Shown: one piece after another, positions 1 through 64,000 of the stretch
Layout of the letters: the number at the start of each line of letters is the position of its first letter
Numbering within the stretch: the first letter of the stretch is position 1
Assembly (NCBI GenBank): GCA_905178155.1
Contig: CAJINV010000005.1
Span: 2,792,054-2,856,053 of the forward strand
DNA length: 64,000 nucleotides
Source: Amoebophrya sp. A120
Taxonomy: Eukaryota > Protista > Dinoflagellata
Direction of reading: 5' to 3'
Made by a program: the position numbers and the translations under genes
The notes under the pieces: generated by a model
Database searches by the model: none
The model's input: only the letters and a program-made list of their open reading frames with translations
Told to the model about the DNA's origin: nothing

Positions 1-3000
1 AGCGCGGTTGTTACTCATGCTGCGCGCCAGGGGGGAGATTTACCGTCGGGTTTCTCTAGACATTTTCAACCTGCGCTGGGACCCGGTCGCGTTCGCGTTT
101 TTCGCAATGGAACTCGCGTTCCAATTTGCGCCCGACAACGACGACCGAATGGCGAAGCTGAATTTGGTGCAGCGGTTGATGGCCGGGTTCGAGGGACGGA
201 GGAGATGTTTCGGCTTCCGGGAATCGATTGTGGATGATTTGGTCCGCGAAAAGAGAGCAGCAAGTCGTGATAAGGACCTATCACAGCACCAAAATCTCCC
301 CGCCCGCCCCCTGCGCCTGAAACTCGCGTCCCCGTTCTGGGACGTGCTCGCCTTCGCTTGGGGTTTGCCAATGTACTTTGTCGAGGTTGCTCTCGATTGG
401 CAACGGGAGGAAGTTGCAAAGATCGACGAGGTCGAAAGGCGAATCGCGGATACCCCGGGAGCGTTAGTGAGCAAGAAAAGCGTACGGCTGCTGGAAAAGA
501 GGTGCAATTTGGTCTTTTGCAAGACGTTCCAAACGCCAAACAACGAGAACTGCAAGTGCGAAACCTGGTTTCCGAGCATATTAGCGGGAAGGAAATGGGC
601 GTCGACGTCGGCGTCGCACTCAACACAGCTCGCAACAACAGCAGCGCAGGCACAACTGATAACGCCAAACAAAATCTGCATCTTCGTGACCGATACACGC
701 CCGATCAACGTAGACCTTCGGTACATCACATCAGTTACCTCGACCGACGAGTGGTGGAGCTTGGCCTACGGTATCAATTTCCTCTACGCGAAGGAGCACG
801 ACTACCGGATAGAAAGGCATCTACGCAAGAGAAATTTACTGCACATGCACAAGAAAGTGCATCACAAGATATGGCAACGACCTCTACGAGAGCGAATCTG
901 TAGGTGTAATGCGGAATGAGGTTGAAGTAAATAAATTAAAAAAAAGTTTTGTCATGCCATTGCCACCATGTCTATCTCTATGTACATGCTGGAGTGCAGA
1001 AAAATATCCTGTGGATAGCACCGGGCGGAGTTGCACAAGGAAGTAGCGGACGGGAACGGGGAGACGGACAGCCTGAACCGCTGGAAAAACGACCCGAGCC
1101 GGAAGGTGGGCTGGGCGAAAATGAACATCATGCTCAGGCGGCTGCAGGAAATGGGCGAAAGCACGTGCGAGTACGGGGTTTCGATGGATAGCGACGCGTG
1201 GTTCAAGACGAATGAACCTCTGTCCAACATTGTGGACTACTTCATGAGGTTTTACTCGAAGCCGAGAACTAGTGGTGGTCCAGTCACGCGAGGGACGCCG
1301 GCAGAACATCAAAACCAAAATGTTCCACCCTCCGGTGAAAGTGAAATCGAAAAGCCTTCTGCTGGTCTTCCAAATCTCGTGCTGACCCCGATGCACGGCA
1401 ACGTCCAGTTCGTGAAGGACACCTATGCAGCACAACATGTTGCGGGAACATTTTCTACTACTCAACAAGAAAATCTTCATCCGAAATTATACGATTTCGT
1501 GAAAGCGGACCACGAGATCAAGTTTTTTATCGCTCAGGAGCTGGATGCGCACGCACCCGCGAAGGACCAGGTTGTTTGGAATGTGGACAAGAAAGACCCG
1601 CGGAACCGAAAGATTCTCTCCTTCGACGTGGAGTTGCAGGAGGAAGTGAAGGGCTTTGTTCCGAGAGAACAGGTGGAGCTGACGAAGGCACAGGAATATG
1701 TTGCTACGTCTATCGCGGAGGAACAAACGGTAACAACCGGATCAGCGGAGGAATCGTCGGGAGGAAGGACGAGGGGTTCTTCCGTAGAGGATGCTCTCTC
1801 AGGGGACCGGCAAGGCGAAGAACCCCGACGTGCAGAAGAAGATGAACAGGTACCGACTTTTCAACAAGCGCAGTCTTCGCCCTACCACCCGCAGTCGCAG
1901 TCTTCCTTCAAATCCCACGGCAGCCGGCGGGGTAACGGCGGGTTTTTCGTTGTGAAAAACGTTACAAACGGCCACCCCTGTTAACACAATCGGGGGGAAA
2001 TGCTTCCAATAATCCTCCGAAATCCTTCCAGCACCCGGCAAAGTTCGCGGCGCCCCAGCCCTGAGTGCAGCCGGGCGGCCTTCTTGTTTTTCTGCCCTGG
2101 GACAGGCAGCCCACCGCGGCAGGGTGGCGTAGACAGTCACAGTAGCCCGAGGCGTGGAGCGCAGCCGCTCGCTGTAGGGCTTGCGCCCCTTTGCCACCTT
2201 AAACCAGGGCCGGAAATCGGGCGAGTTGCGCCCCCTTGCCCCCTGTGTTGTGCACTACAGCGGAACGAACTTAACGAAAGGCCGAGGCAGGCTTCCCAGC
2301 AAGCCTGCCGCGCCCGGAGGGGGCCGGCCCGCGGCCTGAGAAGATGCTGCCGCCGGGCCGTAATGGGTTGCTTGTGGAAGGACCCGCGGCTCGCGGAGTG
2401 CGTCGCCAGCCGACAGCTGTCCCTGAAGAGGGCCAACAGAAAATCCTTCCGAAGGGACCGCCGGAAGGGCTTCCGGAATGCCCTCGAAAATCCTTCCCGA
2501 GGCTTCCGGAAATCCTTCCGGAATCCTTCCGAAATGCTTCCGAAATCCTTCCGAGATCCTTCCGCCGGCGGTATGGTCGACCCACCCTCCTGGGCGAAAG
2601 GGAAATCGAAAACTTTTTTTTTCTGAAAAAAGCAATTTGTAATGCGGCAAATGCTTCCGAAATGCTTCCGAAATCCTTCCCAAATCCTTCCGAAATCCTT
2701 CCCCTTATCCTGTTTCGCGGTCACAACTTTTTTGCTTCTCTTTTGCTTTTTTTTTTCGCCAAAAAAGCAGCTTCGCCTGGAAGGATTTCGGAAGGATTTG
2801 GGAAGGACTTTTCAGCCAAGGCGCCACTTTTTCGCCAGGCAGCGCGCGGCCTACCTCGCACACCTGCACCCGGCCGCCCGTCCGGCACCTGGCTACCTGC
2901 CTGGCCCGGAGTTCATTCTGGTTGTGCCCTTCCCCTCTGGTGTCCCAGCAGGCCACCTACAGGGCGCCGCCGAATGTGGGCAAGTTGCTTGGTGGGGCGG

Positions 3001-3813
3001 CGCATCTCGATAGGCATCGCCTCGCTTGCGATGTTTGATTGGCGCTTTTTGCGGTTCGTAGTGCCATGCGGCTCAAAAATTGAGCCCGGCGCTACGGCGC
3101 TCTTAAGTCTGTTCTCCGCCTGCAAATCGATGTGGCCGCAGCCACAATTGGCCCGACATAGATAGATGGCCCCACAGCTTCCAGGCTGTGGGCGCATTGA
3201 AAAGCTGGGGCGTTGAAAACATTTCGGAAGATTTTTGGAAGAATTTCCGCCGGCGGGGGAACGGCGGGTTTTTCATTGTGAAAAACGACGAGGAGGGGCG
3301 GGAAATTCTGAAGGCGTGGTACGATTCCGTGGACGAGTTCCCGGAGGAGCTCGGCGTATACAAAAACCGGCACTCGCAGGGCCTCAACCGGTGCTTCGAT
3401 ACGGCGGTGCGGGAAAAATACCAGCTATGCAATACAAATTTCCCGTACAACATGTACAAGATGCATCACAAATTTCGCCAGTTTGGGCGGATCTAACACT
3501 TGTCATGCTAAACTAGTTATCGAAGAACTGAACAGCTTTGATGTTATGCTGAGACTGCATCTGTACGAACGTGTACCTACGGAAAATTTGCTGTGGATAC
3601 CAGTCGAAAATCGCCTACGGGCCCCCGGAGTTTTTCACGGGGCCAAGGGCGAAGTTGGTAGAGCACAATTGGTTCAAGAAGCAGGACAAAATCCTGCCGG
3701 ACTTGAAGGAGAGGTTTCTGCAAAGGGTGCAGGCAAAGCTGGACTGCATCGTGTGCCACGAAAATTTTGGGGAGGCACTGGAAAAGATAGAATTCACGTA
3801 TTTTGATGCGTGA
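1..3813 (+). CDS. GT34-like (GMA12/MNN10-type) glycosyltransferase, multi-exon, probably 5'-truncated
   Basis: Motifs YAKEHDY, GWAK, DxD (MDSDAWF) and NGGFFIVKN...ILKAW. A continuous frame is obtained by removing 822-1022, 1962-3287 and 3426-3604; stop at 3813. Confidence 0.7.
822..1017. mobile_element. Degenerate introner-like hairpin element
   Basis: Flanked by gcatc/gcacc; degenerate inverted ends (right end tgtggata); removal gives ERHRAELHK in frame. Confidence 0.7.
1962..3248. mobile_element. 1.3-kb foldback-like insertion flanked by a 39-bp duplication of exon sequence
   Basis: Direct repeat 1923-1961 / 3249-3287 (2 mismatches); inverted repeats ~1996-2028 / 3217-3248; internal gaaatccttcc tandem arrays at 2440-2560 and 2650-2810. 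Confidence 0.8.
3426..3599. mobile_element. Introner-like element
   Basis: tat...ata ends, TSD ccagc/ccagt; removal gives KYQSKIAYG. Confidence 0.8.
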
Positions 3814-4187
3814 TTTTATTTATGTGATTGTCGTCCCAGCATCTAGCGTTGGGTTGAAGAATAAAAAGCTGCTGCACCAGCGGCAAAGTCAACGGACGTA
3901 TTGTTCAATGGCTAGGGGGGACCGTTTCCTATCCGTGTGAGGCTACACCTGTATCCCTCCGCGCGGGGGGATGAAGGCGATGCGGGGAGCGTAGGCTTCA
4001 GCTCCCATAGACAAGCATCACTGTTCGTTATCGTTGTGCACTTCCGCCGTGGTGTCTTTGTTCTCAGTTGCTTTTTTCCTGCAGTGGCGCTTTACTTTTC
4101 AAATTTGTAATTCTAGTCTCGTACCACCTAGCAAGTATTTCTTCACAAACACCAAAGTCGTCTTCGTTCCTTATCAACTCGCCAATT

Positions 4188-6755
4188 ATGCAGCCTCCCA
4201 GAAGAAAATGTGCGTGCCTGTTTCTCCTCCTCGTCTCTGCTTTTCCCTCGTCGGCGGTTTCGGATGCTGCATTTGCGAGCCGGCGTAACGGCGACGACCG
4301 TCACGTGACTCTCTCCGTGGCGGCGAAAGCGAAGTGGGTCCATCCGGCTTTCGAGCGACACACCACGCATCAGTGTCCTGTGGTTTCATCCGGCCGTCGT
4401 GCACCAGCATCAGCCAAAAACTTCTTGACCTGCGAGTACGTACCGTTGAAAACAAACGGAAGCAAGAAACTACCCGATCTATCGTCGCCTGCTTCGAATA
4501 AAACGGCTTTCTTCGGGGAACTAGCAACCCGGGATATCCTGATCTTCAGTTGCGGGGACGCGTTCGATGTATCTGAGTACCAAGAATACGTCGCTCAAAA
4601 GGAGAAAGATGAGAAAAAGGAACCGCAACTCTGGGCAGTTGCCCATCGAGAGAATTCTATGCGGCCGAACAACCTGCTGGAGAAGTTTTTTGCACCGCCG
4701 GAAAAATTCAAGCGCGTTGTCTCCATTTTCAGCGACCCGCGAGCGACCGTCTTGTGGAGCGACCTGTACTTCTTGCCGCGCCCAAAAAATCCCGCGAAGC
4801 AGAAAATGGTAGAACTGCAATTAGCGCATTCTGTTGGTGGTCATGCTAGTACATCAACATCATCACAGGAGGAGTTGTTGTCAGAGATGTTGACTACGAC
4901 CACTACGAGAGACTACGTTCCCTTGCCGAGCTTCTTGACTTTCCTGGACACTCCGACGTACGAAGAAATAGAGCAAAGACTCGCACGACAAAAGGAAGCC
5001 AAATTGCAAGCTGCAGGGGAGGACCACCACGACGACCAGGATCACCAGCAAGAACTCCCCGTGCTCTACATCTCTCGCAAGTTCGGGATGTCTTCGAACC
5101 GGGACTACTGGGCCCGCGGTCTGCAAAAACAGAAGCGTCTGCACTCGCGGGGAGAGTGTTTTTTGCGGAGCGAAAAAGACTACATGGACCCCGTCATCCG
5201 GCGGAAAAACTCGCTGAAAATGGACTGGCTCGAGCGCTACAGAGATCCAAGGTACTACAAACAAGTCGACGTGAGTGGCCGGAGCCTGGTGGCGGAAGAT
5301 GCTGATAATGATCTTCAAGAGTTTGCTCTTTCTGATGCTTCTTCAGCCAGCAGTACAACCACATTTTCTTCCAGCAAAAAAAACGCAACGACCACCGCAT
5401 TCCGCGCTCCGCTCTACAAATTCTACCTCTCCGGCCACAACACGAATTGCCGCCACTATGCGGACGAGAAACTGGTGAAGCCGTTTTTTCACGGGTTGGT
5501 ACCTGTGGTCGTTGGTGTAAGCAGGGAAGATTTGGTACTTGTCACGCCCCAAAACAGCTTTATTCACGTGGACGATTTCGAAAACGTGGAAGTTTTGGGA
5601 CAGTATTTGGACTACTTGAGCCAAAACGACACGGCCTATCTGGAGTACCATCAGTGGAGGAAAGTGGTCGACTTGGTCGACTACAAAAACGACAAATTCC
5701 CCTGCGCATTCTGCCAGGCGGTAGTCGCCAGTCGGGAGGGCGGTGCGAACCAGGAGCTCAACCCCTGGGCGGTGCATCACGAAATGTTGCGGGAAAGACT
5801 AAGACAGACGGCAGCTACTGCATCAACCTCGGTAGGTGGAGTTGTTGACAATCTGGACGCGAACTTGCACTGTATGGTTGACGGATTGCTGAGAAACGGA
5901 TCTTTCTCCCACTGCCCTGCAGGAGGGCGCAGGCGACCTATGGATCCTTTCGTCCGGGGAAGCGACAATGAGCAGAAAGCGGAAAATGAAAAAGCTTCTG
6001 AACCAAGCACAGAAATCGATACGGAGCGCTACTGGAGTGAGCTCGACTTTGCCCGCCAGGCAAACGACGAGATCCGCCCGGACGAAACCCGACCGGACTG
6101 GGAGTGGAGAAGACAAAGGCAAAGCACAACCGCCGCTACACAAGAAGAAGAACGACCAATAAAGTCTTCTGAACCATCGAGCAGCGGAGTGGTACAGAAC
6201 AGCAGTAGGTTACGAGCCCAGCAAGAGCGGTTTGACCGGGCGTTCTCGACAAAAGACGCCCGCTTCCCGCAGGGTTACGCGGTGTATGAAGATGACAAGG
6301 ATGAAGAGCCCGAGTTTGCACGAGAATGGGCGGTGATGCGGGATGATGACTGCGTGCCGGCGGCGTGGGATGGGGTCGAAGGGCAGGAGGACGCGGAGAT
6401 GAAGAGGGAAAATCGTCTTAGTAGCCAGAACGAAGATTCATCAGAATTGCATGTTGATGATGTTGAGTATCAGGCTACACCACTTCCAAGGAACAAACCT
6501 GATGAGCAAGCGGGTGCTACGGGACAACAAGAAATCAAGCGCGTATCTTCACAAGACGAGGACGAAGAAGCAAATTTCTATGAAGTAGATCAAAATCAAT
6601 TTCCCTTTGCAGTTCCAAAGTCCACAACTTCGACCAAAATCTGTTTCCCGCTTCTACCGATTTGTTCTATTCGAGCCTCCCTTCGGTCGTGGTCTTCAAG
6701 CACATCACGCAACTCTGCTGGCGGACAAAGCGCGGGAAAAGCACTGCGGCTATGA
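4188..6755 (+). CDS. GT10 alpha-1,3-fucosyltransferase-like protein
   Basis: YKFYLSGHNTNCRHYADEKL...VPVVVG...SFIHVDDF...YLEYHQWR resembles the alpha-1,3-FucT motif; hydrophobic N-terminus after ATG 4188. The C-terminal end may be spliced differently. Confidence 0.85.
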   Translation: MQPPRRKCACLFLLLVSAFPSSAVSDAAFASRRNGDDRHVTLSVAAKAKWVHPAFERHTTHQCPVVSSGRRAPASAKNFLTCEYVPLKTNGSKKLPDLSSPASNKTAFFGELATRDILIFSCGDAFDVSEYQEYVAQKEKDEKKEPQLWAVAHRENSMRPNNLLEKFFAPPEKFKRVVSIFSDPRATVLWSDLYFLPRPKNPAKQKMVELQLAHSVGGHASTSTSSQEELLSEMLTTTTTRDYVPLPSFLTFLDTPTYEEIEQRLARQKEAKLQAAGEDHHDDQDHQQELPVLYISRKFGMSSNRDYWARGLQKQKRLHSRGECFLRSEKDYMDPVIRRKNSLKMDWLERYRDPRYYKQVDVSGRSLVAEDADNDLQEFALSDASSASSTTTFSSSKKNATTTAFRAPLYKFYLSGHNTNCRHYADEKLVKPFFHGLVPVVVGVSREDLVLVTPQNSFIHVDDFENVEVLGQYLDYLSQNDTAYLEYHQWRKVVDLVDYKNDKFPCAFCQAVVASREGGANQELNPWAVHHEMLRERLRQTAATASTSVGGVVDNLDANLHCMVDGLLRNGSFSHCPAGGRRRPMDPFVRGSDNEQKAENEKASEPSTEIDTERYWSELDFARQANDEIRPDETRPDWEWRRQRQSTTAATQEEERPIKSSEPSSSGVVQNSSRLRAQQERFDRAFSTKDARFPQGYAVYEDDKDEEPEFAREWAVMRDDDCVPAAWDGVEGQEDAEMKRENRLSSQNEDSSELHVDDVEYQATPLPRNKPDEQAGATGQQEIKRVSSQDEDEEANFYEVDQNQFPFAVPKSTTSTKICFPLLPICSIRASLRSWSSSTSRNSAGGQSAGKALRL

Positions 6756-7198
6756 AATGACGATCGCTCATTCTCACGATCGACATTTATTTCCGATCAC
6801 CTTTTTCGAAAGTTTTTTGCAAAGATGAAGAAAGAGCCTGCGTTCTTCCCTCATTCACTCTCACATACAACCACGGAAATCACACATTTAGTACTTGACG
6901 AGTATGAGCAAATAGAGTACAAGCGCTACTAAGTAGATGTAGATCCGTGCCTACCGGGCCAATTTTTTTTTGTGTAGTGGGTCGACGTAAGTTCAAGTCG
7001 CAATAGTTTGTCCGATCAAGTCCAAACGGTTCTTGTTTAGATGCCGGCGTGCGCTGTAAGGGTAACTGCTTAACTGGGACAGGGACTTATTGCGTTTCAT
7101 AAGAACCGAGTGTAAGAAAAGACCACCTCCTGGCGCAGCTGGCTTATCGTATACATACGAGCTTGACTCGAGTTTAGGCGTTGGTACGTAGGTACAAA

Positions 7199-10100
7199 AT
7201 GAGCAACCAGAGCGGTACCTCGCCCCTCGTTGGAACTTCAAGTTCTACTTCCTCCACGTCTCGGCCGCGAAACACAACAAGAAAGGACGATGGTTCTAAG
7301 AACCTCACGGCCTCTGAAGGAGACACCGCTGGTGCATCCAAAGATCCTCCTATTCAGTACCACGCGTCGCGAACCAGCACCATCACCGCCGTTTCCGAGA
7401 CCAGTCCCCGGCAGGACTCGGCGGAAGCGGAGACCGAGGCGATCCTGCACGACTTGCAGAGCGAGGATTTGCGAAGCTTCCACATAAGACTCAAGGGAAA
7501 CGAGAACGAGAGATTCGAGGTGGGTTCCTCCTCCGCGACGAGTGGACTGACCTCGTCCATCGAAAGCTCGGAGAAGAGCGACGTGTTGTCTTCCCCCGGC
7601 TTGCTGTCGCCGCAGGACGACCAGAATATGGGCGGAGGCGGTTCTCGGTTGCTGGTGGAGAAAAACGGTAAAGAGACCGTGGTCACCGCGTTTCATACAA
7701 CTGGCCGCGTTGTTGAGGGCGGGACAAAATCACCTCGTCCAGGACATCAGCCGGATCTATTGGACGATAACCACACAGCGATATTCGACCGCGAACGCGC
7801 CGACCGCGAAGTCGCAGCGGAGTTGCAGAGACAGAAGAACAGTGAGGACAGAGCAATTTCCGGGTCACCCCAGCAGGAGCCGCCTGAGCGCAACCCGAAA
7901 GTGGACAGCCAACTACCAGGAGAGCCACAATCCACACCTGTCGTCGCTGAAGACGACCCGCACGCGCCGCCCGAGTCAGAATTGCGAAAAAGGCGCGGCA
8001 TTAGGAGCACAACAGCAGGCAGCTCGAACCGCCCCGCATCGCCCACGAACTCTGCGGTGGAGAAGGAGAAGATAAAGCAGAGCCTCTTCCATCCCTTGCA
8101 ACAAACCCCCCTTCCGGTGAGGAGACGCAGCAGTACGCACGAGCATCAGCATTTGGACAGATCTTCCGGCTCCGATAATTTGAAGCCCAGGATCAGATCC
8201 GCCTCGAAAGACTCCGTGCAGCAAAATCATGCTGTCGGGCCCCAAATAACCAGCGCCCGTGCCCGCTCTGCGACGAAGGATTTCAGCTCTTTGAAAACTC
8301 AGCCGAAGCCGCATTTAGCACCCGCGCCCAGTCCGACAGGCGGGCTGTTTCCGACGGAGAGGGGGTCCAGGGCGTTCTGGCTCCTTTGGCTCGCTCTGGG
8401 ATTGTCCTCGACGTTGCAGGCGTTTGGGTTCTCCACGTTGACGTGTCAGTTGTCGGGGTGTTTCTGCGTCTTGCTGTGGATACAACGGAATATTGAGTTA
8501 ACCGTCATCGCGGTGGAACTGTTTCTCCACGTGCCGGGCATCTTCTTCCGCGAATTCCAGTCCCGGGGCGCGCACAAAATTCCGCAAGACGCATGCATTT
8601 TGTGCATCGCGCCGCACAACAACCAGGTATAGAGGATGTTTTTCTGCAAATAGTCCAGGTTTTCCAATTCTGTCTTGGTGCAGCGCGCTGGATACTTAGC
8701 CTTGTATCGATCTAGGTGGTTGAAGCCGAAAATCAGATTCTCGACATGGTTCTTGAATTGTCTTTATCGACACGAACACAAAAGTTTAAATAATGCTCTT
8801 TTCACAGTTCCTCGACCCGCTTGTAGTCGGCCGCGCCTGCCAAGGCCGCATCGCCGACCCGATTGGGTACGTCATCGCCGCCCATACGCTCCGCCGCCCG
8901 TACCTCGGTCACGTCGCGAAGCTGTTCGACCCCATACCCGTGGAGCGGCCGCAAGACAACGCTACAAAGCACTCGGTGAAGATAAAAGTGCAGGGGGATA
9001 GGGTTTTACTGCATCGAGAAGTTGACGAAGTTACGAAAACAACCGGCGACGAGGAAGATATAGCGAAAACGAAAGCCAAAACTTCTACCTCTTTCCACGA
9101 CATTCTGTCCCCGGGCTGGATGGTTATGTTTGGGCAGAAAAACCTCCAGAACGGCGTTGTCACGGAAGTCCTGGGCGAAACCGAGTTGAAACTGAAATTT
9201 CCAGTAACGCAGCAAACGGACGACGTCGTCGAGCTAAATTCCTTCAAAGTCGCCCCGGCGTCGGATTCCCGCGCGCTTCTCGACGCGTGCATCGATCGGT
9301 TGGACAAGCACCGGGTGGTTGGGATTTTTCCCGAAGGCGGGTCGCACGACAGGACGAGTCTGTTGGAGTTCAAGCCGGGTGTGTCCTTGCTGGCTTTGCA
9401 GGCCAGTGTGGAGCTGAAAAGACCAATTCCGGTTGTCCCGGTGGGGCTGAATTACTTCAAGGGGCATCAGGTAATGAGGTTGAAAAGAATTTTTTTTTTT
9501 CAGGTTGAATTATCGTAGAGATGGATGAAAACGTGCAGCAGCAGGTTTCATCTTCTAATCCTGCTTTTCCTGCACAGAGTCGCATAGCCGACTGTCATTG
9601 TTGATCCACATTAATTATTCACTGCCCTCTCACCCACCACAGTTTCGCAGCCGTGTTTTTGTGGACATTGAGGACGCGATTTACCCCTCCGAAAACCTGC
9701 TCCAAGATTATCTCGACCCGGATAAGCGCCGCAGCGCGGTGGCCACCTTTCTCAAGCAGATCACGAAATCGTTGAGGAACGTCACGACGGAGACAGACGA
9801 TTTCGAAACGCTGAAGCTCTACTGGGCCCTCCGGCGACTCTACCTGCCCCCGGGGCATCAGAAACTTTCTTTCGAACAGAAGCAAAAAATGACCCGCGCC
9901 TTCGCGGAGGGCTGGCCGCAGTTCAAGGAGATGCCGGAGATCCAGGAATTGTGTGCGCGGGTGAAGAAATACACGAGTCTCTTGCAGGACTACGGGATCC
10001 ACGACTACATGGTGGCGAAACTTTTCCCGAGGCATGCGGTAGTATCTTCTTCCGCAGCGGCGGACCAAGATGGAGAAGGCGGCACAGTATTTGAAAGCAA

Positions 10101-11127
10101 CTCCGTGGGCTCTGGCTCTGCTTCCCCCCCTTCCGATAGCGACAGAGGCAGTGCGATAAAAGAGCAGGATTTTCACTCTCATGCTCGCCGCGCAGCTGCT
10201 CCCGGTAGTAGTACTTCTACCGCTTCATCTTCATCATCTACCTCTAGCAACAACTCAGCCAACATTCGAGCCGGGTTGAGGTACACGTTAATCCACCGAG
10301 CGTTATTGTTACTCTCTTTCTCCCTGATCTGCATCCCCACCACGGTCCTCGCGTCCCCGGTGCTGCTGCTCTCCAACTACGTCGCGAAATCGAAGGCGAA
10401 GGAAGCGTTGTCGCGGTCCAACGTGAAAATCGCCGCCAGGGACGTGATGGGCAGCTGGAAGGTCTTGACCGCAATCGCCTTGGTGCCGGCTTTGCACTTT
10501 CTCTACACGTATTTCGTGTACACCACGGTGAACGAGGCGTATGGATTACTGTATCAAAAGGAAAAATCCCCCCTCCCCACATCAAAAGGAAGTTTCTGAT
10601 GCTGGAGTTGTGTACACAAATCAGGTCTGTCTTGCAGTAGAGGACTGCAAGCCCATTATATCAAACCTAAGTAGAAGGGTTTTGCCGTAGGCGCGGAGCA
10701 TGGCAAATGTGTACTCTGTAGGCCCCATGCATGCACTCTGCAGAAACCGCCTGCATAGTGCGGCGGAGTCGCTGGATTGGCCTTCTTGCAATACAGAGGC
10801 GATTTGTGTCCACGAATCAGCATCGCAAATTTTCAGAAGTGTCCCTTTTTGGTATGGGGAGGTGGGATTTTTCCTCACGATATACTGTTCTTCTTCTTCA
10901 TGCCGTTCGTCTACTTCTGGAGCCTGCTGATCGGAGAGAACGTTTTGCGGATCGCCAGGTCCATGAAGCCGCTGTTCTTGATTCTGTCCTCGCCCAGTTT
11001 GGTCGAGGAGCTGTACTTTTTGCGGAAAGATTGCGTGAAGCGGACGGTTCATGCGGTCGACGAACTCGGGTGGGGCTTGAAGGTGATCAACAGCGCTAGC
11101 CCGAATGTGAGTCTGATACAGGAATAG
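7199..11127 (+). CDS. Glycerol-3-phosphate acyltransferase (SCT1/GPT2-like)
   Basis: PHNNQ|FLDP across GT-AG intron 8627-8807; FPEGGSHDR; VPVGLNY; GT-AG intron 9471-9642; introner 10552-10882; C-terminal transmembrane segments. Confidence 0.9.
10552..10882. mobile_element. Introner-like element
   Basis: TSD tactg; tatc...gata ends with long imperfect inverted arms; removal gives YGLL|FFFFMP. Confidence 0.85.
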
Positions 11128-11955
11128 AGAAAGAAGTGAAGCAGACCAAATAAACTTAAACCTTTTCTTTCAGTCAGACCCTGGCGCGTCTCTCTCAGTC
11201 ATGAACGAGTCTGCCTTCGCAGCTGTAGCCGCGAAGCACAAGAGTACAAAAGCACGATAAGTGGCGGCGCCACTGCCCCCACAAAAAGAACATGACCGAA
11301 TTGAAATTTTCAGTCGGATCTGGTGGCTGCGGTTTTACATGTGCAGTATCGGCACATTTTTTGTTCCTTCATGCTGCAAAACAGGCTCGCTAATATTCGA
11401 TCTTTCCTCACGCGCCGTATCGAACGATTGGTCATCCTCATCGTCTTTTCGTAGACAATTTTCGTTACCACACAATCACGATCTCCAGTCGATTCGGTTC
11501 TTATTCGTGGGTCTATGTTCTAACTCGGCTTCACTATCGCACAGAGATCCTCCTCTTGATCTTCATTCGTCTATAGCAGTTTGGTTTCCGTTCGGGCTCG
11601 TCGGGGCGGGAAGATTGTGATAGCATTATCAGACGAAAGAGAAATGGGACATCGACGACGAAGCGAATCTCGGTAATTTTCAGCAACAAAATGGGGCTAA
11701 AATAGGTGAGAATGCCAACTCAAGTCAAGTGGATCATGATCAAAATGCGCAGTTCCCGGCGCAACATTTTGTGGCTGTTGTCATATTTCATGCGAAAAAG
11801 AACTCTAAATATAGCTCGACGAGTATCGAAATCGATCTAAGCCTCCCTCCTGTGGTCGTATGTCCTGTTTTTTCGTCAGTGTCTCGTCGTCACCCACCAT
11901 GATGGACATGTTCCCCTCGGCCCGGTATACTAGAAATTCTCATTTGTATTGCCAC

Positions 11956-14717
11956 ATGATGTGTAGAAGTTTCCAGCGACGGGCCCTCCTGCTCTCCATC
12001 GGTGCCGCGCTCCTCACCATTTGTTCCAACCCGGCCTCGGCTCGTCTGGAGTTTACCGCGCTAGCACCATCCGAGGAGGAACATCATGCTTCGCACCGAG
12101 CCGCCCCCACACCCGGCACGAAGGAGAGTCTGCTCCAGCAACAGGAGGAGCTCCAGGAGCAGCAGGAGAAAGAAGCCGAGGTGGAGGAAATCGAGCAGCA
12201 GCACACCTATCTCACCTCCGAACAGATTTCTGCTGAAATAAGGAAAATCGTCGATCAAGATCCGGAAAAGCGATTTACCGTCGAACGACTTTCCGACGAA
12301 GCCTGGACGTCAACGAGCGAAAACCAAAACGTCGGCATTGACGTAGTCCATTTCCAACCGAACGCAGTAAACTCTTCTCCAAACGGTAAGAAAGCGTTTT
12401 TCCTGTTCGGGTTACACGCACGAGAATTGATTTCCTCGGAGACGGGGCTGCAGTTCCTGAAGTCGCTGCAGCAAAACGGGTCGCCGTTCGAGGTAAAGCT
12501 GATTATCGACGTCAACCCGCTCGGGAGGCGACAAGTGCTGAACAAGCAAGGGTGTCAACGCTACAACGAGAACGACATCGATTTAAACCGGAATTTCGAC
12601 TCGGGCTTCGGCCAATCGGACGACGATGTGAATCCGACAGGGAGCTCGGCGTTTTCCGAACCAGAAGCGAGGATTTTGAGAAAGGTGCTTTCTAAAATTT
12701 TTTTATTCATTGCCTGGCATGGTGACACAGAAATGCATGGCAGAAATGATTTCAATTTCTTGGTATACCTCTTTATTTGCGCATGTTGACAAGTTTGTGA
12801 AAAGCACTAGCATTTCAACATTCTCGTTCTTTGTCAGGTCCTGGAAACATTCGACTACGATATCTGGATCGACAGCCACACGGGCGAGTACAGCATGCTC
12901 CTCCCCCTGGCTTACACGCAGGACCTTCTGCCCGAGTACGATGCAAAGTTGCTTCCCTTAGGGCAGTACCTCAATCAGGTTGACCCGGATTTGCAACTCA
13001 ACTACGGCTCCATGCCACGACTGACGCGGACCACGGTGGGTGGCAGCTGCCTCGACTTCGCCACGGGGCTGATGCGGAAGCGGGGGAAGGTATTGAGATA
13101 TCTGGGTCGTAGTTTTTGTTTTAGCGAGATCAATGATCTTCACGAGATGGCTGTTCTTGCTGTTGCTGCATCATGACACATGACAGACACAAGAACTCCC
13201 TTTCCTTGTATTGAGCCTAAGCGTCGACAAGCAACATCATGACCATAAACAAACTCTTTAGGTTCCCTATGCCATGGCGTTCGAGATGTACGGTCGCTCT
13301 CCGTCGGACAAGAACTCGATCTACTACCAAATATCAAATGCAAATATGTCTGGGAATGGAAGGATCCAACTTGTCATGCTGTTTTTGGACTCTAAAAAAA
13401 TTTGTATTGCATGACCAGCAAGAGGGGTACAGTTTGTGCTACACGGGCAGGGCGTTTCTCATGCGGAAGGTGCATCAGGAAGCCCTCTAAAAGTCTGCGA
13501 AGATGCTAGGTCATGCATTACAGGCATCATGGGTCATCAGAAATATGCATGACAAATTTTGCATTCTTCCAGACCCAGACACATTTGCATTTGATACCAC
13601 ATCTTCAACGACAAAGACTACGTGGAGAGCCAGGGAAAAAACATCCACTTCTACGACAACCCAGGCAAAAACGCCTGGGTCCGAGCGGAAAGAAGCGGAG
13701 ATCAGGAATGCATGCACAACATGTATATAGTTTTAAGTTGTTGTTCTCTGGATATTCGTGCTCCATCTTTCTGCATTGCTTTGCATGCGCCGCATGGCAG
13801 GTAGTATTTCTTGTGCTACGTCAGCATGACAATGTTAGTGTCAATATCACCTTCCCGTAAATTGATTATCATTCCTCAGGTTTTCCCCTACCTACGAGCA
13901 GGATTGTGGCAAAGTGTGGTCGACGTTCGTGCCGGTTTACTACAACATCCTTGAAAAAATCTGTGCACAGGAAGGCTGGAGCTACAAAACAAATCAAGCT
14001 ACTACACCGGTGGCCCTGACCAAGGACCAGGAGGACGAAAATTACCGAAAACAGTTGAACGCCGAGTATGTGAAGAGCATGCGGGAAAAACGAACAAAAC
14101 GGCTTGGAGCTGCCTCGAAGGAGGGAGAACCGGCGTACAGTCCAAGCCTAGAGGAGGACGACGAGTTGTTGGACGGAGCAGAAGAGAAGGGCGAGGACCT
14201 GGTGTTGCAAGACAACAGAAACAGAGAAGAAGACGGCACTAGTACTTCTTCGAACGGGAACGCCGCGCCATTCTCTAATGGAGCTGCTGCCGGCGATTCT
14301 ACAAGTGGTGCCAGTGCGACCGTGCGAGCAGCCACCAGCTGGTCCGCGATGATGCGTGTGTACACGGCCGCCTTGTCCCTCTGCCTCCTGCTGCTCATCG
14401 TCGGGCACTTCCTCGGGTGGCTGCAGCCGTTCGCGAAAAAACTCGCCCGGGTGCGGAACTACTACCAGCAGCGGATGGACTTTTACAAAAAGAAGAACGG
14501 CTTCAGCAACTTCAATGACGAGAGCCACGCGATCGCCACCGGTCTGCAGGACTTGTCCACCGGCTACTGGTCGGACGAAGACCACAACCGGCACCACGGT
14601 GGGGATCAGCACGAGCGGAGCAGCTTGCTTGGCAGCGGCGGTGGGTTGTACAAAAAGTCCTTTTTGCAGTCTTCTACCCCGACGACGCAGTCCTTCCACT
14701 CCTCGCAGCATCTGTAG
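11956..14717 (+). CDS. M14 zinc carboxypeptidase with signal peptide and C-terminal transmembrane helix
   Basis: HARE, DLNRNF, FSEPE, IDSHT and AFEMYG motifs; GT-AG introns 12685-12837, 13090-13261 and 13723-13879; introner 13332-13596. Confidence 0.9.
13332..13596. mobile_element. Introner family A (orientation X)
   Basis: TIR similar to tatcaaatgcaaaaatgtctgggtctggaag; TSD ccaaa/ccaca; removal gives IYYHIFND. Confidence 0.9.
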
Positions 14718-17700
14718 CGAAAGATTTTTTCGTTTTCGAGGACGAGAAATCAAATGATTTTCGAGACGACAATTTTCTCTCTGTACTAACTTGTAATGGT
14801 GTATAATGTGGACGGAGGTGATCATGTAACTGTATGGATATCATGTGTACGAATGTGAATTTCAGCAGTTCCACGAACAGAAAAAGTTTCAGTTGATTTA
14901 CAATCGTATCTATGCTTCTAAGATCTTGTCCAACAAAAGTCGGAGCATTACTCAGGTAATGGGGGGGGAGGGGGGGATGCATCCATGCTTTTTGGGCATT
15001 ACTCAAACCGGCGACAACTTGCGCCGAGCCGTCCTATCGTCCTCGTCGCTCTCCTCCATCACCGGCCGCCGATCCGCCAGGCCACCCCGTCTCCGTGTCC
15101 CTCCATCAATCGCCGATCGTCTCCGCGGCCAGCCACGCGGCACGCGCGGCCGCGGGCCCGCCCGCCACCCAGCGAGCGCAGACCTGCGGCCATGTGGCCG
15201 GGAGGCAGCCACGATTGGCAATGTGTAATGCTAATGCAGAAACCAACGAAGGACAAACTGCTGACGTGGCTCTTTCAATTTTCCTCCATCGGAGGAACGT
15301 AAGCGTTGAGATGGCCACTCCAACTACTTACTTATTTTGACTCTCTGTTGTCCTAGTGGTCCTCGTCCTTCACTTCTGCGTTACAATTTTCCAAAGTTGG
15401 AAACTTGTGTTTCAGAAATGAGGGACAAGAAAAGAAGCACGAAGCTATTGCAGTGGCCATTTCAACTGTCTTCCATCTGAGGAAAGTTGACGTGGCCCCT
15501 GTTATGTTTTTTCCTGCATTCCTGCATTAGAAACGAGGGGCGAAGGAGACACGACCTGAGTAGAAGTTTTATTCAGGCCGCCGGACCTGAGCAACGTCGG
15601 CGAGAGAAGACAAACCGCCTTGGAAATTCAAAACTTTTCGGATTCCCAACCGGGCTTCTCTCCATGGACTGGGTCGAGAAGAATCTTTCCCGAGCAAGTC
15701 TTTCGAGAAAATCCCGCTCCGACAGTTTCTAATTGGGTTTTTCTCCACGGACAAAATACAATTTGACCCCAATAATAGCATATAGCGCCACGAGAATGAA
15801 ACGAGCGACCTACGAGAATGACGCAGCAAATGGGGCTCCACCCGCTTCCAACTTTTCCCGCTCCGGACGGGGTAGAGGTTGCGTTTTTTACAGGGCTTTT
15901 GCCCGTTTTTTCGCGCAGAGCTGCTTGCTTTACACACGGTTTTTCTCCACTCGAGCGGTCGGGTGGAGAAAAACTGCATTACAAATTCGCAAAACCGGAC
16001 GGATTTAGATGCGGTTTTTCTCCCCGCAGGAGAAAAGCCGCGTCACAAATTCGCAAACTTCGATGGGATCTTTCTCTCCCCGGGACCTCGGGTAGAGAAA
16101 GCCCGTATTACAAAAGACCCGAGCTCCGGTTCTCCGCGTTACAAATGCGGAAAGGTCGGGCGCTCCGCATTACAAATGCGGAAATTTACATGCGGCTTCC
16201 CAGAGCTCGGGACTGTGGGTAATGCGGAAAGCCCGGAGCTCGGGTTGTCCGCATTACAAATGCGGAAAACCCGGGCTCTCCACATTACAAATCCTCCTTT
16301 CGCCACAAGCGGCTGCCGCCGCACCGTCGTGCGTAACCTTTTGCGCGATGCTATCACCAACCTACAAAATTCCCATTCCCCCACACACGCATCGATAGCA
16401 TCCGGCATTAGGTTATGCTGCATGGTATCGCCGCGTGCGAATTTCCCTCGCAGCGATACCATGCAGCATTAGGCTACGCCCGAACTGTGGCTGTCTTTTT
16501 CTGCCCAGTTGGGCGCTGGGCAGCTTCTTTTCCCCCCCAAACACGAGCGCGCGGAACCCGGGAAAAGTTGTGGTTGTACAAAAAGTCCTTTTTGCAGTCG
16601 ACCCCAACGACACAGTCCTTCCACTCCTCGCAGCATCTGTAAAGAAAGATTTTTGGTTGACAAGGTGAAATCTCAACTACTCAAAAAAAGCTCAACGTTT
16701 AGAAAAAAAACATCAACTATTCAAAACAATATTTATTTATTTCTTTATCTCTCTCTCTCTCCCTCTCTCTGTCTCTCCTCCTCCTCTCTGGTATTCTCCT
16801 CTACTCCTCTCTTCCAGACGTTCCTTTCTCCCTCTCTCTGAACTCCCGCCGCGCACTGCTCGTCATCCCTCTGGCCCCCGCCGATTCCTGCTCTGCATGA
16901 TTGTTCCGTGTGTCGTTCTTCATTTATTTGTGTTGTTTCTTCTCCTGTTCTTGGCGTCGTTTATATTTCTCCGCTTCAGACAGTTCAAAAACAAAATCTA
17001 GATGTGCACACTAACTATGTTGAAAGGGGCCGGCTATCATGTTTCGCCAGAATATCGCAGCCACTATTTGGCGCGCCGTATTGACGGGCCAGATGTAATG
17101 TGACACGCGATGGATATCTCGGTGAAGACGCGTCGAATGAAAGCAGCGCGTAGCCCCAGGGGTGGCATGTTGGCTGAGCAGCTTCGTCCAGAACGGTCGA
17201 ACGCATTTGGAAAACCAAAAAGCGCGAAATCGCGTTGCTTTGTCCGACCGGAATTGTCAGACTTCAACGAAAATCAGCCAATTTTTCAGATTTTTGCGAA
17301 AAAATAGGGGGGGAACTCTCGCAAAATTTTGAAAATCAGCCCTATTTTTTGCGTTTTTACTTGGCGGAATCCGGCGAAACCACCGGCGAGCAACCACAAG
17401 CGCCTTGCCACGAGCAGCGGCGTCGAGGCATGTGCCGTTCCCTGCTAAGCTTTCGCCGGGCCGCCTCGAGGATGGAAATTCAGAAGCTGCTCCGCAGGCC
17501 GCAGGAATTTTTGTATGATATTCCCCAGATATCCGGCAAAATTTGCGTTGTCAGGCTTACAGAGCACGCTCCAGCAGTGCCAGAGAGGTGCCTTGTCGAC
17601 AAGGTCTTGCGACGGCATTGCGCACATCTCTCACCTTTCGCTTCGTCACTTCATGGAAAATCTCAAAGCATGGCAACTGGGGGGTGGTGACGTTTTCAAA

Positions 17701-18165
17701 CGGGATACGCAGCGCCACAAAAACACGCGAAACCGAACGGCAGCAAGGGGAGGGGGACACAGAACAACAACGGAAAAAAGGCATCGCAGCATAAGTGCCT
17801 GACGAACACAACGGAAAAAGTTCCTGACGACGACACAGAACAACAACGGAAAAAGTTCCTGACGACGAACTTTTTCCGCTGTGTTCTGTCGTACGAACAA
17901 CGGACGCAGTCCTTCCACTCCTCGCAGCATCTGTAAAGAAAGATTTTGGATTTAGTGTGGGGTGAATTTTTTCGACGAGGAATTGGATGATTTTCGAGAT
18001 GATAACTTTCATCTCGAAAACAACACTTGTAATTAATATCAAATCATGTGGACGATGATCACGATTCCCGTAGCTGTTACTGTATAAAGAAACCTGGACG
18101 ATAAAGTGCTTTTCAGTAGTTCCACGAACACCAGAAGATTTCAGTTTATTCACAATCGTATGCTT
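14644..18165 (+). repeat. Triplicated carboxypeptidase 3' end (14644-14935, 16572-16655, 17903-18165) separated by two repeat-rich insertions
   Basis: cagtccttccactcctcgcagcatctgta occurs three times; 3'UTR similarity between copies 1 and 3; inserts contain gcattacaaatgcggaaa and acagaacaacaacggaaaaag arrays. Confidence 0.8.
16415..16469. mobile_element. 55-bp mini hairpin element
   Basis: 17-bp perfect inverted repeat atgctgcatggtatcgc, flanked by taggtt/taggct. Confidence 0.55.
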
Positions 18166-18815
18166 TTATATGCAAATTGACATCGGCAAAGTATGGTGGG
18201 GATTGTGGTGGTCTTGTTTCCTTGTATGATAATGAGACGCGGCGATTGCGGCTGCGCATCACCACGAAAGCCATCCAGCTATTAAAGAACTCCTCAAATG
18301 CAAACTGTAAATGCGCTGACTAGAATGCTGTACAAAAAACCTGAAGATAACCCGCATATAAATCCGTATCCGAATTGTGATCCCTGGTGTTGCGAGATTG
18401 ATGTGGCGGAAGTCGGTGAAATTCATGAAAGTCGTGTTCTGTTTTCACGTGCAGTAGTGAGAGACCACTAGAACAGAATTTGAGCAGCGGTGAGTGTCGG
18501 TAGAACACATTTCAGCTTCTATGCAGCAAGCAAATTACCATACTTACGTGGACCCCTTGGATATTTTGATATTCTATTTGGAAGGCGCGTGAACATAACA
18601 AAGCCACTTCATTGCGGCAGCAATCAAGTACAAAAAGACTCCTCCTCAATTTACCACCTCCCATGTACATTATGTTTGTTTTCAACCGGAATCGACGCCA
18701 TTCAAAGTTTGCTTCTGACTTTCTAACATTCTCGCGACCACCTTGAGCTTCTTCTTGTTGACGAGAAGCATTTTACTGAACAATTTCAACTTGTACTCGC
18801 CGCTTTTCATACATC

Positions 18816-20792
18816 ATGCTGCGCGCCTTTATTTCCGCCCTGTGGCGGCTGTTGGTCCGGGCCTGGGACTTGTGGAAGCGGTTGGTTTTGAAGAACCAAA
18901 TCATCAACACTTTACTCCTGGCAACCCTATCCACGTGTGTCTTCACCGTCGCGACGCTGGTCTTGTTCTGGTTCGCCTACAACGTTTTCGTTCCGGGAGA
19001 CCTAGTTCTACCGCTCCACGCAACCTACTCATCTTCTGTGGACGAGCCGGCTGGTGGTGCAAGTGGACCACAACAAGTTACGCGCGGAGTTCAAGCCGCT
19101 AGTACTACACCAAGTTCGAGTAGTACAAGCAGCGGTCGCGTTTGTGCGGAGTTCGGCTTTCTCGACCAAAAAGAGCCGTTTCAAGCCCCGATAATAGCAG
19201 CGACGAAAATACCTTCAGCCACTGGGGGAGCTGCGTCTGAAGGGTGGTCTAGTACTTCGTCCGACGAGTCCGCAATGGAAGAGAGAGAAATAGCAAGCGC
19301 CACCGTCGAGGAACAGGAAGTAATAGACAAGACTTTTTACTCGCAGGGGTTTGAGAAAACCGTTTTCTCCACCGTCTCCTCCAGTTTCCTCCGTTTCACC
19401 AGCAGAACGCTAACGAAGGCGAAGTCGGTATTCCGCCTGAGACTAGCCGCAAGGCTCCCGCCGATAAATTCTGCACGGAACTTCAACGACGAGCTCGGGC
19501 CGATAGGTGTGGCGCTCACATTGCTGTCAAGTACACAAGCAATAAAACACAGCTCTGGTGGCACAAGCGCCGTGAACGATAGTGCTACGAAAGCAAATAA
19601 AGCTGCATCGTCGAAAAAGGAGAAAGATAAAGAAGCAAAAAACGTACATTCTTCTCCAATAGTACCGCAAAGAAAGACCTTGTCTCGGCGCTCCTTTTTC
19701 GTGCCGGCGACTTCGGACCCGAATGCGCAGAGTGTCTTCAGCTTCCTGATCTTGAACCCGCTGCGGATGGTGCTTTCCAGGCTGTTGCACGCGGATCAGG
19801 ACCCCTACTGGGACTCGGATTTTCACATCAGCCTGGCGGAGAATTTCAGCTTGAAATCGGTATAGTTAGTTTGATGTTCCGTTTGCGCTTGCAGTGTCTC
19901 TCCACTTGCAGCTCAGTCGTGGTAGCGCACTGTAATAGATAAGCAGCCCAAATGTTTCGTCGCATTCACTCATCATGCTGCAGCGCAAGAACGAGATGAA
20001 TGAAGATTTTGACTTTTGGAAAACATCGCACATAAAAGCAAAAGCAAATTTTCAACCGCCCATGAACATGATTAGGTCCTTCCCTCCGATCGTCTTGAGC
20101 TCTGCCTCTCCCCTGCCGTCCGCATGGAGAACCTTTTTCTCATCCTGGAACCAGAACTGGACGGGTTTAAGCGCTGGATCCGGATGTACCCGTACCTTTT
20201 CGCGCTAACCGCACTGGCGGTGGCCTTCACCATCGGTTGCGGGGTCACGTTGTTCCTTTTCATTCTCTCCAGCACAGTATTGCAGGAGGACGTGGAGAAC
20301 GAGGAAACAGAGCTCGACGAAAGTGCACTCGAGGGTGGAGGTGCTGCGTCAAATTATAACGGCACAGGAAATAACAACTATGGCGACGAGCAAAACGGGA
20401 AGAACGCCAATGGTAGAAGCTCGGAAGTAGATATAAACCCGAGCCAACACTCCTCCCCCACATGCAGCACTACACGGAGTCCAAACAACGCCGGGTTCGG
20501 CCATAACACAACGCGAACGAGGCTTGTGCAGTCTCCCGGAGCCGCGGGCGGGGGTTTGGATAGTCCGACCAGCTCGCCCGCGTCGAGTATGGTGAAAAAC
20601 AGAAAGAAAAACGGAGGTGGCGGGCAGTTCAATTTAGATTCAAGTCCGGTCAACAATCAACAGAGCAATAGCGGCGCTGGGCTGTTCAGCGATACGACTG
20701 CAAGCCCGATGTCGGAGAAGAACCTCGCGAGTGGCAGGGTCTCCGTGGATACAAATGATGGTACTAGAACTCTTGAATTCCGATTCGTATGA
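18816..20792 (+). CDS. Seipin-like protein
   Basis: Two transmembrane helices bracketing a lumenal domain with seipin-like segments (LPPINSARN...GPIGVALTL; ELDGFKRWIRMYP); GT-AG intron 19860-20075 joins the exons in frame. Confidence 0.7.
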
Positions 20793-21194
20793 AGTTTTTG
20801 GTTGTAGGGGCATAGGCTGCTGGTTTTAGTCCACGGTCATGTAAAAAAATTCCATCTATCACACGAAAACTTCACATACAGGCACTGCACCACGGCGGCG
20901 CAAGAATAAACGAAGCAGCAACAACCAAGCAGACGCAAACACGGTGAGGCACCTCGCGAATCAAAATTCATCGCAGGCTTGACACGGTTGCGAGTAGAAG
21001 CGACGGACCGACTGCGTCTGCGACGGCACGGCAGCGAGTGGCTAGCATGGCGGAACTGGCGATCACGCAACGTCGGAAAAAAGCATTTTGGCCTGCTGCT
21101 GCGTCTTCGTTGCTTGCCCCCGCAACACGACGAGCCTTCAGCGGTGCACGCTGGAGGCTCCTTGTGGCCGTGCTCTACTTTCCGGAATTTCGTC

Positions 21195-21217
21195 TGTGTG
21201 TGTGTGTGTGTGTGTGT
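21195..21217. repeat. (TG)n microsatellite
   Basis: Direct reading of the sequence. Confidence 0.9.
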
Positions 21218-21968
21218 CAAGAGAAAGATGGCAGGCCAGAAACCACCGGCTGCAGGAGGAGGTGCGGTCTATTTCAGGTTGTAGCCCGTCGTGCCCCTGC
21301 AGCTGCGGGTAGTACAGCTGGGCCGCACGCGGATGATTTTCCACCTGGCGACACCGAGCACAGATTGACAACGCTTGCTTTCGTTTTCAAAGAAATAATG
21401 AACGACTTTCGCATACAACATGTACATGATGCTATGATCGCGACAGCCACAGTAGAAATCATATCCTCACTCGCCTCCGCATTTTGATTTTGGAAGCGCA
21501 ACTTCATCGAAGTGCTAGTATCGCTACAGAAGTTTTCCAAGTAGTGATAGACCTGCTCCCCTCCGCTTTGGAGGTCCTAGGGTTAATACTGGCTGTTCGA
21601 CTACATTGACGCACAAACACCTACACGCGGGACGGTATGGCAGGTCAAGTGACTCTTTGTCGACTGAATGGACGAACCTAGGCGGTCAACCTCTTTCCCC
21701 TTCGGTAAAGATGAAGATCTTGTCAAGGATGTGTAGGGTTCATGGAGATCAAAACAAAGAAGATGAAGATCTTCAACGACTCATTGTCGTTGCCACAGCC
21801 GCCACCTGCAGGAGTTGTGTTTATTTCTAGACTAGCAAGATGTCGAGGATCTGGTTCTTCTTCTCGCGTGTCAACCATAGCGCGGACACATGAAGCCCGA
21901 GGATGACCCTCCTGCACCTTTATGGCCAAGCTATTGCGCTCCTGCTGATACATAATCAACATACTAAG

Positions 21969-24900
21969 ATGAAAGTCCACACGGCCGCTTCAAGTTTTTT
22001 GCAGCTTTTGCTCTCCGTTTCTTTCACAATGAAGCTGCTTTTCGTCACGATGTTTTGCGTTTCCGTTTCGCCAGACTTCAATACTCACGTGGACTCCACG
22101 ACAAGGTCAGGTTCCCTGGTGTTTGTTTCCGGCGCATTTCTGCAGCAACCACCCTCACCCAAGCTAGCCAACACACCCAATCCCTGGGCGCTGATGCCAT
22201 CGGCAGGAGTGGCGCAGCACCATCACGGTAACCCAGCCTCATCGTCTGGCGCTCCTGCCCAGAATGAAAGAAACCCGCAGCACCACCTGAAACACGCCCA
22301 TCCCCAATCGACCAGCAGCGGGCACCAAGCTAAGTCCACGACCTCCTCTTCTCGCTCTTTACGAGGACATCAGCATCACCATTCCCACAAAAAGCAGGAG
22401 TCCAAGCGCGGTTTGACCGGTTGGCAGTTGAAATTTTGGAACTACAGTATGAACTGCAATAAATATGTCTGGGTCTGGAAGAATGCAAGGTTTGTCATGC
22501 ACATTTTGCATGACTCCTGATGTCTGTGATGCTTGCCCTAGCATCACAGATTTTGTGAGGGCTTCCTGATGCCTATATCGCATGAGAAATGCCCTCTCGC
22601 CCTGGCAAAAACTGAACCTCTTTTGCTGTTCATGCAATGCAGATTTTGGTAGAATTCAGACGCAGCATCACAAGTTTGAATCCTTCCAGGAGACCCAGAC
22701 ATATTTGCAATGCATATACAGGAATGGAGAGCAAAAAGTTCACACGGACGAGGTCCAGGATGCTGGACAGTTGTATCCTGTGCAAAAGTATCGTACTCGT
22801 ATTGCAGTCATGCATTACAAATCTTGTTCTTAAGCTAAATCCGCATGACAAATTCCATTTCACATGCTAAGGAAATTTGTAATGCGATTTATACTAGTAC
22901 GATACTTTTGCAGTTCATAAGTTGGAGTTGGAGACGATTCTCCAGTTTTTGGACAAGGGTGCGGAAGAGAAGGTGAAGAACTTTGCGCAGATGCGGGACC
23001 AGTTTCTGCGCATCACCCGGCACAGTCTCGTCCCGCTGGAGGACGATTATGTCTTGGGGAAGACGATAGAAACCGGGATGAACGGGGCCGTGCTGAAAGT
23101 GAAGCGAAAGCCGAAACCACCACTAGTACCCTGGCAGGAGGAGGAAAACAGAAGGGTCAAAGAGATCGATTTGATCAACGCGCGGGGGAAGCAGGCGGAG
23201 AAAGCTGGCGAGGATCAACTGCTGTCGTCCTCATCTCCAAGTCAGCTTGTGCAGCGGCGGCCGGCTGGCGCCGGAGCAGGCATTGCGTCTTCTTCTAGAA
23301 GCCCCGGTGGGGGCGTCGGTTTTTACACTAGTAGAGACCAGCAGTCCGCTCATCTAGACTGTTCGAATTACCGCAGCATCTCATGCGTTGCGAAAATATG
23401 CAGCAGGTTCAGTCGCGATGGAGTTCTTGCCGAATCTTCGAGCGAACAAGTTGGTGTTTCGGCGTCGTGCCAGCAACAGCAGCAGGAGCACGGCATTGGT
23501 CATGCGTATGCAACGCAGCAGCATAATAATAATTCCACCGAGGGTTACCGCCCCCTTGCGCAGTCGTCCCAGCAAAACAGCCCCTGCTCAGGACCCGGAA
23601 TTGCACCTAAAGAGGAGATATGGATTGCAAAAATGTCTGGGTCTGGAAGATTGCCAGATTTGTCATGCATGTTGTGCATTGGCCATGATGTCTGTGATGC
23701 ATGCCCTAGCATCACAGATTTTTTGAGGGTTTCGCGATGCCTATTCCGCATGACAAATGCCCTCTCCGCGTAGCAAAAATTGCATTCCCTTTGCTGCTCA
23801 TGCAATACAGATTTTTTTGGAATGCAAATTCAGCATCACAAGTTGCATTCTTCCAGACCCAGACATTTTTACATTTGATAGGAGATGGAGGAGCGGGAGT
23901 TGGAAGACCTTTCAAGCCTCTGCCACAGCCTCCTATGGCGTTCTCAAATGTTACATTCTCAACTGTTGCATGAATTTGTAATGCAAGAATAGCACAGGCC
24001 AGAGGGAAAACCCTGCGCGTCTTGCATTACAGATTTGGTGCGGATTCTAGTGCTATTTAGCCCTCCGAGAATTTGTCATGCGAAGCACCTTCGTCGTTTG
24101 GTGGCTCGTGGTCATTTTGCATGACAAATCATGTAACAGTTCAGAATGTAACGTTTGAGAACCCCATACCTCCAGGACATGTCATTTGTGGATGCTGGCG
24201 GTGCCAAAAACGACCATCAAACTCAAATGGCCAACGCCATCACCAGCGCGTCAAATTATACAAGGAATCAAACTCAAACACCTTGTGGAGGACAGCACGC
24301 GACCCTAGAATCTTCCTGCGCATCAAGCTCCACCTCGCCGTTGGCGCTACTCGGCGCCGGCCTGGGTGCCTCAACATGCAGCAAGATGAATCATTCCCCC
24401 GATAATTCAACCTCGAGTGCGGCCTCTACGATCTTGACCGGAAGCGCTTCGGGTAAAATCCAACATCCTGCTCCCATGCAGCCAAGCAACACAATAAACT
24501 CTGCTCCTCTTGTCGCGCGCCACGTGGGAAAGCATCGGAAGGTTTACGATCGGGAGAAATACCGGTCCGCCCCGGCGGATCCAGGACGAGAGGAGCTAGA
24601 TTTTGCGGAGGACGAGGTAGCGGAGGGCGAAAACGAGAATATAATTTCCTGCAGCGGTTCTCGTGAACAAGCAGCTGCGCTGCAGCAATCATATCCCTCG
24701 CAGCACATCGACATCATTGCGGGGAGTCTCGACGGCAGTGATAGTTTATTGATGGAAGAAGAAACCCAACATTCCTCTTTGTGTACTAGTTCATCTTCAT
24801 CTTCCGGCACAACTACAGGAGCAGCTGGTGGTCCTCCACATTGTGGTACTGTTAACACTCAAAACACTTCGCGTGCGGTTGACAGCACGTCGGAAGAGTC

Positions 24901-27900
24901 CGAGCAGGAATTCGCGATGAAGACTTTGAAATTGAAAATCAGCCGGAAACAGGAGCGAAAGTGGATGATGGAGCGGGACCCCAGGACGAACTGGCCGAAG
25001 CACCTATCCTACCGACAAACGGTGGTCCGAAGCTTTATGGCGTCCGCAAACGTTACATTCTCAACTGTTACAAACATGATTTGTCATGCAAAATGACCAT
25101 GAGCCGCAGGACAATCAAGCTGCTTCGCATGACAAATTATCGAAGGGCTAAACAGCATCTAAATCCGTGCCAGATTTGTGATGCAAGACTTGCAAGCCGT
25201 CCCCTTTCCCTATTGCTGTTTTTGCATGACAGATTCGTGTAACGACTGAAGAATGTAATGGCTGAGAACGCCATAAGCTTGTGGGCGGAGTTGCTGAGTA
25301 ACTTGAAGGTCGCGGTGCACATATGAATTGCAAATATGTCTGGGTCTGGAAGGATGCGAACTTGTCATGCGGATTCTGGAACAAGCAAAAATCTGTATTG
25401 CGTAGTCAGCAAAAGGTACGCGATTTTTGTCTCCAGAAGAGGGCATTTGTCATGCGGAATAGGTATGGAGAAGCCTCCACAGAGTTTGTCATGCTCTGTG
25501 TGCATTTCAGACCTTTTTGTAGATGTAGAAAATGCATGACAAATGTCTGATTTCCTCCAAACCCAGACATTTTTTGATTTGATAGCACATGTCGGAGTGC
25601 GATCGAGAATTCGAAGAGGAGGAAAGATTGCAGAGACAAGCGGAGGCGGTGAAACGAGAACAGCTGTTAGGGGCGTCGACGGGAAGCAGTTCTTCTTGCG
25701 CGTCCGCGTCAGGCGGTGGAGGTGGCGCGGCTTGCGTCAACACTCCTGCTGGTAGCTCTCATCCAAGCAGCTCCGGAGGACAGCTAGGTTTGTTGAGCGG
25801 GACCACCAGCAGCACCGCCCTACTAGGCAGTACAACTTCGAGCACTTCTACTGGAACAGCGGGCGCGTCGACATCCAGTACTTCGTTTCTAAAAATCCCG
25901 AAGGTTGGCTCCGCCGCTTCTCTTTCCACCATGGCGAGCTACTGGAACCACGGGTCCTCGTCGCGCGACCAGCTGAGCGGAGCCGCAGGCGATCTCGAGC
26001 AGGATTTTCCCTCCCCTGCGTCCACCATCGGCGGAACGTCCCCGTTCGGAGGACCACCACCTCCGGGTGGAAGCAGTGGCTATCGAAGATACGGTTCCCC
26101 CGATCGGCACTCCGCGTCACCAACCGGGACGACCGACGAGCAGGCTTTGGACGAGGTGGAGGAGGAAGCCGCTGAAATGGGGGCTGGTGCTAGTACTGCA
26201 GCAGGAGCTGCCCGACGGGCGTTCCAACTAGTACACGCGGCAAGAGGATCGGCGTCGTCTTCTCCGAAAAAGAATTATGCTGCAGGAGGCGTAGGTCTAG
26301 ACAAAGACAAACCTCCGCGACCTCCAACTGCTTCGGGAATGACGCATCTTCAAAGTCACCAGCAACTGTCGTCCTCCCAAGCTGAACTGCAGCAAGCGGC
26401 CACCAAAACAACGACCACCGGCGCAGGTATTGAAATGAGCCCGACCACAGTAACCGACGGGCGAGACGCAGACCCCAGCATTGCTAGCATTATTGCCCAA
26501 CCACCCTCAGCCTTGTTAACACCAGAAGACACAAAGACAAACGCACGAAATAATAAAAGTCTCCGAAATATGAAACGAAGAACCACGCTCCGCGGGCGCA
26601 TTCCGGACCTCGTGGATATCCGCGTGACGAACGACCGCGTGCACTTGATCTTCACGCTGTGCAAAGGTGGCGAGGCCGTGAAGACCCCCATCCCGGAGAT
26701 CGCCAGCGACGTCTGTGCCGCGAAATTTGCGAAACACTTCCTGGAAACGCTGGAGGTGTTGCACGACGAATTGGACATTATGCACCGGGACGTCAAGCCG
26801 GAAAACATCCTTTTCACCGAAAAAGACCGGAAACCCGACACGGCACAGCTGATCGATTTTGGGCTCGCGTGCCCCATCGCGAAGGGGCTGGGCTGCAAGG
26901 GTGCGGCGGGCACGATAGACTACGTCTCGCCGCAGCAGTTGTGGAACATTCCCGGGTTTGCAGAGTTCAGGCGGATTTTGGAAGACAGTACAACTTCTAC
27001 ATGCATTTTTGTTTCAAATTGTATCCTCGTATGTGCAGGTACTAGCATGAGCATGACGAGACTCTGCCTGCCTAGTCCTCCTGTGCTCTGCAACTACGCA
27101 GCTTGTGGCTTTTCTCATTCCATAGTACTACTTAACACATACAACAGAGCCACCAGTTCAATCTCTCGACGACGATCCAGCTTTGCACCCGGACCTCCTT
27201 CCCGAGGACACCACCAACAGCAAAACCACCCAACAAGACGCCACACACCAGCTCGAGGAGCAGCGGCACTGGCACTATAGCGAGAAATATCACGAGAAAA
27301 AAGTGTTAGAGTTAAGTACACATTTGTTGGAGTCTCTGCATCACAAATTTTCTCTGTGTGGCAAAACAGTAAGGAAACGAGGCTCCGAAGCATTTCCTGC
27401 ATGGGAAAGGTTGTCTCTGTTGCCAGTCTTGCATCACAATGTGTAACTGTAGCAATTTTTTCCTGTGATAAGAAAGGGGATCTCTTCGCGCTCGGCGCGG
27501 TTTTGCACCTCCTGCTCGAAGGCCGGTCCGCCTGGGACCGCACCTCCCGAATGCCGGCCCGCGCGGGAAGCACTTACGACCCGGCGGACAGGCTGCGCGA
27601 AAACTGCAAGAAGATTCAAACCTTCAAGGCGGACCGCCGACAGTACCACGAGATGGCCAGTTGCTTCGCGTGGACGAAGCGCTTGAGAAAAGCGCTGTCG
27701 AGCTTCCCGCTGGCGGGGGGGTGTGCGGGCGAGAAAACTGGTGCTGGTGGTGGAGGAGGCGGCGCAGCCGGGCGGGGGCTGCTGTCCGGATTGTCTTCTT
27801 CTTCCGCACGTGGTCCTCGCGGTGGATCATGTGGAATGAACATCATGAATAAACCTGGAAGTAGTAGAACCTCCGTCGATATCAAATGCAAAAATGTCTG

Positions 27901-30900
27901 GGTCTGGAAGATTGCTAGGTTTGTCATGCAGTTCTTCCATGACCCACGCGGTCTGGCATGCACGGCCTAGCATGCCAGGTTCTGTGAGATCTCTATCATG
28001 CCTTTCCTGCATGAGAAACTGCCTCTACTAACTTGTTAAAAAGTGGACCTCTTTTGGTAATCATGCAACACAAATTTTTCCACGATCCAGCTCGCTGCAG
28101 CATGACAAGTTACACTCTTCCAGACCCAGACATTTTTGCATTTGATAGTCGAAGATTGCGGGGAGTCGACGAGCACCTCTGTACAAATCGCGGAAGATGA
28201 AGCAGCGTGCTCTTTATCCAGGAAAAAACACCCCTCCACATCCAATTTGTCATGCATAACATACATAAAGTTCTGTGTTTGTCATGCAAAAAATGGATGT
28301 GGATGGGTTTTTTTTCTGTGGATACTCTTCCCTCCTCTCCTACTCAGCTTCGGCCACGGATGCGGCAAGTCGGGGTGGACAGCGCGCAGCTGGCGACGCA
28401 GCATCAAGAGCGAGAGCAGCAGCTGCTTCCTGTGCCGGAGCAGTGCCCTTGCCTCACCCACCAACCTGCCAGCTGTTTGGAGGTGCTGGGGTAGAAATGC
28501 AGCACGGAAGTACAACCAACGCATCCTCTCCCTGCAACGACTGCCACACTGAGGAAGTGATCGGGAACCTGCACAATACTGAGTATAATCATGCACCCTC
28601 TACGCACGGAACCATGCCAGTCCTGGATGAAAGGGACATTTCGTCCGTTTTCGAGATCACAAAGAAACAGCAGGAAAAGGAAGACGAAAAGCAAGTGATC
28701 GTGGAAGAACTTCTTCTGCATGAGAAGCAGCCCAGCCGGGCCACCGCCGAGAGCGACGGTAGTTTTTTCACACCCTGCACGTCTCCACAACACTTTGCGA
28801 AATTTATCGAGCAAAAATCTGTTATCGTTATCGAATTTGAAATTGCTGGCAAAGGCCAAATTTTTTTAAGTTTAGCTAGAGTGGGGTAGCAATGAAATCC
28901 TTATCCGCCCCCGCGGCGGATAAGCCGGGGGGGGGGCCCCCCCCGCCTTATCCGCCGGCGGGCGGTACCGGTATAGCCGCGACAAAGTGGCCGGGCGCCA
29001 CCATCGCCTGGAGGACCCGGACATGCCGAGAGCATCCGGCGTGTTGTGGGTAGATTTTGAAACACCACAAAGATCCATCGACGGCATGGCGCCGCCGGTC
29101 TTTGTGGTGTTTGTTTCTTTGAAAGTGGCAGGCGCAGCCCCTGAAGACTCCGCACTGCCGGGAGTACTTTGGACTCAAAAAAACTCGCCAACAGATATTT
29201 GCCACGCAAAAGGCGAAAAAGCTTGGGAAATTCGCCACGCAAGCAACGGCCCAACAAATAATAGCAAGCAACGGGCACACAGGGCCAGGGCCAGAACAAA
29301 CCTGCCCCACAGAATTAAACTCCTACCGTGTGCAGCGCGAGGGCCGCCGAGCTTCCTCGCTTATTTCCTTCGGGCTATGTACTTACTCGCCAGGCCATGC
29401 CGCCCTGCTCTTGGGCCGGCGCCCATGCCTGCAGGTAGCGACTTAGGGCCCGAAGCGAGAAGCGCAGCTGGCTAAAGGTTTTATCTTGCGCGCGCCCGCC
29501 TTCGGAGGAAGTGTGTCTGTGCAGACCCAAGCCGGCCGCCCGCTAGTATGGATTCCACCGCCTGCCTTTGCAATGGGCCCACGCACCCAAACAAGCCGCA
29601 ACAGCGCCTAAGGCTGCGCACCCAGAGTCCGCCTCCTTTAAATGTTGGGCGCCATCGGCGGTAAAATTCCCCCCGGTGGCGTGCTTGACTTATATTCCAC
29701 GGCGACAGGGCGAAGGCCTAGGCCGGGCAGCCATTAACTTCCTGGGCCCCGGGCCGGGCCGTGTCTGTTGGTGACATCTTTGCCGCAGCGCGAATAGTTA
29801 GCTTGCTTCCGCCGCGGCCATGTTTAAGGACTTGGGCCGCGTGGGCGGCAGCCTCGCGCGCTCTACTTTTGTTCGCCTGCTTTTTTCCTTGCCGCCGCCA
29901 GCCAATCAATGCGCCCTATCTTTCCGGCGTGGCACAAACGCCCGCCCGAAGTGATATGCGAAACAGGTCTCGGGGCCCAGTGCGTGCGGTTTTCTCGGTT
30001 CCCACTGCAGGCCCTCCCACTTCCCATCTCCCTCGGGCCCCAGTGGGGTTTCCCAACTGCACAGGCCCCGGGGCGGGCCCAGTGCGGCGGGCTGTGGCTC
30101 TGGGCAAGCCGCAGCCCGATTGCTACCCTACCAGCTACCGTCGCCGCGCTGGCTCACACACTCTCGACACCCCGGCCGCCACGCCACGCGGCACGCATTG
30201 CGCCAAGGCGCCGGGGCAGCAGCGCCGGGGCCCTGCGTGGGGCTGCGGGCTTGGTTGCTTGGGATTCCTTGCGTGGCGTGCTTTCGGCGCGAATTGGTAG
30301 CCGCTGGGGCCTGTGGGCAGCTTACAAACCCGGCGAGGTGCTTGCGCCTGCGACCAGACCCCGGCGGGCCTGTACGCGTGAAGCCTGGCGCCCTTGTTTG
30401 CGGGGCACGCTGCCGGGCTCGGTCTGTGTGTCTGCATCTATTGTTTGCAAGCAACGTGATGAAGCCCAGCCGGGCTCCTGTTGACAAACCTCCCAGACAG
30501 GCCCCGACATGCAAGGCCCGGGCTTCTATTGACAACCCCCCCCGCCAGCGAATTAAAATCCAGCGGGCGCATGCTAAACGAAAGCAAGAGGAAAATTGAA
30601 GTATTGGGGACGACAGGAACGCTGCTGCTATGCCGTTTTTCGGACTTTTCTATGCCTTTTGTCAGGGAAATTCAGTAAAAAAGAAAAACGCTTTTTATTT
30701 TCTTTGTGTGAATTCCCAAACCCAAAGCCACGGCTTTCCGCCTCGTTTTGCTCGCATGACAAAAACTGGCATGCCGTGTTTCTTTCCAATCCCGACGGTG
30801 CGACGTTTGGCAGCTTCCTGCGTATTACTTAAACCATAACCATAAGCACCAGCGGCGTGCTGTGTGTCGGCCCGGGGTCCCTCGGGCTCACCCAAAGGGC

Positions 30901-33465
30901 GCCGGGGCCGGGCCAGTTCATAGGGCCTATTGCGGGATGGCCCGCCGGCGGATAAGCCGGGGGGGGGCGCCCCCCGGCTTATCCGCCACGGGGGCGGATA
31001 AGGATTTCATTGTTACCCCACTCCTACTGACTTAGCTACCTCAACTAGCTATGATTTTGAACTACTTGTGTGCATTTGGTCAAGCGCCGCGCCGAAGCCT
31101 GGATCATGTCGAGCCCATTCTGCCGAACCGTTTTGAGCTGCGCGCCAACCCTCCCAGGTGGATGCGATTTGCTCAGCTTCCGGCAGTGCAAGCTGGAAGC
31201 TTGTTTTGGGCTCATAAAGATCGATTTGTAATGCGGACCTGCGTCTCAGGCGCGTCATGTTTTTGACATGGGAAAAGTGCTGCCGCGCCCACTGCATCAC
31301 GCAGATAGATGCCCAGAAGTGAGGCAGTTTAGGTGTGCTCTGGTTACCGGCCAGGGCCTCGGAAATCTGGCCAATTTGGCCAGCAAAAATGACCACTTTT
31401 CCGAAGCCTCCGGGCAAACCGATAACAAGCACCCTCTTTGCTCACTTTTATAGTCCGCGTGCCCCCGTGCTACGTCTCTGTTATCGGTTTCGGCTTGGCC
31501 ACCCCACCGAAACCGATAACAAGGCAGGGATTTGCTCAGTTTATCGTGCCCATGCCACCGTGATAAAAATCTGTTATCGGTTGCGCTTTTGGCATCGCGC
31601 CAAATCCAACCTTCGCAAAGTAGACCCATAAACTTGAGCTAGCCACGACCTGAGTCGGACTGTAAAAGTGGCCAAAAATGGTGCTTGTTATCGGTTTGGC
31701 CTTCTGAACCGATAACAGACACCTAAGCACGGTGGCACGCGGACTATAAAAGTGCCCAAAAATGGTGCTTGTTATCGGTTTTGCCGGAGGTCCGGCAAAA
31801 CGAGGGCACTTTTGCCCCCCAGAAAGGAGGTCCGGAGGGCCTCCGGACAACAAGCATCCCCCTTGCCCAAGAACATCCCCAAAGACACTAGGAAACAAGG
31901 ACGCTTACAGCTCTGCAAGCACTCCAAAAAGGAGTCCTTGTCAGCGCGCCGCCTCGCCAGCTTGGCGAGCGGATCGTCCTCGTCGATCTGCTTCTTCTTT
32001 GCCATGTCTATCAGCTCGCTCTTACACTCAAACCACCCTCCCCTCGCACTGACAGAAGACGCGTCGCCGCCTATCAGCTCGCGGACGTGCTTTGCAAGCA
32101 CTCGCAGCCACACTGTTTTGTTGGCGCAGTTGGCAAGACAGTATCGAGATCGGACGCGGAGTCTGGCCTGGGATGACTGCGCGACACCGAACCGGAACGC
32201 CGCCACCTCGAGATCCGCCGCGTCAAGTCTGCCGTCTCGTGCCCCAGAAGGATGACCAAATGCACACAATTAGGTCAAAATCATCATGACCGACGATAGC
32301 TACCTCACTAGATAATTTTAAAAAAATTTTCGCTTTCGTTTCAAATTCTTAATTCGATAACGATAACAGATTTTTTTTCACCCCCTGCACGTCTCCGCAA
32401 CACTTTGCGAAACTATTGCAGGAAAATCATCTTAGCGATGTCACTGGAGCGGACTGCAGTGTAGGTCCGGTAAATTTGTCAAACAGTGCAGGTGCTGGAG
32501 GAGCTTCTTGCATTTCTGCGTCTGCAACTGGTGCTTCTGGTTCTGCTGGTACAAGCAGAAGTCATCCAGGTGCTCCTGCTGCGTCCTCTTCAGCAACGAC
32601 ACTACAGCAGAATCAACAGCTCGACAAAAGAACGCAGGAGCAGTCACGACAGTCTTTTCTGAACCGACAGAAAAACACGAAGGTGGATCAGATGGCGCAG
32701 TTCTCAGACGATTCAGCATCTTCGGACTACGAGGCAATCGAGACCATGTATGGCGGGGGGCGACGTCGCGCTGGTATTAAAGGCGATAGGAACAAACGCA
32801 AAACCGATAGCAGGAATCCAGCAAATGAAATGACCGACACAAAAATGGAAGAGGCCGCGGCGCCGTCTTGCTCTACTACCGGCGAAACTGCAGCCCAAGG
32901 ACCCACAACATTGAAATTGATCCAGAACGACAACGATGATGAAAATATACAAGAGGTCTGCGAAGTAGACAACACCGACCCGCAGCAGCAATTGTGCAGT
33001 TACGTCGCTGGAACTACTACAAATGCGCCCGACGACCAATCCGACTCTGACAGTGAAGAACGCGAAAAACTCCGGATTCAGAACAAGGTCCTTGACGAAT
33101 CCCACCGGTACGCGCGGGAGCTGTTCGGGTTTCCGGGGGATCGGCGGCGAGACCACAACTTAACCCGTGGCGGCCGGAAACTTTGCCCGACCATGGCAAA
33201 CCGGCAGGTCGCGTGCAGCATCGTGGAATTCTACGCCTGCGGCGGCGTTCTGAGGTATCCCTACGAAAACGCGACACCCCTCGCGCAGGACTTCCTGGCC
33301 AAGTTGCTCACCGCGTTGGAGCAAGATCGGTTTTCAGCGAAGGAAGCGCTGCAACACCCCTGGATCACAACGATCGACTTCCGCGATCAGCAGTACCAGC
33401 GAAGCAAGAAGTTGCGGAAAAAATTCTCGAAGTTGAGGACAGTGTATGGCAGTAGAACGTCCTGA
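21969..33465 (+). CDS. Ser/Thr protein kinase (CAMK-like) with hydrophobic N-terminus and large low-complexity inserts
   Basis: Subdomains in order: LGKTIETGMNGAV, FAMK, LWAELL, HRDVKPEN, DFG, GTIDYVSPQ, YSEKGDLFALG, DRFSAKEALQHPWI. Nine introners, one unresolved intron near 26956-27125 and a 3.6-kb insertion. Confidence 0.85.
22448..22716. mobile_element. Introner family A (orientation Y)
   Basis: TSD tacag; family A TIR; removal gives WNYRNGEQK. Confidence 0.9.
22774..22919. mobile_element. Introner family B
   Basis: TSD agttg; TIR core tgcaaaagtatcgtact; removal gives AGQLELETIL. Confidence 0.9.
23619..23880. mobile_element. Introner family A (orientation Y)
   Basis: TSD ggaga; removal gives KEEMEERE. 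Confidence 0.9.
23934..24168. mobile_element. Introner family C
   Basis: TSD cctcc; TIR tatggcgttctcaaatgttacattct; removal gives HSLQDMSF. Confidence 0.9.
25036..25275. mobile_element. Introner family C (opposite orientation to 23934)
   Basis: TSD agctt; removal gives VRSLWAEL. Confidence 0.9.
25322..25584. mobile_element. Introner family A (orientation X)
   Basis: TSD gcaca; removal gives AVHMSECD. Confidence 0.9.
27288..27470. mobile_element. Introner family D
   Basis: TSD agaaa; tatcac...gtgata ends; removal rebuilds kinase subdomain IX, YSEKGDLFALG. Confidence 0.9.
27880..28147. mobile_element. Introner family A (orientation Y)
   Basis: TSD gtcga; about 30-bp perfect TIR; removal gives TSVEDCGE. 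Confidence 0.9.
28215..28324. mobile_element. 110-bp introner
   Basis: TSD ctctt; tatcca...tggata ends; removal gives AACSSLLSY. Confidence 0.85.
28879..31023. mobile_element. Nested non-autonomous TIR element with GC-rich ends
   Basis: About 85-bp TIR 28879-28963 / 30940-31023 built from cttatccgcc and ggcggataag units; no convincing ORF. Confidence 0.8.
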
Positions 33466-36400
33466 TTGGTCGTGTATCTTTCCGTGCATACTATTCGTGG
33501 CCTCGATTTTTTCTTGATGAAGATGAAGTTGTAGTTGGCATGAAGATGGGTGAGCGCATTCACGCAGTGGCATTTTTCGTTTACGATTATTTGGCGCGCT
33601 TTTGAAAAATAAAGGGCCGATGCGTCGGTTTTGATGTTGCATAGCAGAAAGAAACGAAAGTTCCATTACGCGTACGAAACAAAATCGAGCATCACGAAAT
33701 GCATGGACGACAAATTTTTCAGCTATATAAAGTGGTGAGTCCATTGTCGCGACGATTCTGATGGTTCTGCGTGAGCTTTATGCAATAGCAATACCATATT
33801 TTCCGCGCACGTGCAAAATGCGACAGTTTTACTCAGGCTGGAACGCTTGTCATGCTGACTTCTAGGACCGGAGGGCAGGCAAGTTTTGTTATGCAGCGAT
33901 TCCGCATTTGTACGTGTACAGGAAATTATTCAAGTTTCCTGTGGATAAGCTTGCCAGCAATTACATACACGCGCCGCCGGATGATCACTATTTGGCTTCT
34001 GGCACTGAAATTTGAAAACATTTTCCGATGCATAATGGTGGCTATCTGTTTAGGCGAACAAGGCTGCAACTCTTTGCTTTTAGCACTTTCGAGTGCACCC
34101 TTCGGCGCTTTGTTTTATCCACGTAAAGGCTCCTAATACTCAACTACTCGCCCCACGTTATTTTGGATGTTTCGCCGTCGAGTACTCCTCCTTGATGCAG
34201 ACGCGTTTTTTTTTTTTACTTTCCGCTCGACGACACACTAACACCACTACGCCTAAAGCCACGACTCAGTGTAGTCGTCTTCACATTGACTTACGCACGA
34301 CACACATCTGAGAATAGAAAATTTTAGTTGATATCTGTCATTTCTAATTTTCTGAGAATTCAAAAAAAAATTGCATCTGCAGCTACCTATCTGCATATGT
34401 TCTCCAATGATTTCAGCCTGCCATGTATTGAACAAGAGCTGAAAATGATTGTTTGTTCGGGCCTACTTTGGTGGTGGAACGCGACGCTACTGCTCACCGT
34501 TTTGTTAGTGCTACAACTTTAAAGAATTAGGACATTGTAAATGTTCAACAAGTTGAGATATATTTTTCTTTTTCCACATTGGACGCGGCACTTATCGTAT
34601 TGTAGAAGCGTTTCGCGGTCCATCGTTGACTCAGTCACCATGGGCATGAATCTTCTCTGCGATAAAGATAATTCGTGCAATTTGTTCCAATCCTTTTGAC
34701 GATTTTTTTCTAGCATCTGTTTCTAGGTCTAGCTTTGTAATTGTAATATGTTGGATTTTTGAAACGTCAGGTGTTCCTATTCTGGCTTATCCCACGTTTT
34801 TACTTTTTGTGAAACGCAACTGCAAGCATGCCATGCTAAGGGCATTTCATCATCCAATTTTCCGTATTCTATGTCGAAAAATGTCCGCAAAATCAAAAGC
34901 AAAAATGAAACCCAGAGCTCGTTGTCGTTTGAAAGAATGTGAATGAAAATTTGATTTATTTGTAAACGATAGATAGTGACTCTGTGGCTCGTCTTCCTGC
35001 GAATCGTGGATTGATGATGAAGCTTGTGTTTACTAACTGCAGGCAAGAACAGAGTGATCCATCCTGTCTGTTGTGTTGTCTTCGTCTTGCCCCTGCTTGT
35101 AATTGAACGTGATTGCGCTCTTCAGAGAGAAATTTTCGAAGATCCTCGTTCTTGGAGATCAGCAGATTGTCGTGGTTTTTTGATCTTGGAAGTTGCCGCT
35201 TCAGAAGATCCCGTCTTGCTAGTATTGTGTTATTGCCAATTTTATGCGAGTTATTCGTCCCGTTCCAATCTGCTTCGGCTCGGAGTCATGGTCTATTTTT
35301 TGCTGGATTGATTTTCCCCCGCCTGCACCTGCAATTGCATTCGGTCGTGCTCCGTGCACGCAGTAAAATAATGTCATGATTCGTAAACATTGAGTCAGTT
35401 CAACATGGAGCCCCTAGAGGTACGATATTTTCGTGCAGGTTGCAAAAGCCTGCGCGACTTTTTTCTGGCATTTTTCTATTGTCTTTTTCCTACGCAAGAA
35501 GGTTCTGACAAATTTTCAGAAAGAAGAGGATGCGCAGGTCGCCGCAAGTCCAAAGCACATCAACCGTGTGCTGCTGCTGCTCGGGCGGTACTCGTCTACA
35601 AACGACGGTCGAGGACCAAAAGCGGGGTCGGGGACGCAAGAGTGATGTCATACCGCAAAGAAATCCTCCTCGTGCTTCCCATCGTAGTGTGCTCGCGATC
35701 AAGAGTTTATGTTTTAAACGGTCGTTAGCATACAGAAGGGTGAATTCCCAGTGAATTTGTATTGCGTGGCATGATGCATGAATTAATCAGGTGCATGCGA
35801 AGAACACGGGGACAACATACAAGAAGCCAGCGCGCCGTGTTGATGGGCTGCTTGGCTGGTGGCGCTTCCCTCCTGTGGACGCTTGCCGCTTGTTGCCCAA
35901 AGTGGCGCACCTGGTGGACTGCGAAGCAACGCAGGTGGCTTGTGGCGGTCTTACAACACGACGCTGCATGATCCGCCGACTCGATAGTGGCGGATCGACC
36001 GGGACGAGGGCCATGCCTGAAAAGGTGGCCAAATGTACTAGCTCAACATGTCAAAATAGAGAAGTCGCGTCACGGGTTGTGGCTGCCTCGGCTTGGATAT
36101 CTGGAGACAGGTTGCTACGGATGCTAGCATCGCCTGCTTTGCTCTGTAAGTAACNGTACCGGTATAGCCGCGACAAAGTGGCCGGGCGCCACCATCGCCT
36201 GGAGGACCCGGACATGCCGAGAGCATCCGGCGTGTTGTGGGTAGATTTTGAAACACCACAAAGATCCATCGACGGCATGGCGCCGCCGGTCTTTGTGGTG
36301 TTTGTTTCTTTGAAAGTGGCAGGCGCAGCCCCTGAAGACTCCGCACTGCCGGGAGTACTTTGGACTCAAAAAAACTCGCCAACAGATATTTGCCACGCAA

Positions 36401-39400
36401 AAGGCGAAAAAGCTTGGGAAATTCGCCACGCAAGCAACGGCCCAACAAATAATAGCAAGCAACGGGCACACAGGGCCAGGGCCAGAACAAACCTGCCCCA
36501 CAGAATTAAACTCCTACCGTGTGCAGCGCGAGGGCCGCCGAGCTTCCTCGCTTATTTCCTTCGGGCTATGTACTTACTCGCCAGGCCATGCCGCCCTGCT
36601 CTTGGGCCGGCGCCCATGCCTGCAGGTAGCGACTTAGGGCCCGAAGCGAGAAGCGCAGCTGGCTAAAGGTTTTATCTTGCGCGCGCCCGCCTTCGGAGGA
36701 AGTGTGTCTGTGCAGACCCAAGCCGGCCGCCCGCTAGTATGGATTCCACCGCCTGCCTTTGCAATGGGCCCACGCACCCAAACAAGCCGCAACAGCGCCT
36801 AAGGCTGCGCACCCAGAGTCCGCCTCCTTTAAATGTTGGGCGCCATCGGCGGTAAAATTCCCCCCGGTGGCGTGCTTGACTTATATTCCACGGCGACAGG
36901 GCGAAGGCCTAGGCCGGGCAGCCATTAACTTCCTGGGCCCCGGGCCGGGCCGTGTCTGTTGGTGACATCTTTGCCGCAGCGCGAATAGTTAGCTTGCTTC
37001 CGCCGCGGCCATGTTTAAGGACTTGGGCCGCGTGGGCGGCAGCCTCGCGCGCTCTACTTTTGTTCGCCTGCTTTTTTCCTTGCCGCCGCCAGCCAATCAA
37101 TGCGCCCTATCTTTCCGGCGTGGCACAAACGCCCGCCCGAAGTGATATGCGAAACAGGTCTCGGGGCCCAGTGCGTGCGGTTTTCTCGGTTCCCACTGCA
37201 GGCCCTCCCACTTCCCATCTCCCTCGGGCCCCAGTGGGGTTTCCCAACTGCACAGGCCCCGGGGCGGGCCCAGTGCGGCGGGCTGTGGCTCTGGGCAAGC
37301 CGCAGCCCGATTGCTACCCTACCAGCTACCGTCGCCGCGCTGGCTCACACACTCTCGACACCCCGGCCGCCACGCCACGCGGCACGCATTGCGCCAAGGC
37401 GCCGGGGCAGCAGCGCCGGGGCCCTGCGTGGGGCTGCGGGCTTGGTTGCTTGGGATTCCTTGCGTGGCGTGCTTTCGGCGCGAATTGGTAGCCGCTGGGG
37501 CCTGTGGGCAGCTTACAAACCCGGCGAGGTGCTTGCGCCTGCGACCAGACCCCGGCGGGCCTGTACGCGTGAAGCCTGGCGCCCTTGTTTGCGGGGCACG
37601 CTGCCGGGCTCGGTCTGTGTGTCTGCATCTATTGTTTGCAAGCAACGTGATGAAGCCCAGCCGGGCTCCTGTTGACAAACCTCCCAGACAGGCCCCGACA
37701 TGCAAGGCCCGGGCTTCTATTGACAACCCCCCCCGCCAGCGAATTAAAATCCAGCGGGCGCATGCTAAACGAAAGCAAGAGGAAAATTGAAGTATTGGGG
37801 ACGACAGGAACGCTGCTGCTATGCCGTTTTTCGGACTTTTCTATGCCTTTTGTCAGGGAAATTCAGTAAAAAAGAAAAACGCTTTTTATTTTCTTTGTGT
37901 GAATTCCCAAACCCAAAGCCACGGCTTTCCGCCTCGTTTTGCTCGCATGACAAAAACTGGCATGCCGTGTTTCTTTCCAATCCCGACGGTGCGACGTTTG
38001 GCAGCTTCCTGCGTATTACTTAAACCATAACCATAAGCACCAGCGGCGTGCTGTGTGTCGGCCCGGGGTCCCTCGGGCTCACCCAAAGGGCGCCGGGGCC
38101 GGGCCAGTTCATAGGGCCTATTGCGGGATGGCCCGCCGGCGGATAAGCCGGGGGGGGGCGCCCCCCGGCTTATCCGCCACGGGGGCGGATAAGGATTTCA
38201 TTGTTACCCCACTCCTACTGACTTAGCTACCTCAACTAGCTATGATTTTGAACTACTTGTGTGCATTTGGTCAAGCGCCGCGCCGAAGCCTGGATCATGT
38301 CGAGCCCATTCTGCCGAACCGTTTTGAGCTGCGCGCCAACCCTCCCAGGTGGATGCGATTTGCTCAGCTTCCGGCAGTGCAAGCTGGAAGCTTGTTTTGG
38401 GCTCATAAAGATCGATTTGTAATGCGGACCTGCGTCTCAGGCGCGTCATGTTTTTGACATGGGAAAAGTGCTGCCGCGCCCACTGCATCACGCAGATAGA
38501 TGCCCAGAAGTGAGGCAGTTTAGGTGTGCTCTGGTTACCGGCCAGGGCCTCGGAAATCTGGCCAATTTGGCCAGCAAAAATGACCACTTTTCCGAAGCCT
38601 CCGGGCAAACCGATAACAAGCACCCTCTTTGCTCACTTTTATAGTCCGCGTGCCCCCGTGCTACGTCTCTGTTATCGGTTTCGGCTTGGCCACCCCACCG
38701 AAACCGATAACAAGGCAGGGATTTGCTCAGTTTATCGTGCCCATGCCACCGTGATAAAAATCTGTTATCGGTTGCGCTTTTGGCATCGCGCCAAATCCAA
38801 CCTTCGCAAAGTAGACCCATAAACTTGAGCTAGCCACGACCTGAGTCGGACTGTAAAAGTGGCCAAAAATGGTGCTTGTTATCGGTTTGGCCTTCTGAAC
38901 CGATAACAGACACCTAAGCACGGTGGCACGCGGACTATAAAAGTGCCCAAAAATGGTGCTTGTTATCGGTTTTGCCGGAGGTCCGGCAAAACGAGGGCAC
39001 TTTTGCCCCCCAGAAAGGAGGTCCGGAGGGCCTCCGGACAACAAGCATCCCCCTTGCCCAAGAACATCCCCAAAGACACTAGGAAACAAGGACGCTTACA
39101 GCTCTGCAAGCACTCCAAAAAGGAGTCCTTGTCAGCGCGCCGCCTCGCCAGCTTGGCGAGCGGATCGTCCTCGTCGATCTGCTTCTTCTTTGCCATGTCT
39201 ATCAGCTCGCTCTTACACTCAAACCACCCTCCCCTCGCACTGACAGAAGACGCGTCGCCGCCTATCAGCTCGCGGACGTGCTTTGCAAGCACTCGCAGCC
39301 ACACTGTTTTGTTGGCGCAGTTGGCAAGACAGTATCGAGATCGGACGCGGAGTCTGGCCTGGGATGACTGCGCGACACCGAACCGGAACGCCGCCACCTC

Positions 39401-42400
39401 GAGATCCGCCGCGTCAAGTCTGCCGTCTCGTGCCCCAGAAGGATGACCAAATGCACACAATTAGGTCAAAATCATCATGACCGACGATAGCTACCTCACT
39501 AGATAATTTTAAAAAAATTTTCGCTTTCGTTTCAAATTCTTAATTCGATAACGATAACAGATTTTTTTTCACCCCCTGCACGTCTCCGCAACACTTTGCG
39601 AAACTATTGCAGGAAAATCATCTTAGCGATGTCACTGGAGCGGACTGCAGTGTAGGTCCGGTAAATTTGTCAAACAGTGCAGGTGCTGGAGGAGCTTCTT
39701 GCATTTCTGCGTCTGCAACTGGTGCTTCTGGTTCTGCTGGTACAAGCAGAAGTCATCCAGGTGCTCCTGCTGCGTCCTCTTCAGCAACGACACTACAGCA
39801 GAATCAACAGCTCGACAAAAGAACGCAGGAGCAGTCACGACAGTCTTTTCTGAACCGACAGAAAAACACGAAGGTGGATCAGATGGCGCAGTTCTCAGAC
39901 GATTCAGCATCTTCGGACTACGAGGCAATCGAGACCATGTATGGCGGGGGGCGACGTCGCGCTGGTATTAAAGGCGATAGGAACAAACGCAAAACCGATA
40001 GCAGGAATCCAGCAAATGAAATGACCGACACAAAAATGGAAGAGGCCGCGGCGCCGTCTTGCTCTACTACCGGCGAAACTGCAGCCCAAGGACCCACAAC
40101 ATTGAAATTGATCCAGAACGACAACGATGATGAAAATATACAAGAGGTCTGCGAAGTAGACAACACCGACCCGCAGCAGCAATTGTGCAGTTACGTCGCT
40201 GGAACTACTACAAATGCGCCCGACGACCAATCCGACTCTGACAGTGAAGAACGCGAAAAACTCCGGATTCAGAACAAGGTCCTTGACGAATCCCACCGGT
40301 ACGCGCGGGAGCTGTTCGGGTTTCCGGGGGATCGGCGGCGAGACCACAACTTAACCCGTGGCGGCCGGAAACTTTGCCCGACCATGGCAAACCGGCAGGT
40401 CGCGTGCAGCATCGTGGAATTCTACGCCTGCGGCGGCGTTCTGAGGTATCCCTACGAAAACGCGACACCCCTCGCGCAGGACTTCCTGGCCAAGTTGCTC
40501 ACCGCGTTGGAGCAAGATCGGTTTTCAGCGAAGGAAGCGCTGCAACACCCCTGGATCACAACGATCGACTTCCGCGATCAGCAGTACCAGCGAAGCAAGA
40601 AGTTGCGGAAAAAATTCTCGAAGTTGAGGACAGTGTATGGCAGTAGAACGTCCTGATTGGTCGTGTATCTTTCCGTGCATACTATTCGTGGCCTCGATTT
40701 TTTCTTGATGAAGATGAAGTTGTAGTTGGCATGAAGATGGGTGAGCGCATTCACGCAGTGGCATTTTTCGTTTACGATTATTTGGCGCGCTTTTGAAAAA
40801 TAAAGGGCCGATGCGTCGGTTTTGATGTTGCATAGCAGAAAGAAACGAAAGTTCCATTACGCGTACGAAACAAAATCGAGCATCACGAAATGCATGGACG
40901 ACAAATTTTTCAGCTATATAAAGTGGTGAGTCCATTGTCGCGACGATTCTGATGGTTCTGCGTGAGCTTTATGCAATAGCAATACCATATTTTCCGCGCA
41001 CGTGCAAAATGCGACAGTTTTACTCAGGCTGGAACGCTTGTCATGCTGACTTCTAGGACCGGAGGGCAGGCAAGTTTTGTTATGCAGCGATTCCGCATTT
41101 GTACGTGTACAGGAAATTATTCAAGTTTCCTGTGGATAAGCTTGCCAGCAATTACATACACGCGCCGCCGGATGATCACTATTTGGCTTCTGGCACTGAA
41201 ATTTGAAAACATTTTCCGATGCATAATGGTGGCTATCTGTTTAGGCGAACAAGGCTGCAACTCTTTGCTTTTAGCACTTTCGAGTGCACCCTTCGGCGCT
41301 TTGTTTTATCCACGTAAAGGCTCCTAATACTCAACTACTCGCCCCACGTTATTTTGGATGTTTCGCCGTCGAGTACTCCTCCTTGATGCAGACGCGTTTT
41401 TTTTTTTTACTTTCCGCTCGACGACACACTAACACCACTACGCCTAAAGCCACGACTCAGTGTAGTCGTCTTCACATTGACTTACGCACGACACACATCT
41501 GAGAATAGAAAATTTTAGTTGATATCTGTCATTTCTAATTTTCTGAGAATTCAAAAAAAAATTGCATCTGCAGCTACCTATCTGCATATGTTCTCCAATG
41601 ATTTCAGCCTGCCATGTATTGAACAAGAGCTGAAAATGATTGTTTGTTCGGGCCTACTTTGGTGGTGGAACGCGACGCTACTGCTCACCGTTTTGTTAGT
41701 GCTACAACTTTAAAGAATTAGGACATTGTAAATGTTCAACAAGTTGAGATATATTTTTCTTTTTCCACATTGGACGCGGCACTTATCGTATTGTAGAAGC
41801 GTTTCGCGGTCCATCGTTGACTCAGTCACCATGGGCATGAATCTTCTCTGCGATAAAGATAATTCGTGCAATTTGTTCCAATCCTTTTGACGATTTTTTT
41901 CTAGCATCTGTTTCTAGGTCTAGCTTTGTAATTGTAATATGTTGGATTTTTGAAACGTCAGGTGTTCCTATTCTGGCTTATCCCACGTTTTTACTTTTTG
42001 TGAAACGCAACTGCAAGCATGCCATGCTAAGGGCATTTCATCATCCAATTTTCCGTATTCTATGTCGAAAAATGTCCGCAAAATCAAAAGCAAAAATGAA
42101 ACCCAGAGCTCGTTGTCGTTTGAAAGAATGTGAATGAAAATTTGATTTATTTGTAAACGATAGATAGTGACTCTGTGGCTCGTCTTCCTGCGAATCGTGG
42201 ATTGATGATGAAGCTTGTGTTTACTAACTGCAGGCAAGAACAGAGTGATCCATCCTGTCTGTTGTGTTGTCTTCGTCTTGCCCCTGCTTGTAATTGAACG
42301 TGATTGCGCTCTTCAGAGAGAAATTTTCGAAGATCCTCGTTCTTGGAGATCAGCAGATTGTCGTGGTTTTTTGATCTTGGAAGTTGCCGCTTCAGAAGAT

Positions 42401-43345
42401 CCCGTCTTGCTAGTATTGTGTTATTGCCAATTTTATGCGAGTTATTCGTCCCGTTCCAATCTGCTTCGGCTCGGAGTCATGGTCTATTTTTTGCTGGATT
42501 GATTTTCCCCCGCCTGCACCTGCAATTGCATTCGGTCGTGCTCCGTGCACGCAGTAAAATAATGTCATGATTCGTAAACATTGAGTCAGTTCAACATGGA
42601 GCCCCTAGAGGTACGATATTTTCGTGCAGGTTGCAAAAGCCTGCGCGACTTTTTTCTGGCATTTTTCTATTGTCTTTTTCCTACGCAAGAAGGTTCTGAC
42701 AAATTTTCAGAAAGAAGAGGATGCGCAGGTCGCCGCAAGTCCAAAGCACATCAACCGTGTGCTGCTGCTGCTCGGGCGGTACTCGTCTACAAACGACGGT
42801 CGAGGACCAAAAGCGGGGTCGGGGACGCAAGAGTGATGTCATACCGCAAAGAAATCCTCCTCGTGCTTCCCATCGTAGTGTGCTCGCGATCAAGAGTTTA
42901 TGTTTTAAACGGTCGTTAGCATACAGAAGGGTGAATTCCCAGTGAATTTGTATTGCGTGGCATGATGCATGAATTAATCAGGTGCATGCGAAGAACACGG
43001 GGACAACATACAAGAAGCCAGCGCGCCGTGTTGATGGGCTGCTTGGCTGGTGGCGCTTCCCTCCTGTGGACGCTTGCCGCTTGTTGCCCAAAGTGGCGCA
43101 CCTGGTGGACTGCGAAGCAACGCAGGTGGCTTGTGGCGGTCTTACAACACGACGCTGCATGATCCGCCGACTCGATAGTGGCGGATCGACCGGGACGAGG
43201 GCCATGCCTGAAAAGGTGGCCAAATGTACTAGCTCAACATGTCAAAATAGAGAAGTCGCGTCACGGGTTGTGGCTGCCTCGGCTTGGATATCTGAAGACA
43301 GGTTGCTACGGATGCTAGCATCGCCTGCTTTGCTCTGTAAGTAAC
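28965..43345 (+). repeat. Near-identical 7190-bp tandem duplication (28965-36154 / 36156-43345), likely assembly artefact
   Basis: All ORFs recur at +7191; the junction is a single N at 36155; only one difference was noticed (near 36104 / 43295). Confidence 0.9.
31051..32284. mobile_element. Nested TIR element with a 15-16-bp flanking duplication
   Basis: TIR atgattttga...gtgtgcatttggtca 31051-31082 / 32253-32284; direct repeat tagctacctc(a)actag at 31033-31048 and 32297-32311; internal aaccgataac repeats in both orientations. Confidence 0.7.
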
Positions 43346-44088
43346 CTCTTCCCAGCTGTGTTCCTGCCTCATCTTGGTCGGTTCCTCTAGTAGTCTTCTT
43401 TGACGTGACCCCCAGGTCAGGAATTCTCTTGGTGAATTTTGGGGCTTTTTCTTTTTGTTAAACTTTTTGGAAGCCCCAAAACCCGGAGTTTCTCACGCGC
43501 TAGCGAATTTTGAAAATGAGCCGGAGGCCAAAATTCACCGGCGCCCTTTTCAAAATTCACCCCAAAACTCACCGGGCGCCCCTTTTCGACCGTGATACGC
43601 AAACTTTAGCGCAGAAAAGTGCTCAAAAAAGTGCACAGATAGGCCATGAGAAGGAACGCAAAGGGGGGAAAAGCGGAGTCCTCTGCTGCCCTAAGCCCGT
43701 CTGTGTTCTGCTGAAAATGCCGCAAGATTTCACGCGCCTGCCGGAAAAATGCTTCAAAGCTCTCGGTCGGGTCCTTTCGTCCTTGCCTGCCTTCTTGCTT
43801 AGTTGTATGCGCTTCGCAGCCTTTATTTCTGGCGTCCTTGCCGCGGCTGCTGCAGTGCTCTTCTGCGAGAACGGGGAGGCGCAAAAATCTGCCCAAAGAA
43901 CGGCGCCCGGGCCATGTCCTCTGGCTGCCCACTGCACAAAAGCCCGCGGCTGCTGCGCGGTGCAGGGCCTTCTACTTCCCAGAACAGGGCCAAGAGGGAC
44001 AATGTCCCGGCGGGCTCATCTGCAATTTGGCATGCAAAATCCACTACAAATTCACCACTTCTCATGCTAACGGGTGTTAAAGCTCTAG
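42888..44088 (+). mobile_element. 1.2-kb TIR element between duplicated gene starts (arm 1)
   Basis: Ends cgttagcatacagaag...cttctcatgctaacg; flanked by about 60-bp repeats at 42821-42887 and 44089-44150. Confidence 0.8.
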
Positions 44089-44150
44089 GCAAGAGTGATG
44101 TCATACCGCAAAGAAATCCTCCTCGTGCTTCCCATCGTGTGCTCGCTTAT

Positions 44151-45341
44151 TTAGAGCTTTAACGCCCGTTAGCATGAGAAGTTGCGAATTTGTAGCGAAT
44201 TTTGCATGACAAATTGCAGGTGGGTCCGCCGGTACATTGTCCCTCTTGCCCTTCTGGGAAGTGGGTTCTGCACACCGCAGAAGTCAAGGCTTATGCGGCG
44301 GGCAGCTTCTAGACATGGCCTGGGTGCCGTTCTATGGCCATGCCCATTCGTCTCCCTGTGCTCGCATAAGAGCACTGCAGCAGCCGCGGCAAAGACGCCA
44401 AAAAGAAAGGCTGCGAAGCGCATGCAATTAGGCAGGAAGGCGCAAAAAAAAGGGTGAAAGGACCAGGCCGAGAGCTTTGACGCGTCTATCCGGCAGGCGC
44501 GTGAACTTTCCAGGCCTCTTCGGCAGAATATAGAGGCGCTGAGGGCAACAGAGGGCGCTTGTCTTTTCCCCTGCTCGGCCCCACTTCCCAGGGCCTATGT
44601 GCGGACATTCTTAAGCACTTTGCTGCGCTGAAGTTTGCTTATCACGGTGGAAAAGGGGAGCCCGGTGAATTTTGGGGTGAATTTTGAAAAAAGTGCCGGC
44701 GAATTTTGGCCTACGGCACTTGTTCAAAATTCGCTGGCGCATGAGAAACTCCGGGTTTTGGAGCTTCAAAAAATTTTCGCAAAAAGAAGAAGCCTCAAAA
44801 TTCACCAAGAAAATTCCTGACCTGGAGGTCTCGCCAAAGAAGACTAGAGGACCCGACCAAGATGAGGCAGGAACACAGCTGGGAAGAAGTTACAGAGCAA
44901 AGCAGGCGAAGCTAGCATCCATTGCAACGCGTCTCCAGCTATCCAAGCCGAGACAGCAACAACCCGTGACGCGACTTCTCTATTTTGAGATATTGAGCTA
45001 CTGCCCCTGCCCCCCTTTCCAGGCATGGCCCTCCCTATCGATCTGCCACCATCGCGTCTGCGGATCAACATGCAGCATCGTGCTGTAAAACCGGCGCCAC
45101 AAGCCACCTGTGTTGCCTCGCAGTCGCTAGGTGCGCCCCGGTGGGCAACAGGCGGCAAGCGTCCACAGGAGGGCAGCGTCACCAGCCAGGCGGCCCATCA
45201 ACACGGCGCGCTGGCTGCTTGTTTTCCTCGTGTTCTTCGCATGATGCACGTGATAGATTAGTTCATGATGCATTGCCACGCAATACAAATTCACTGCAAA
45301 ATCACCCTTCTGTATGCTAACGCCCGTCCAAGGCATAAGGT
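44151..45341 (-). mobile_element. Inverted, diverged second copy of the 1.2-kb element (arm 2)
   Basis: Reverse-complement similarity to 42888-44088 along its length; followed by a third repeat copy at 45342-45409. Confidence 0.8.
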
Positions 45342-45356
45342 GGGGACGCAAGAGTG

Positions 45357-48300
45357 ATGTCATACCGCAGAGAAATCCTCCTCGTGCTTCCCATCGTGTG
45401 CTCGCTTATCACTTCAGAATTTCTCGTCCCCGCACAAGTTCACCTCTCGTCCCCGTCAGAAGCCGGGATATTAAAAACCCCAACCCCGCCCAACGAGACC
45501 CTCCTCCTCCGCCCTTCCGGCACCCCGAAGCAGCGGCCGGTGCAATGTTTTGCGCATTCGGAGTTGACGTACCGTATCAAATGCAAAAATGTCTGGGTCT
45601 GGAAGGTTGGAACTTGTGATGCTAACTTTGGATATATAAAAAAATCTGTATTGCATGACCAGCAGGAGGAGTCCTGTTTGTGCTACGCGGGGAGGGCATT
45701 TGTCATGCGGGATGGGCATCAGGAAGGCCTCTAAAAATATGTGATGCTAGATCATGCATTACAGACATCCCGAGTCATGCAAAATATGCATGACAAACCT
45801 GGTAACCTTCCAGACCCAGACATTTTTACATTTGATATACCAACGGTGCTGTCAACAGCGGCAGGAGCACTGCGTCTCCACGCTGTCCGACCCTGCGTTT
45901 TTCTACAAGGCCTGCTGCGAAGACCGGTACCTATCAAATGTAAAAATGTCTGGGTCTGGAAGATTTTGAGGTTTGTCATGCATATTTTGGAAGACTCATG
46001 ATGTCTGTGATGCATGCGCTAGCATGACAGATTTTTGGAGGCCTTTGTGATGCCTCTACCGCATGAGAAATGCCCTCCCCGGGTAGCACAAACTGGAGTT
46101 CTGTTGCCGGTCATGCCATGCAAATTTTTTTAGAGTCCAGAGACAGCATCACAAGTTTAGAATCTTCCAGACCCAGACACTTTTGCATTTGATAGTACCT
46201 CGCGGTCAACGACGTTCCCGCGCACCTGGGAAATCTCGTCATATCCTGTGCAAAAGTGTCGTACTCGTATAAATGCAAGTCTTGCATTACAAATCTTTAT
46301 CGTAAGGGAAATCCGCATTACAAATTTTCTCTCTTATGCTGAGAAAATTTGTAATGCATTTATACGAGTACGATACTTTTGCAGTTCACACGTCACCGCG
46401 CTGGTCGATATGGCATACATCGCGAAGCAAACAGACAGGATACTGTTGGCGCCAGTGGACAAAAAACTCTTTGGCCCGGTGTTCAGCGATTTACGAGACT
46501 GGTATAATCGCAACGGGGGCGCGCCGGATCTTCATGCTGGTAGTTCGCATTCTGTCGGCAGCGACAAGGGTAAAAATAATATCAACGTCGAAAGGCTGAT
46601 AGATGACGGTCTCTCCGAAAGCGATCCTGCAGCGCTGTGGCAGTTTCTGCGAAAAGCTAAAACATCATTGCAAAAGGGAACTGCAGCAACCGAGCACGGA
46701 GCAAACCAAGAGCAGGAGCGTCAGGAGGCCCTTTATTGGGCGAAGCGACTGTATAGGAAGCGATTTCGAGAGCGGGCTGATGTGAACCCCTTGGTGAGCC
46801 TGGTCGGTCAGAGACCAAAAACTAGCGAACAGGCGCATCATAATAATCATCCTGCCGGTGCAAACAGGACGGCAGAAGGCAGACTTGAGGCAGCACAAGC
46901 AGCACGCTCGTCGACCAGCGGCCGTGGTCCTCGAGGAACCTACAGAGAAGCGGCACCCCTTCATTATCAAGCTCTCAAGGATCTCCCCGTGACCGCAAGC
47001 AATCTGAGAAAGCTCGCCCTCGCCTACGAGCAGAAAACCCAGAGGTTCCGTGCGGTGATTGGCCGGTCTTTTTTCAAGCTCGGCTGCCCGCAACTCCCCG
47101 TGGTCGACATCGCGGGCGGGGGTCGGGAGGGTCCGTTTCGCTTCGCCTTAGATCAACAGGGCGCCGAAACCAGTCCGGCGAAGCTGATTTTGATTTATCA
47201 GGGTTTGTACCACGATCACTCGCTGGACACGATCATGCAGCTGCACGGTAAAAAACAAATTCTCGCGGACAAAAAGACCAAAACCATGCTGGAGAATTTT
47301 CCGACGAAAATCTCCAGCAAGAGAAGTAGAGGCTCTACTACTTCAAAGAGGACTACTGGAGATCATGTTGAAGTAGACGTCGACCCGGATGAAGATGATT
47401 TTAATTCCTCAGACGAAGACACGGAAACGCAAAAGATTTCCTTCTCCGGCCACTTTCCGGATAACTACCCCGTGGGCGGAAGGGAGGAGATATCCACTGC
47501 AAAAGTATCTCACGACTGGCATCGGTTGCATACATACTGTATGAACCAGTTGCAATACAGCAATACAAATTTCATTTTTCCTAAATGTAAATCTGCAACC
47601 ACCACGCAAACCATAGCTAGTACAACGGCACTTTTGCAATGCATAGGAGACCATTGCACGCATGGAGAAGAAGATGGAGGAGGAGCAGAAGCTCGCGGAG
47701 AAGGATACTGAATACGACAGGACGATGAAGTCGCGGATTGACGAGATGGAGCTCCACTACATGCTCTTACGGGACCGGTGGGTCGCGAGATTTCCGCAAG
47801 TCGTCAGATTAACCGGCGAGGACGCAATTACTTTCTGGGATGAGATGGAGAAACCGATCCGATATCCTCGCGGAAATGACCAGAGCGGCGGCAATGAAAA
47901 CGTGCAATTCCTGAAAAGAGCGATACTACGGAAGTACGAAGCGCTGTATACTTCGCAAATAAATGCTTCATCAGCAGAGGCAAGACAAAAGTTCTATCAC
48001 CTACTCTTCCACTCCAACCCCCCTGTTTCTCAGCTGAGAAATCTCTACCGCTTTCTGTACCACGACGACGCCGCGCCGTCGAGATTGTTACCTCCTGGGT
48101 TGGTCAAACCATTTCTGGTTTCCGAGTGCGGGAGTCCGGATTACGGAGAGAGTGGAAACTCGGTCGCTTTACTGAAATACGCGGAACGGCAGAACGAGTT
48201 TCTTTTTGGACATCAAGCAAATTTTCTGCAAACCGCTGCAGAAGAAGACGCGAGCAGAAATCACATGAAACGAGTGCGACACCGCGAACACGGAGCAAGT

Positions 48301-51300
48301 AAAAGCCGGCTTCTCGATCGGCTCAACAAGCAGCGCGTGAACCACCTGCACGCGCACCATCGCCCCTGTTTGGTCGACCGGTTCCTGCAGAGCAGCTACA
48401 TGAAGGACCACAAGTGCGCGATGCTGCACCAAGTCTTTCATTTTGTCGACTGGACCGTGGAAGACGCGGACTTCAAAAGAATTTTCCTCGCCAGTCTGTG
48501 GATCCATGTCGTGGAGGAGAACGCGATCAGGCCGTATATTGGATTGATACAGCCGGCGGACCGTGAAGATGTTCTTCCCCGAAGAACAGACGCAAATGTG
48601 GTCCAACCGAATGATCGAAGTTCCTCTTCTCTCCGGCTAACCGAGCTTCTCCATTTCCTCGCCACGAACCGCATCATCGCGGTGCATTTCCGCGGGGCTT
48701 GGGGCTACCAGGGCGTGGGGCTGCAGATCCTGGAATTGGTGAAAAAAACCGGAATTCAACTCGTCTACATAGCGACCGACAACATCCGCTTCGAGCCGTT
48801 TCGGGAACTGGTCACGACGTTGCGAGACGAGTTTCAACTTACCGTGCTTTCCTCAGAACTCTCGGAAGCGATTGCGGCTGGAATCGGAAAGGAAATCAGC
48901 GGGGTAGCAGATCATGCCACCACTGCTGCTCAAGGCCAGACTGAAGATGACAGCCGCTCCTTCGGCGAAAAATTGCCGACGTTTCAAAGTGCTTGCACTG
49001 GCACTGGCGTGTTGAGTTGTATCGTCGAAGCAGGAAGTGCTTCTCCAACATCGTCACTACCGGCCGAAGCTGTGGTGGAACCGACTGCTAGCACCCCTGA
49101 ACGAAAAGAACCTTTATCAGAAGAAGACGCGGAAGCCGCTGCGTTTCTTCGGGGTGATGAAGAAGCAGAAACTACTGGCAGCACTGCCGCCCATAATATA
49201 ATCCCCACCCCAGACGAGCCCGTTTTTAACAGCGCAATCCCATGGCACAAGCACCACTTGGAATCTCACCGGGGCAAACTGCCTAATCTGGCGCTGCACA
49301 TCGACTTGTGCATCTGCACCCTGGCAAGCAGTTTCCTGGGACAGCCGTTATCCAGCCTGTCCGAGCTGATCATGAATTTCAGGACCGTCGTGCGGCAAAT
49401 GCACGGACGAGGTGATGATATTGAAGATGCCGGAAAAACCACCACTTCTAGTACCGGCAAAAGTGCCAGCAGCGAAGTAGATGCAACAGAAACTACAGTC
49501 TTGTCGTCGCAGAAATGGAAAAGATTTATTCTGAAGAGGCACTACAGAAGTAGTCACAAGGGAAAAAGTGAGACCAAGAACCGCGGTAAGGACGTAAGCC
49601 CAACCTGGCAGACTTCCACACACCCGGTGCTGGCGTTTTACAGAAAAGTGTTTCAGCAGGTGCAGCAGTCGCCATCGTCTTCCACCCTGCCGCGCGGGGC
49701 TGCACCAAATCCGACCGCATCTTCGTCCTCACCCGCTTCCTCGTATGCAGTATCTACTAGCCCCCGCCGGACGGATATCGCAAGAAAAAAGTGTTACAGT
49801 TACACATTGTCATGCAAGACTGGCAACAGAGACAACCTTTCTCATGCAGGAAATGCTTCGGAGCTTCGTTTTCTTCCTGCTTTCCCTTGTGATCTTCGCA
49901 TTACAAGTTTTCTCTACCACCCAGAGAAAATTTGTGATGCAGAAACTCCAGCAAGTGTGTAACTGTAACACTTTTTTCCGTGGATAACGGAAGCCTTTCT
50001 GCACCTACCGCGCGATGTCCTTCCTGTGGATCAGATTTTCCCCATCAGCTTCTACAGCGCCGATGAAATCGTCAAAGCAGATTGGATGCAGAACTTGATT
50101 GACGCGTTTCACATTTTGCAGAAGCAAGAAGCACAGAAGTCGACGGACAGCACGACAGACGCACGAGGACAAGGAAGTGAAAACAAGAAAAGCCCAGAAC
50201 AGAAGATCAGCAGCCTTGTTGCGAGTTCCGGCGCATCGAGTGCTACAACTACTTCGCTATCGCTTTCGACCTACTACATTCCCGCCGTGTTCACGGACCC
50301 GCTACCGCAACCGCAAGCCCCCGGGGGACACAACTACAGTCACCTTCTGTACAGCAAATTTGTGATGCGATTGACCCAGTACTACCTCGCCTACAACGAA
50401 GAGACAAACGAGTACGAGCGCGCGGAAAATTCCAGATACGAGGACTTACTCCGTCCCTTACACAAGAACCCGAAAAATCATGACGACCTCCAGCACGACT
50501 TTGACCTAACAAAAGACTGGACGCAGGCCACGGTGTTCGCCGCCACCTTCTACCACGACTTGGGACGGAGAAAGTGCCACTCCATGGGGCTGTTGCTCCG
50601 CTTACGGTTTGTGGTGTTGTTTGTGTTGTTTGGAAACTACAACAAATTTGAATGCGTCCGGGAGTTGAGCATTTTCGGCTACTTGTTGTACACAGAGATT
50701 TTCAACCAGGGGCTCGGCGTGTGGCGGTTTCTGCGAAATTTTGTCCGGTTGCCGGAGGAAGAACCGGCAGGAAATGCTGTTGAAGATGGAACTGCAGCAA
50801 AGGAGGAATTATTATTTCCAGAAACCACAACAGCAAACATCTCTTCCAAATCCCGGCAGCAAGAGTGGATTTCGCTTCTCAACCTCCTCCGCTTATTCCT
50901 GCAAAGAACCAAATGCCGCGGGCAGTACTTGCAAACGTTTTCCGACAAAGTCACCGAAGACGATGACTACCTGCACGCGTTTTACCGCCCGGAGGCCCCG
51001 TTCTTCCAGAAAACACCGATCCGGCAAAAAGCGCTGCTAAACAAATTTGTGAAAGAAGAGGGGGAGACACTGTACATTGCGCCAAGTGTCGAGTTGGTTC
51101 TGCCGAAGAAGTGCAGAAGTAGGGCCGCGCAAGAGGATTTCGTTGTTGGTGGCAGCAGCAGAAATGTTGAAGCAGGTCTGAGTCATCAAGAAGACGAAGA
51201 AATCGCGCAAAGAACTCTGGAAGAAGATTCGAAAGCGAAGCAGACCGTGCTTTCCTACTTCGCCGGGCCGGATAAGTTTGAACTCTCTTTCCTGTTTCCC

Positions 51301-52053
51301 GGCCTGCGGGCCCCGTCGCGGGAGTTCGACGACCGGCACACGTATCGCGTGCCGGATGCGGCTTGGGGCGACGGGTTGGGACACAAGGACATGTTTGGCG
51401 GGCCGGTGCGAAAGTTTCGACCGGGTGAGCATTGCGAGGGCTTGGGGGAGGACGATGTGCGGGCGGGAGTCTATCTCGAGCTGCAACGGTTGCAGGATGA
51501 CGTGGCGGGGAAGGTTCAGGGAATGACGCAGATCGCTCCATCTGAAGCAGCAGTTGTACATAAAAAAAAGCAGCAGGAGGACCACTACCCAGGTTGCGAT
51601 CTGCAGCTTCTTGCAAACTGCGGGTTGGTTGAATCGATGAAAGAAGAAAGTGGTTCTTCGACGTCGCGCGAAGGTGGGAACAAAAAGAAAAAAAGGTCGT
51701 GGACGGAAATTACGCTGAACTTTCTCAATGTGCAGAAAGTGTTCGAGATTGTGATCAGAGAAGACGATCCGGAGCCTCATCATCCAAACCACGTAGTTAA
51801 AAACAATGATGTTCCTTCTAATGACGCGGAAAGCCAAAGAGCGCATCATGACGCTCCATATTTTGCGCCCTGCCCCTCTACGAACCCCTCGCTTCTGCAG
51901 CAGACGGTGCTCTCTTGTTTCCAGACGGGCGACATGCAGGTCAAGAACGCCTCCGGGTATCTCCGATTTCTGGAAATCTGGAATGACAACACGTTTACAA
52001 GGGAAGGCGCCACCACCGCGGCAAGCGTGCAGTGCGTGCATGAGAAGGAATGA
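45357..52053 (+). CDS. Large secreted protein with N-terminal Cys-rich repeats and an O-fucosyltransferase-like domain
   Basis: Signal-peptide-like MSYRREILLVLPIVCSLI; CF...TYQRCC and FYKACC segments; AVHFRG, VYIATD and IDLCICTLASSFLGQPLSSLS motifs of GDP-fucose-binding O-FucT-type enzymes; removing five introners gives one frame. Confidence 0.75.
45575..45837. mobile_element. Introner family A (orientation X)
   Basis: TSD taccg/tacca; family A TIR. Confidence 0.9.
45932..46194. mobile_element. Introner family A (orientation Y)
   Basis: TSD gtacc; removal gives EDRYLAVND. Confidence 0.9.
46242..46390. mobile_element. Introner family B
   Basis: TSD cgtca; similar to 22774-22919; removal gives NLVTALVD. 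Confidence 0.9.
47491..47645. mobile_element. Diverged introner
   Basis: TSD ggaga; tat...ata ends with tgcaaaagt inverted repeat; removal gives EETIARMEK and resolves an apparent frameshift. Confidence 0.85.
49776..49986. mobile_element. Introner family D (opposite orientation to 27288)
   Basis: TSD acgga; removal gives RRTEAFLHL. Confidence 0.9.
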
Positions 52054-54237
52054 TAATGAACAGCCACGGAATTATCGACTATGTTAGGCAGCACTGAGAC
52101 TAAAACTCAGTACTTCTTTCCATTTCTTCAACCCAGTACTTGCTGTAGACTTGTCATCTTTCGGTTCTCGTACACCAATGCGTGCAACAGAATCAGAAGA
52201 ACGAAATTTGCAGTATAATCCTGAAGATCCAGGCCTCCAGAGGGCTAAGGCACTGTAGCTGATGCATTCAGTTATATCAAATCCGCCCGGGAACTAATTT
52301 GATTTCAAATCAATTTCAAACTAACTTCAAAGATTTTGAATTTTCGGATTTTTGACCTGTAGTGTGATGTTTGATTTTGACAAAATTAGTCCATGGCATG
52401 AGAAGTACTTACCCTACTTTGCGCTGCCGGTTGTCCATTTTCCACAACGCCGACGATTGTCCACGCTGCTCCCAATGCTGCTTGTTCATCTCCTTTCCCT
52501 TCGGCGTGTCGCCCCGTTCTGCGAGCGTTACCGATCTATTGCCCCCTGCTCTCGCGCTTCACCACAAAAAAACACCGACCTGCTGCTGCTGTGCGCAGTA
52601 TTGACCTCCGTGAACATCGACTGGAAACGGCGGCCGGCTGCGACTGGCGATCGTCCATTCCCCCGCCAGGTGACCTCGACGCGCTTTTTTTTTCTCTACT
52701 TCCAGCGCAGGCCACGCAATGAATTTCGATAGAATTTGTTTTTTGAAAAGATAAGTTCTAGGACCGCTAAAGGATAAACAGTCTTTTGAGGTTTTGCTCG
52801 CTCATCCGAAGAAGAACGGGTAGCAATGTGCTCCTGTACTGTCACGTCAGACATAAGGTGGCTGAAAGTAAGTCTGCGCGCAGCTTGATGATGACCAAGC
52901 CACGCGTCGAGTCGTAGTGCCATTCATCACCCGTGAGAAACAGCAGCACTAGAACCAACCTCGAAATAATATAAAAGTTCATTAATTTGCAGGCACGGCT
53001 GCTATTTGCATTCTGAATCTCACCACAACATCATAAGACAAATAATCAAGTTCGAGAAAAGTAGTGTTGCCGTTGCCGAGTAAATTTCTAAATTGCTTTC
53101 ACGCCCACAAGCACCACCAGGCAAAGAGGCCGGAGCCAGATCATCTGGGGCCTAGCGAGGCGAGAAAGTGAAACCGTGCGTCCCTGCAGTCCTTGTCGAC
53201 TGCGTTCCATGATTTCTGCGAGACGGCAGAGAGTCGGCGCTCTCGTGATCTCGCTATCTGCTGTGCGATTCTGGGACGGGTATAACAAGTGGACTAAGAG
53301 AATAGTTCTAAGTAGGACACCACTGGAAGTAGAGCGTAGGTAGGGTTTTACAAAAGTCAGCTCGCTGCTCAGGTTGGGGCAAACTGGTGCGTCTCGACAT
53401 TGCACTTCGTCGCCGTGTAATGAGAAGGTGCCTGCACTATATAATTGAATTAGAAAAGCGCGGCGCTGTTGCGCTTTGTGGGTCTCGTCGCCAAATTTAA
53501 ACGCAGCGACGAGATGGTGTCAATTGCTAATCTGGGCAACAGTTGCGAAACAGAAATGAAGAACAGCTTAATTTAGGTGGGGAGCGGAGAATAAACCTAA
53601 AGCTCTGAATCAATTAACTAGAAGCCGAAGCTTTTGACTTGCAGCAACAGCAGTGAATGGCTGTAGTCTTTATCTTTTCATCGAGCGAGAGTAAACATTT
53701 GCATTTCTAAAACACGGCCACTGGATATACAAACACTAGCTCGAGTCGGTCGGCGCAAAAGCATTGCACCCACGCAAAGCTCAGCAAGAGGCTAAGCGGA
53801 AAATAGTTCTAATAAATGGCGACGCAGAAAACGGCCGCTAGTATAGTAAGTTCTCTTGACTCGCTTAGGTCGTTTCTGTGCACCGTGGACTCAGCAAGAC
53901 TGGGTGGTCTTGTAGAGGTTCAAACAGATATATTTATATACTCTGACTGCAAGTCCAAGTCACATCGGCAAGCGACAACCACTAACAAACAACGCAAATA
54001 CAAATAGGCAGATGATTGGCTCTCTTCAATCGAGTCAATCTCAATTCAGTTTTAGTACTATTATCAAGTTTGTCATGCACATTTTGATAGCTTTTTTAGT
54101 TTTTCAAGATAATCATCCATCATACAATTGCGCTACATTTATCGGCATTGCACAGCTGGCTGCGCAAAACATTTCTACTTCATGATCTTTTCCACAAACC
54201 GAATCAACAACATTTCCACTCCACAACCACAGGAGAC

Positions 54238-56599
54238 CTAGGCGTCGTCCCCCTCCTCCACCAAATCGCTGCCACCCTGCTGGTTGTTTCCGTTTCCACC
54301 GTTGTTGGCGGCCGCCGGGGGCGCCCGCTTGATCGCGGCCTCCTTCGCCTGCAGAAAGATGGCCAAAATCTCCTTGGAGGTGGTCTTCAACCAGGTGCAG
54401 TTGCCGTTCAAGGTGTGCACACCGACACCATTCACCGCCCACAACTTCTCGATCCCCTCGTACTTCTTGTACCACTCCGTGAGGTCCTTCAGGGTTGCGG
54501 TGGTGCTCGCTTTGAAGGCGTCGACCTCGGTTTTCGCCGTGGTCAAGAAACCCAGCGCCTGCTGCTTCTGCCACATCTGCACCGCAGTTCCGAGGTGCTC
54601 CCGGGCGGCAATGTGGTCGTCGTGCGCCAACTGGGTAACCGCGAACGCAATGGCGTTTTTCACCTCGGTGATCTGCGCGATAGAAGGCGAGCGGCGCAAC
54701 AACTTGACGACCTTGGCGTGCGACGAGATGTAGGACCGCTCCAACAAAGCCGCACCGGAGATGATTTCCATGGTACCCGCCGCGAGGGCGGGGGCGGGGT
54801 TCTGCAGGTTTGCGTTCACGACAGCCCTGCAGGCCACGCTGTATTCGTCCCACTCCGCAGACTGCTTTTCGTTCACCTGCGCACCGAAACCGGGGCAGTT
54901 GCTGCGGACGGATTCCAAGTGTTTCGCCCAGTCGATGTTCAACAGGTGGGCCGCGACGTACTTCTTGTTCAAGGAGAGAAATTTGGTGACAAATAATTTG
55001 ATCTCCTTGTTCATGTTTTGCAGCGTCTGAAACTGCGCCTCGTTGAGAAGCGTCTTGGTCTTGTTGATAGCAGCGGTGCGATCGGTTGGGGCCATCAAGA
55101 TGAAACTCACGATGGGCACAGAGTCGTCCTCGGCCGCGATCGCACTCAGGACCTGGGGGATCTCAAAGTCGAAGTCCGTCACCGTCTTCTTCTCCGCCTG
55201 CGTCAGGGCGACGTTGGTCAGGACATGCTGCCGCAACAACTTCACCGTCAAGTCCTTCTCCACCCCCGTTGCAGCGACGGTCACGAGGTCCTCCACAGAC
55301 TTGTAGAACTTCCCGTAGCATCGAGTGCAAAAATATCGCACCACGAGAAATCGCATGACTGCGCATCACTCTTTTGTTCCAGCATGACAGATCTTGCGTT
55401 TTCTTCCGAGAGAATTTGTCATGCGATTTCCGTTAGTGCGATAATTTTGCAATGCTTATGTTGGTGGATTCTGGCTTGTTTTGGGGATTTTGCTGCCAGG
55501 TCTTGATTCTGTCCTTCACCTCCGGCATGGAGTTCTGCGTCAACAACTCGTAGTGCTTGCCGATGTTGTCCTTGATGTATTTGCGGGTGCTGATCCTGTG
55601 ATTTATTTTTTCATTATTTTCGAGTTGGGAGGCGTATTGCTATCTTGCGCGAAGCGCGTATCGAAATCAGGTCCCATAGGCCACAGGTTGCAACACAATT
55701 CGCACAGTGCGAAAAGCAAAGCGCTGCACAACACTGAACCGAATCCACCATAATATACGTCATGCAAAAATTTTATCAGGTTCAGGGCGGCCCAAGCTGC
55801 AAGATAATCCCATCTATAATCAGGTCGGCGTCGTATCTCGCCAGACAACACACACAAGAAAATATGTAAAATACCAGGCCACGACTTTGTCGATCTTGTC
55901 GAACGCCGGCGGCTTGTTTTTTTCTTCCTGCTCGAGGTCCTTGTTTCCCGCCACGGCTTTGTCGTCCTTTTTGGAAACGTCCGCAATTTTCAACTTCCCC
56001 TTCCCCCGGTTTTCCATCTCGTACTTCTGGTTGGGCTTGCACAAGTTGATCATGCTGGCCACCAAGGTTTTGGTCAGCCGGACCCGCATCTCCGGGAGGG
56101 GAAAGCCGAGGTTGGGCTGGTTGAAGGACTGCTCGACGTTTCTCAGCGCCGCATAGGAGGTGGTCTTTTCGATCAACTCCTCGCCCTTCTTGACCACGTC
56201 TTCCGCCTGCTGCTTCGTCCAGGTCGCCGCCTCATCCCGTTTCAGTTTGAAAAACCCCGTGTTCCACGAGCCGACATCATCGCGGGTTGCCAAGAAGACC
56301 GCTTTGTCCTTCGCCACATCGTTGTTTTCCGGATCGTCCGCCGCCTTCATCGCGTCCAATAATTCCCGCGCAGTATTCCGCTGGTCCTTGAAGTCGCGCT
56401 TGATGTTCTGCGTGTTGTAATTGCGGCCGCGCACGAAGTCCTCCGCGGCGTCTCGGACGTTGGGGTCGTCCATGTTAACCGCGGGGAAGGTCCGCTGAAA
56501 TTTCTCAATCTCCGTTAGGGTTAAGCGGCGCTTCTTCGATTCCGGCTCCGCCATCTGCTTGGCCATGAACTTCATGGCCCTCTTGTTTGACTCGCTCAT
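54238..56599 (-). CDS. Hypothetical protein of about 640 aa, three exons
   Basis: ORFs 55820-56662 and 54238-55356 plus a small exon at about 55497-55595; GT-AG intron 55596-55874; the second intron boundary is uncertain; no recognised domain. Confidence 0.65.
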
Positions 56600-58249
56600 T
56601 CTTGAAGCCGGGTCGGTGACAGGAACAAAAGCTGAAGAGAGAAGGAGAAGTAGTTGCGGCAACGTCAGTAGCTGTTGATCTGCTGTCGTGTCGACGAAAA
56701 AGTTGCAGTCGCAGCGTGCTCTCGTCTTCTGCGGCGGTGCGAAAGGTGCAACGCCTTGGAGATCAAGCCTGCCGGGACAGAAACGCTTGACAGAAGGCCG
56801 TGGGGGTGGTCTAGTTTTGTTCTATAGTTTCAAAGCCAGGTGCTTCGGTGCGTGCGGTGGTCAGAATACACTGACGGCGCGCGAGCTCTTATCACTGAAA
56901 CCACTAATACAATGAATGCAAAACACCAGCCAAGTGAACCCTTTATGAGTCACAGCTTTGCTGTCGCAATTTGCAGGCTACATCGATATGACACCTGATG
57001 CGATTTTTGCGTTTCTTCTTTTGCAGAATTCGACCGGCGATCGAACTTTCCGAAAACGAATCAAGGGCGCCAAATTTGTGTTGCGGGAGCAACTCCTTTC
57101 CCTCGCTCTGTAGTCCGTGAGGCCTTTTTTCGTTTCCCTCAAATAGCTTAGAACTCGAAGTAAACTCAACACTACCGAGCTGCTGGTGCTGCGCTGCGTA
57201 CTAAAGAGCCTTCGCAACTCACAAACTTCGTGCTTTGGTGGGGGCGAACCTCTAGTATGCTTGCCGGGACCTGAAATAAAAAAGGAAAACCAACACCCCA
57301 GGGGGTCTAGGTGTTGCAACAAAGCTCCTCCCTCGAACCCTCGAAACGCAATGTCGTTGTAGACGACACGGAAAGCTTGGCGGACGCAGAAAAAACAGGC
57401 CGACGTGAAAAAACAAAAACCGAGCACAACCAACGTTGCGCGAGCGCATCGCCACAACATGGAGTCAGGGTGGCGCCCCTCAAGCAGCTGTCTTTTAGTG
57501 GGTTTCTAACTAAGCGTAAGCGGGGCCGCTGCGTCGTCAGGAGCAGGGCCAAAAAAAAAAGACCGATGGAAAAGGCACGAGCCCAGGAGAGCGAGCAGCC
57601 CCCGGCGTCGCACCACGCAGTAGGCACTTTGTAGCGCCGAGGCAGGGCGAAAAGGCACAGGGCGCGCCACCTTTTCGTGACCTAATACGGGGCGAATTTT
57701 GGCACTTTGCCTGTTCCACCGCCCTAGCGGCGACGCAAGGTCCCCGACAATCTTGCCGTAGAACGCTGCCGCTGGGCCGGCTGGGGGCGACGCGCTTTTG
57801 CCCGAAACACGACCTAGAAAGCTACTTTGCTGTTATGGGGATGGGAGAAAGCGACAAAAATGTCGCCGCTGTTACTGCATCAAGAGACGCAGTGCCGCCG
57901 TAAACGGCCGGCATCTAAGGTGCGGGGAGGCCGCTACTCTTCACCCAAAGAAGAAAACTTTTGAACCCATCTACTGGGGGCGCCTGCTTTTCTGAAACCC
58001 AGAACCCCGACCACCGCAAGCAGGCACCCCCCTGCCCTCAAGAGACTCCAGAGCCCCCAAAACCGGCAGGCCCGGCATCTAGAATGTGCGCTGCGATCCG
58101 TAGCGGCCCGAAGCATACGCAGCAGGCGCTCGAGCCGTCTGCGCCAGCCCAACAAAAATTATCGCGGCCGGCGCGAAGCGCCGGCCCCACCAAAAAATAC
58201 AGGTCCCGGACGTGCCGCGATCCGACGGTTGAAATTGGGCGGGCCAAAG

Positions 58250-58362
58250 CAATCCACCGTTTGAAGTTGGTTCGAAAAAGGCAATCCGGCGTTTGAAGTT
58301 GGTCCAAAACTGGCAATCCGCCGTTTGAAGTTGGTCCAAAAGTGGCAATCCGGCGTTTGAAA
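58250..58362 (+). repeat. Tandem repeat of about 33 bp (gcaatccggcgtttgaagttggtccaaaa), 3-4 units
   Basis: Direct reading of the sequence. Confidence 0.8.
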
Positions 58363-58683
58363 TGGATTCAGTCCAAAAGCAGTCCAAATAAGTCTGAACC
58401 AAGATTCTAAGTAGGCGGATTTTTTTGGACTGCTTTTGGACTCTTTTTGACTTTTTTGGATTTTCCACGGATTGCTTCGATTCAGCTCAGAAAAAAATAC
58501 ACAAGTTCCAAACCTCCGTCTATCGAAAGAAGGACAAATTTGCTTCGTTAGCTCATTGGCAAGCACACAGTCAGTGAGGGAACGAAGCAACTCCGTCTGT
58601 AGTGCGAAGCTGATAGCTAAACCCTGAAGGCGACAGTTCCGCTACCGCTGCTTGCCAACCTACAAATCACAAAACTACTAGCA

Positions 58684-61600
58684 CTACACCAGCGGGCTCA
58701 AGAACTGGAGCTCGGCCTCCGGAATTTCGCAATACGATAAAACGTCCGCCCGCTGCACCTTGTCTAGCTCCTGCTGGGTAATGGTTTCCACCGTGGCGAG
58801 CAACTCCTTCACCATTTCGCCGTATTGGGTTTTGAGTGTCTTCTGCGCTTCTGCGCTGGCTTTGTAGCTGCTGTTGAGGCGGATGCGGGTGCTGCGCTGG
58901 ATGATGAAGCTCTGCATCCAACACCAGCCGAGGAGCAAACAGGTGCACCACATCATATCCTTCAAGTTATCGCGGGTGTAGCCCAGCCGCCGAACTCCTC
59001 CCTTCACCGCTTGGAAAGATCGAAAAGCATTCAAACCCGCGACAGCAGTATAGAGTTTTTTGGTACGCCCCTGCGCCGTGCATGTAAGGGACATGCTTAG
59101 GTTGTTTTTCGCAGTGTGGACGGACGTACCGTCGGCAATTTTCCACTCCCCCGCCGGCAAACACCCCTCCACCCAACTTTCTGCGTCTTCGGATATCTTG
59201 TTCCGCTTTCGCACCAGTTCTCGTGCCTGCTTATCGGTCAGGACAAGGTAGTTGCTTCCAACGGATGCGGCGGGGTCGTCCGCTCTGCTGGATTCGTTTG
59301 TGGCGGCGAAGGTGCTCTTCGCCTCGCCCTTTGCCCCTTCTTTCCGGAAAGCAGGATGCGTTCGGCTTCCGGCATTCGCAATGCCGTCTTTCTTCTGTTT
59401 TTTCGATCCACCGTCGGCCCACCGCTCGTTTCCAAGTAAAGGTCGGGAACTCGCACTCGAGGACGACGCACTACTGCTGCTGCCGGCTACTGTATCCGCA
59501 CCCCGCTTGTTGTTCGCGGCCACACCTTCAAAGGCGGCATTGTTCCACGCCCGCATTCCTGCTGCCCCATGCGTTTTGCTTTGGACATTGAGCCCTCTGA
59601 CGCCGTTCGCCACCTTCGATAGGGTCGCGGGGGCATCGCCTTCAACCCCCCGGAGCTCCCGCAGCAGCTCCTGTAGGTGCTCGTCTGCGCCGCTCTTGCT
59701 GTCTTGCTTTGGCCGCGGGTTCACTTCCACCTTCTTCTGTTCCTGGAGCTGCACCTTTTTCGAGGGATCAAAAATCTCGCCGGCGATGGTCCAAAGTCCG
59801 GCCGGCTCCAATCTCGCCGACTTGATGCAGTACTTGGTCTTCGCGTGTTTGCTCCTGAAGTCGAAATCGCTAAAAAAATAGCGGTCGCCCGGTCTGCCCG
59901 GCGCCGGCTTGAAGGAGTTTTTGTTTTTCCCCTGCGTCAAGCGGACTAGTCGCCGCGCTGTAAATTTTTTCGGCTTCCGCAAAACCCACACGACCAGAAG
60001 CGCCTCCTCGGAGCCGTCGGAGTTTGTGAAGACGATGAGCAGGTGCGTCCCGGTTCCCATTTGGATCTGCAGGTCGTCCCAATCGTAGTCAAAGTTTGCA
60101 GCCTGCTGCGCCTGCTGCCCGTCGCCAGCCTGCCCTTCGTCGTCCGGGGTTTCTTTTGCCGCCTTCTTCGCAGCCGGCTTGTGCAAACTGGTAACCCTGG
60201 CCAGGTCCACCGCGGTTCGCACCAGGTCATTGGGCGGCTTCCGCCACATTTCCACGGCGTTGAGGGAGAATTGCTGTGCCCGCGGCATAAACAGCCGCTC
60301 TTTCACCGCAGCTGCCCGCTCCTTGCACGTGCCGTCCTGCCACTGTGTCCGCACCGCAGCCTTGACGCGGTCGTAGAATTGCAACTCCTCCCCCAGTACT
60401 ATTTTTCTTGCGTGGTTGCGGTCCGCGTTTTGAAAAAAATGCTCCTTGCGCTCGTCTTTCCAGGCTGCGAACCCTTCCTTTGCGGCCTTGTTGTGCTCCG
60501 CCGCCTCCACGACGTAGACCTCCCAGGCGTCGGCGCCGAGCGTTTCGGGGTTGGCGCTCTTGTTGGCCTCTGCTATGGGCATCGGCGGCTGGTCCCCGAA
60601 ACCTGTCATGAGATCTGCGCGCGCAAATTCCTGCGGAATTTTTACGCGGCACCGGGCTAACTCCCAGCCACACCGCTCGAAGGAATCAATTTCGTCCAAC
60701 TCCGTCAGCCTCTCTTCGGTTTGCCGCGCCAATGTGCGCCCGACGTTCTCCGCGTCCAGCGCATCTACCCCCTTCGGGTTTCGGGAATCCTGCATGCGCT
60801 GCAGTGTGGCGTGCTTGCGTTCCACCGGCATCGTGGTCTTCGAAATTTGCTCTGCTGCGTCCGCCACCTCATTCATAAAATCCACGGCGCTACTGAAGGG
60901 AAGGACCTGCGGCCGCACGCTCGCCTCGTTGGCGTGGTAAAGTTTGCAGATTTCCTGGAGCTGGACGAGGGCGATGGAGGCGGGGTTGTCGGTCTCAAGC
61001 TTCTGCGGGTACTTTGCAAATTGCTTCAAGTAGGCACCGCGCTCGTTTTCCGGCAGTTTGCCATACCCACGGAGAAACTGGAAGTGCTTGTGGAAGGGAG
61101 TCTTGACAACACGGCTGTAAAAAGCGGCACCCAAAACCTGCAACGACTGTCGCCCGGCGGCGCTGTAGCGTTGTATCATGTCCGCCGAGATTTTTGGCTC
61201 CACCATTTTCAACAAAACCCCCAACGTGTCCACGTGCAAAAGCTCCTCCGCGGCGTCCAGGTCTGCGTAGAACCGGTCGTGGCAGGCTTCGTCGCCACAG
61301 GAGGCGTTTTCGATCTTTGCCACATGCCCCTCGTAGTGCTCGATAGCTCGACAAAGGACGCAGACCACAACCATCGACCCCGCAACCTCTACACCAGCCC
61401 ACTCACTTCCGGATCAATACGCTGCAAAAGGATCGCACTTGTCCTTGTGGCAACTGCGCTTGCATTACAGATTCAAATTATTTTCGCAGAAACATACAGG
61501 AAATTCAAACTTGTCATGCTGATTCAACGTACACGTAGGAGAGGCGGGGAGATTTCAATCTGTCATGCATGATTTCCACTCCGTCCGATGAGTATGAATA

Positions 61601-63764
61601 TGCATTGCGACGCGCGCGACCCTTTTGCAAACGATAAGACAAGTGCAGCGACGACTTGACCAGGCACCCGAGCATCTCCGCCACCACAACCCGCTCCATG
61701 TCGGACCCCGCGCGAATCCACCTACTGAAACTTGGGGGCCTGATTCCCCTTGTCGCGGTCGCCAGAATCCCCATCGCCATCGCCTTCACCTTCTCACTCC
61801 CGCCCCAGCTGCTAAGCTCCTCGTCCGAGACGACAACAGCAAGACTCTTACTCCCATCGATGCTGATTTTGTTGAGGAGGAGGTCCGACAACGAGCGGTC
61901 TTTTTCTGTTCCCGAATCTGCAACCCGTGCTGCGCCGTAAACACCTCCGGCGAGAAATTTCCGCAGCGCCGCTGTTTGCGGCGTCATGCTGCTACCGGGT
62001 AGCTCGGGCGGTTTGACAAGCGAGAAGCGCGATGGCCCGGCCGGAACCTTCACCCGCTTCGGAAACTCCTGCCCCATGTTCGACTGGATGGCGAGCTGGT
62101 GCTTCCCGATGAGTTTCCCGGTAACAAAAACCTTCTTTTCCCACTTCTCCGTGTCGATGTTGCAGCGCAAAAGGAAAAGGGTCGCAGCCTCTTCCAGGGC
62201 TGTACCGCACTCGTGTTCCTCGCAATGGCTCGGCAAATGCACCAAGTGATGGGCGGAGCCGCTTCTGACGAATTCCTTTGGTGCGGCAGCTGCGTGTTTG
62301 GCCTGGCACATCAGCCCGGTCGCCTGGTGCGTCAAATTCATGTCCGGCCCGCGCAAATATGGATGGAAAAATAGCACAGCATGCTGGGAAACCACACCTC
62401 TTCGATTGTTTAGAGCGTACTCATGCCAAAATGGCGTGGGCTTACTGATACTATCGCTCTTTTTGCTTGGTACAACAACAACGACAACACAACTCCAGAT
62501 AGGACCCTGGCGCGACGGGAGCGTAGCGCATGTAAAGCATCGCGCCACTAATCATCTTTACATAAGTCATATAATCAAGCATCACAAGCTGGGCACTTTC
62601 TTCTCCCTTTCCCTTTTTTGGAAAAAAAACGGAATTTGTCATGCGTTATGGCATGATGAGTGGGCACCATTCCACTCACCTGGTTCCCTTTTTTTACCTT
62701 AGATCTGAAGACGAAGAAGCTTGTCACGCAAGCACTGTAGCATGAGCGGGTAGTGGTTCTAATTGATTCCGCTTCTCTAGGATCGCGCCAGAATCAATAC
62801 GCATGACAAAATCGAGGAGGCATCTTGTTCCAGCATGCTGCTTGAAAGAAGTGTGTTCGGATAAATCGCTCGACGTGTTGAGCACGAGAAGGGGGGGAAA
62901 CTTTTCGGCATGCGACAAGACGTTCTTCAAATCCCGCACGACGGTGTCCGCTACCCGTTGGGACGGTATGCGATTGTCCTGCAGGAGAGTCGCGATCTGC
63001 TTATCCTCATTCTTCAGGAGACCCTCCTGAACCACTTTCGAAGGCTGGAGGATTGTTGACGACGGCAGCGTGACCGTCTTCCAAGTCTGGCCCGCCTTCC
63101 AGGACAGGGTTACTATTGTGACGAAGAATTTTGCAGCGCGGTCGATGATCGTCAGCTTATTCGCGCCGACAGCTTTGCCAAGGCTGTCGACGCCCAATCT
63201 CGCCCCACACGGCGTCGCGTCGGACATGTGCGTCAACACCGCCGACCTGTTTCCACCACTGCTGATTATTTTCCCTGCTTCTCGTTCACCTGCTTTTTTT
63301 GCAAACAGGGCAGCCCGCTCCCATTGGACGTCGACGCGTGCCTCCCCGCTGAAGAACGGCTCCACCGTTCGATCTCGCGTCGCATCGGGAGGAAGATCGA
63401 CCTCCATGTCGGCGACACCCCCGGGCGAGTCCGAGGTCGCTGTCCGCTCCGACATGGTCTGGTTGCTGCCCGACTGAAAAAACTCTCCTCCCCCAATAGC
63501 TGCACCGCCGGTATCGCTTGCCGCAGAAAACTCGTGCTGATCACCCCAGTCCAGCAGCAACGCTGCATCGCCCCCGCCGGTGGACACGTTTGAAAAGACA
63601 TCATCGACGCCGCCAGAGGTCCCAGGCACAGCTCCCGACCAGGTAGAAGATGCTGAAGGCGAGGCGGAAATATTGTTGTTCCAATTTGTTGACGCATCTC
63701 CAAGTTCGTCGAACGCAAAAAAGTCGCCCTGCAGCTCTGCAAGCTGTGCAGCCGCTTCGCTCAT
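58684..63764 (-). CDS. Divergent hAT-like DDE transposase of about 1450 aa, at least three exons
   Basis: Ordered motifs HMSDATP (D ~63220), TSSDLS (D ~62866), CEEH (~62218), FSRW (~61720) and TTMPVERKHA (E ~60821); inferred introns at about 62387-62840 and 61412-61637. Motif-level recognition only. Confidence 0.55.
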
Positions 63765-64000
63765 GTTGTTTACCGGTCGTCGCCACTATCGAAAAGAACT
63801 AGCACGTAACAGCGGAAACCTGTGGCGTGGAGGAGGAGTACACACACACGAAGGCTGCAGACGGCGCTAGTACGTGCATACGAGCCTATGCGAAAACGAG
63901 TTCTTTTGTTTTGCGAGTCCGAGTTCAAACTTTGCCGACCAAATTTGCGATCCTCTCCTGTGCGTGCTTTGTTTTTGTATCGATTGCGACACTTCGCTCA

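What the first reader, a model, noticed from the sequence alone, without database searches (positions are those of the whole stretch)
13332..49986. The same introner families occur in both orientations within same-strand genes
Seen: family A occurs three times in one orientation (13332, 25322, 45575) and four times in the other (22448, 23619, 27880, 45932); families C and D each have one copy per orientation. Inference: removal cannot depend on a strand-specific branch point or polypyrimidine tract. It must rely on symmetric features (TIR stem, terminal TAT/ATA, direct repeat), which suggests structure-guided splicing or DNA-level excision.
Basis: partly seen in the sequence, partly recalled or inferred. 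Interest (0 to 1): 0.75.

Follow-up and report, generated by a model that had tools for sequence, protein, structure and literature searches.

The report
Transposon introns spliced either way round
Short transposon-like inserts sit in this organism's genes facing either way and are missing from probable RNA assemblies in both directions without normal GT-AG borders; they match the already published introner elements of the marine parasite Amoebophrya, and are likely cut out at fixed distances from signals that their mirror-image ends supply either way round.

Summary
Observation confirmed. Family A lies 3 times one way and 4 times the other in + strand genes; families C and D have one copy each way. 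The inserts are 110-331 nt TAT...ATA elements with 5-nt target duplications.

In probable RNA contigs (one sample), 9 of 10 covered elements show a listed joint removing exactly element + 5 nt, including both orientations of A and C. A likely DNA run reads through unbroken, so removal is at RNA level. In a second assembly family A lies 20:21 relative to the predicted coding strand.

The 150-nt core cannot carry a required strand-specific signal, and GT-AG is unavailable (0 of 17). But about 50 nt at each end read alike both ways, so they can still carry splice signals. The direct repeat looks dispensable, and G-U pairs show no selection for RNA pairing.

Best reading (0.55): a relaxed spliceosome cuts one base before TAT and four after ATA.

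The class is published (Farhat 2021). I found no paper on orientation for it. This scan noted the same on other pieces of this genome, and the -1/+4 lead came from those notes.

The parts
13332..13596 (+). Family A element, forward (reference orientation), in an M14 carboxypeptidase gene; 5-nt duplication with a mismatch at position 4
   Evidence: joint 13330>13601 skips 270 = element+5 and keeps the upstream copy
22448..22716 (-). Family A element, reverse, kinase gene
   Evidence: joint not listed (1 row hidden) but implied: contig pieces end at 22442 and the next joint's short side is 52 nt = 22717-22768
22774..22919 (+). Family B element, kinase gene
   Evidence: joint 22768>22920, element+5
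23619..23880 (-). Family A element, reverse, kinase gene
   Evidence: joint 23612>23880, element+5
23934..24168 (+). Family C element, kinase gene
   Evidence: joint 23928>24169, element+5
25036..25275 (-). Family C element, opposite orientation, kinase gene
   Evidence: joint 25029>25275, element+5; orientation
25322..25584 (+). Family A element, forward, kinase gene
   Evidence: joint 25316>25585, element+5
27288..27470 (+). Family D element, kinase gene
   Evidence: joint 27282>27471, element+5
27880..28147 (-). Family A element, reverse, kinase gene
   Evidence: joint 27874>28148, element+5
28215..28324 (+). Short TAT...ATA element (family E), kinase gene
   Evidence: joint 28209>28325, element+5
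45575..45837 (+). Family A element, forward; duplication mismatched at position 5
   Evidence: frame restored in silico; no RNA laid
45932..46194 (-). Family A element, reverse, same gene as 45575
   Evidence: no RNA laid
46242..46390 (+). Family B element (ends ACA)
   Evidence: no RNA laid
47491..47645 (+). Family B-like element
   Evidence: no RNA laid
49776..49986 (-). Family D element, opposite orientation to 27288
   Evidence: no RNA laid
3426..3599 (+). TAT...ATA element outside the finding's range
   Evidence: frame restored in silico; no RNA laid
10552..10882 (+). TAT...ATA element in an acyltransferase gene, outside the finding's range
   Evidence: no RNA laid
21894..33465 (+). Protein kinase gene holding nine short elements (A in both orientations, C in both), one GT-AG intron and one 3.6-kb insert
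   Evidence: 1935-codon frame after removing all 11 interruptions; Pkinase hits
28803..32385 (+). 3583-nt TIR insert with a ~40-nt flanking duplication, skipped with 1 nt of junction homology; 27 nt of the duplication stay in frame
   Evidence: joint 28802>32386 in 4 of 4 runs
14918..18042 (+). 3125-nt non-canonical skip downstream of the carboxypeptidase stop codon, with no junction homology and no end-to-end inverted repeat; starts N-TAA and ends ATA+4 nt
   Evidence: joint 14917>18043 in 2 of 4 runs

Best explanation
These TAT...ATA inserts with 5-nt duplications lie in coding exons in either orientation and are missing from probable RNA contigs as exactly element + 5 nt; they are likely non-autonomous DNA transposons, and are likely spliced by a relaxed U2-type spliceosome that would read short signals in the inverted-repeat ends. 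Shown here: both orientations, the removed length, the lack of GT-AG, and the intact DNA. Narrowed here: the intron starts at -1 or 0 relative to TAT. Inferred: the cut is at -1/+4, so the intron begins N-UAU (the local canonical donor GUAU without its G) and ends four free bases after a U run and AUA. Because the TIR puts the same ~50 nt at each end either way round, orientation does not matter, and one duplication's worth of sequence leaves with the intron, restoring the frame. The TIR stem may help bring the ends together but would not be the main determinant. The enzyme is not identified.
For: 9 of 10 short elements in the laid stretch have a listed joint, each element+5; two forward and two reverse A copies are among them. 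Retaining any of the nine kinase elements, or leaving its duplication doubled, breaks the 1935-codon frame. Only intron starts -1 and 0 fit all nine joints. The 3125-nt skip has zero junction homology, falls exactly at N-TAA and ATA+4 (local chance about 0.0007, a post-hoc test), and has no end-to-end inverted repeat, so ends seem to be recognised separately. Canonical donors here begin GTA in 7 of 8 and GTAT in 4 of 8 (4 RNA-supported, 4 predicted). All nine predominant non-canonical borders listed for A120 start N-T (Farhat Table S4; depends on the aligner). TIR positions 1-3 and 11-13 are fixed in sequence across families (partly imposed by my finder), while positions 4-7 are Watson-Crick paired in only 52-99 of 129 and do not covary. 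G-U 69 versus A-C 103 in the first 20 positions. U2AF, U2, U4, U5 and U6 are reported for A120, and U1 snRNA was not found. Precedent: the U2 spliceosome removes non-canonical introns in Fritillaria.
Against: No lariat, branch point or spliceosome dependence was observed. A YTRAY motif in the last 45 nt is not enriched on the sense strand (53 of 129 sense, 66 antisense). The ends are predicted to pair in register (mean probability 0.69 for TAT/ATA, 0.88 for the A/U runs; z -4.6 and -8.8 for two copies). TIR positions 11-20 covary beyond within-family shuffles (1183 versus 1131, 0 of 1000). The 3583-nt insert fits N-TAT at its 5' end but not ATA+4 at its 3' end. Flanks show only slight bias toward canonical bases. 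Terminal conservation is equally explained by transposase binding. The -1/+4 choice rests on one mismatch case plus one long skip, all from one RNA sample.
Confidence: 0.55

Rival explanations
1. Structure-guided, non-spliceosomal RNA splicing as proposed for euglenid nonconventional introns: a protein nuclease and ligase would dock on the TIR stem and cut at fixed, unequal distances from it.
For: Both orientations fold equally well (-0.403 versus -0.398 kcal/mol per nt). The A/U runs pair in register with probability above 0.5 in 118 of 129 elements, and positions 11-20 covary. Euglena introns use paired motifs with fixed spacers of 3 and 5 nt. U1 snRNA was not found in Amoebophrya.
Against: No G-U excess on the coding strand (69 versus 103; 109 versus 133 over 30 nt; no mutation-bias control was run). 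The sense strand is more stable in only 66 of 129. There is no covariation next to the cut. The 3125-nt skip has no end-to-end stem. Covariation at 11-20 can come from subfamilies and transposase needs.
Confidence: 0.33
2. The elements are excised from DNA, as with ciliate internal eliminated sequences (comparison recalled, not from a call), before transcription.
For: The product equals the empty pre-insertion site, and TIR plus duplication is transposon anatomy.
Against: Likely-DNA contigs cross all 11 listed exon-element junctions by 26 nt or more (6 of 11 by 31 or more) at depth 24-27, with no break at the duplication. The skips share contigs with GT-AG intron removal. The 3583-nt skip leaves 27 nt of its duplication. 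Caveats: contigs drop rare variants, 449 joint rows were hidden, and the life stage is unknown.
Confidence: 0.04
3. The joints are reverse-transcriptase template switches across a hairpin flanked by direct repeats.
For: Hairpin plus short direct repeat is the usual setting for this artefact (own knowledge), and all RNA data are cDNA-type contigs from one sample.
Against: Retention would break the kinase frame at each element. Family A copies have stops in all three frames in 37 of 40 cases. Two long skips have 0 and 1 nt of homology, and the 40-nt duplication is not used as the junction.
Confidence: 0.04
4. Each strand offers its own canonical splice sites, as in Micromonas and Aureococcus introners.
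For: Insertion in both orientations with co-opted sites is reported for those introners (review passage). AT-AC is possible in 10 of 129 versus 3.9 expected (p=0.009, one of five uncorrected tests).
Against: GT/GC-AG is possible in 0 of 17 window elements and 10 of 129 overall versus 8.1 by chance. 119 of 129 cannot be AT-AC, and the minor spliceosome is reported absent.
Confidence: 0.03

Closest known systems
Introner elements among the non-canonical introns of Amoebophrya sp. A120 (Farhat et al. 2021, PMC7789003)
   Same: Inverted repeat starting TAT + 7 nt + AAA, 3-5 nt direct repeats at the borders (5 bp in Fig. S19), ~240-nt length, many copies, non-GT-AG borders, co-oriented genes, genome GC 51.2% versus 52.5% here.
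   Different: The paper's main text and supplement text do not analyse element orientation, call the splice position variable relative to the hairpin, and limited its intron analysis to 40-1000 nt. Figures were not visible to me.
Micromonas pusilla and Aureococcus anophagefferens introners (Huff et al. 2016; seen only through PMC10228655 and PMC7789003)
   Same: TIR DNA transposons that become introns, have target duplications and insert in both orientations.
   Different: Those carry or co-opt canonical splice sites; these cannot form GT/GC-AG beyond chance.
Euglenid nonconventional introns (PMC12501133, PMC11282704)
   Same: MITE-like paired ends, non-canonical borders, direct repeats, cuts at fixed unequal spacers from a terminal motif.
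   Different: The motif there is CAG/CTG with 3 and 5-6 nt spacers and pairing supported by experiment; here it is TAT/ATA with inferred 1 and 4 nt spacers and no sign of wobble selection.
Fritillaria borealis non-canonical U2 introns (PMC13326754, PMC11282704)
   Same: Transposon-derived, mostly non-GT-AG introns in a genome that lacks the minor spliceosome.
   Different: Those have preferred borders (AG-AC, AG-AT), an intact U1 and shown U2 dependence; here borders follow the random target, and U1 snRNA was not found in Amoebophrya.

Membership tests
Amoebophrya A120 introner elements | Terminal inverted repeat joining the intron ends | tested here: met
   11-20 of the first 20 positions match between arms in all 17 window elements; median arm alignment ~50 nt in family A
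Amoebophrya A120 introner elements | Repeat starts TAT, 7 variable nt, then at least three A | tested here: met
Amoebophrya A120 introner elements | 3-5 nt direct repeat at the exon/intron borders | tested here: met
   5-nt repeat, perfect in 14 of 17 and 4/5 in 3
Amoebophrya A120 introner elements | Repeated, and removed from RNA at non-GT-AG borders | tested here: met
   99-130 long hits per family A query in loci L001-L135; 9 of 10 joints listed; 0 of 17 GT/GC-AG
Amoebophrya A120 introner elements | The organism is Amoebophrya A120 | tested here: inconclusive
   No genome held. Inferred from the motif, GC content and gene co-orientation. Unreviewed scan notes name A120.
Micromonas/Aureococcus-type spliceosomal introners | TIR + target duplication, insertion in both orientations | tested here: met
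   (20:21)
Micromonas/Aureococcus-type spliceosomal introners | Canonical splice sites carried or co-opted | tested here: not met
Euglenid nonconventional introns | CAG/CTG motif with 3 and 5-6 nt spacers | tested here: not met
   End profiles are TAT-N7-AAA
Euglenid nonconventional introns | Purine at the start of the next exon | tested here: inconclusive
   Under -1/+4, 84 of 129 versus 73 expected, p=0.06
Euglenid nonconventional introns | Pairing needed for splicing; introns released as full circles | not testable with these tools
   Needs mutants and intron-RNA sequencing; indirect tests were mixed
Fritillaria-type non-canonical U2 introns | Dependence on the U2 spliceosome, lariat formation | not testable with these tools
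   No raw RNA reads of this strain (run X9 gave 5 reads)
DNA-eliminated elements (ciliate IES-like; features recalled) | Empty sites in the DNA of the transcribing nucleus | tested here: not met
   Likely-DNA contigs run through exon-element junctions at full depth; rare variants and other life stages not visible

The most novel reading that the evidence does not exclude
Amoebophrya A120 has a splicing system that ignores both terminal dinucleotides and the target sequence, and removes any TAT...ATA transposon in either orientation by a fixed -1/+4 ruler, reading each end on its own. Transposon insertion in exons would then be nearly free, and unpaired transposon ends could create kilobase-long hybrid introns. 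The catalyst would be either a U1-free spliceosome or an undescribed RNA nuclease-ligase.
Probability: 0.5. Interest if true: 0.7.

Novelty: already known. Interest (0 to 1): 0.42.

Why it matters
The element class is published, but how these introns are removed in a genome where U1 snRNA was not found is an open question. Orientation-blind removal confines every required signal to the ~50-nt inverted repeat. The constant element+5 length, and skips with no direct repeat or no end-to-end stem, turn that question into a small set of testable rules (cut register, need for pairing, lariat versus circle). It would also explain how tens of thousands of copies could invade exons without an orientation filter.

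Tried and rejected
No whole genome is held, so no genome-wide count was possible; loci L001-L135 from a second assembly (the scan covered 26 of 64 parts of the collection) served instead. No listed holder is on record as RNA. X3-X6 are treated as RNA because GT-AG introns are removed in them, the long inserts and intergenic stretches have little or no depth, and one contig ends in A's. In the first lay, the DNA run filled the joint table with joints that likely come from other loci. Contigs cannot measure splicing efficiency by orientation. Position of duplication mismatches was uninformative (8, 4, 1, 6, 7 by position; folded p=0.70). Branch-point and pyrimidine scores did not separate sense from antisense, and the four RNA-supported canonical introns also lack a strong pyrimidine tract (0.5-0.6). 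The strand caller is weak on low-complexity genes: leave-gene-out gave the right sign in 7 of 9 window chunks, and in all 5 that scored 10 or more. Huff et al. 2016 is not held. A family A end motif was not found in 12 of 14 supplement files of PMC12130899. Ten of 27 candidates were dropped as weak or internal matches.
Full report
Observation. The seven family A copies are at the stated starts and fall 3:4 by orientation; families C and D have one copy each way. A scan for paired ends with 5-nt flanking repeats gave 27 candidates, of which I kept 17 elements of 110-331 nt. All 17 start TAT, 16 end ATA and one ACA, and the 5-nt duplication is perfect in 14 and 4/5 in 3. The host genes (an M14 carboxypeptidase, a protein kinase, and a gene with a weak O-fucosyltransferase hit) are on the + strand. 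A 3:4 split is the chance expectation.

Are both orientations removed? Contigs of four probable RNA runs (X3-X6, one sample) were laid on 13200-33100. Of 10 short elements there, 9 have a listed joint. The tenth (22448) is implied by piece boundaries, and one row was hidden. Each joint skips exactly the element plus 5 nt. Forward A copies (13332, 25322), reverse A copies (23619, 27880) and both C copies are among them. In X3 the joints at 23619, both C copies, 25322, a GT-AG intron and 27288 each come from one contig at the same depth (14.5), which fits a single 2839-nt record. Removing all 11 interruptions from the kinase gene gives a 1935-codon frame; retaining any short element or leaving its duplication doubled breaks it. 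Copies at 45575, 45932 and 49776 were checked only by frame (1861 codons).

Wider sample. A pattern scan returned 135 loci from one other assembly, carrying the same families at 66-95% identity and no long unique match to the window. Of 315 unique candidates, 239 had a duplication of 4/5 or better, and 113 of those lay in loci with a confident predicted coding strand. Family A lay 20 forward and 21 reverse, family B 5 and 8. Without any strand call, 9 of 13 loci with two or more A copies hold both orientations. The strand caller is imperfect, and wrong calls would push counts toward 50:50, so the strand-free count and the RNA joints carry more weight.

Canonical signals. No cut within the duplication gives GT/GC-AG in any of the 17 window elements. 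In 129 oriented elements (112 from the loci, 17 from the window) it is possible in 10, against 8.1 for random exon 5-mers. AT-AC is possible in 10 against 3.9 (p=0.009, uncorrected). Target composition is close to coding background.

The family A core is not palindromic, but the consensus first and last 45-50 nt are nearly the same in both orientations. Orientation-blindness therefore excludes signals in the core only. A donor-like start and a U run near the 3' end are supplied either way. Both-orientation insertion is already reported for Micromonas and Aureococcus introners (review passage).

DNA or RNA level. Run X1 has even depth over introns and intergenic DNA and is likely DNA. Its listed contigs cross 11 of 11 exon-element junctions by 26 nt or more (6 by 31 or more) at depth 24-27 without breaking at the duplication. 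This argues against DNA excision, though rare forms and other life stages are invisible.

Is the direct repeat needed? Probably not. A 3583-nt TIR insert in the kinase gene is skipped with 1 nt of homology, ignores its ~40-nt duplication and leaves 27 nt of it in frame. A 3125-nt stretch behind the carboxypeptidase stop is skipped with no homology in 2 of 4 runs. Twelve strong-TIR elements lack the adjacent 5-nt repeat. In the 7 with a confident strand, element+5 gave the best frame in 6 (p=0.007 against one third; control 77 of 90); of the other 5, one favoured +5, three did not and one gave no call. There is no RNA for those loci.

Is the stem selected? The evidence is mixed. The ends are predicted to pair, and arm positions 11-20 covary beyond within-family shuffles in 138 elements not chosen by the query pattern (1183 versus 1131), which subfamily structure could also cause. 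Positions 1-10 do not (1039 versus 1032). G-U pairs are fewer than their mirror A-C on the coding strand (69 versus 103, p=0.012; 109 versus 133 over 30 nt), and the sense strand folds no better than the antisense (66 of 129). No mutation-bias control was run. The 3125-nt skip has no end-to-end inverted repeat.

Cut register. The mismatch in the 13332 duplication shows the upstream copy is kept through position 4, and only intron starts -1 and 0 fit all nine joints. Earlier scan notes proposed -1/+4 and a donor mimic; I took those leads and tested them. The homology-free 3125-nt skip starts N-TAA and ends ATA+4 (post-hoc chance about 0.0007). Canonical donors here start GTA in 7 of 8. Farhat's nine predominant A120 borders all start N-T (depends on the aligner). 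The 3583-nt insert fits at the 5' end only.

Mechanism. RNA-level, precise, orientation-blind removal is well supported (about 0.9). For the catalyst I favour a relaxed U2-type spliceosome reading TIR-borne motifs (0.55) over a stem-guided non-spliceosomal enzyme (0.33). DNA excision, template switching and per-strand canonical sites are unlikely.

Comparison and novelty. The elements meet every tested defining feature of Amoebophrya A120 introner elements; the organism itself is inferred. Eight paper searches and term searches in Farhat's text and supplement found no analysis of element orientation or a fixed cut for this system. The library lacks most subscription journals. Eight earlier notes of this scan on other pieces of the same genome concern the same elements, and most report the either-orientation reading (unreviewed, not independent).

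Papers seen. PMC7789003: abstract, passages, sections 5, 10, 11, 12, 16, 32, supplement part 2 and passages, no figures (Figs 3 and S19-S25 may bear on the cut position). PMC12130899: passages and a search of 12 of 14 supplement files. PMC9860276 and PMC10228655: passages. PMC11282704: passages and section 6. PMC13326754: abstract, introduction, part 1 of discussion. PMC12501133: abstract, passages, section 8. Huff 2016, Henriet 2019 and Roy 2023: not read, known only through the above.

Verdict. A real feature of a known system, with an unpublished-looking but expected property and a testable cutting rule. Interest 0.42.

Noticed in passing
window 28803-32385: 3.6-kb TIR insert with a ~40-nt flanking duplication, skipped in 4 of 4 probable RNA runs; the mRNA keeps 27 duplicated nt, giving a 9-residue tandem repeat in the kinase.
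   Followed up: partly
window 14918-18042: 3.1-kb non-canonical skip after the carboxypeptidase stop codon with no junction homology and no end-to-end inverted repeat; the region holds 86-nt and ~260-nt direct repeats (14644/16572, 14684/17903).
   Followed up: partly
window 1962-3248; 35697-45341: Further long inserts in coding regions flanked by 39-nt and ~65-nt direct repeats, the second with ~450-nt inverted arms and a third repeat copy at 44089-44150; possibly a class of long-duplication elements. No RNA laid.
   Followed up: no
window 28965-36154 and 36156-43345: 7190-nt tandem duplication across a single N with 1 mismatch, likely an assembly artefact; it repeats the kinase gene's 3' end.
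   Followed up: partly
L036 1829-2108; L002 2123-2341: Elements with an 8-nt duplication, or a 5-nt duplication displaced by 3 nt; a fixed element+5 cut would leave 3 extra nt, in frame.
   Followed up: partly
window 903-1021 and 55324-55455: Stretches with an element-like ATA end or TIR but no clean 5-nt duplication; the first interrupts a + strand gene, the second lies just upstream of a minus-strand ORF.
   Followed up: no
window 54238-63785: Gene direction switches to the minus strand, with long ORFs nearly free of these elements and with little or no Pfam match (3 tested, one weak hit).
   Followed up: no
window kinase gene and loci such as L010, L054: Exons between neighbouring elements are often only about 35-90 nt, and family B is about 146-150 nt long; spacing was not analysed.
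   Followed up: no

What the first reader, a model, noticed from the sequence alone, without database searches (positions are those of the whole stretch)
28763..32412. 3.6-kb insertion in a kinase exon flanked by a 40-bp coding duplication with only synonymous differences
Seen: FFTPCTSPQHFAK is encoded twice (aca/acc, cca/ccg), with a 25-bp perfect TIR just inside. Removing the insert and one copy (3610 nt) restores the frame to the last kinase subdomain. Established: cut-and-paste TSDs are normally only about 2-15 bp. Inference: a separate class of long-duplication intron or element, removed by homology-guided RNA joining or DNA recombination.
Basis: partly seen in the sequence, partly recalled or inferred. 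Interest (0 to 1): 0.8.

Follow-up and report, generated by a model that had tools for sequence, protein, structure and literature searches.

The report
Hairpin intron with long exon duplication
A 3.6-kb transposon-like insert in a kinase exon of the parasite Amoebophrya is flanked by a 40-base copy of the exon instead of the 5 bases seen at its neighbours, likely the scar of a one-ended insertion, and the published gene model removes it near the edges of its predicted hairpin and leaves nine extra amino acids, which would show where this organism's unexplained splicing cuts.

Summary
The repeat is real: 40 bp, 2 synonymous differences, spacing 3610. The window is Amoebophrya A120. The insert is a ~1.43-kb element related to A120 introners, carrying a nested 2.1-kb element. 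Its left end is intact; its right end lacks 8-9 bp, shown by a second copy. The transcript-based gene model removes 3583 nt (TT..CC), not 3610, and keeps 27 nt of copy 2, so in-register homology joining fails here. The cuts lie near mirror positions across the predicted stem. Three more TA-ended 1.2-1.3-kb elements in the window have 39-70-bp duplications, while 10 of 10 short introner introns follow a 5-bp rule. In one of the three the model does keep a single copy. Best reading: one-ended insertion finished by host repair, rescued by hairpin-guided splicing. I saw no RNA reads across the junction. The scan's earlier notes hold related cases in other genomes (hairpin introns in dinoflagellates; an 87-bp-duplication insert in Ostreococcus), none in this one. 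New variant of a known kind.

The parts
21903..33465 (+). Host Ser/Thr kinase gene, A120 model GSA120T00012245001 / CAD7950166.1 (1934 aa); 9 introner introns, 1 GT-AG intron and this insert
   Evidence: Pkinase hits
28763..28802 (+). Duplication copy 1 (codons FFTPCTSPQHFAK); wholly exonic in the gene model
28803..32385 (+). Intron as modelled: 3583 nt, TT..CC (or 28804-32386, TT..CT); no other solution fits the protein
28804..28878 (+). Intact left end of the outer element (TTAT start; fits the A120 TAT-N7-AAA motif from 28805); holds the 25-bp perfect arm 28813-28837
28879..31023 (.). Nested 2145-bp TIR element (GAG..CTC ends) with an ordinary 3-bp CTA duplication; 'PIF/Harbinger-like' is a recalled label
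   Evidence: relative in L001 near 2530-2757
31027..32375 (.). Body and right arm of the outer element (core 1424 nt in all); right terminus lacks 8-9 bp and joins copy 2 in a T-run
32373..32412 (+). Duplication copy 2; 32373-32385 intronic, 32386-32412 (9 codons) exonic in the model
1923..3287 (+). Second coding case: 39-bp duplication (1923-1961 / 3249-3287) around a 1287-bp TTA-ended insert whose right TIR is short by about 34 bp; model removes 1326 nt and keeps one copy; the A25 orthologue has one copy
42821..45409 (.). Third and fourth cases: two inverted ~1.19-kb elements (about 82% alike; 42899-44087 and 44152-45337) with intact TA ends and no 5-bp TSD, set between three copies of a 62-70-bp stretch

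Best explanation
The insert is a TIR element related to the Amoebophrya A120 introners, with one intact end, one end short by 8-9 bp and a 40-bp exon duplication, that likely inserted by one end only, with host repair likely joining the other end about 40 bp upstream, and that is likely cut from the mRNA at positions set by its paired arms rather than by the duplication. Shown: the anatomy, the truncation, the nested element, and the junction of the published model (3583 nt, non-canonical, nine extra residues in a poorly conserved linker). Inferred: a transposase joined the left end; the right end was trimmed and annealed at the shared T-run, duplicating the target; a second element later inserted in the left arm; the arms pair in the pre-mRNA; the 5' cut falls at the intact left end and the 3' cut near its mirror position, although the terminal ATA and the 5-bp TSD are gone there; insertions whose product stays in frame survive.
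For: One end normal, the other truncated: a second copy (L001, 92% over 377 nt) shows the full terminus. The same asymmetry holds at 1923-3287, where the A25 orthologue has a single motif, so the duplication is tied to the insert. A T-run lies in both the TIR and the target at the junction. The same anatomy (one normal end, one often truncated end, long host duplication in place of 5 bp) is reported for one-ended HIV integration (PMC5041404, passages), and one A120 introner family is noted as Ginger, '5-bp TSD, TA/TA termini' (PMC12130899 supplement). Splicing: the only junctions that fit P0005 are 28803-32385 and 28804-32386. A120 models were built from transcript alignments (PMC7789003 section 25). 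The copies share at most 15 exact bases, so an assembly shortcut between them is unlikely (inference). In-frame GT-AG options exist (such as 28781-32369) and the model does not use them. The arms are predicted to pair over about 80 bp, -76.5 kcal/mol (no shuffle control). 10 of 10 short introner introns in the two models remove element plus 5 nt; here the removal is the full-length element plus 4 from the TAT start.
Against: I saw no RNA read or contig across the junction; the splice rests on one published protein model, and that pipeline keeps the longest ORF, which would favour 3583 over 3610 if both exist. The mirror rule is approximate: removal minus full-length element is +4 here and +7 at the second case counted from TA, or +2 and +5 counted from TTA, never +5 at both. 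The second case fits in-register joining equally well. Elements X1 and X2 have long duplications with both ends intact, which one-ended insertion allows but does not predict. 6 of 7 ends of the long elements have T outside the TA against 6 of 30 ends of 15 hand-picked short ones (Fisher p=0.002), which hints at a separate family. The two bases after copy 1 (TT) match the start of a second tandem unit without any mutation, whereas this model needs one more T/C change. The far flank of the L001 copy is not on its contig.
Confidence: 0.5

Rival explanations
1. A distinct class of TTA-ended 1.2-1.4-kb elements makes long, variable duplications as its normal mode of insertion, as IS1549/IS1634 do in bacteria; the truncated ends are later erosion. 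Removal from RNA is still hairpin-guided.
For: 4 of 4 TA-ended TIR elements over 1 kb have 39-70-bp duplications and none shows a 5-bp TSD. X1 and X2 have both ends intact. T outside TA at 6 of 7 ends against 6 of 30. Bacterial precedent 8-514 bp, mechanism unknown (PMC2266710, passages).
Against: Only four insertions from three families with no blastn or tblastx similarity between families. No transposase found: 0 of 7 ORFs of the main insert reach a Pfam cut-off. 2 of 4 have a truncated end. Two more long-duplication inserts (14940-16571, 16655-17900) show no TIR, which points to a repair process that does not care about element type.
Confidence: 0.22
2. A 39-bp in-frame tandem duplication existed first in this linker; an ordinary introner with a 5-bp TSD landed at the junction of the two units, and a 13-bp deletion between T-runs later removed the TIR tip and the TSD.
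For: Removing 28805-32375 leaves an exact 13-codon tandem repeat with no extra mismatch. Both copies would then have been coding, which explains synonymous differences. The region is a poorly conserved linker: the A25 kinase matches the 363-residue query only at residues 270-332.
Against: Needs an insertion within 1-2 bp of the unit junction. Does not explain the second case (conserved motif, single in A25) or X1/X2. With a strict +5 rule the 13-bp deletion would shift the frame (3584).
Confidence: 0.18
3. One reading: the insert and one copy are removed by in-register homology joining of RNA, or by DNA recombination between the copies.
For: 3610 nt restores the frame. At the second case the model removes insert plus one copy exactly, and the 10 short introner introns also lose exactly one repeat copy.
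Against: The model at this locus is out of register by 27 nt. The kinase model joins across the insert with only 1 shared base at the junction.
Confidence: 0.07
4. The duplication or the junction is an assembly or annotation artefact.
For: A 7190-bp scaffolding overlap starts inside the insert at 28965. One DNA-like run shows no depth at 29279-30252.
Against: The copies differ at 2 of 40 positions, the right end has an independent relative, the nested element has a clean 3-bp TSD, and three other cases lie in the window.
Confidence: 0.03

Closest known systems
Amoebophrya A120 introner elements / non-canonical introns (Farhat et al. 2021, PMC7789003; abstract, sections 10-12, 16, 25, 32 and a supplement search)
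   Same: Same organism; TAT-N7-AAA start; inverted ends; non-canonical junction 1-2 nt from the left end; no transposase found.
   Different: Direct repeat about 40 bp rather than 3-5 nt; right end truncated; 3.6 kb. That study surveyed repeats of 3-8 nt and introns up to 1 kb only. Removal leaves 9 extra codons rather than restoring the exon.
A120 introner families of Gozashti et al. 2025 (PMC12130899; passages and all 58 A120 rows of supplement file 8)
   Same: TIR DNA elements creating introns; some of about 1.1-1.6 kb (fam103, fam135, fam86); fam38 noted as 5-bp TSD with TA/TA termini.
   Different: Listed TSD lengths are 2-6, one 11, one manual 8-9, or not assigned; none is long. Whether my elements belong to a listed family could not be tested, as the rows give no sequences.
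One-ended (aberrant) retroviral integration (PMC5041404, passages)
   Same: One normal end, the other often truncated, host duplication much longer than 5 bp, second end inserted by host enzymes.
   Different: Drug- or mutant-induced in HIV, duplications often hundreds to thousands of bp; here natural, 39-70 bp, and spliced out in the model.
SOS splicing (Zhao et al. 2025, PMC12779559; abstract and passages)
   Same: TIR pairing triggers removal from mRNA at non-GU-AG sites near the repeats, leaving indels that are tolerated in poorly conserved regions.
   Different: Shown in C. elegans and human cells and imprecise. A120 short introners are removed exactly in the models. AKAP17A, CAAP1 and RTCB were not looked for in A120.
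IS1549 / IS1634 long variable direct repeats (PMC2266710, passages)
   Same: Long, variable duplications around TIR elements.
   Different: Bacterial, autonomous DDE elements; no homology shown here.
Repair-type insertions with direct repeats: Ostreococcus transgene with 518-bp duplication (PMC8002553, passages); Daphnia neointrons with 4-12-bp repeats (PMC4202315, passages); dinoflagellate IRIB repeats of 2-11 bp (PMC5032977, passages)
   Same: Target duplication around an insert or intron.
   Different: No TIR element with one intact end; the intron cases are short-repeat and largely canonical.

Membership tests
Amoebophrya introner element (Farhat 2021) | Inverted repeats at both intron ends | tested here: met
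   25-bp perfect, about 130-bp imperfect arms; right tip missing 8-9 bp
Amoebophrya introner element (Farhat 2021) | A120 end motif TAT, 7 nt, then at least 3 A | tested here: met
   Left end from 28805 and the L001 end
Amoebophrya introner element (Farhat 2021) | Direct repeat of 3-5 nt at the boundaries | tested here: not met
   40-bp duplication, no 5-bp TSD; so not filed as a standard member
Amoebophrya introner element (Farhat 2021) | Repeated element | tested here: met
   Second copy at 92% in another assembly; copy number in the A120 genome not measured
Amoebophrya introner element (Farhat 2021) | Non-canonical splice junction supported by RNA | tested here: inconclusive
   Published transcript-based model gives TT..CC; no reads seen across it
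Ginger DNA transposons | TGTNR termini and 4-5-bp TSD | tested here: not met
   Ends are TA/TTA; definition from PMC2836005 passages
Ginger DNA transposons | Integrase-like transposase | tested here: inconclusive
   None found in 7 ORFs of the insert; a non-autonomous element would have none
IS1549/IS1634-type long-repeat elements | Long variable direct repeats | tested here: met
   39-70 bp at 4 of 4 TA-ended elements over 1 kb
IS1549/IS1634-type long-repeat elements | IS4-like DDE transposase | tested here: not met
   No Pfam hit at cut-off in 7 ORFs of the main insert; other inserts not scanned
SOS splicing substrate | Removal depends on pairing of the inverted repeats | not testable with these tools
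   Pairing only predicted
SOS splicing substrate | Non-GU-AG junction near the repeats leaving an indel | tested here: met
   Model junction TT..CC with 27 extra nt
SOS splicing substrate | Needs AKAP17A, CAAP1 and RTCB | not testable with these tools
   No genome held

The most novel reading that the evidence does not exclude
Amoebophrya carries a eukaryotic class of TTA-ended 1.2-1.4-kb TIR elements that routinely insert with long, variable target duplications (39-70 bp), as IS1549/IS1634 do, and survive in exons because a U1-independent, SOS-like system cuts them out by the geometry of their hairpin alone, needing neither the terminal bases nor a TSD, so that each such insertion can stamp a short in-frame peptide duplication into a protein.
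Probability: 0.22. Interest if true: 0.78.

Novelty: new variant of a known kind. Interest (0 to 1): 0.56.

Why it matters
How Amoebophrya removes its non-canonical introns, with no U1 snRNA detected, is open (PMC7789003). At ordinary introners the 5-bp repeat hides the true cut sites: 6-8 positions fit at each. Here the repeat is displaced, so only two positions fit, and the 3' cut lies in exon sequence with no terminal ATA. Such loci are natural mutants that separate a hairpin-ruler model from a repeat-pairing model using RNA-seq that already exists. Long-duplication insertions would also be a route to short peptide duplications in a lineage noted for fast protein evolution. I found no report of them in A120 in paper searches, the Farhat sections and supplement search, or the 58 A120 rows of the Gozashti table; subscription papers are not covered and supplement figures were not visible.

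Tried and rejected
No genome is held, so no genome-wide count was possible. No RNA holder was listed. Three raw RNA runs under the same species label laid only 13-119 partial reads on shared repeats and none on the exons; this says nothing on expression. Run X7 behaved like low-depth DNA, and none of the 15 joints shown crossed the insert, with 92 not shown. The four best-holding runs remain unexamined at this junction. Direct protein searches missed the A120 kinase; it was reached through a cluster look-up. The third 25-mer was rejected as an independent copy. My first reading of 31051-32284 as a second nested element with its own ~25-bp repeat was dropped; it is the body of the outer element. 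The idea that element ends resemble the reverse complement of their targets failed: 766-1655 of 2000 shuffles scored as high in all 8 tests. The 165-codon minus-strand ORF at 31772-32269 gave no Pfam hit at cut-off and no Atlas hit of 0.8 or more. The automatic TA..TA catalogue gave 23 candidates in the window, 10 with an exact and 3 with a one-mismatch 5-bp TSD, the other 10 mis-bounded or chance; in L001 1 exact and 1 near of 9, so hand-bounded ends were used. Counter-examples among long inserts: the nested 2.1-kb element has a 3-bp TSD and the repeat-rich stretch 57250-58520 shows no long flanking repeat; 6 of 8 stretches over 1 kb examined have one. The 3610-nt solutions came from too short a test window and vanish. 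Target-primed reverse transcription was considered (recalled hallmarks: truncated end, variable duplication) and set aside, as the elements have TIRs and I saw no tail at the intact ends.

Full report
Observation. The direct repeat is at 28763-28802 and 32373-32412, 38 of 40 identical, spacing 3610. The differences are ACA/ACC and CCA/CCG. The 25-bp inverted repeat is at 28813-28837 and 32351-32375. The longest direct repeat in 20 block-shuffles was 22 nt. Removing 3610 nt restores the frame, but so do 3571 nt and 3583 nt. A third match of the 25-mer lies in a 7190-bp repeat at 99.986% identity joined at the single N, which I read as a scaffolding overlap.

Organism and context. The gene matches, exon by exon, the Amoebophrya sp. 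A120 protein GSA120T00012245001 / CAD7950166.1. A120 is known for non-canonical introns with inverted ends and 3-5-nt direct repeats, starting TAT-N7-AAA, with no U1 snRNA detected (PMC7789003 sections 10, 11, 16). Of the 11 junctions tested in this kinase, 9 are such introners, 1 is GT-AG and 1 is the insert. With one more from the neighbouring gene, 10 of 10 introner introns remove the element plus 5 nt; 9 have an exact and 1 a one-mismatch 5-bp TSD.

Anatomy. The insert holds a nested 2145-bp element (28879-31023) with a 3-bp CTA duplication. Without it the outer element is 1424 nt with arms that align over about 130 nt. The one metagenome-collection match to the 25-mer (L001) is a second copy of the right end, 92% identical over 377 nt, inserted in another gene. 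It ends in a terminus nearly identical to the window's left end, so the window's right end has lost 8-9 bp. The join to copy 2 falls in a T-run present in both the TIR and the target. The far flank of the L001 copy is off its contig. None of 7 ORFs in the insert reached a Pfam cut-off, and the Atlas gave nothing for one of them.

How it is removed. The A120 protein reads FFTPCTSPQHFAKCTSPQHFAKLLQ. With long flanks required to match, only 28803-32385 (TT..CC) and 28804-32386 (TT..CT) fit, both 3583 nt. The models come from transcript alignments because canonical tools failed (section 25). The copies share at most 15 exact bases, so I infer the junction was in the reads; this is not shown, and the pipeline prefers the longest ORF. 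The 5' cut is 1-2 nt before the TAT; the 3' cut is 2-3 nt past where the missing end would lie. In-frame GT-AG options such as 28781-32369 are not used. The arms are predicted to pair. This matches the reported hallmarks of SOS splicing: non-GU-AG sites near paired repeats, small indels, rescue in poorly conserved regions (PMC12779559, abstract and passages). Since most of both copies is coding, synonymous differences need no special mechanism, and two of them are weak evidence anyway (P 0.046-0.12).

Other cases. At 1923-3287 a 39-bp duplication (one synonymous, one V/I difference) flanks a 1287-bp insert with the same asymmetry. The A25 orthologue has one copy, with I. The A120 model removes 1326 nt in register and keeps copy 1. 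At 42821-45409 two related 1.19-kb elements with intact TA ends and no 5-bp TSD sit between three copies of a 62-70-bp stretch. Two inserts without recognisable TIRs also have long flanking repeats (41-50 bp; 86 bp or more), while the nested element and the stretch at 57250-58520 do not. So 6 of 8 stretches over 1 kb examined, and 4 of 4 TA-ended TIR elements among them, have long duplications. The three TA-ended families show no similarity to each other. T lies outside the TA at 6 of 7 long-element ends against 6 of 30 ends of 15 hand-picked short elements.

Mechanism. Best supported (0.5): one-ended insertion finished by host repair, then hairpin-guided removal from RNA. The anatomy is that described for one-ended HIV integration (PMC5041404, passages), and one A120 introner family with TA ends and 5-bp TSD is filed as integrase-related in the Gozashti table, although Ginger's own TGTNR ends are not met. 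Rivals: a class that makes long duplications by design, as IS1549/IS1634 do (0.22); a prior tandem duplication plus ordinary insertion plus 13-bp deletion (0.18); in-register homology joining or DNA excision (0.07); artefact (0.03). The RNA-level part is firmer than the origin part.

Novelty. Farhat et al. surveyed repeats of 3-8 nt and introns up to 1 kb. The 58 A120 families of Gozashti et al. list TSDs of 2-6, one 11 and one manual 8-9, or none. Paper searches returned no report of long-duplication introners; other papers in those lists were seen as listings only, the Polarella preprint as part 1 of 4 and the Sleeping Beauty paper as passages. Supplement figures (Farhat S19-S25) were seen as legends only and may bear on the cut-site geometry. 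The parts are each known; their combination, and the unmasked cut sites, are what is new. Verdict: new variant of a known kind, interest 0.56.

Noticed in passing
window 28965-36154 and 36156-43345: 7190-bp repeat at 99.986% joined at a single N; likely a scaffolding overlap that starts just after a G/C hairpin and duplicates the kinase's last exon in the assembly.
   Followed up: partly
window 14644-14909, 16572-16654, 17898-18161: The 3' end of a gene recurs in pieces around two inserts of about 1.6 and 1.25 kb that have subterminal repeats but no clear TIRs.
   Followed up: partly
window 42821-45409: The thrice-repeated 62-70-bp stretch includes an ATG followed by a hydrophobic, signal-peptide-like run, so these insertions appear to duplicate a gene start.
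   Followed up: partly
window 31772-32269, minus strand: 165-codon open frame in the element body, partly present at 92% DNA identity in L001; no family match.
   Followed up: partly
window 3426-3599 and protein P0007: A 118-aa protein from another assembly, 96% identical, reads straight through this introner position, which suggests a close strain with an empty site.
   Followed up: no
L001 1-3720: About 13 introners of the same families in 3.7 kb of one gene, one with a nested relative of the 2.1-kb element's ends and a TTA duplication.
   Followed up: partly
window 57250-58520: Repeat-rich, transposon-like stretch with short tandem subterminal repeats and no long flanking repeat found.
   Followed up: partly
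window 21903-33465: The kinase domain is split by several hundred residues of low-complexity linker between the catalytic loop and the last subdomain, in A120 and in the A25 relative P0003.
   Followed up: no

Follow-up and report, generated by a model that had tools for sequence, protein, structure and literature searches.

The window is a 64,000-nt stretch of Amoebophrya sp. A120 DNA. Within it, three minus-strand exons at 63764-62865, 62353-61637, and 61410-58684 give a spliced model of 4,344 nt, encoding 1,447 amino acids with no internal stops. An earlier note on this DNA had proposed that three minus-strand open reading frames can be joined into one protein with five motifs in order; all five motifs are found at the positions it gave, and homologous proteins are colinear with the joined product. 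The splice junctions are set by homologs, since the AT5.2 proteins g7311 and g750 are uninterrupted across both breaks, and the frame is restored after removing both introns. The exon 1 to 3 reading frames form one gene of 1,447 residues, both introns of which are presumably spliced out. A 208-nt contig of dataset X8 (presumed RNA, depth 2.7) lies inside exon 3, with no record across a junction, and the raw RNA runs X4 and X5 are uninformative, with no coverage of the gene or of its neighbors.

Exon 1 (62865..63764, minus strand) encodes residues 1-300, including a poorly conserved N terminus and the two predicted catalytic aspartates, D182 (63219-63221, minus strand; motif THMSD) and D300 (62865-62867, minus strand), which is the last codon of the exon. 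Intron 1 (62354..62864, minus strand; 511 nt), with boundaries taken from the homologs, follows immediately after the D300 codon and is a decayed TAT...ATA introner: its TAT is at 62863 and its ATA ends at 62358, the TIR identity is down to 8/25, the TSD is lost, and three internal motifs of the GCATGACA type remain. A 1-base shift of this junction is possible and would place R or C at residue 301. Exon 2 (61637..62353, minus strand) encodes residues 301-539 and carries RGPD after D300, C344xxH347 (62213-62224, minus strand), and R511-W512 (W512 at 61718-61720, minus strand). The second Asp motif had previously been read as TSSDLS; TSSD is correct, but "LS" is read-through into intron 1, and the true continuation is RGPDM from exon 2. 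Intron 2 (61411..61636, minus strand; 226 nt) is a decayed introner related to a 146-nt family (TAT...ATT, with a slot of 5 nt for the TSD), with a TIR of 16/25 and a TSD of 2/5; once it is removed, LHLS-GSEW is again in register with the homologs. Both introns of the gene are thus old, decayed introners, in which the introner end motif TAT-N7-AAA is matched at one end each (scores 10.7 and 14.3) while the other end and the TSD have decayed. Exon 3 (58684..61410, minus strand) encodes residues 540-1447, comprising a predicted helical insertion domain, the predicted catalytic E736 (60820-60822, minus strand; motif VERKHA), and the C-terminal extension. The extension, correctly noticed earlier as several hundred residues, spans ~700 residues after E736 and is conserved in blocks (781-960, 980-1095, and 1255-1447) together with a variable linker. 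Pfam searches with nine window fragments and two homologs revealed neither HMG-box nor AP2-like domains, and a PDB profile search revealed none either.

Four Amoebophrya AT5.2 proteins (g7311, g750, g6092, and g816; EukProt EP00392) are colinear with the full protein at 40-44% identity. This value is near the average identity of Amoebophrya orthologs (48-51%) and therefore fits vertical descent. Between residues 129 and 300, identical positions number 82/161 relative to g7311 and 97/169 relative to g750. D182, D300, C344xxH347, R511-W512, and E736 are kept in all homologs that cover each of them, i.e., D182 in four sequences, D300 in three, and E736 in five; the stretch with D300 and CxxH is absent from the g6092 and g816 gene models, such that only three of the five sequences cover it. 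As many as 44 acidic residues are invariant in the alignment, and hence conservation alone is insufficient to single out a D/D/E triad. Searching 1.84 billion representatives with exon 3 as the phmmer query returned three matches, all tied to Amoebophrya AT5.2 proteins, and word-limited searches with the D-D-CxxH-RW part gave zero, two, and two matches, every one from AT5.2. No homolog was found in viral and prokaryote contigs and no paralog in the window. A metagenome locus (L001) considered as a homolog was rejected as a chance match, since it spans 34 residues, is interrupted by a stop, and has no further segment of the protein in its vicinity. The open-access literature yielded no description of the protein family. 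Collectively, this hAT-like family is divergent, so far seen only in Amoebophrya, and apparently undescribed.

In 5,000 column shuffles of each kind, the order D..D..CxxH..RW..E arose 6 times globally and 14 times locally, for a pattern whose spacing windows were chosen after the protein had been seen. The 1,447 columns hold a single invariant CxxH and a single invariant RW. The spacing is 165 residues from H347 to W512 and 224 from W512 to E736, compared with 171 and 319 in Kat1. The order D-D-C/DxxH-E is common to hAT, MuDR, P, Kolobok, Dada, and IS256, and the features that speak for hAT itself are consequently limited to the RW and the long helical insertion. Given the conserved motif residues and the rarity of their order in shuffles, the sequence suggests that the protein is likely a divergent hAT-type DDE transposase. 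The profile searches are blank in this respect: Pfam searches of the reading frames, nine window fragments, and the homologs gave no hAT domain (Dimer_Tnp_hAT, DUF659, and similar) and no transposase, and NCBIfam and PDB sequence and profile searches gave no transposase match. An ESM search of the core returned 30 matches, among which the only named families are DUF659, FAM200-ZBED5_RNase-like, and DUF7963 (scores 0.78-0.79; scores below 0.9 count as leads only). The DUF659 and FAM200-ZBED5_RNase-like matches we take to be linked to hAT.

AlphaFold followed by Foldseek had been suggested as a check. The core model, built from a 7-row alignment, has low confidence (mean pLDDT 44, pTM 0.31), with pLDDT of 31-38 at D300, CxxH, and E736 and below 30 at D182, where no strand is built; a single-sequence model of exon 3 reaches a pLDDT of 40. 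In this low-confidence core model, a strand precedes D300 and a helix follows it, CxxH lies at a strand and then a helix, the insertion is mostly helical, and the glutamate is in a helix. Foldseek and VIA-align with the 7-row core model retrieved no DDE fold, giving generic helical matches only (best Z 8.1). The identification of a hAT-like transposase in the earlier note is moderately supported by the conserved motifs, their unlikely order, and the Kat1-like spacing, but no profile or fold match confirms it; an RNase H-like fold and catalysis by the protein are what we infer.

Introners of strain A120 have already been published (Farhat 2021, PMC7789003; Gozashti 2025, PMC12130899). The window holds 24 TAT..ATA pairs that span 80-400 nt and have an inverted identity of 16/25 or more, and a flanking duplication of at least 4/5 accompanies 15 of them; 10 locally shuffled windows hold 1-5 such pairs, and 0-2 with duplication. 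Of fifteen elements picked by eye, 12 have an exact 5-bp TSD and one has a 2-bp duplication, and exact duplications with a length of 3, 4, or 6-10 bp do not occur; they were chosen partly by their duplication, so that the test free of bias is the one against shuffled windows. The window's TAT...ATA introners are real and exceed chance, as does the 5-bp TSD that had been claimed for them. Family A, 263 nt long, has its reference introner at 45932..46194, with TAT...ATA ends and an exact 5-bp TSD, and other family A copies, at 13332, 23619, 25322, 27880, and 45575, are 68-84% identical among themselves. Summed contig depth in family A introner bins is ~10^5 compared with ~45 elsewhere, and the introners contain 43 internal repeated motifs in 3,369 nt. 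Since introners fill genes throughout the window, their co-occurrence with the protein is expected.

The gene itself is single-copy by depth (43-62 vs 43-55 in most non-repeat bins, at 90% identity, such that copies less than 90% identical would be invisible), and one 11.9-kb contig spans it. The downstream flank of 2,064 nt contains no introner-type end (best score 4.1 vs a shuffled median of 6.8), nor does the visible upstream flank of 236 nt (best score 3.5), where the upstream end may lie beyond the window. In leave-out scoring, 25/30 true ends score at least 10.7 and 3/30 score below 4.1. No inverted repeat is present between the visible flanks, with 236 nt on the upstream side (best E 0.71). 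A 32-nt tandem repeat (3.5 copies), a 10-nt repeat, and a 25-bp hairpin lie at 58249..58460, 220-440 nt past the stop; these may be the subterminal repeats of an element whose ends are not of the TAT type.

The reading we prefer, with a probability of roughly 0.55, is that the locus is a likely divergent hAT-type DDE transposase gene, an old low-copy resident of Amoebophrya that was invaded by two introners and is not their mobilizer. In the proposed mechanism, the catalytic metals would be held by D182, D300, and E736 within an RNase H-like core, which the ~390-residue helical insertion would divide in two. As in Hermes and Kat1, hairpins on the flanking DNA would form with the help of C344xxH347 and W512. 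The conserved C-terminal blocks may bind DNA in place of the missing BED finger. The gene would be an aging transposon copy or already domesticated. The earlier proposal that it autonomously drives the TAT...ATA introners is not upheld, given the absence of a cognate end in the visible flanks, the single-copy depth, the homologs in a strain with canonical introns, and a published rival; the loss of TSDs and of much TIR identity in the gene's own two introners also counts against a driver role.

That rival, which is compatible with the preferred reading and has close to an even chance, is that an integrase-like (Ginger-like) transposase drives the introners and that the protein is unrelated to them. 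A120 family 38 (~810 bp) is classed as Ginger with "5-bp TSD, TA/TA Termini" and has near-identical copies with ORFs homologous to Copia/Gypsy sequence, although the text of the same study describes it as without homology to known Gingers and without their termini and TSDs (Gozashti 2025, PMC12130899). The Ginger2 members TDD-4 and TDD-5 generate 5-bp TSDs and carry TGT termini, one base off TAT. However, ~810 bp would be too short for a full transposase.

An Amoebophrya-specific host protein without a DDE fold, in which the motifs are coincidental, is rather unlikely. The blank profile and fold searches and the many invariant acidic residues would suit it, and ~60% of Amoebophrya proteins lack an assignment (PMC7789003). 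Conversely, the motif order is rare among shuffles, the predicted strand and helix context of D300 and CxxH would fit a hAT core, and the four AT5 paralog models, dispersed and 42-69% identical, suit a transposon-derived family. More doubtful still is an assignment of the protein, as a DDE transposase, to another superfamily with C/DxxH (MuDR, P, Kolobok, or Dada, all of which have this motif following the second Asp) or to an unnamed sister lineage: the missing BED finger, the lack of a hAT dimerization-domain match, and an ESM lead to Plavaka for the exon-3 part (0.85, on 19% of cluster members) are set against the invariant RW, a D-to-E span of 436 residues compared with 176 in Dada-U6_DR, and the absence of the Dada CCCC and CCHC fingers. 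Dada elements are further characterized by integrating into small-RNA genes.

With its intact reading frame and all predicted catalytic residues, the protein could mobilize the introners in trans, as could a sister copy at another locus, possibly from a now-immobile gene. TSDs of 5, 6, and 7 bp occur among hAT lineages, so TSD length is labile, and by analogy the internal motif repeats of the introners may resemble subterminal binding sites. The table of Gozashti (PMC12130899) assigns the 58 A120 families to Ginger (1), Mutator (1), and unknown (56), with none finally classed as hAT, and Farhat 2021 (PMC7789003) found no transposase in A120, such that any driver must escape profile searches, as this protein does. 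Yet an unrecognized hAT-like lineage that makes 5-bp TSDs and mobilizes tens of thousands of introners from an end-less, stationary gene is the least probable reading, because the visible flanks lack cognate ends, depth is single-copy, four homologs reside in AT5, where 99.98% of introns are canonical (PMC7789003), and no observation connects the protein to introner ends.

Farhat et al. (PMC7789003) argued against a transposase-driven spread of introners, as no transposase had been found in A120. This argument is weakened by the presence, in an A120-type genome, of an intact and likely DDE transposase that profiles fail to see, even if it is not the driver; introner ends can also be tried with a specific enzyme. 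A divergent family of transposase-like proteins, unusual in its C-terminal half, has also escaped standard annotation. Were the protein the true driver, a burst of noncanonical intron gain that is among the largest known would be accounted for, and the protein could be expressed only if two introners were spliced out, one of them directly past the second catalytic aspartate codon.

With respect to known systems, hAT transposases usually produce 8-bp TSDs, an N-terminal BED finger is usual in them though not universal, and ERxFS is their consensus where the Amoebophrya protein has ERxHA. The latter also differs in its length of 1,447 residues, its ~700-residue C-terminal extension, and the absence of a Pfam hAT domain and of a BED finger (no Cys or His before H179 is invariant in the alignment with the homologs). 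With Hermes and the domesticated yeast Kat1 (PMC4763223), the protein shares the order D, D, CxxH, RW, E and, by prediction, a long, mostly helical insertion, and the H-to-W and W-to-E spacing of Kat1 is close. The 5-bp TSD of hAT5 had been cited in support of a link to the introners; the introners near the gene do have 5-bp TSDs, but hAT5 belongs to the animal Blackjack lineage (PMC12730594), and its TSD is thus no evidence for the Amoebophrya protein. The AT5.2 proteins g7311, g750, g6092, and g816, all unannotated, share its architecture and motifs and differ in residing in a strain with canonical introns. The window elements, in turn, match the published A120 introners (PMC7789003, PMC12130899) in their end motif (TAT, seven variable bases, and at least three A) and their 3-5-nt direct repeats.

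The gene at 58684..63764 on the minus strand is real and intact. Its third ORF gave three matches in a phmmer search of 1.84 billion representatives, which cluster look-ups and a profile search extended to four predicted proteins of Amoebophrya sp. AT5.2 [EukProt EP00392; g7311 (1,554 aa), g750 (1,508 aa), g6092 (1,275 aa), and g816 (1,056 aa)], the sole source of protein relatives found. Since g7311 and g750 align across all three ORFs in order, the exon junctions are fixed, and the spliced model (63764-62865, 62353-61637, and 61410-58684) encodes 1,447 aa without a stop. Hence, the three minus-strand ORFs join into one protein, as the earlier note had proposed, and the long C-terminal extension noted there is present. 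Across the whole protein, the conserved blocks span aa 129-960, 980-1095, and 1255-1447. Identity to the four AT5.2 proteins is 40-44%, close to the 48-51% average for Amoebophrya orthologs (excerpt of PMC7789003). The window protein groups with g7311 in a five-row tree (100/100, short inner branch), which, as the tree is unrooted, only suggests that the family diverged earlier than the strains. The family, with its long conserved C-terminal half, is apparently new to the literature.

Both introns of the gene are decayed introners, i.e., TAT...ATA elements serving as introns. Intron 1 (511 nt) has a TIR match of 8/25 and has lost the TSD, while intron 2 (226 nt) has a TIR match of 16/25 and a TSD match of 2/5. 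In each, one end scores well and three internal GCATGACA-type motifs are present; none was found in the exons or flanks of the gene. We infer that both introns are spliced; RNA records bridging either junction were not seen.

The repeated elements of the window start with TAT, then 7 variable positions and several consecutive A, the same end motif that Farhat et al. give for A120 introners (PMC7789003). Together with the AT5.2 relatives, this motif points to A120-type Amoebophrya DNA. They are already published introners, and nothing in them is new. TAT...ATA pairs of 80-400 nt with at least 16/25 inverted identity number 24, 15 of them with at least 4/5 flanking duplication, compared with 1-5 pairs (0-2 with duplication) in each of 10 locally shuffled windows. 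An exact 5-bp duplication flanks 12 of the 15 introners selected by eye; exact duplications of 3, 4, or 6-10 bp occur at none of them. Excision of the element and one duplication leaves at least one plus-strand frame open across the site in 14/15, a lenient test in GC-rich DNA. The introners fall into several families (68-85% identity), and their summed contig depth in a DNA run is ~10^5. At 45575-45625, ~130 reads of the RNA run X4 match the terminal stretch of a family A introner (263-nt family) at 90-95% identity and no other part of the 19.5 kb compared; these represent a related introner copy within reads from another locus or strain.

What drives these elements? A published rival candidate is A120 family 38, classed as Ginger in a table of 58 A120 rows, where 56 have superfamily unknown, one is Mutator, and none has hAT as final class (PMC12130899). 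Its entry reads "5-bp TSD, TA/TA Termini", and TSDs of 5 bp are known from TDD-4 and TDD-5, two members of Ginger2 (excerpt of PMC2836005); however, according to the main text of PMC12130899, family 38 is without Ginger homology and termini. In the same table, family 135 has hAT5/hAT6 terminal-profile matches, yet is classed as non-LTR.

That the protein discussed here is the driver, the core claim of the earlier note, is improbable. Points in its favour are the uninterrupted reading frame, the variation in TSD length across hAT lineages, an upstream end that lies beyond the window, and the Farhat screen, which found no A120 transposase, so that the true driver was missed there. However, depth across the gene in the DNA run X1 is 43-62 versus 43-55 in most non-repeat bins (summed contig depth differs from true copy number, and copies below 90% identity are invisible to it), and a single 11.9-kb X1 contig covers 52604-64000. 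With a matrix of 30 introner ends, the best score in the 2,064-nt downstream flank is 4.1 (shuffled median 6.8), and in the 236 upstream bases 3.5, i.e., nothing was found, while 25/30 left-out true ends score at least 10.7 and 3/30 below 4.1. No inverted repeat was found between the two visible flanks. The gene's own introners are decayed further than most in the window, so that it has long been a target. Although AT5 has four homologs, canonical introns make up 99.98% of its total (see also excerpt of PMC12005148). The argument from the 5-bp TSDs of hAT5 is weak because hAT5 is placed in the animal Blackjack lineage (excerpt of PMC12730594). The gene is more likely an old introner target than the introner driver.

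Directly downstream of the gene, a 32-nt tandem repeat, a 10-nt repeat, and a hairpin (58249-58460) may represent subterminal sequence of an element whose ends are not of the TAT type. A co-oriented coding region further downstream (54238-56599, minus strand), broken by decayed introners (one at ~55319-55451), could be host gene or cargo; its sole match, Glyco_tranf_2_3, is sub-threshold (22 bits versus a cut-off of 27). At 52311-52633, an X1 variant contig of depth 68.6, differing by 7 changes and gaps, points to a repeat of low copy number that separates gene blocks. A near-perfect 7,191-bp tandem duplication with identical ORFs (28965-36155 and 36156-43346) is either recent or an assembly artefact, and adjoins a long imperfect palindrome (43391-44846; arms 76-89% complementary, more arms up to 45222). 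At 1976-2724 and 28879-31023, tandemly arrayed 11-nt units and palindromic repeats of high GC content may mark where other elements end. Plus-strand host genes encode a GT10 fucosyltransferase (4011-6752), an acyltransferase (8790-9515), an M14 carboxypeptidase (11815-12786), a protein kinase (25586-27277), and a weak O-fucosyltransferase match (47647-49959).

The gene's product is likely a divergent hAT-like transposase, judged from its sequence. D182, D300, C344, H347, R511, W512, and E736 are invariant in every sequence covering them (the D300-CxxH stretch is missing from g6092 and g816), and one CxxH and one RW are among the columns invariant across the three full-length sequences. The order D..D..CxxH..RW..E arises in 6/5,000 global and 14/5,000 local shuffles, with spacing windows set post hoc. 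Within the proposed TSSDLS motif, TSSD stands, while the true continuation is RGPDM rather than LS. In an AlphaFold model of the g7311 core (7 rows), the second Asp is preceded by a strand, CxxH sits where a strand leads into a helix, and the insertion is largely helical; the mean pLDDT of the model is 44 (31-38 at these motifs), and the first strand is not built. Neither Foldseek (PDB, viral models) nor VIA-align (48,161 chains) gave a DDE match, and Pfam, NCBIfam, and PDB sequence searches gave no transposase. The ESM neighbours of the core are mainly unnamed eukaryotic clusters (best 0.90), with three named rows at 0.78-0.79, among them DUF659 and FAM200-ZBED5_RNase-like. We estimate that the protein has a DDE transposase fold with a probability of about 0.75; given this fold, the chance of a hAT-like enzyme is about four in five. 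The claimed hAT motif order survives; hAT membership is not established, as the profile test failed and the low-confidence fold model found no DDE match. By motif, the enzyme would act in a hAT-like mode. C/DxxH alone is common to hAT, Kolobok, P, MuDR, Dada, and IS256 (excerpt of PMC3706591), and the spacing of the motifs resembles that in Kat1, a yeast domesticated hAT protein (C402/H405, W576, and E895; excerpt of PMC4763223).
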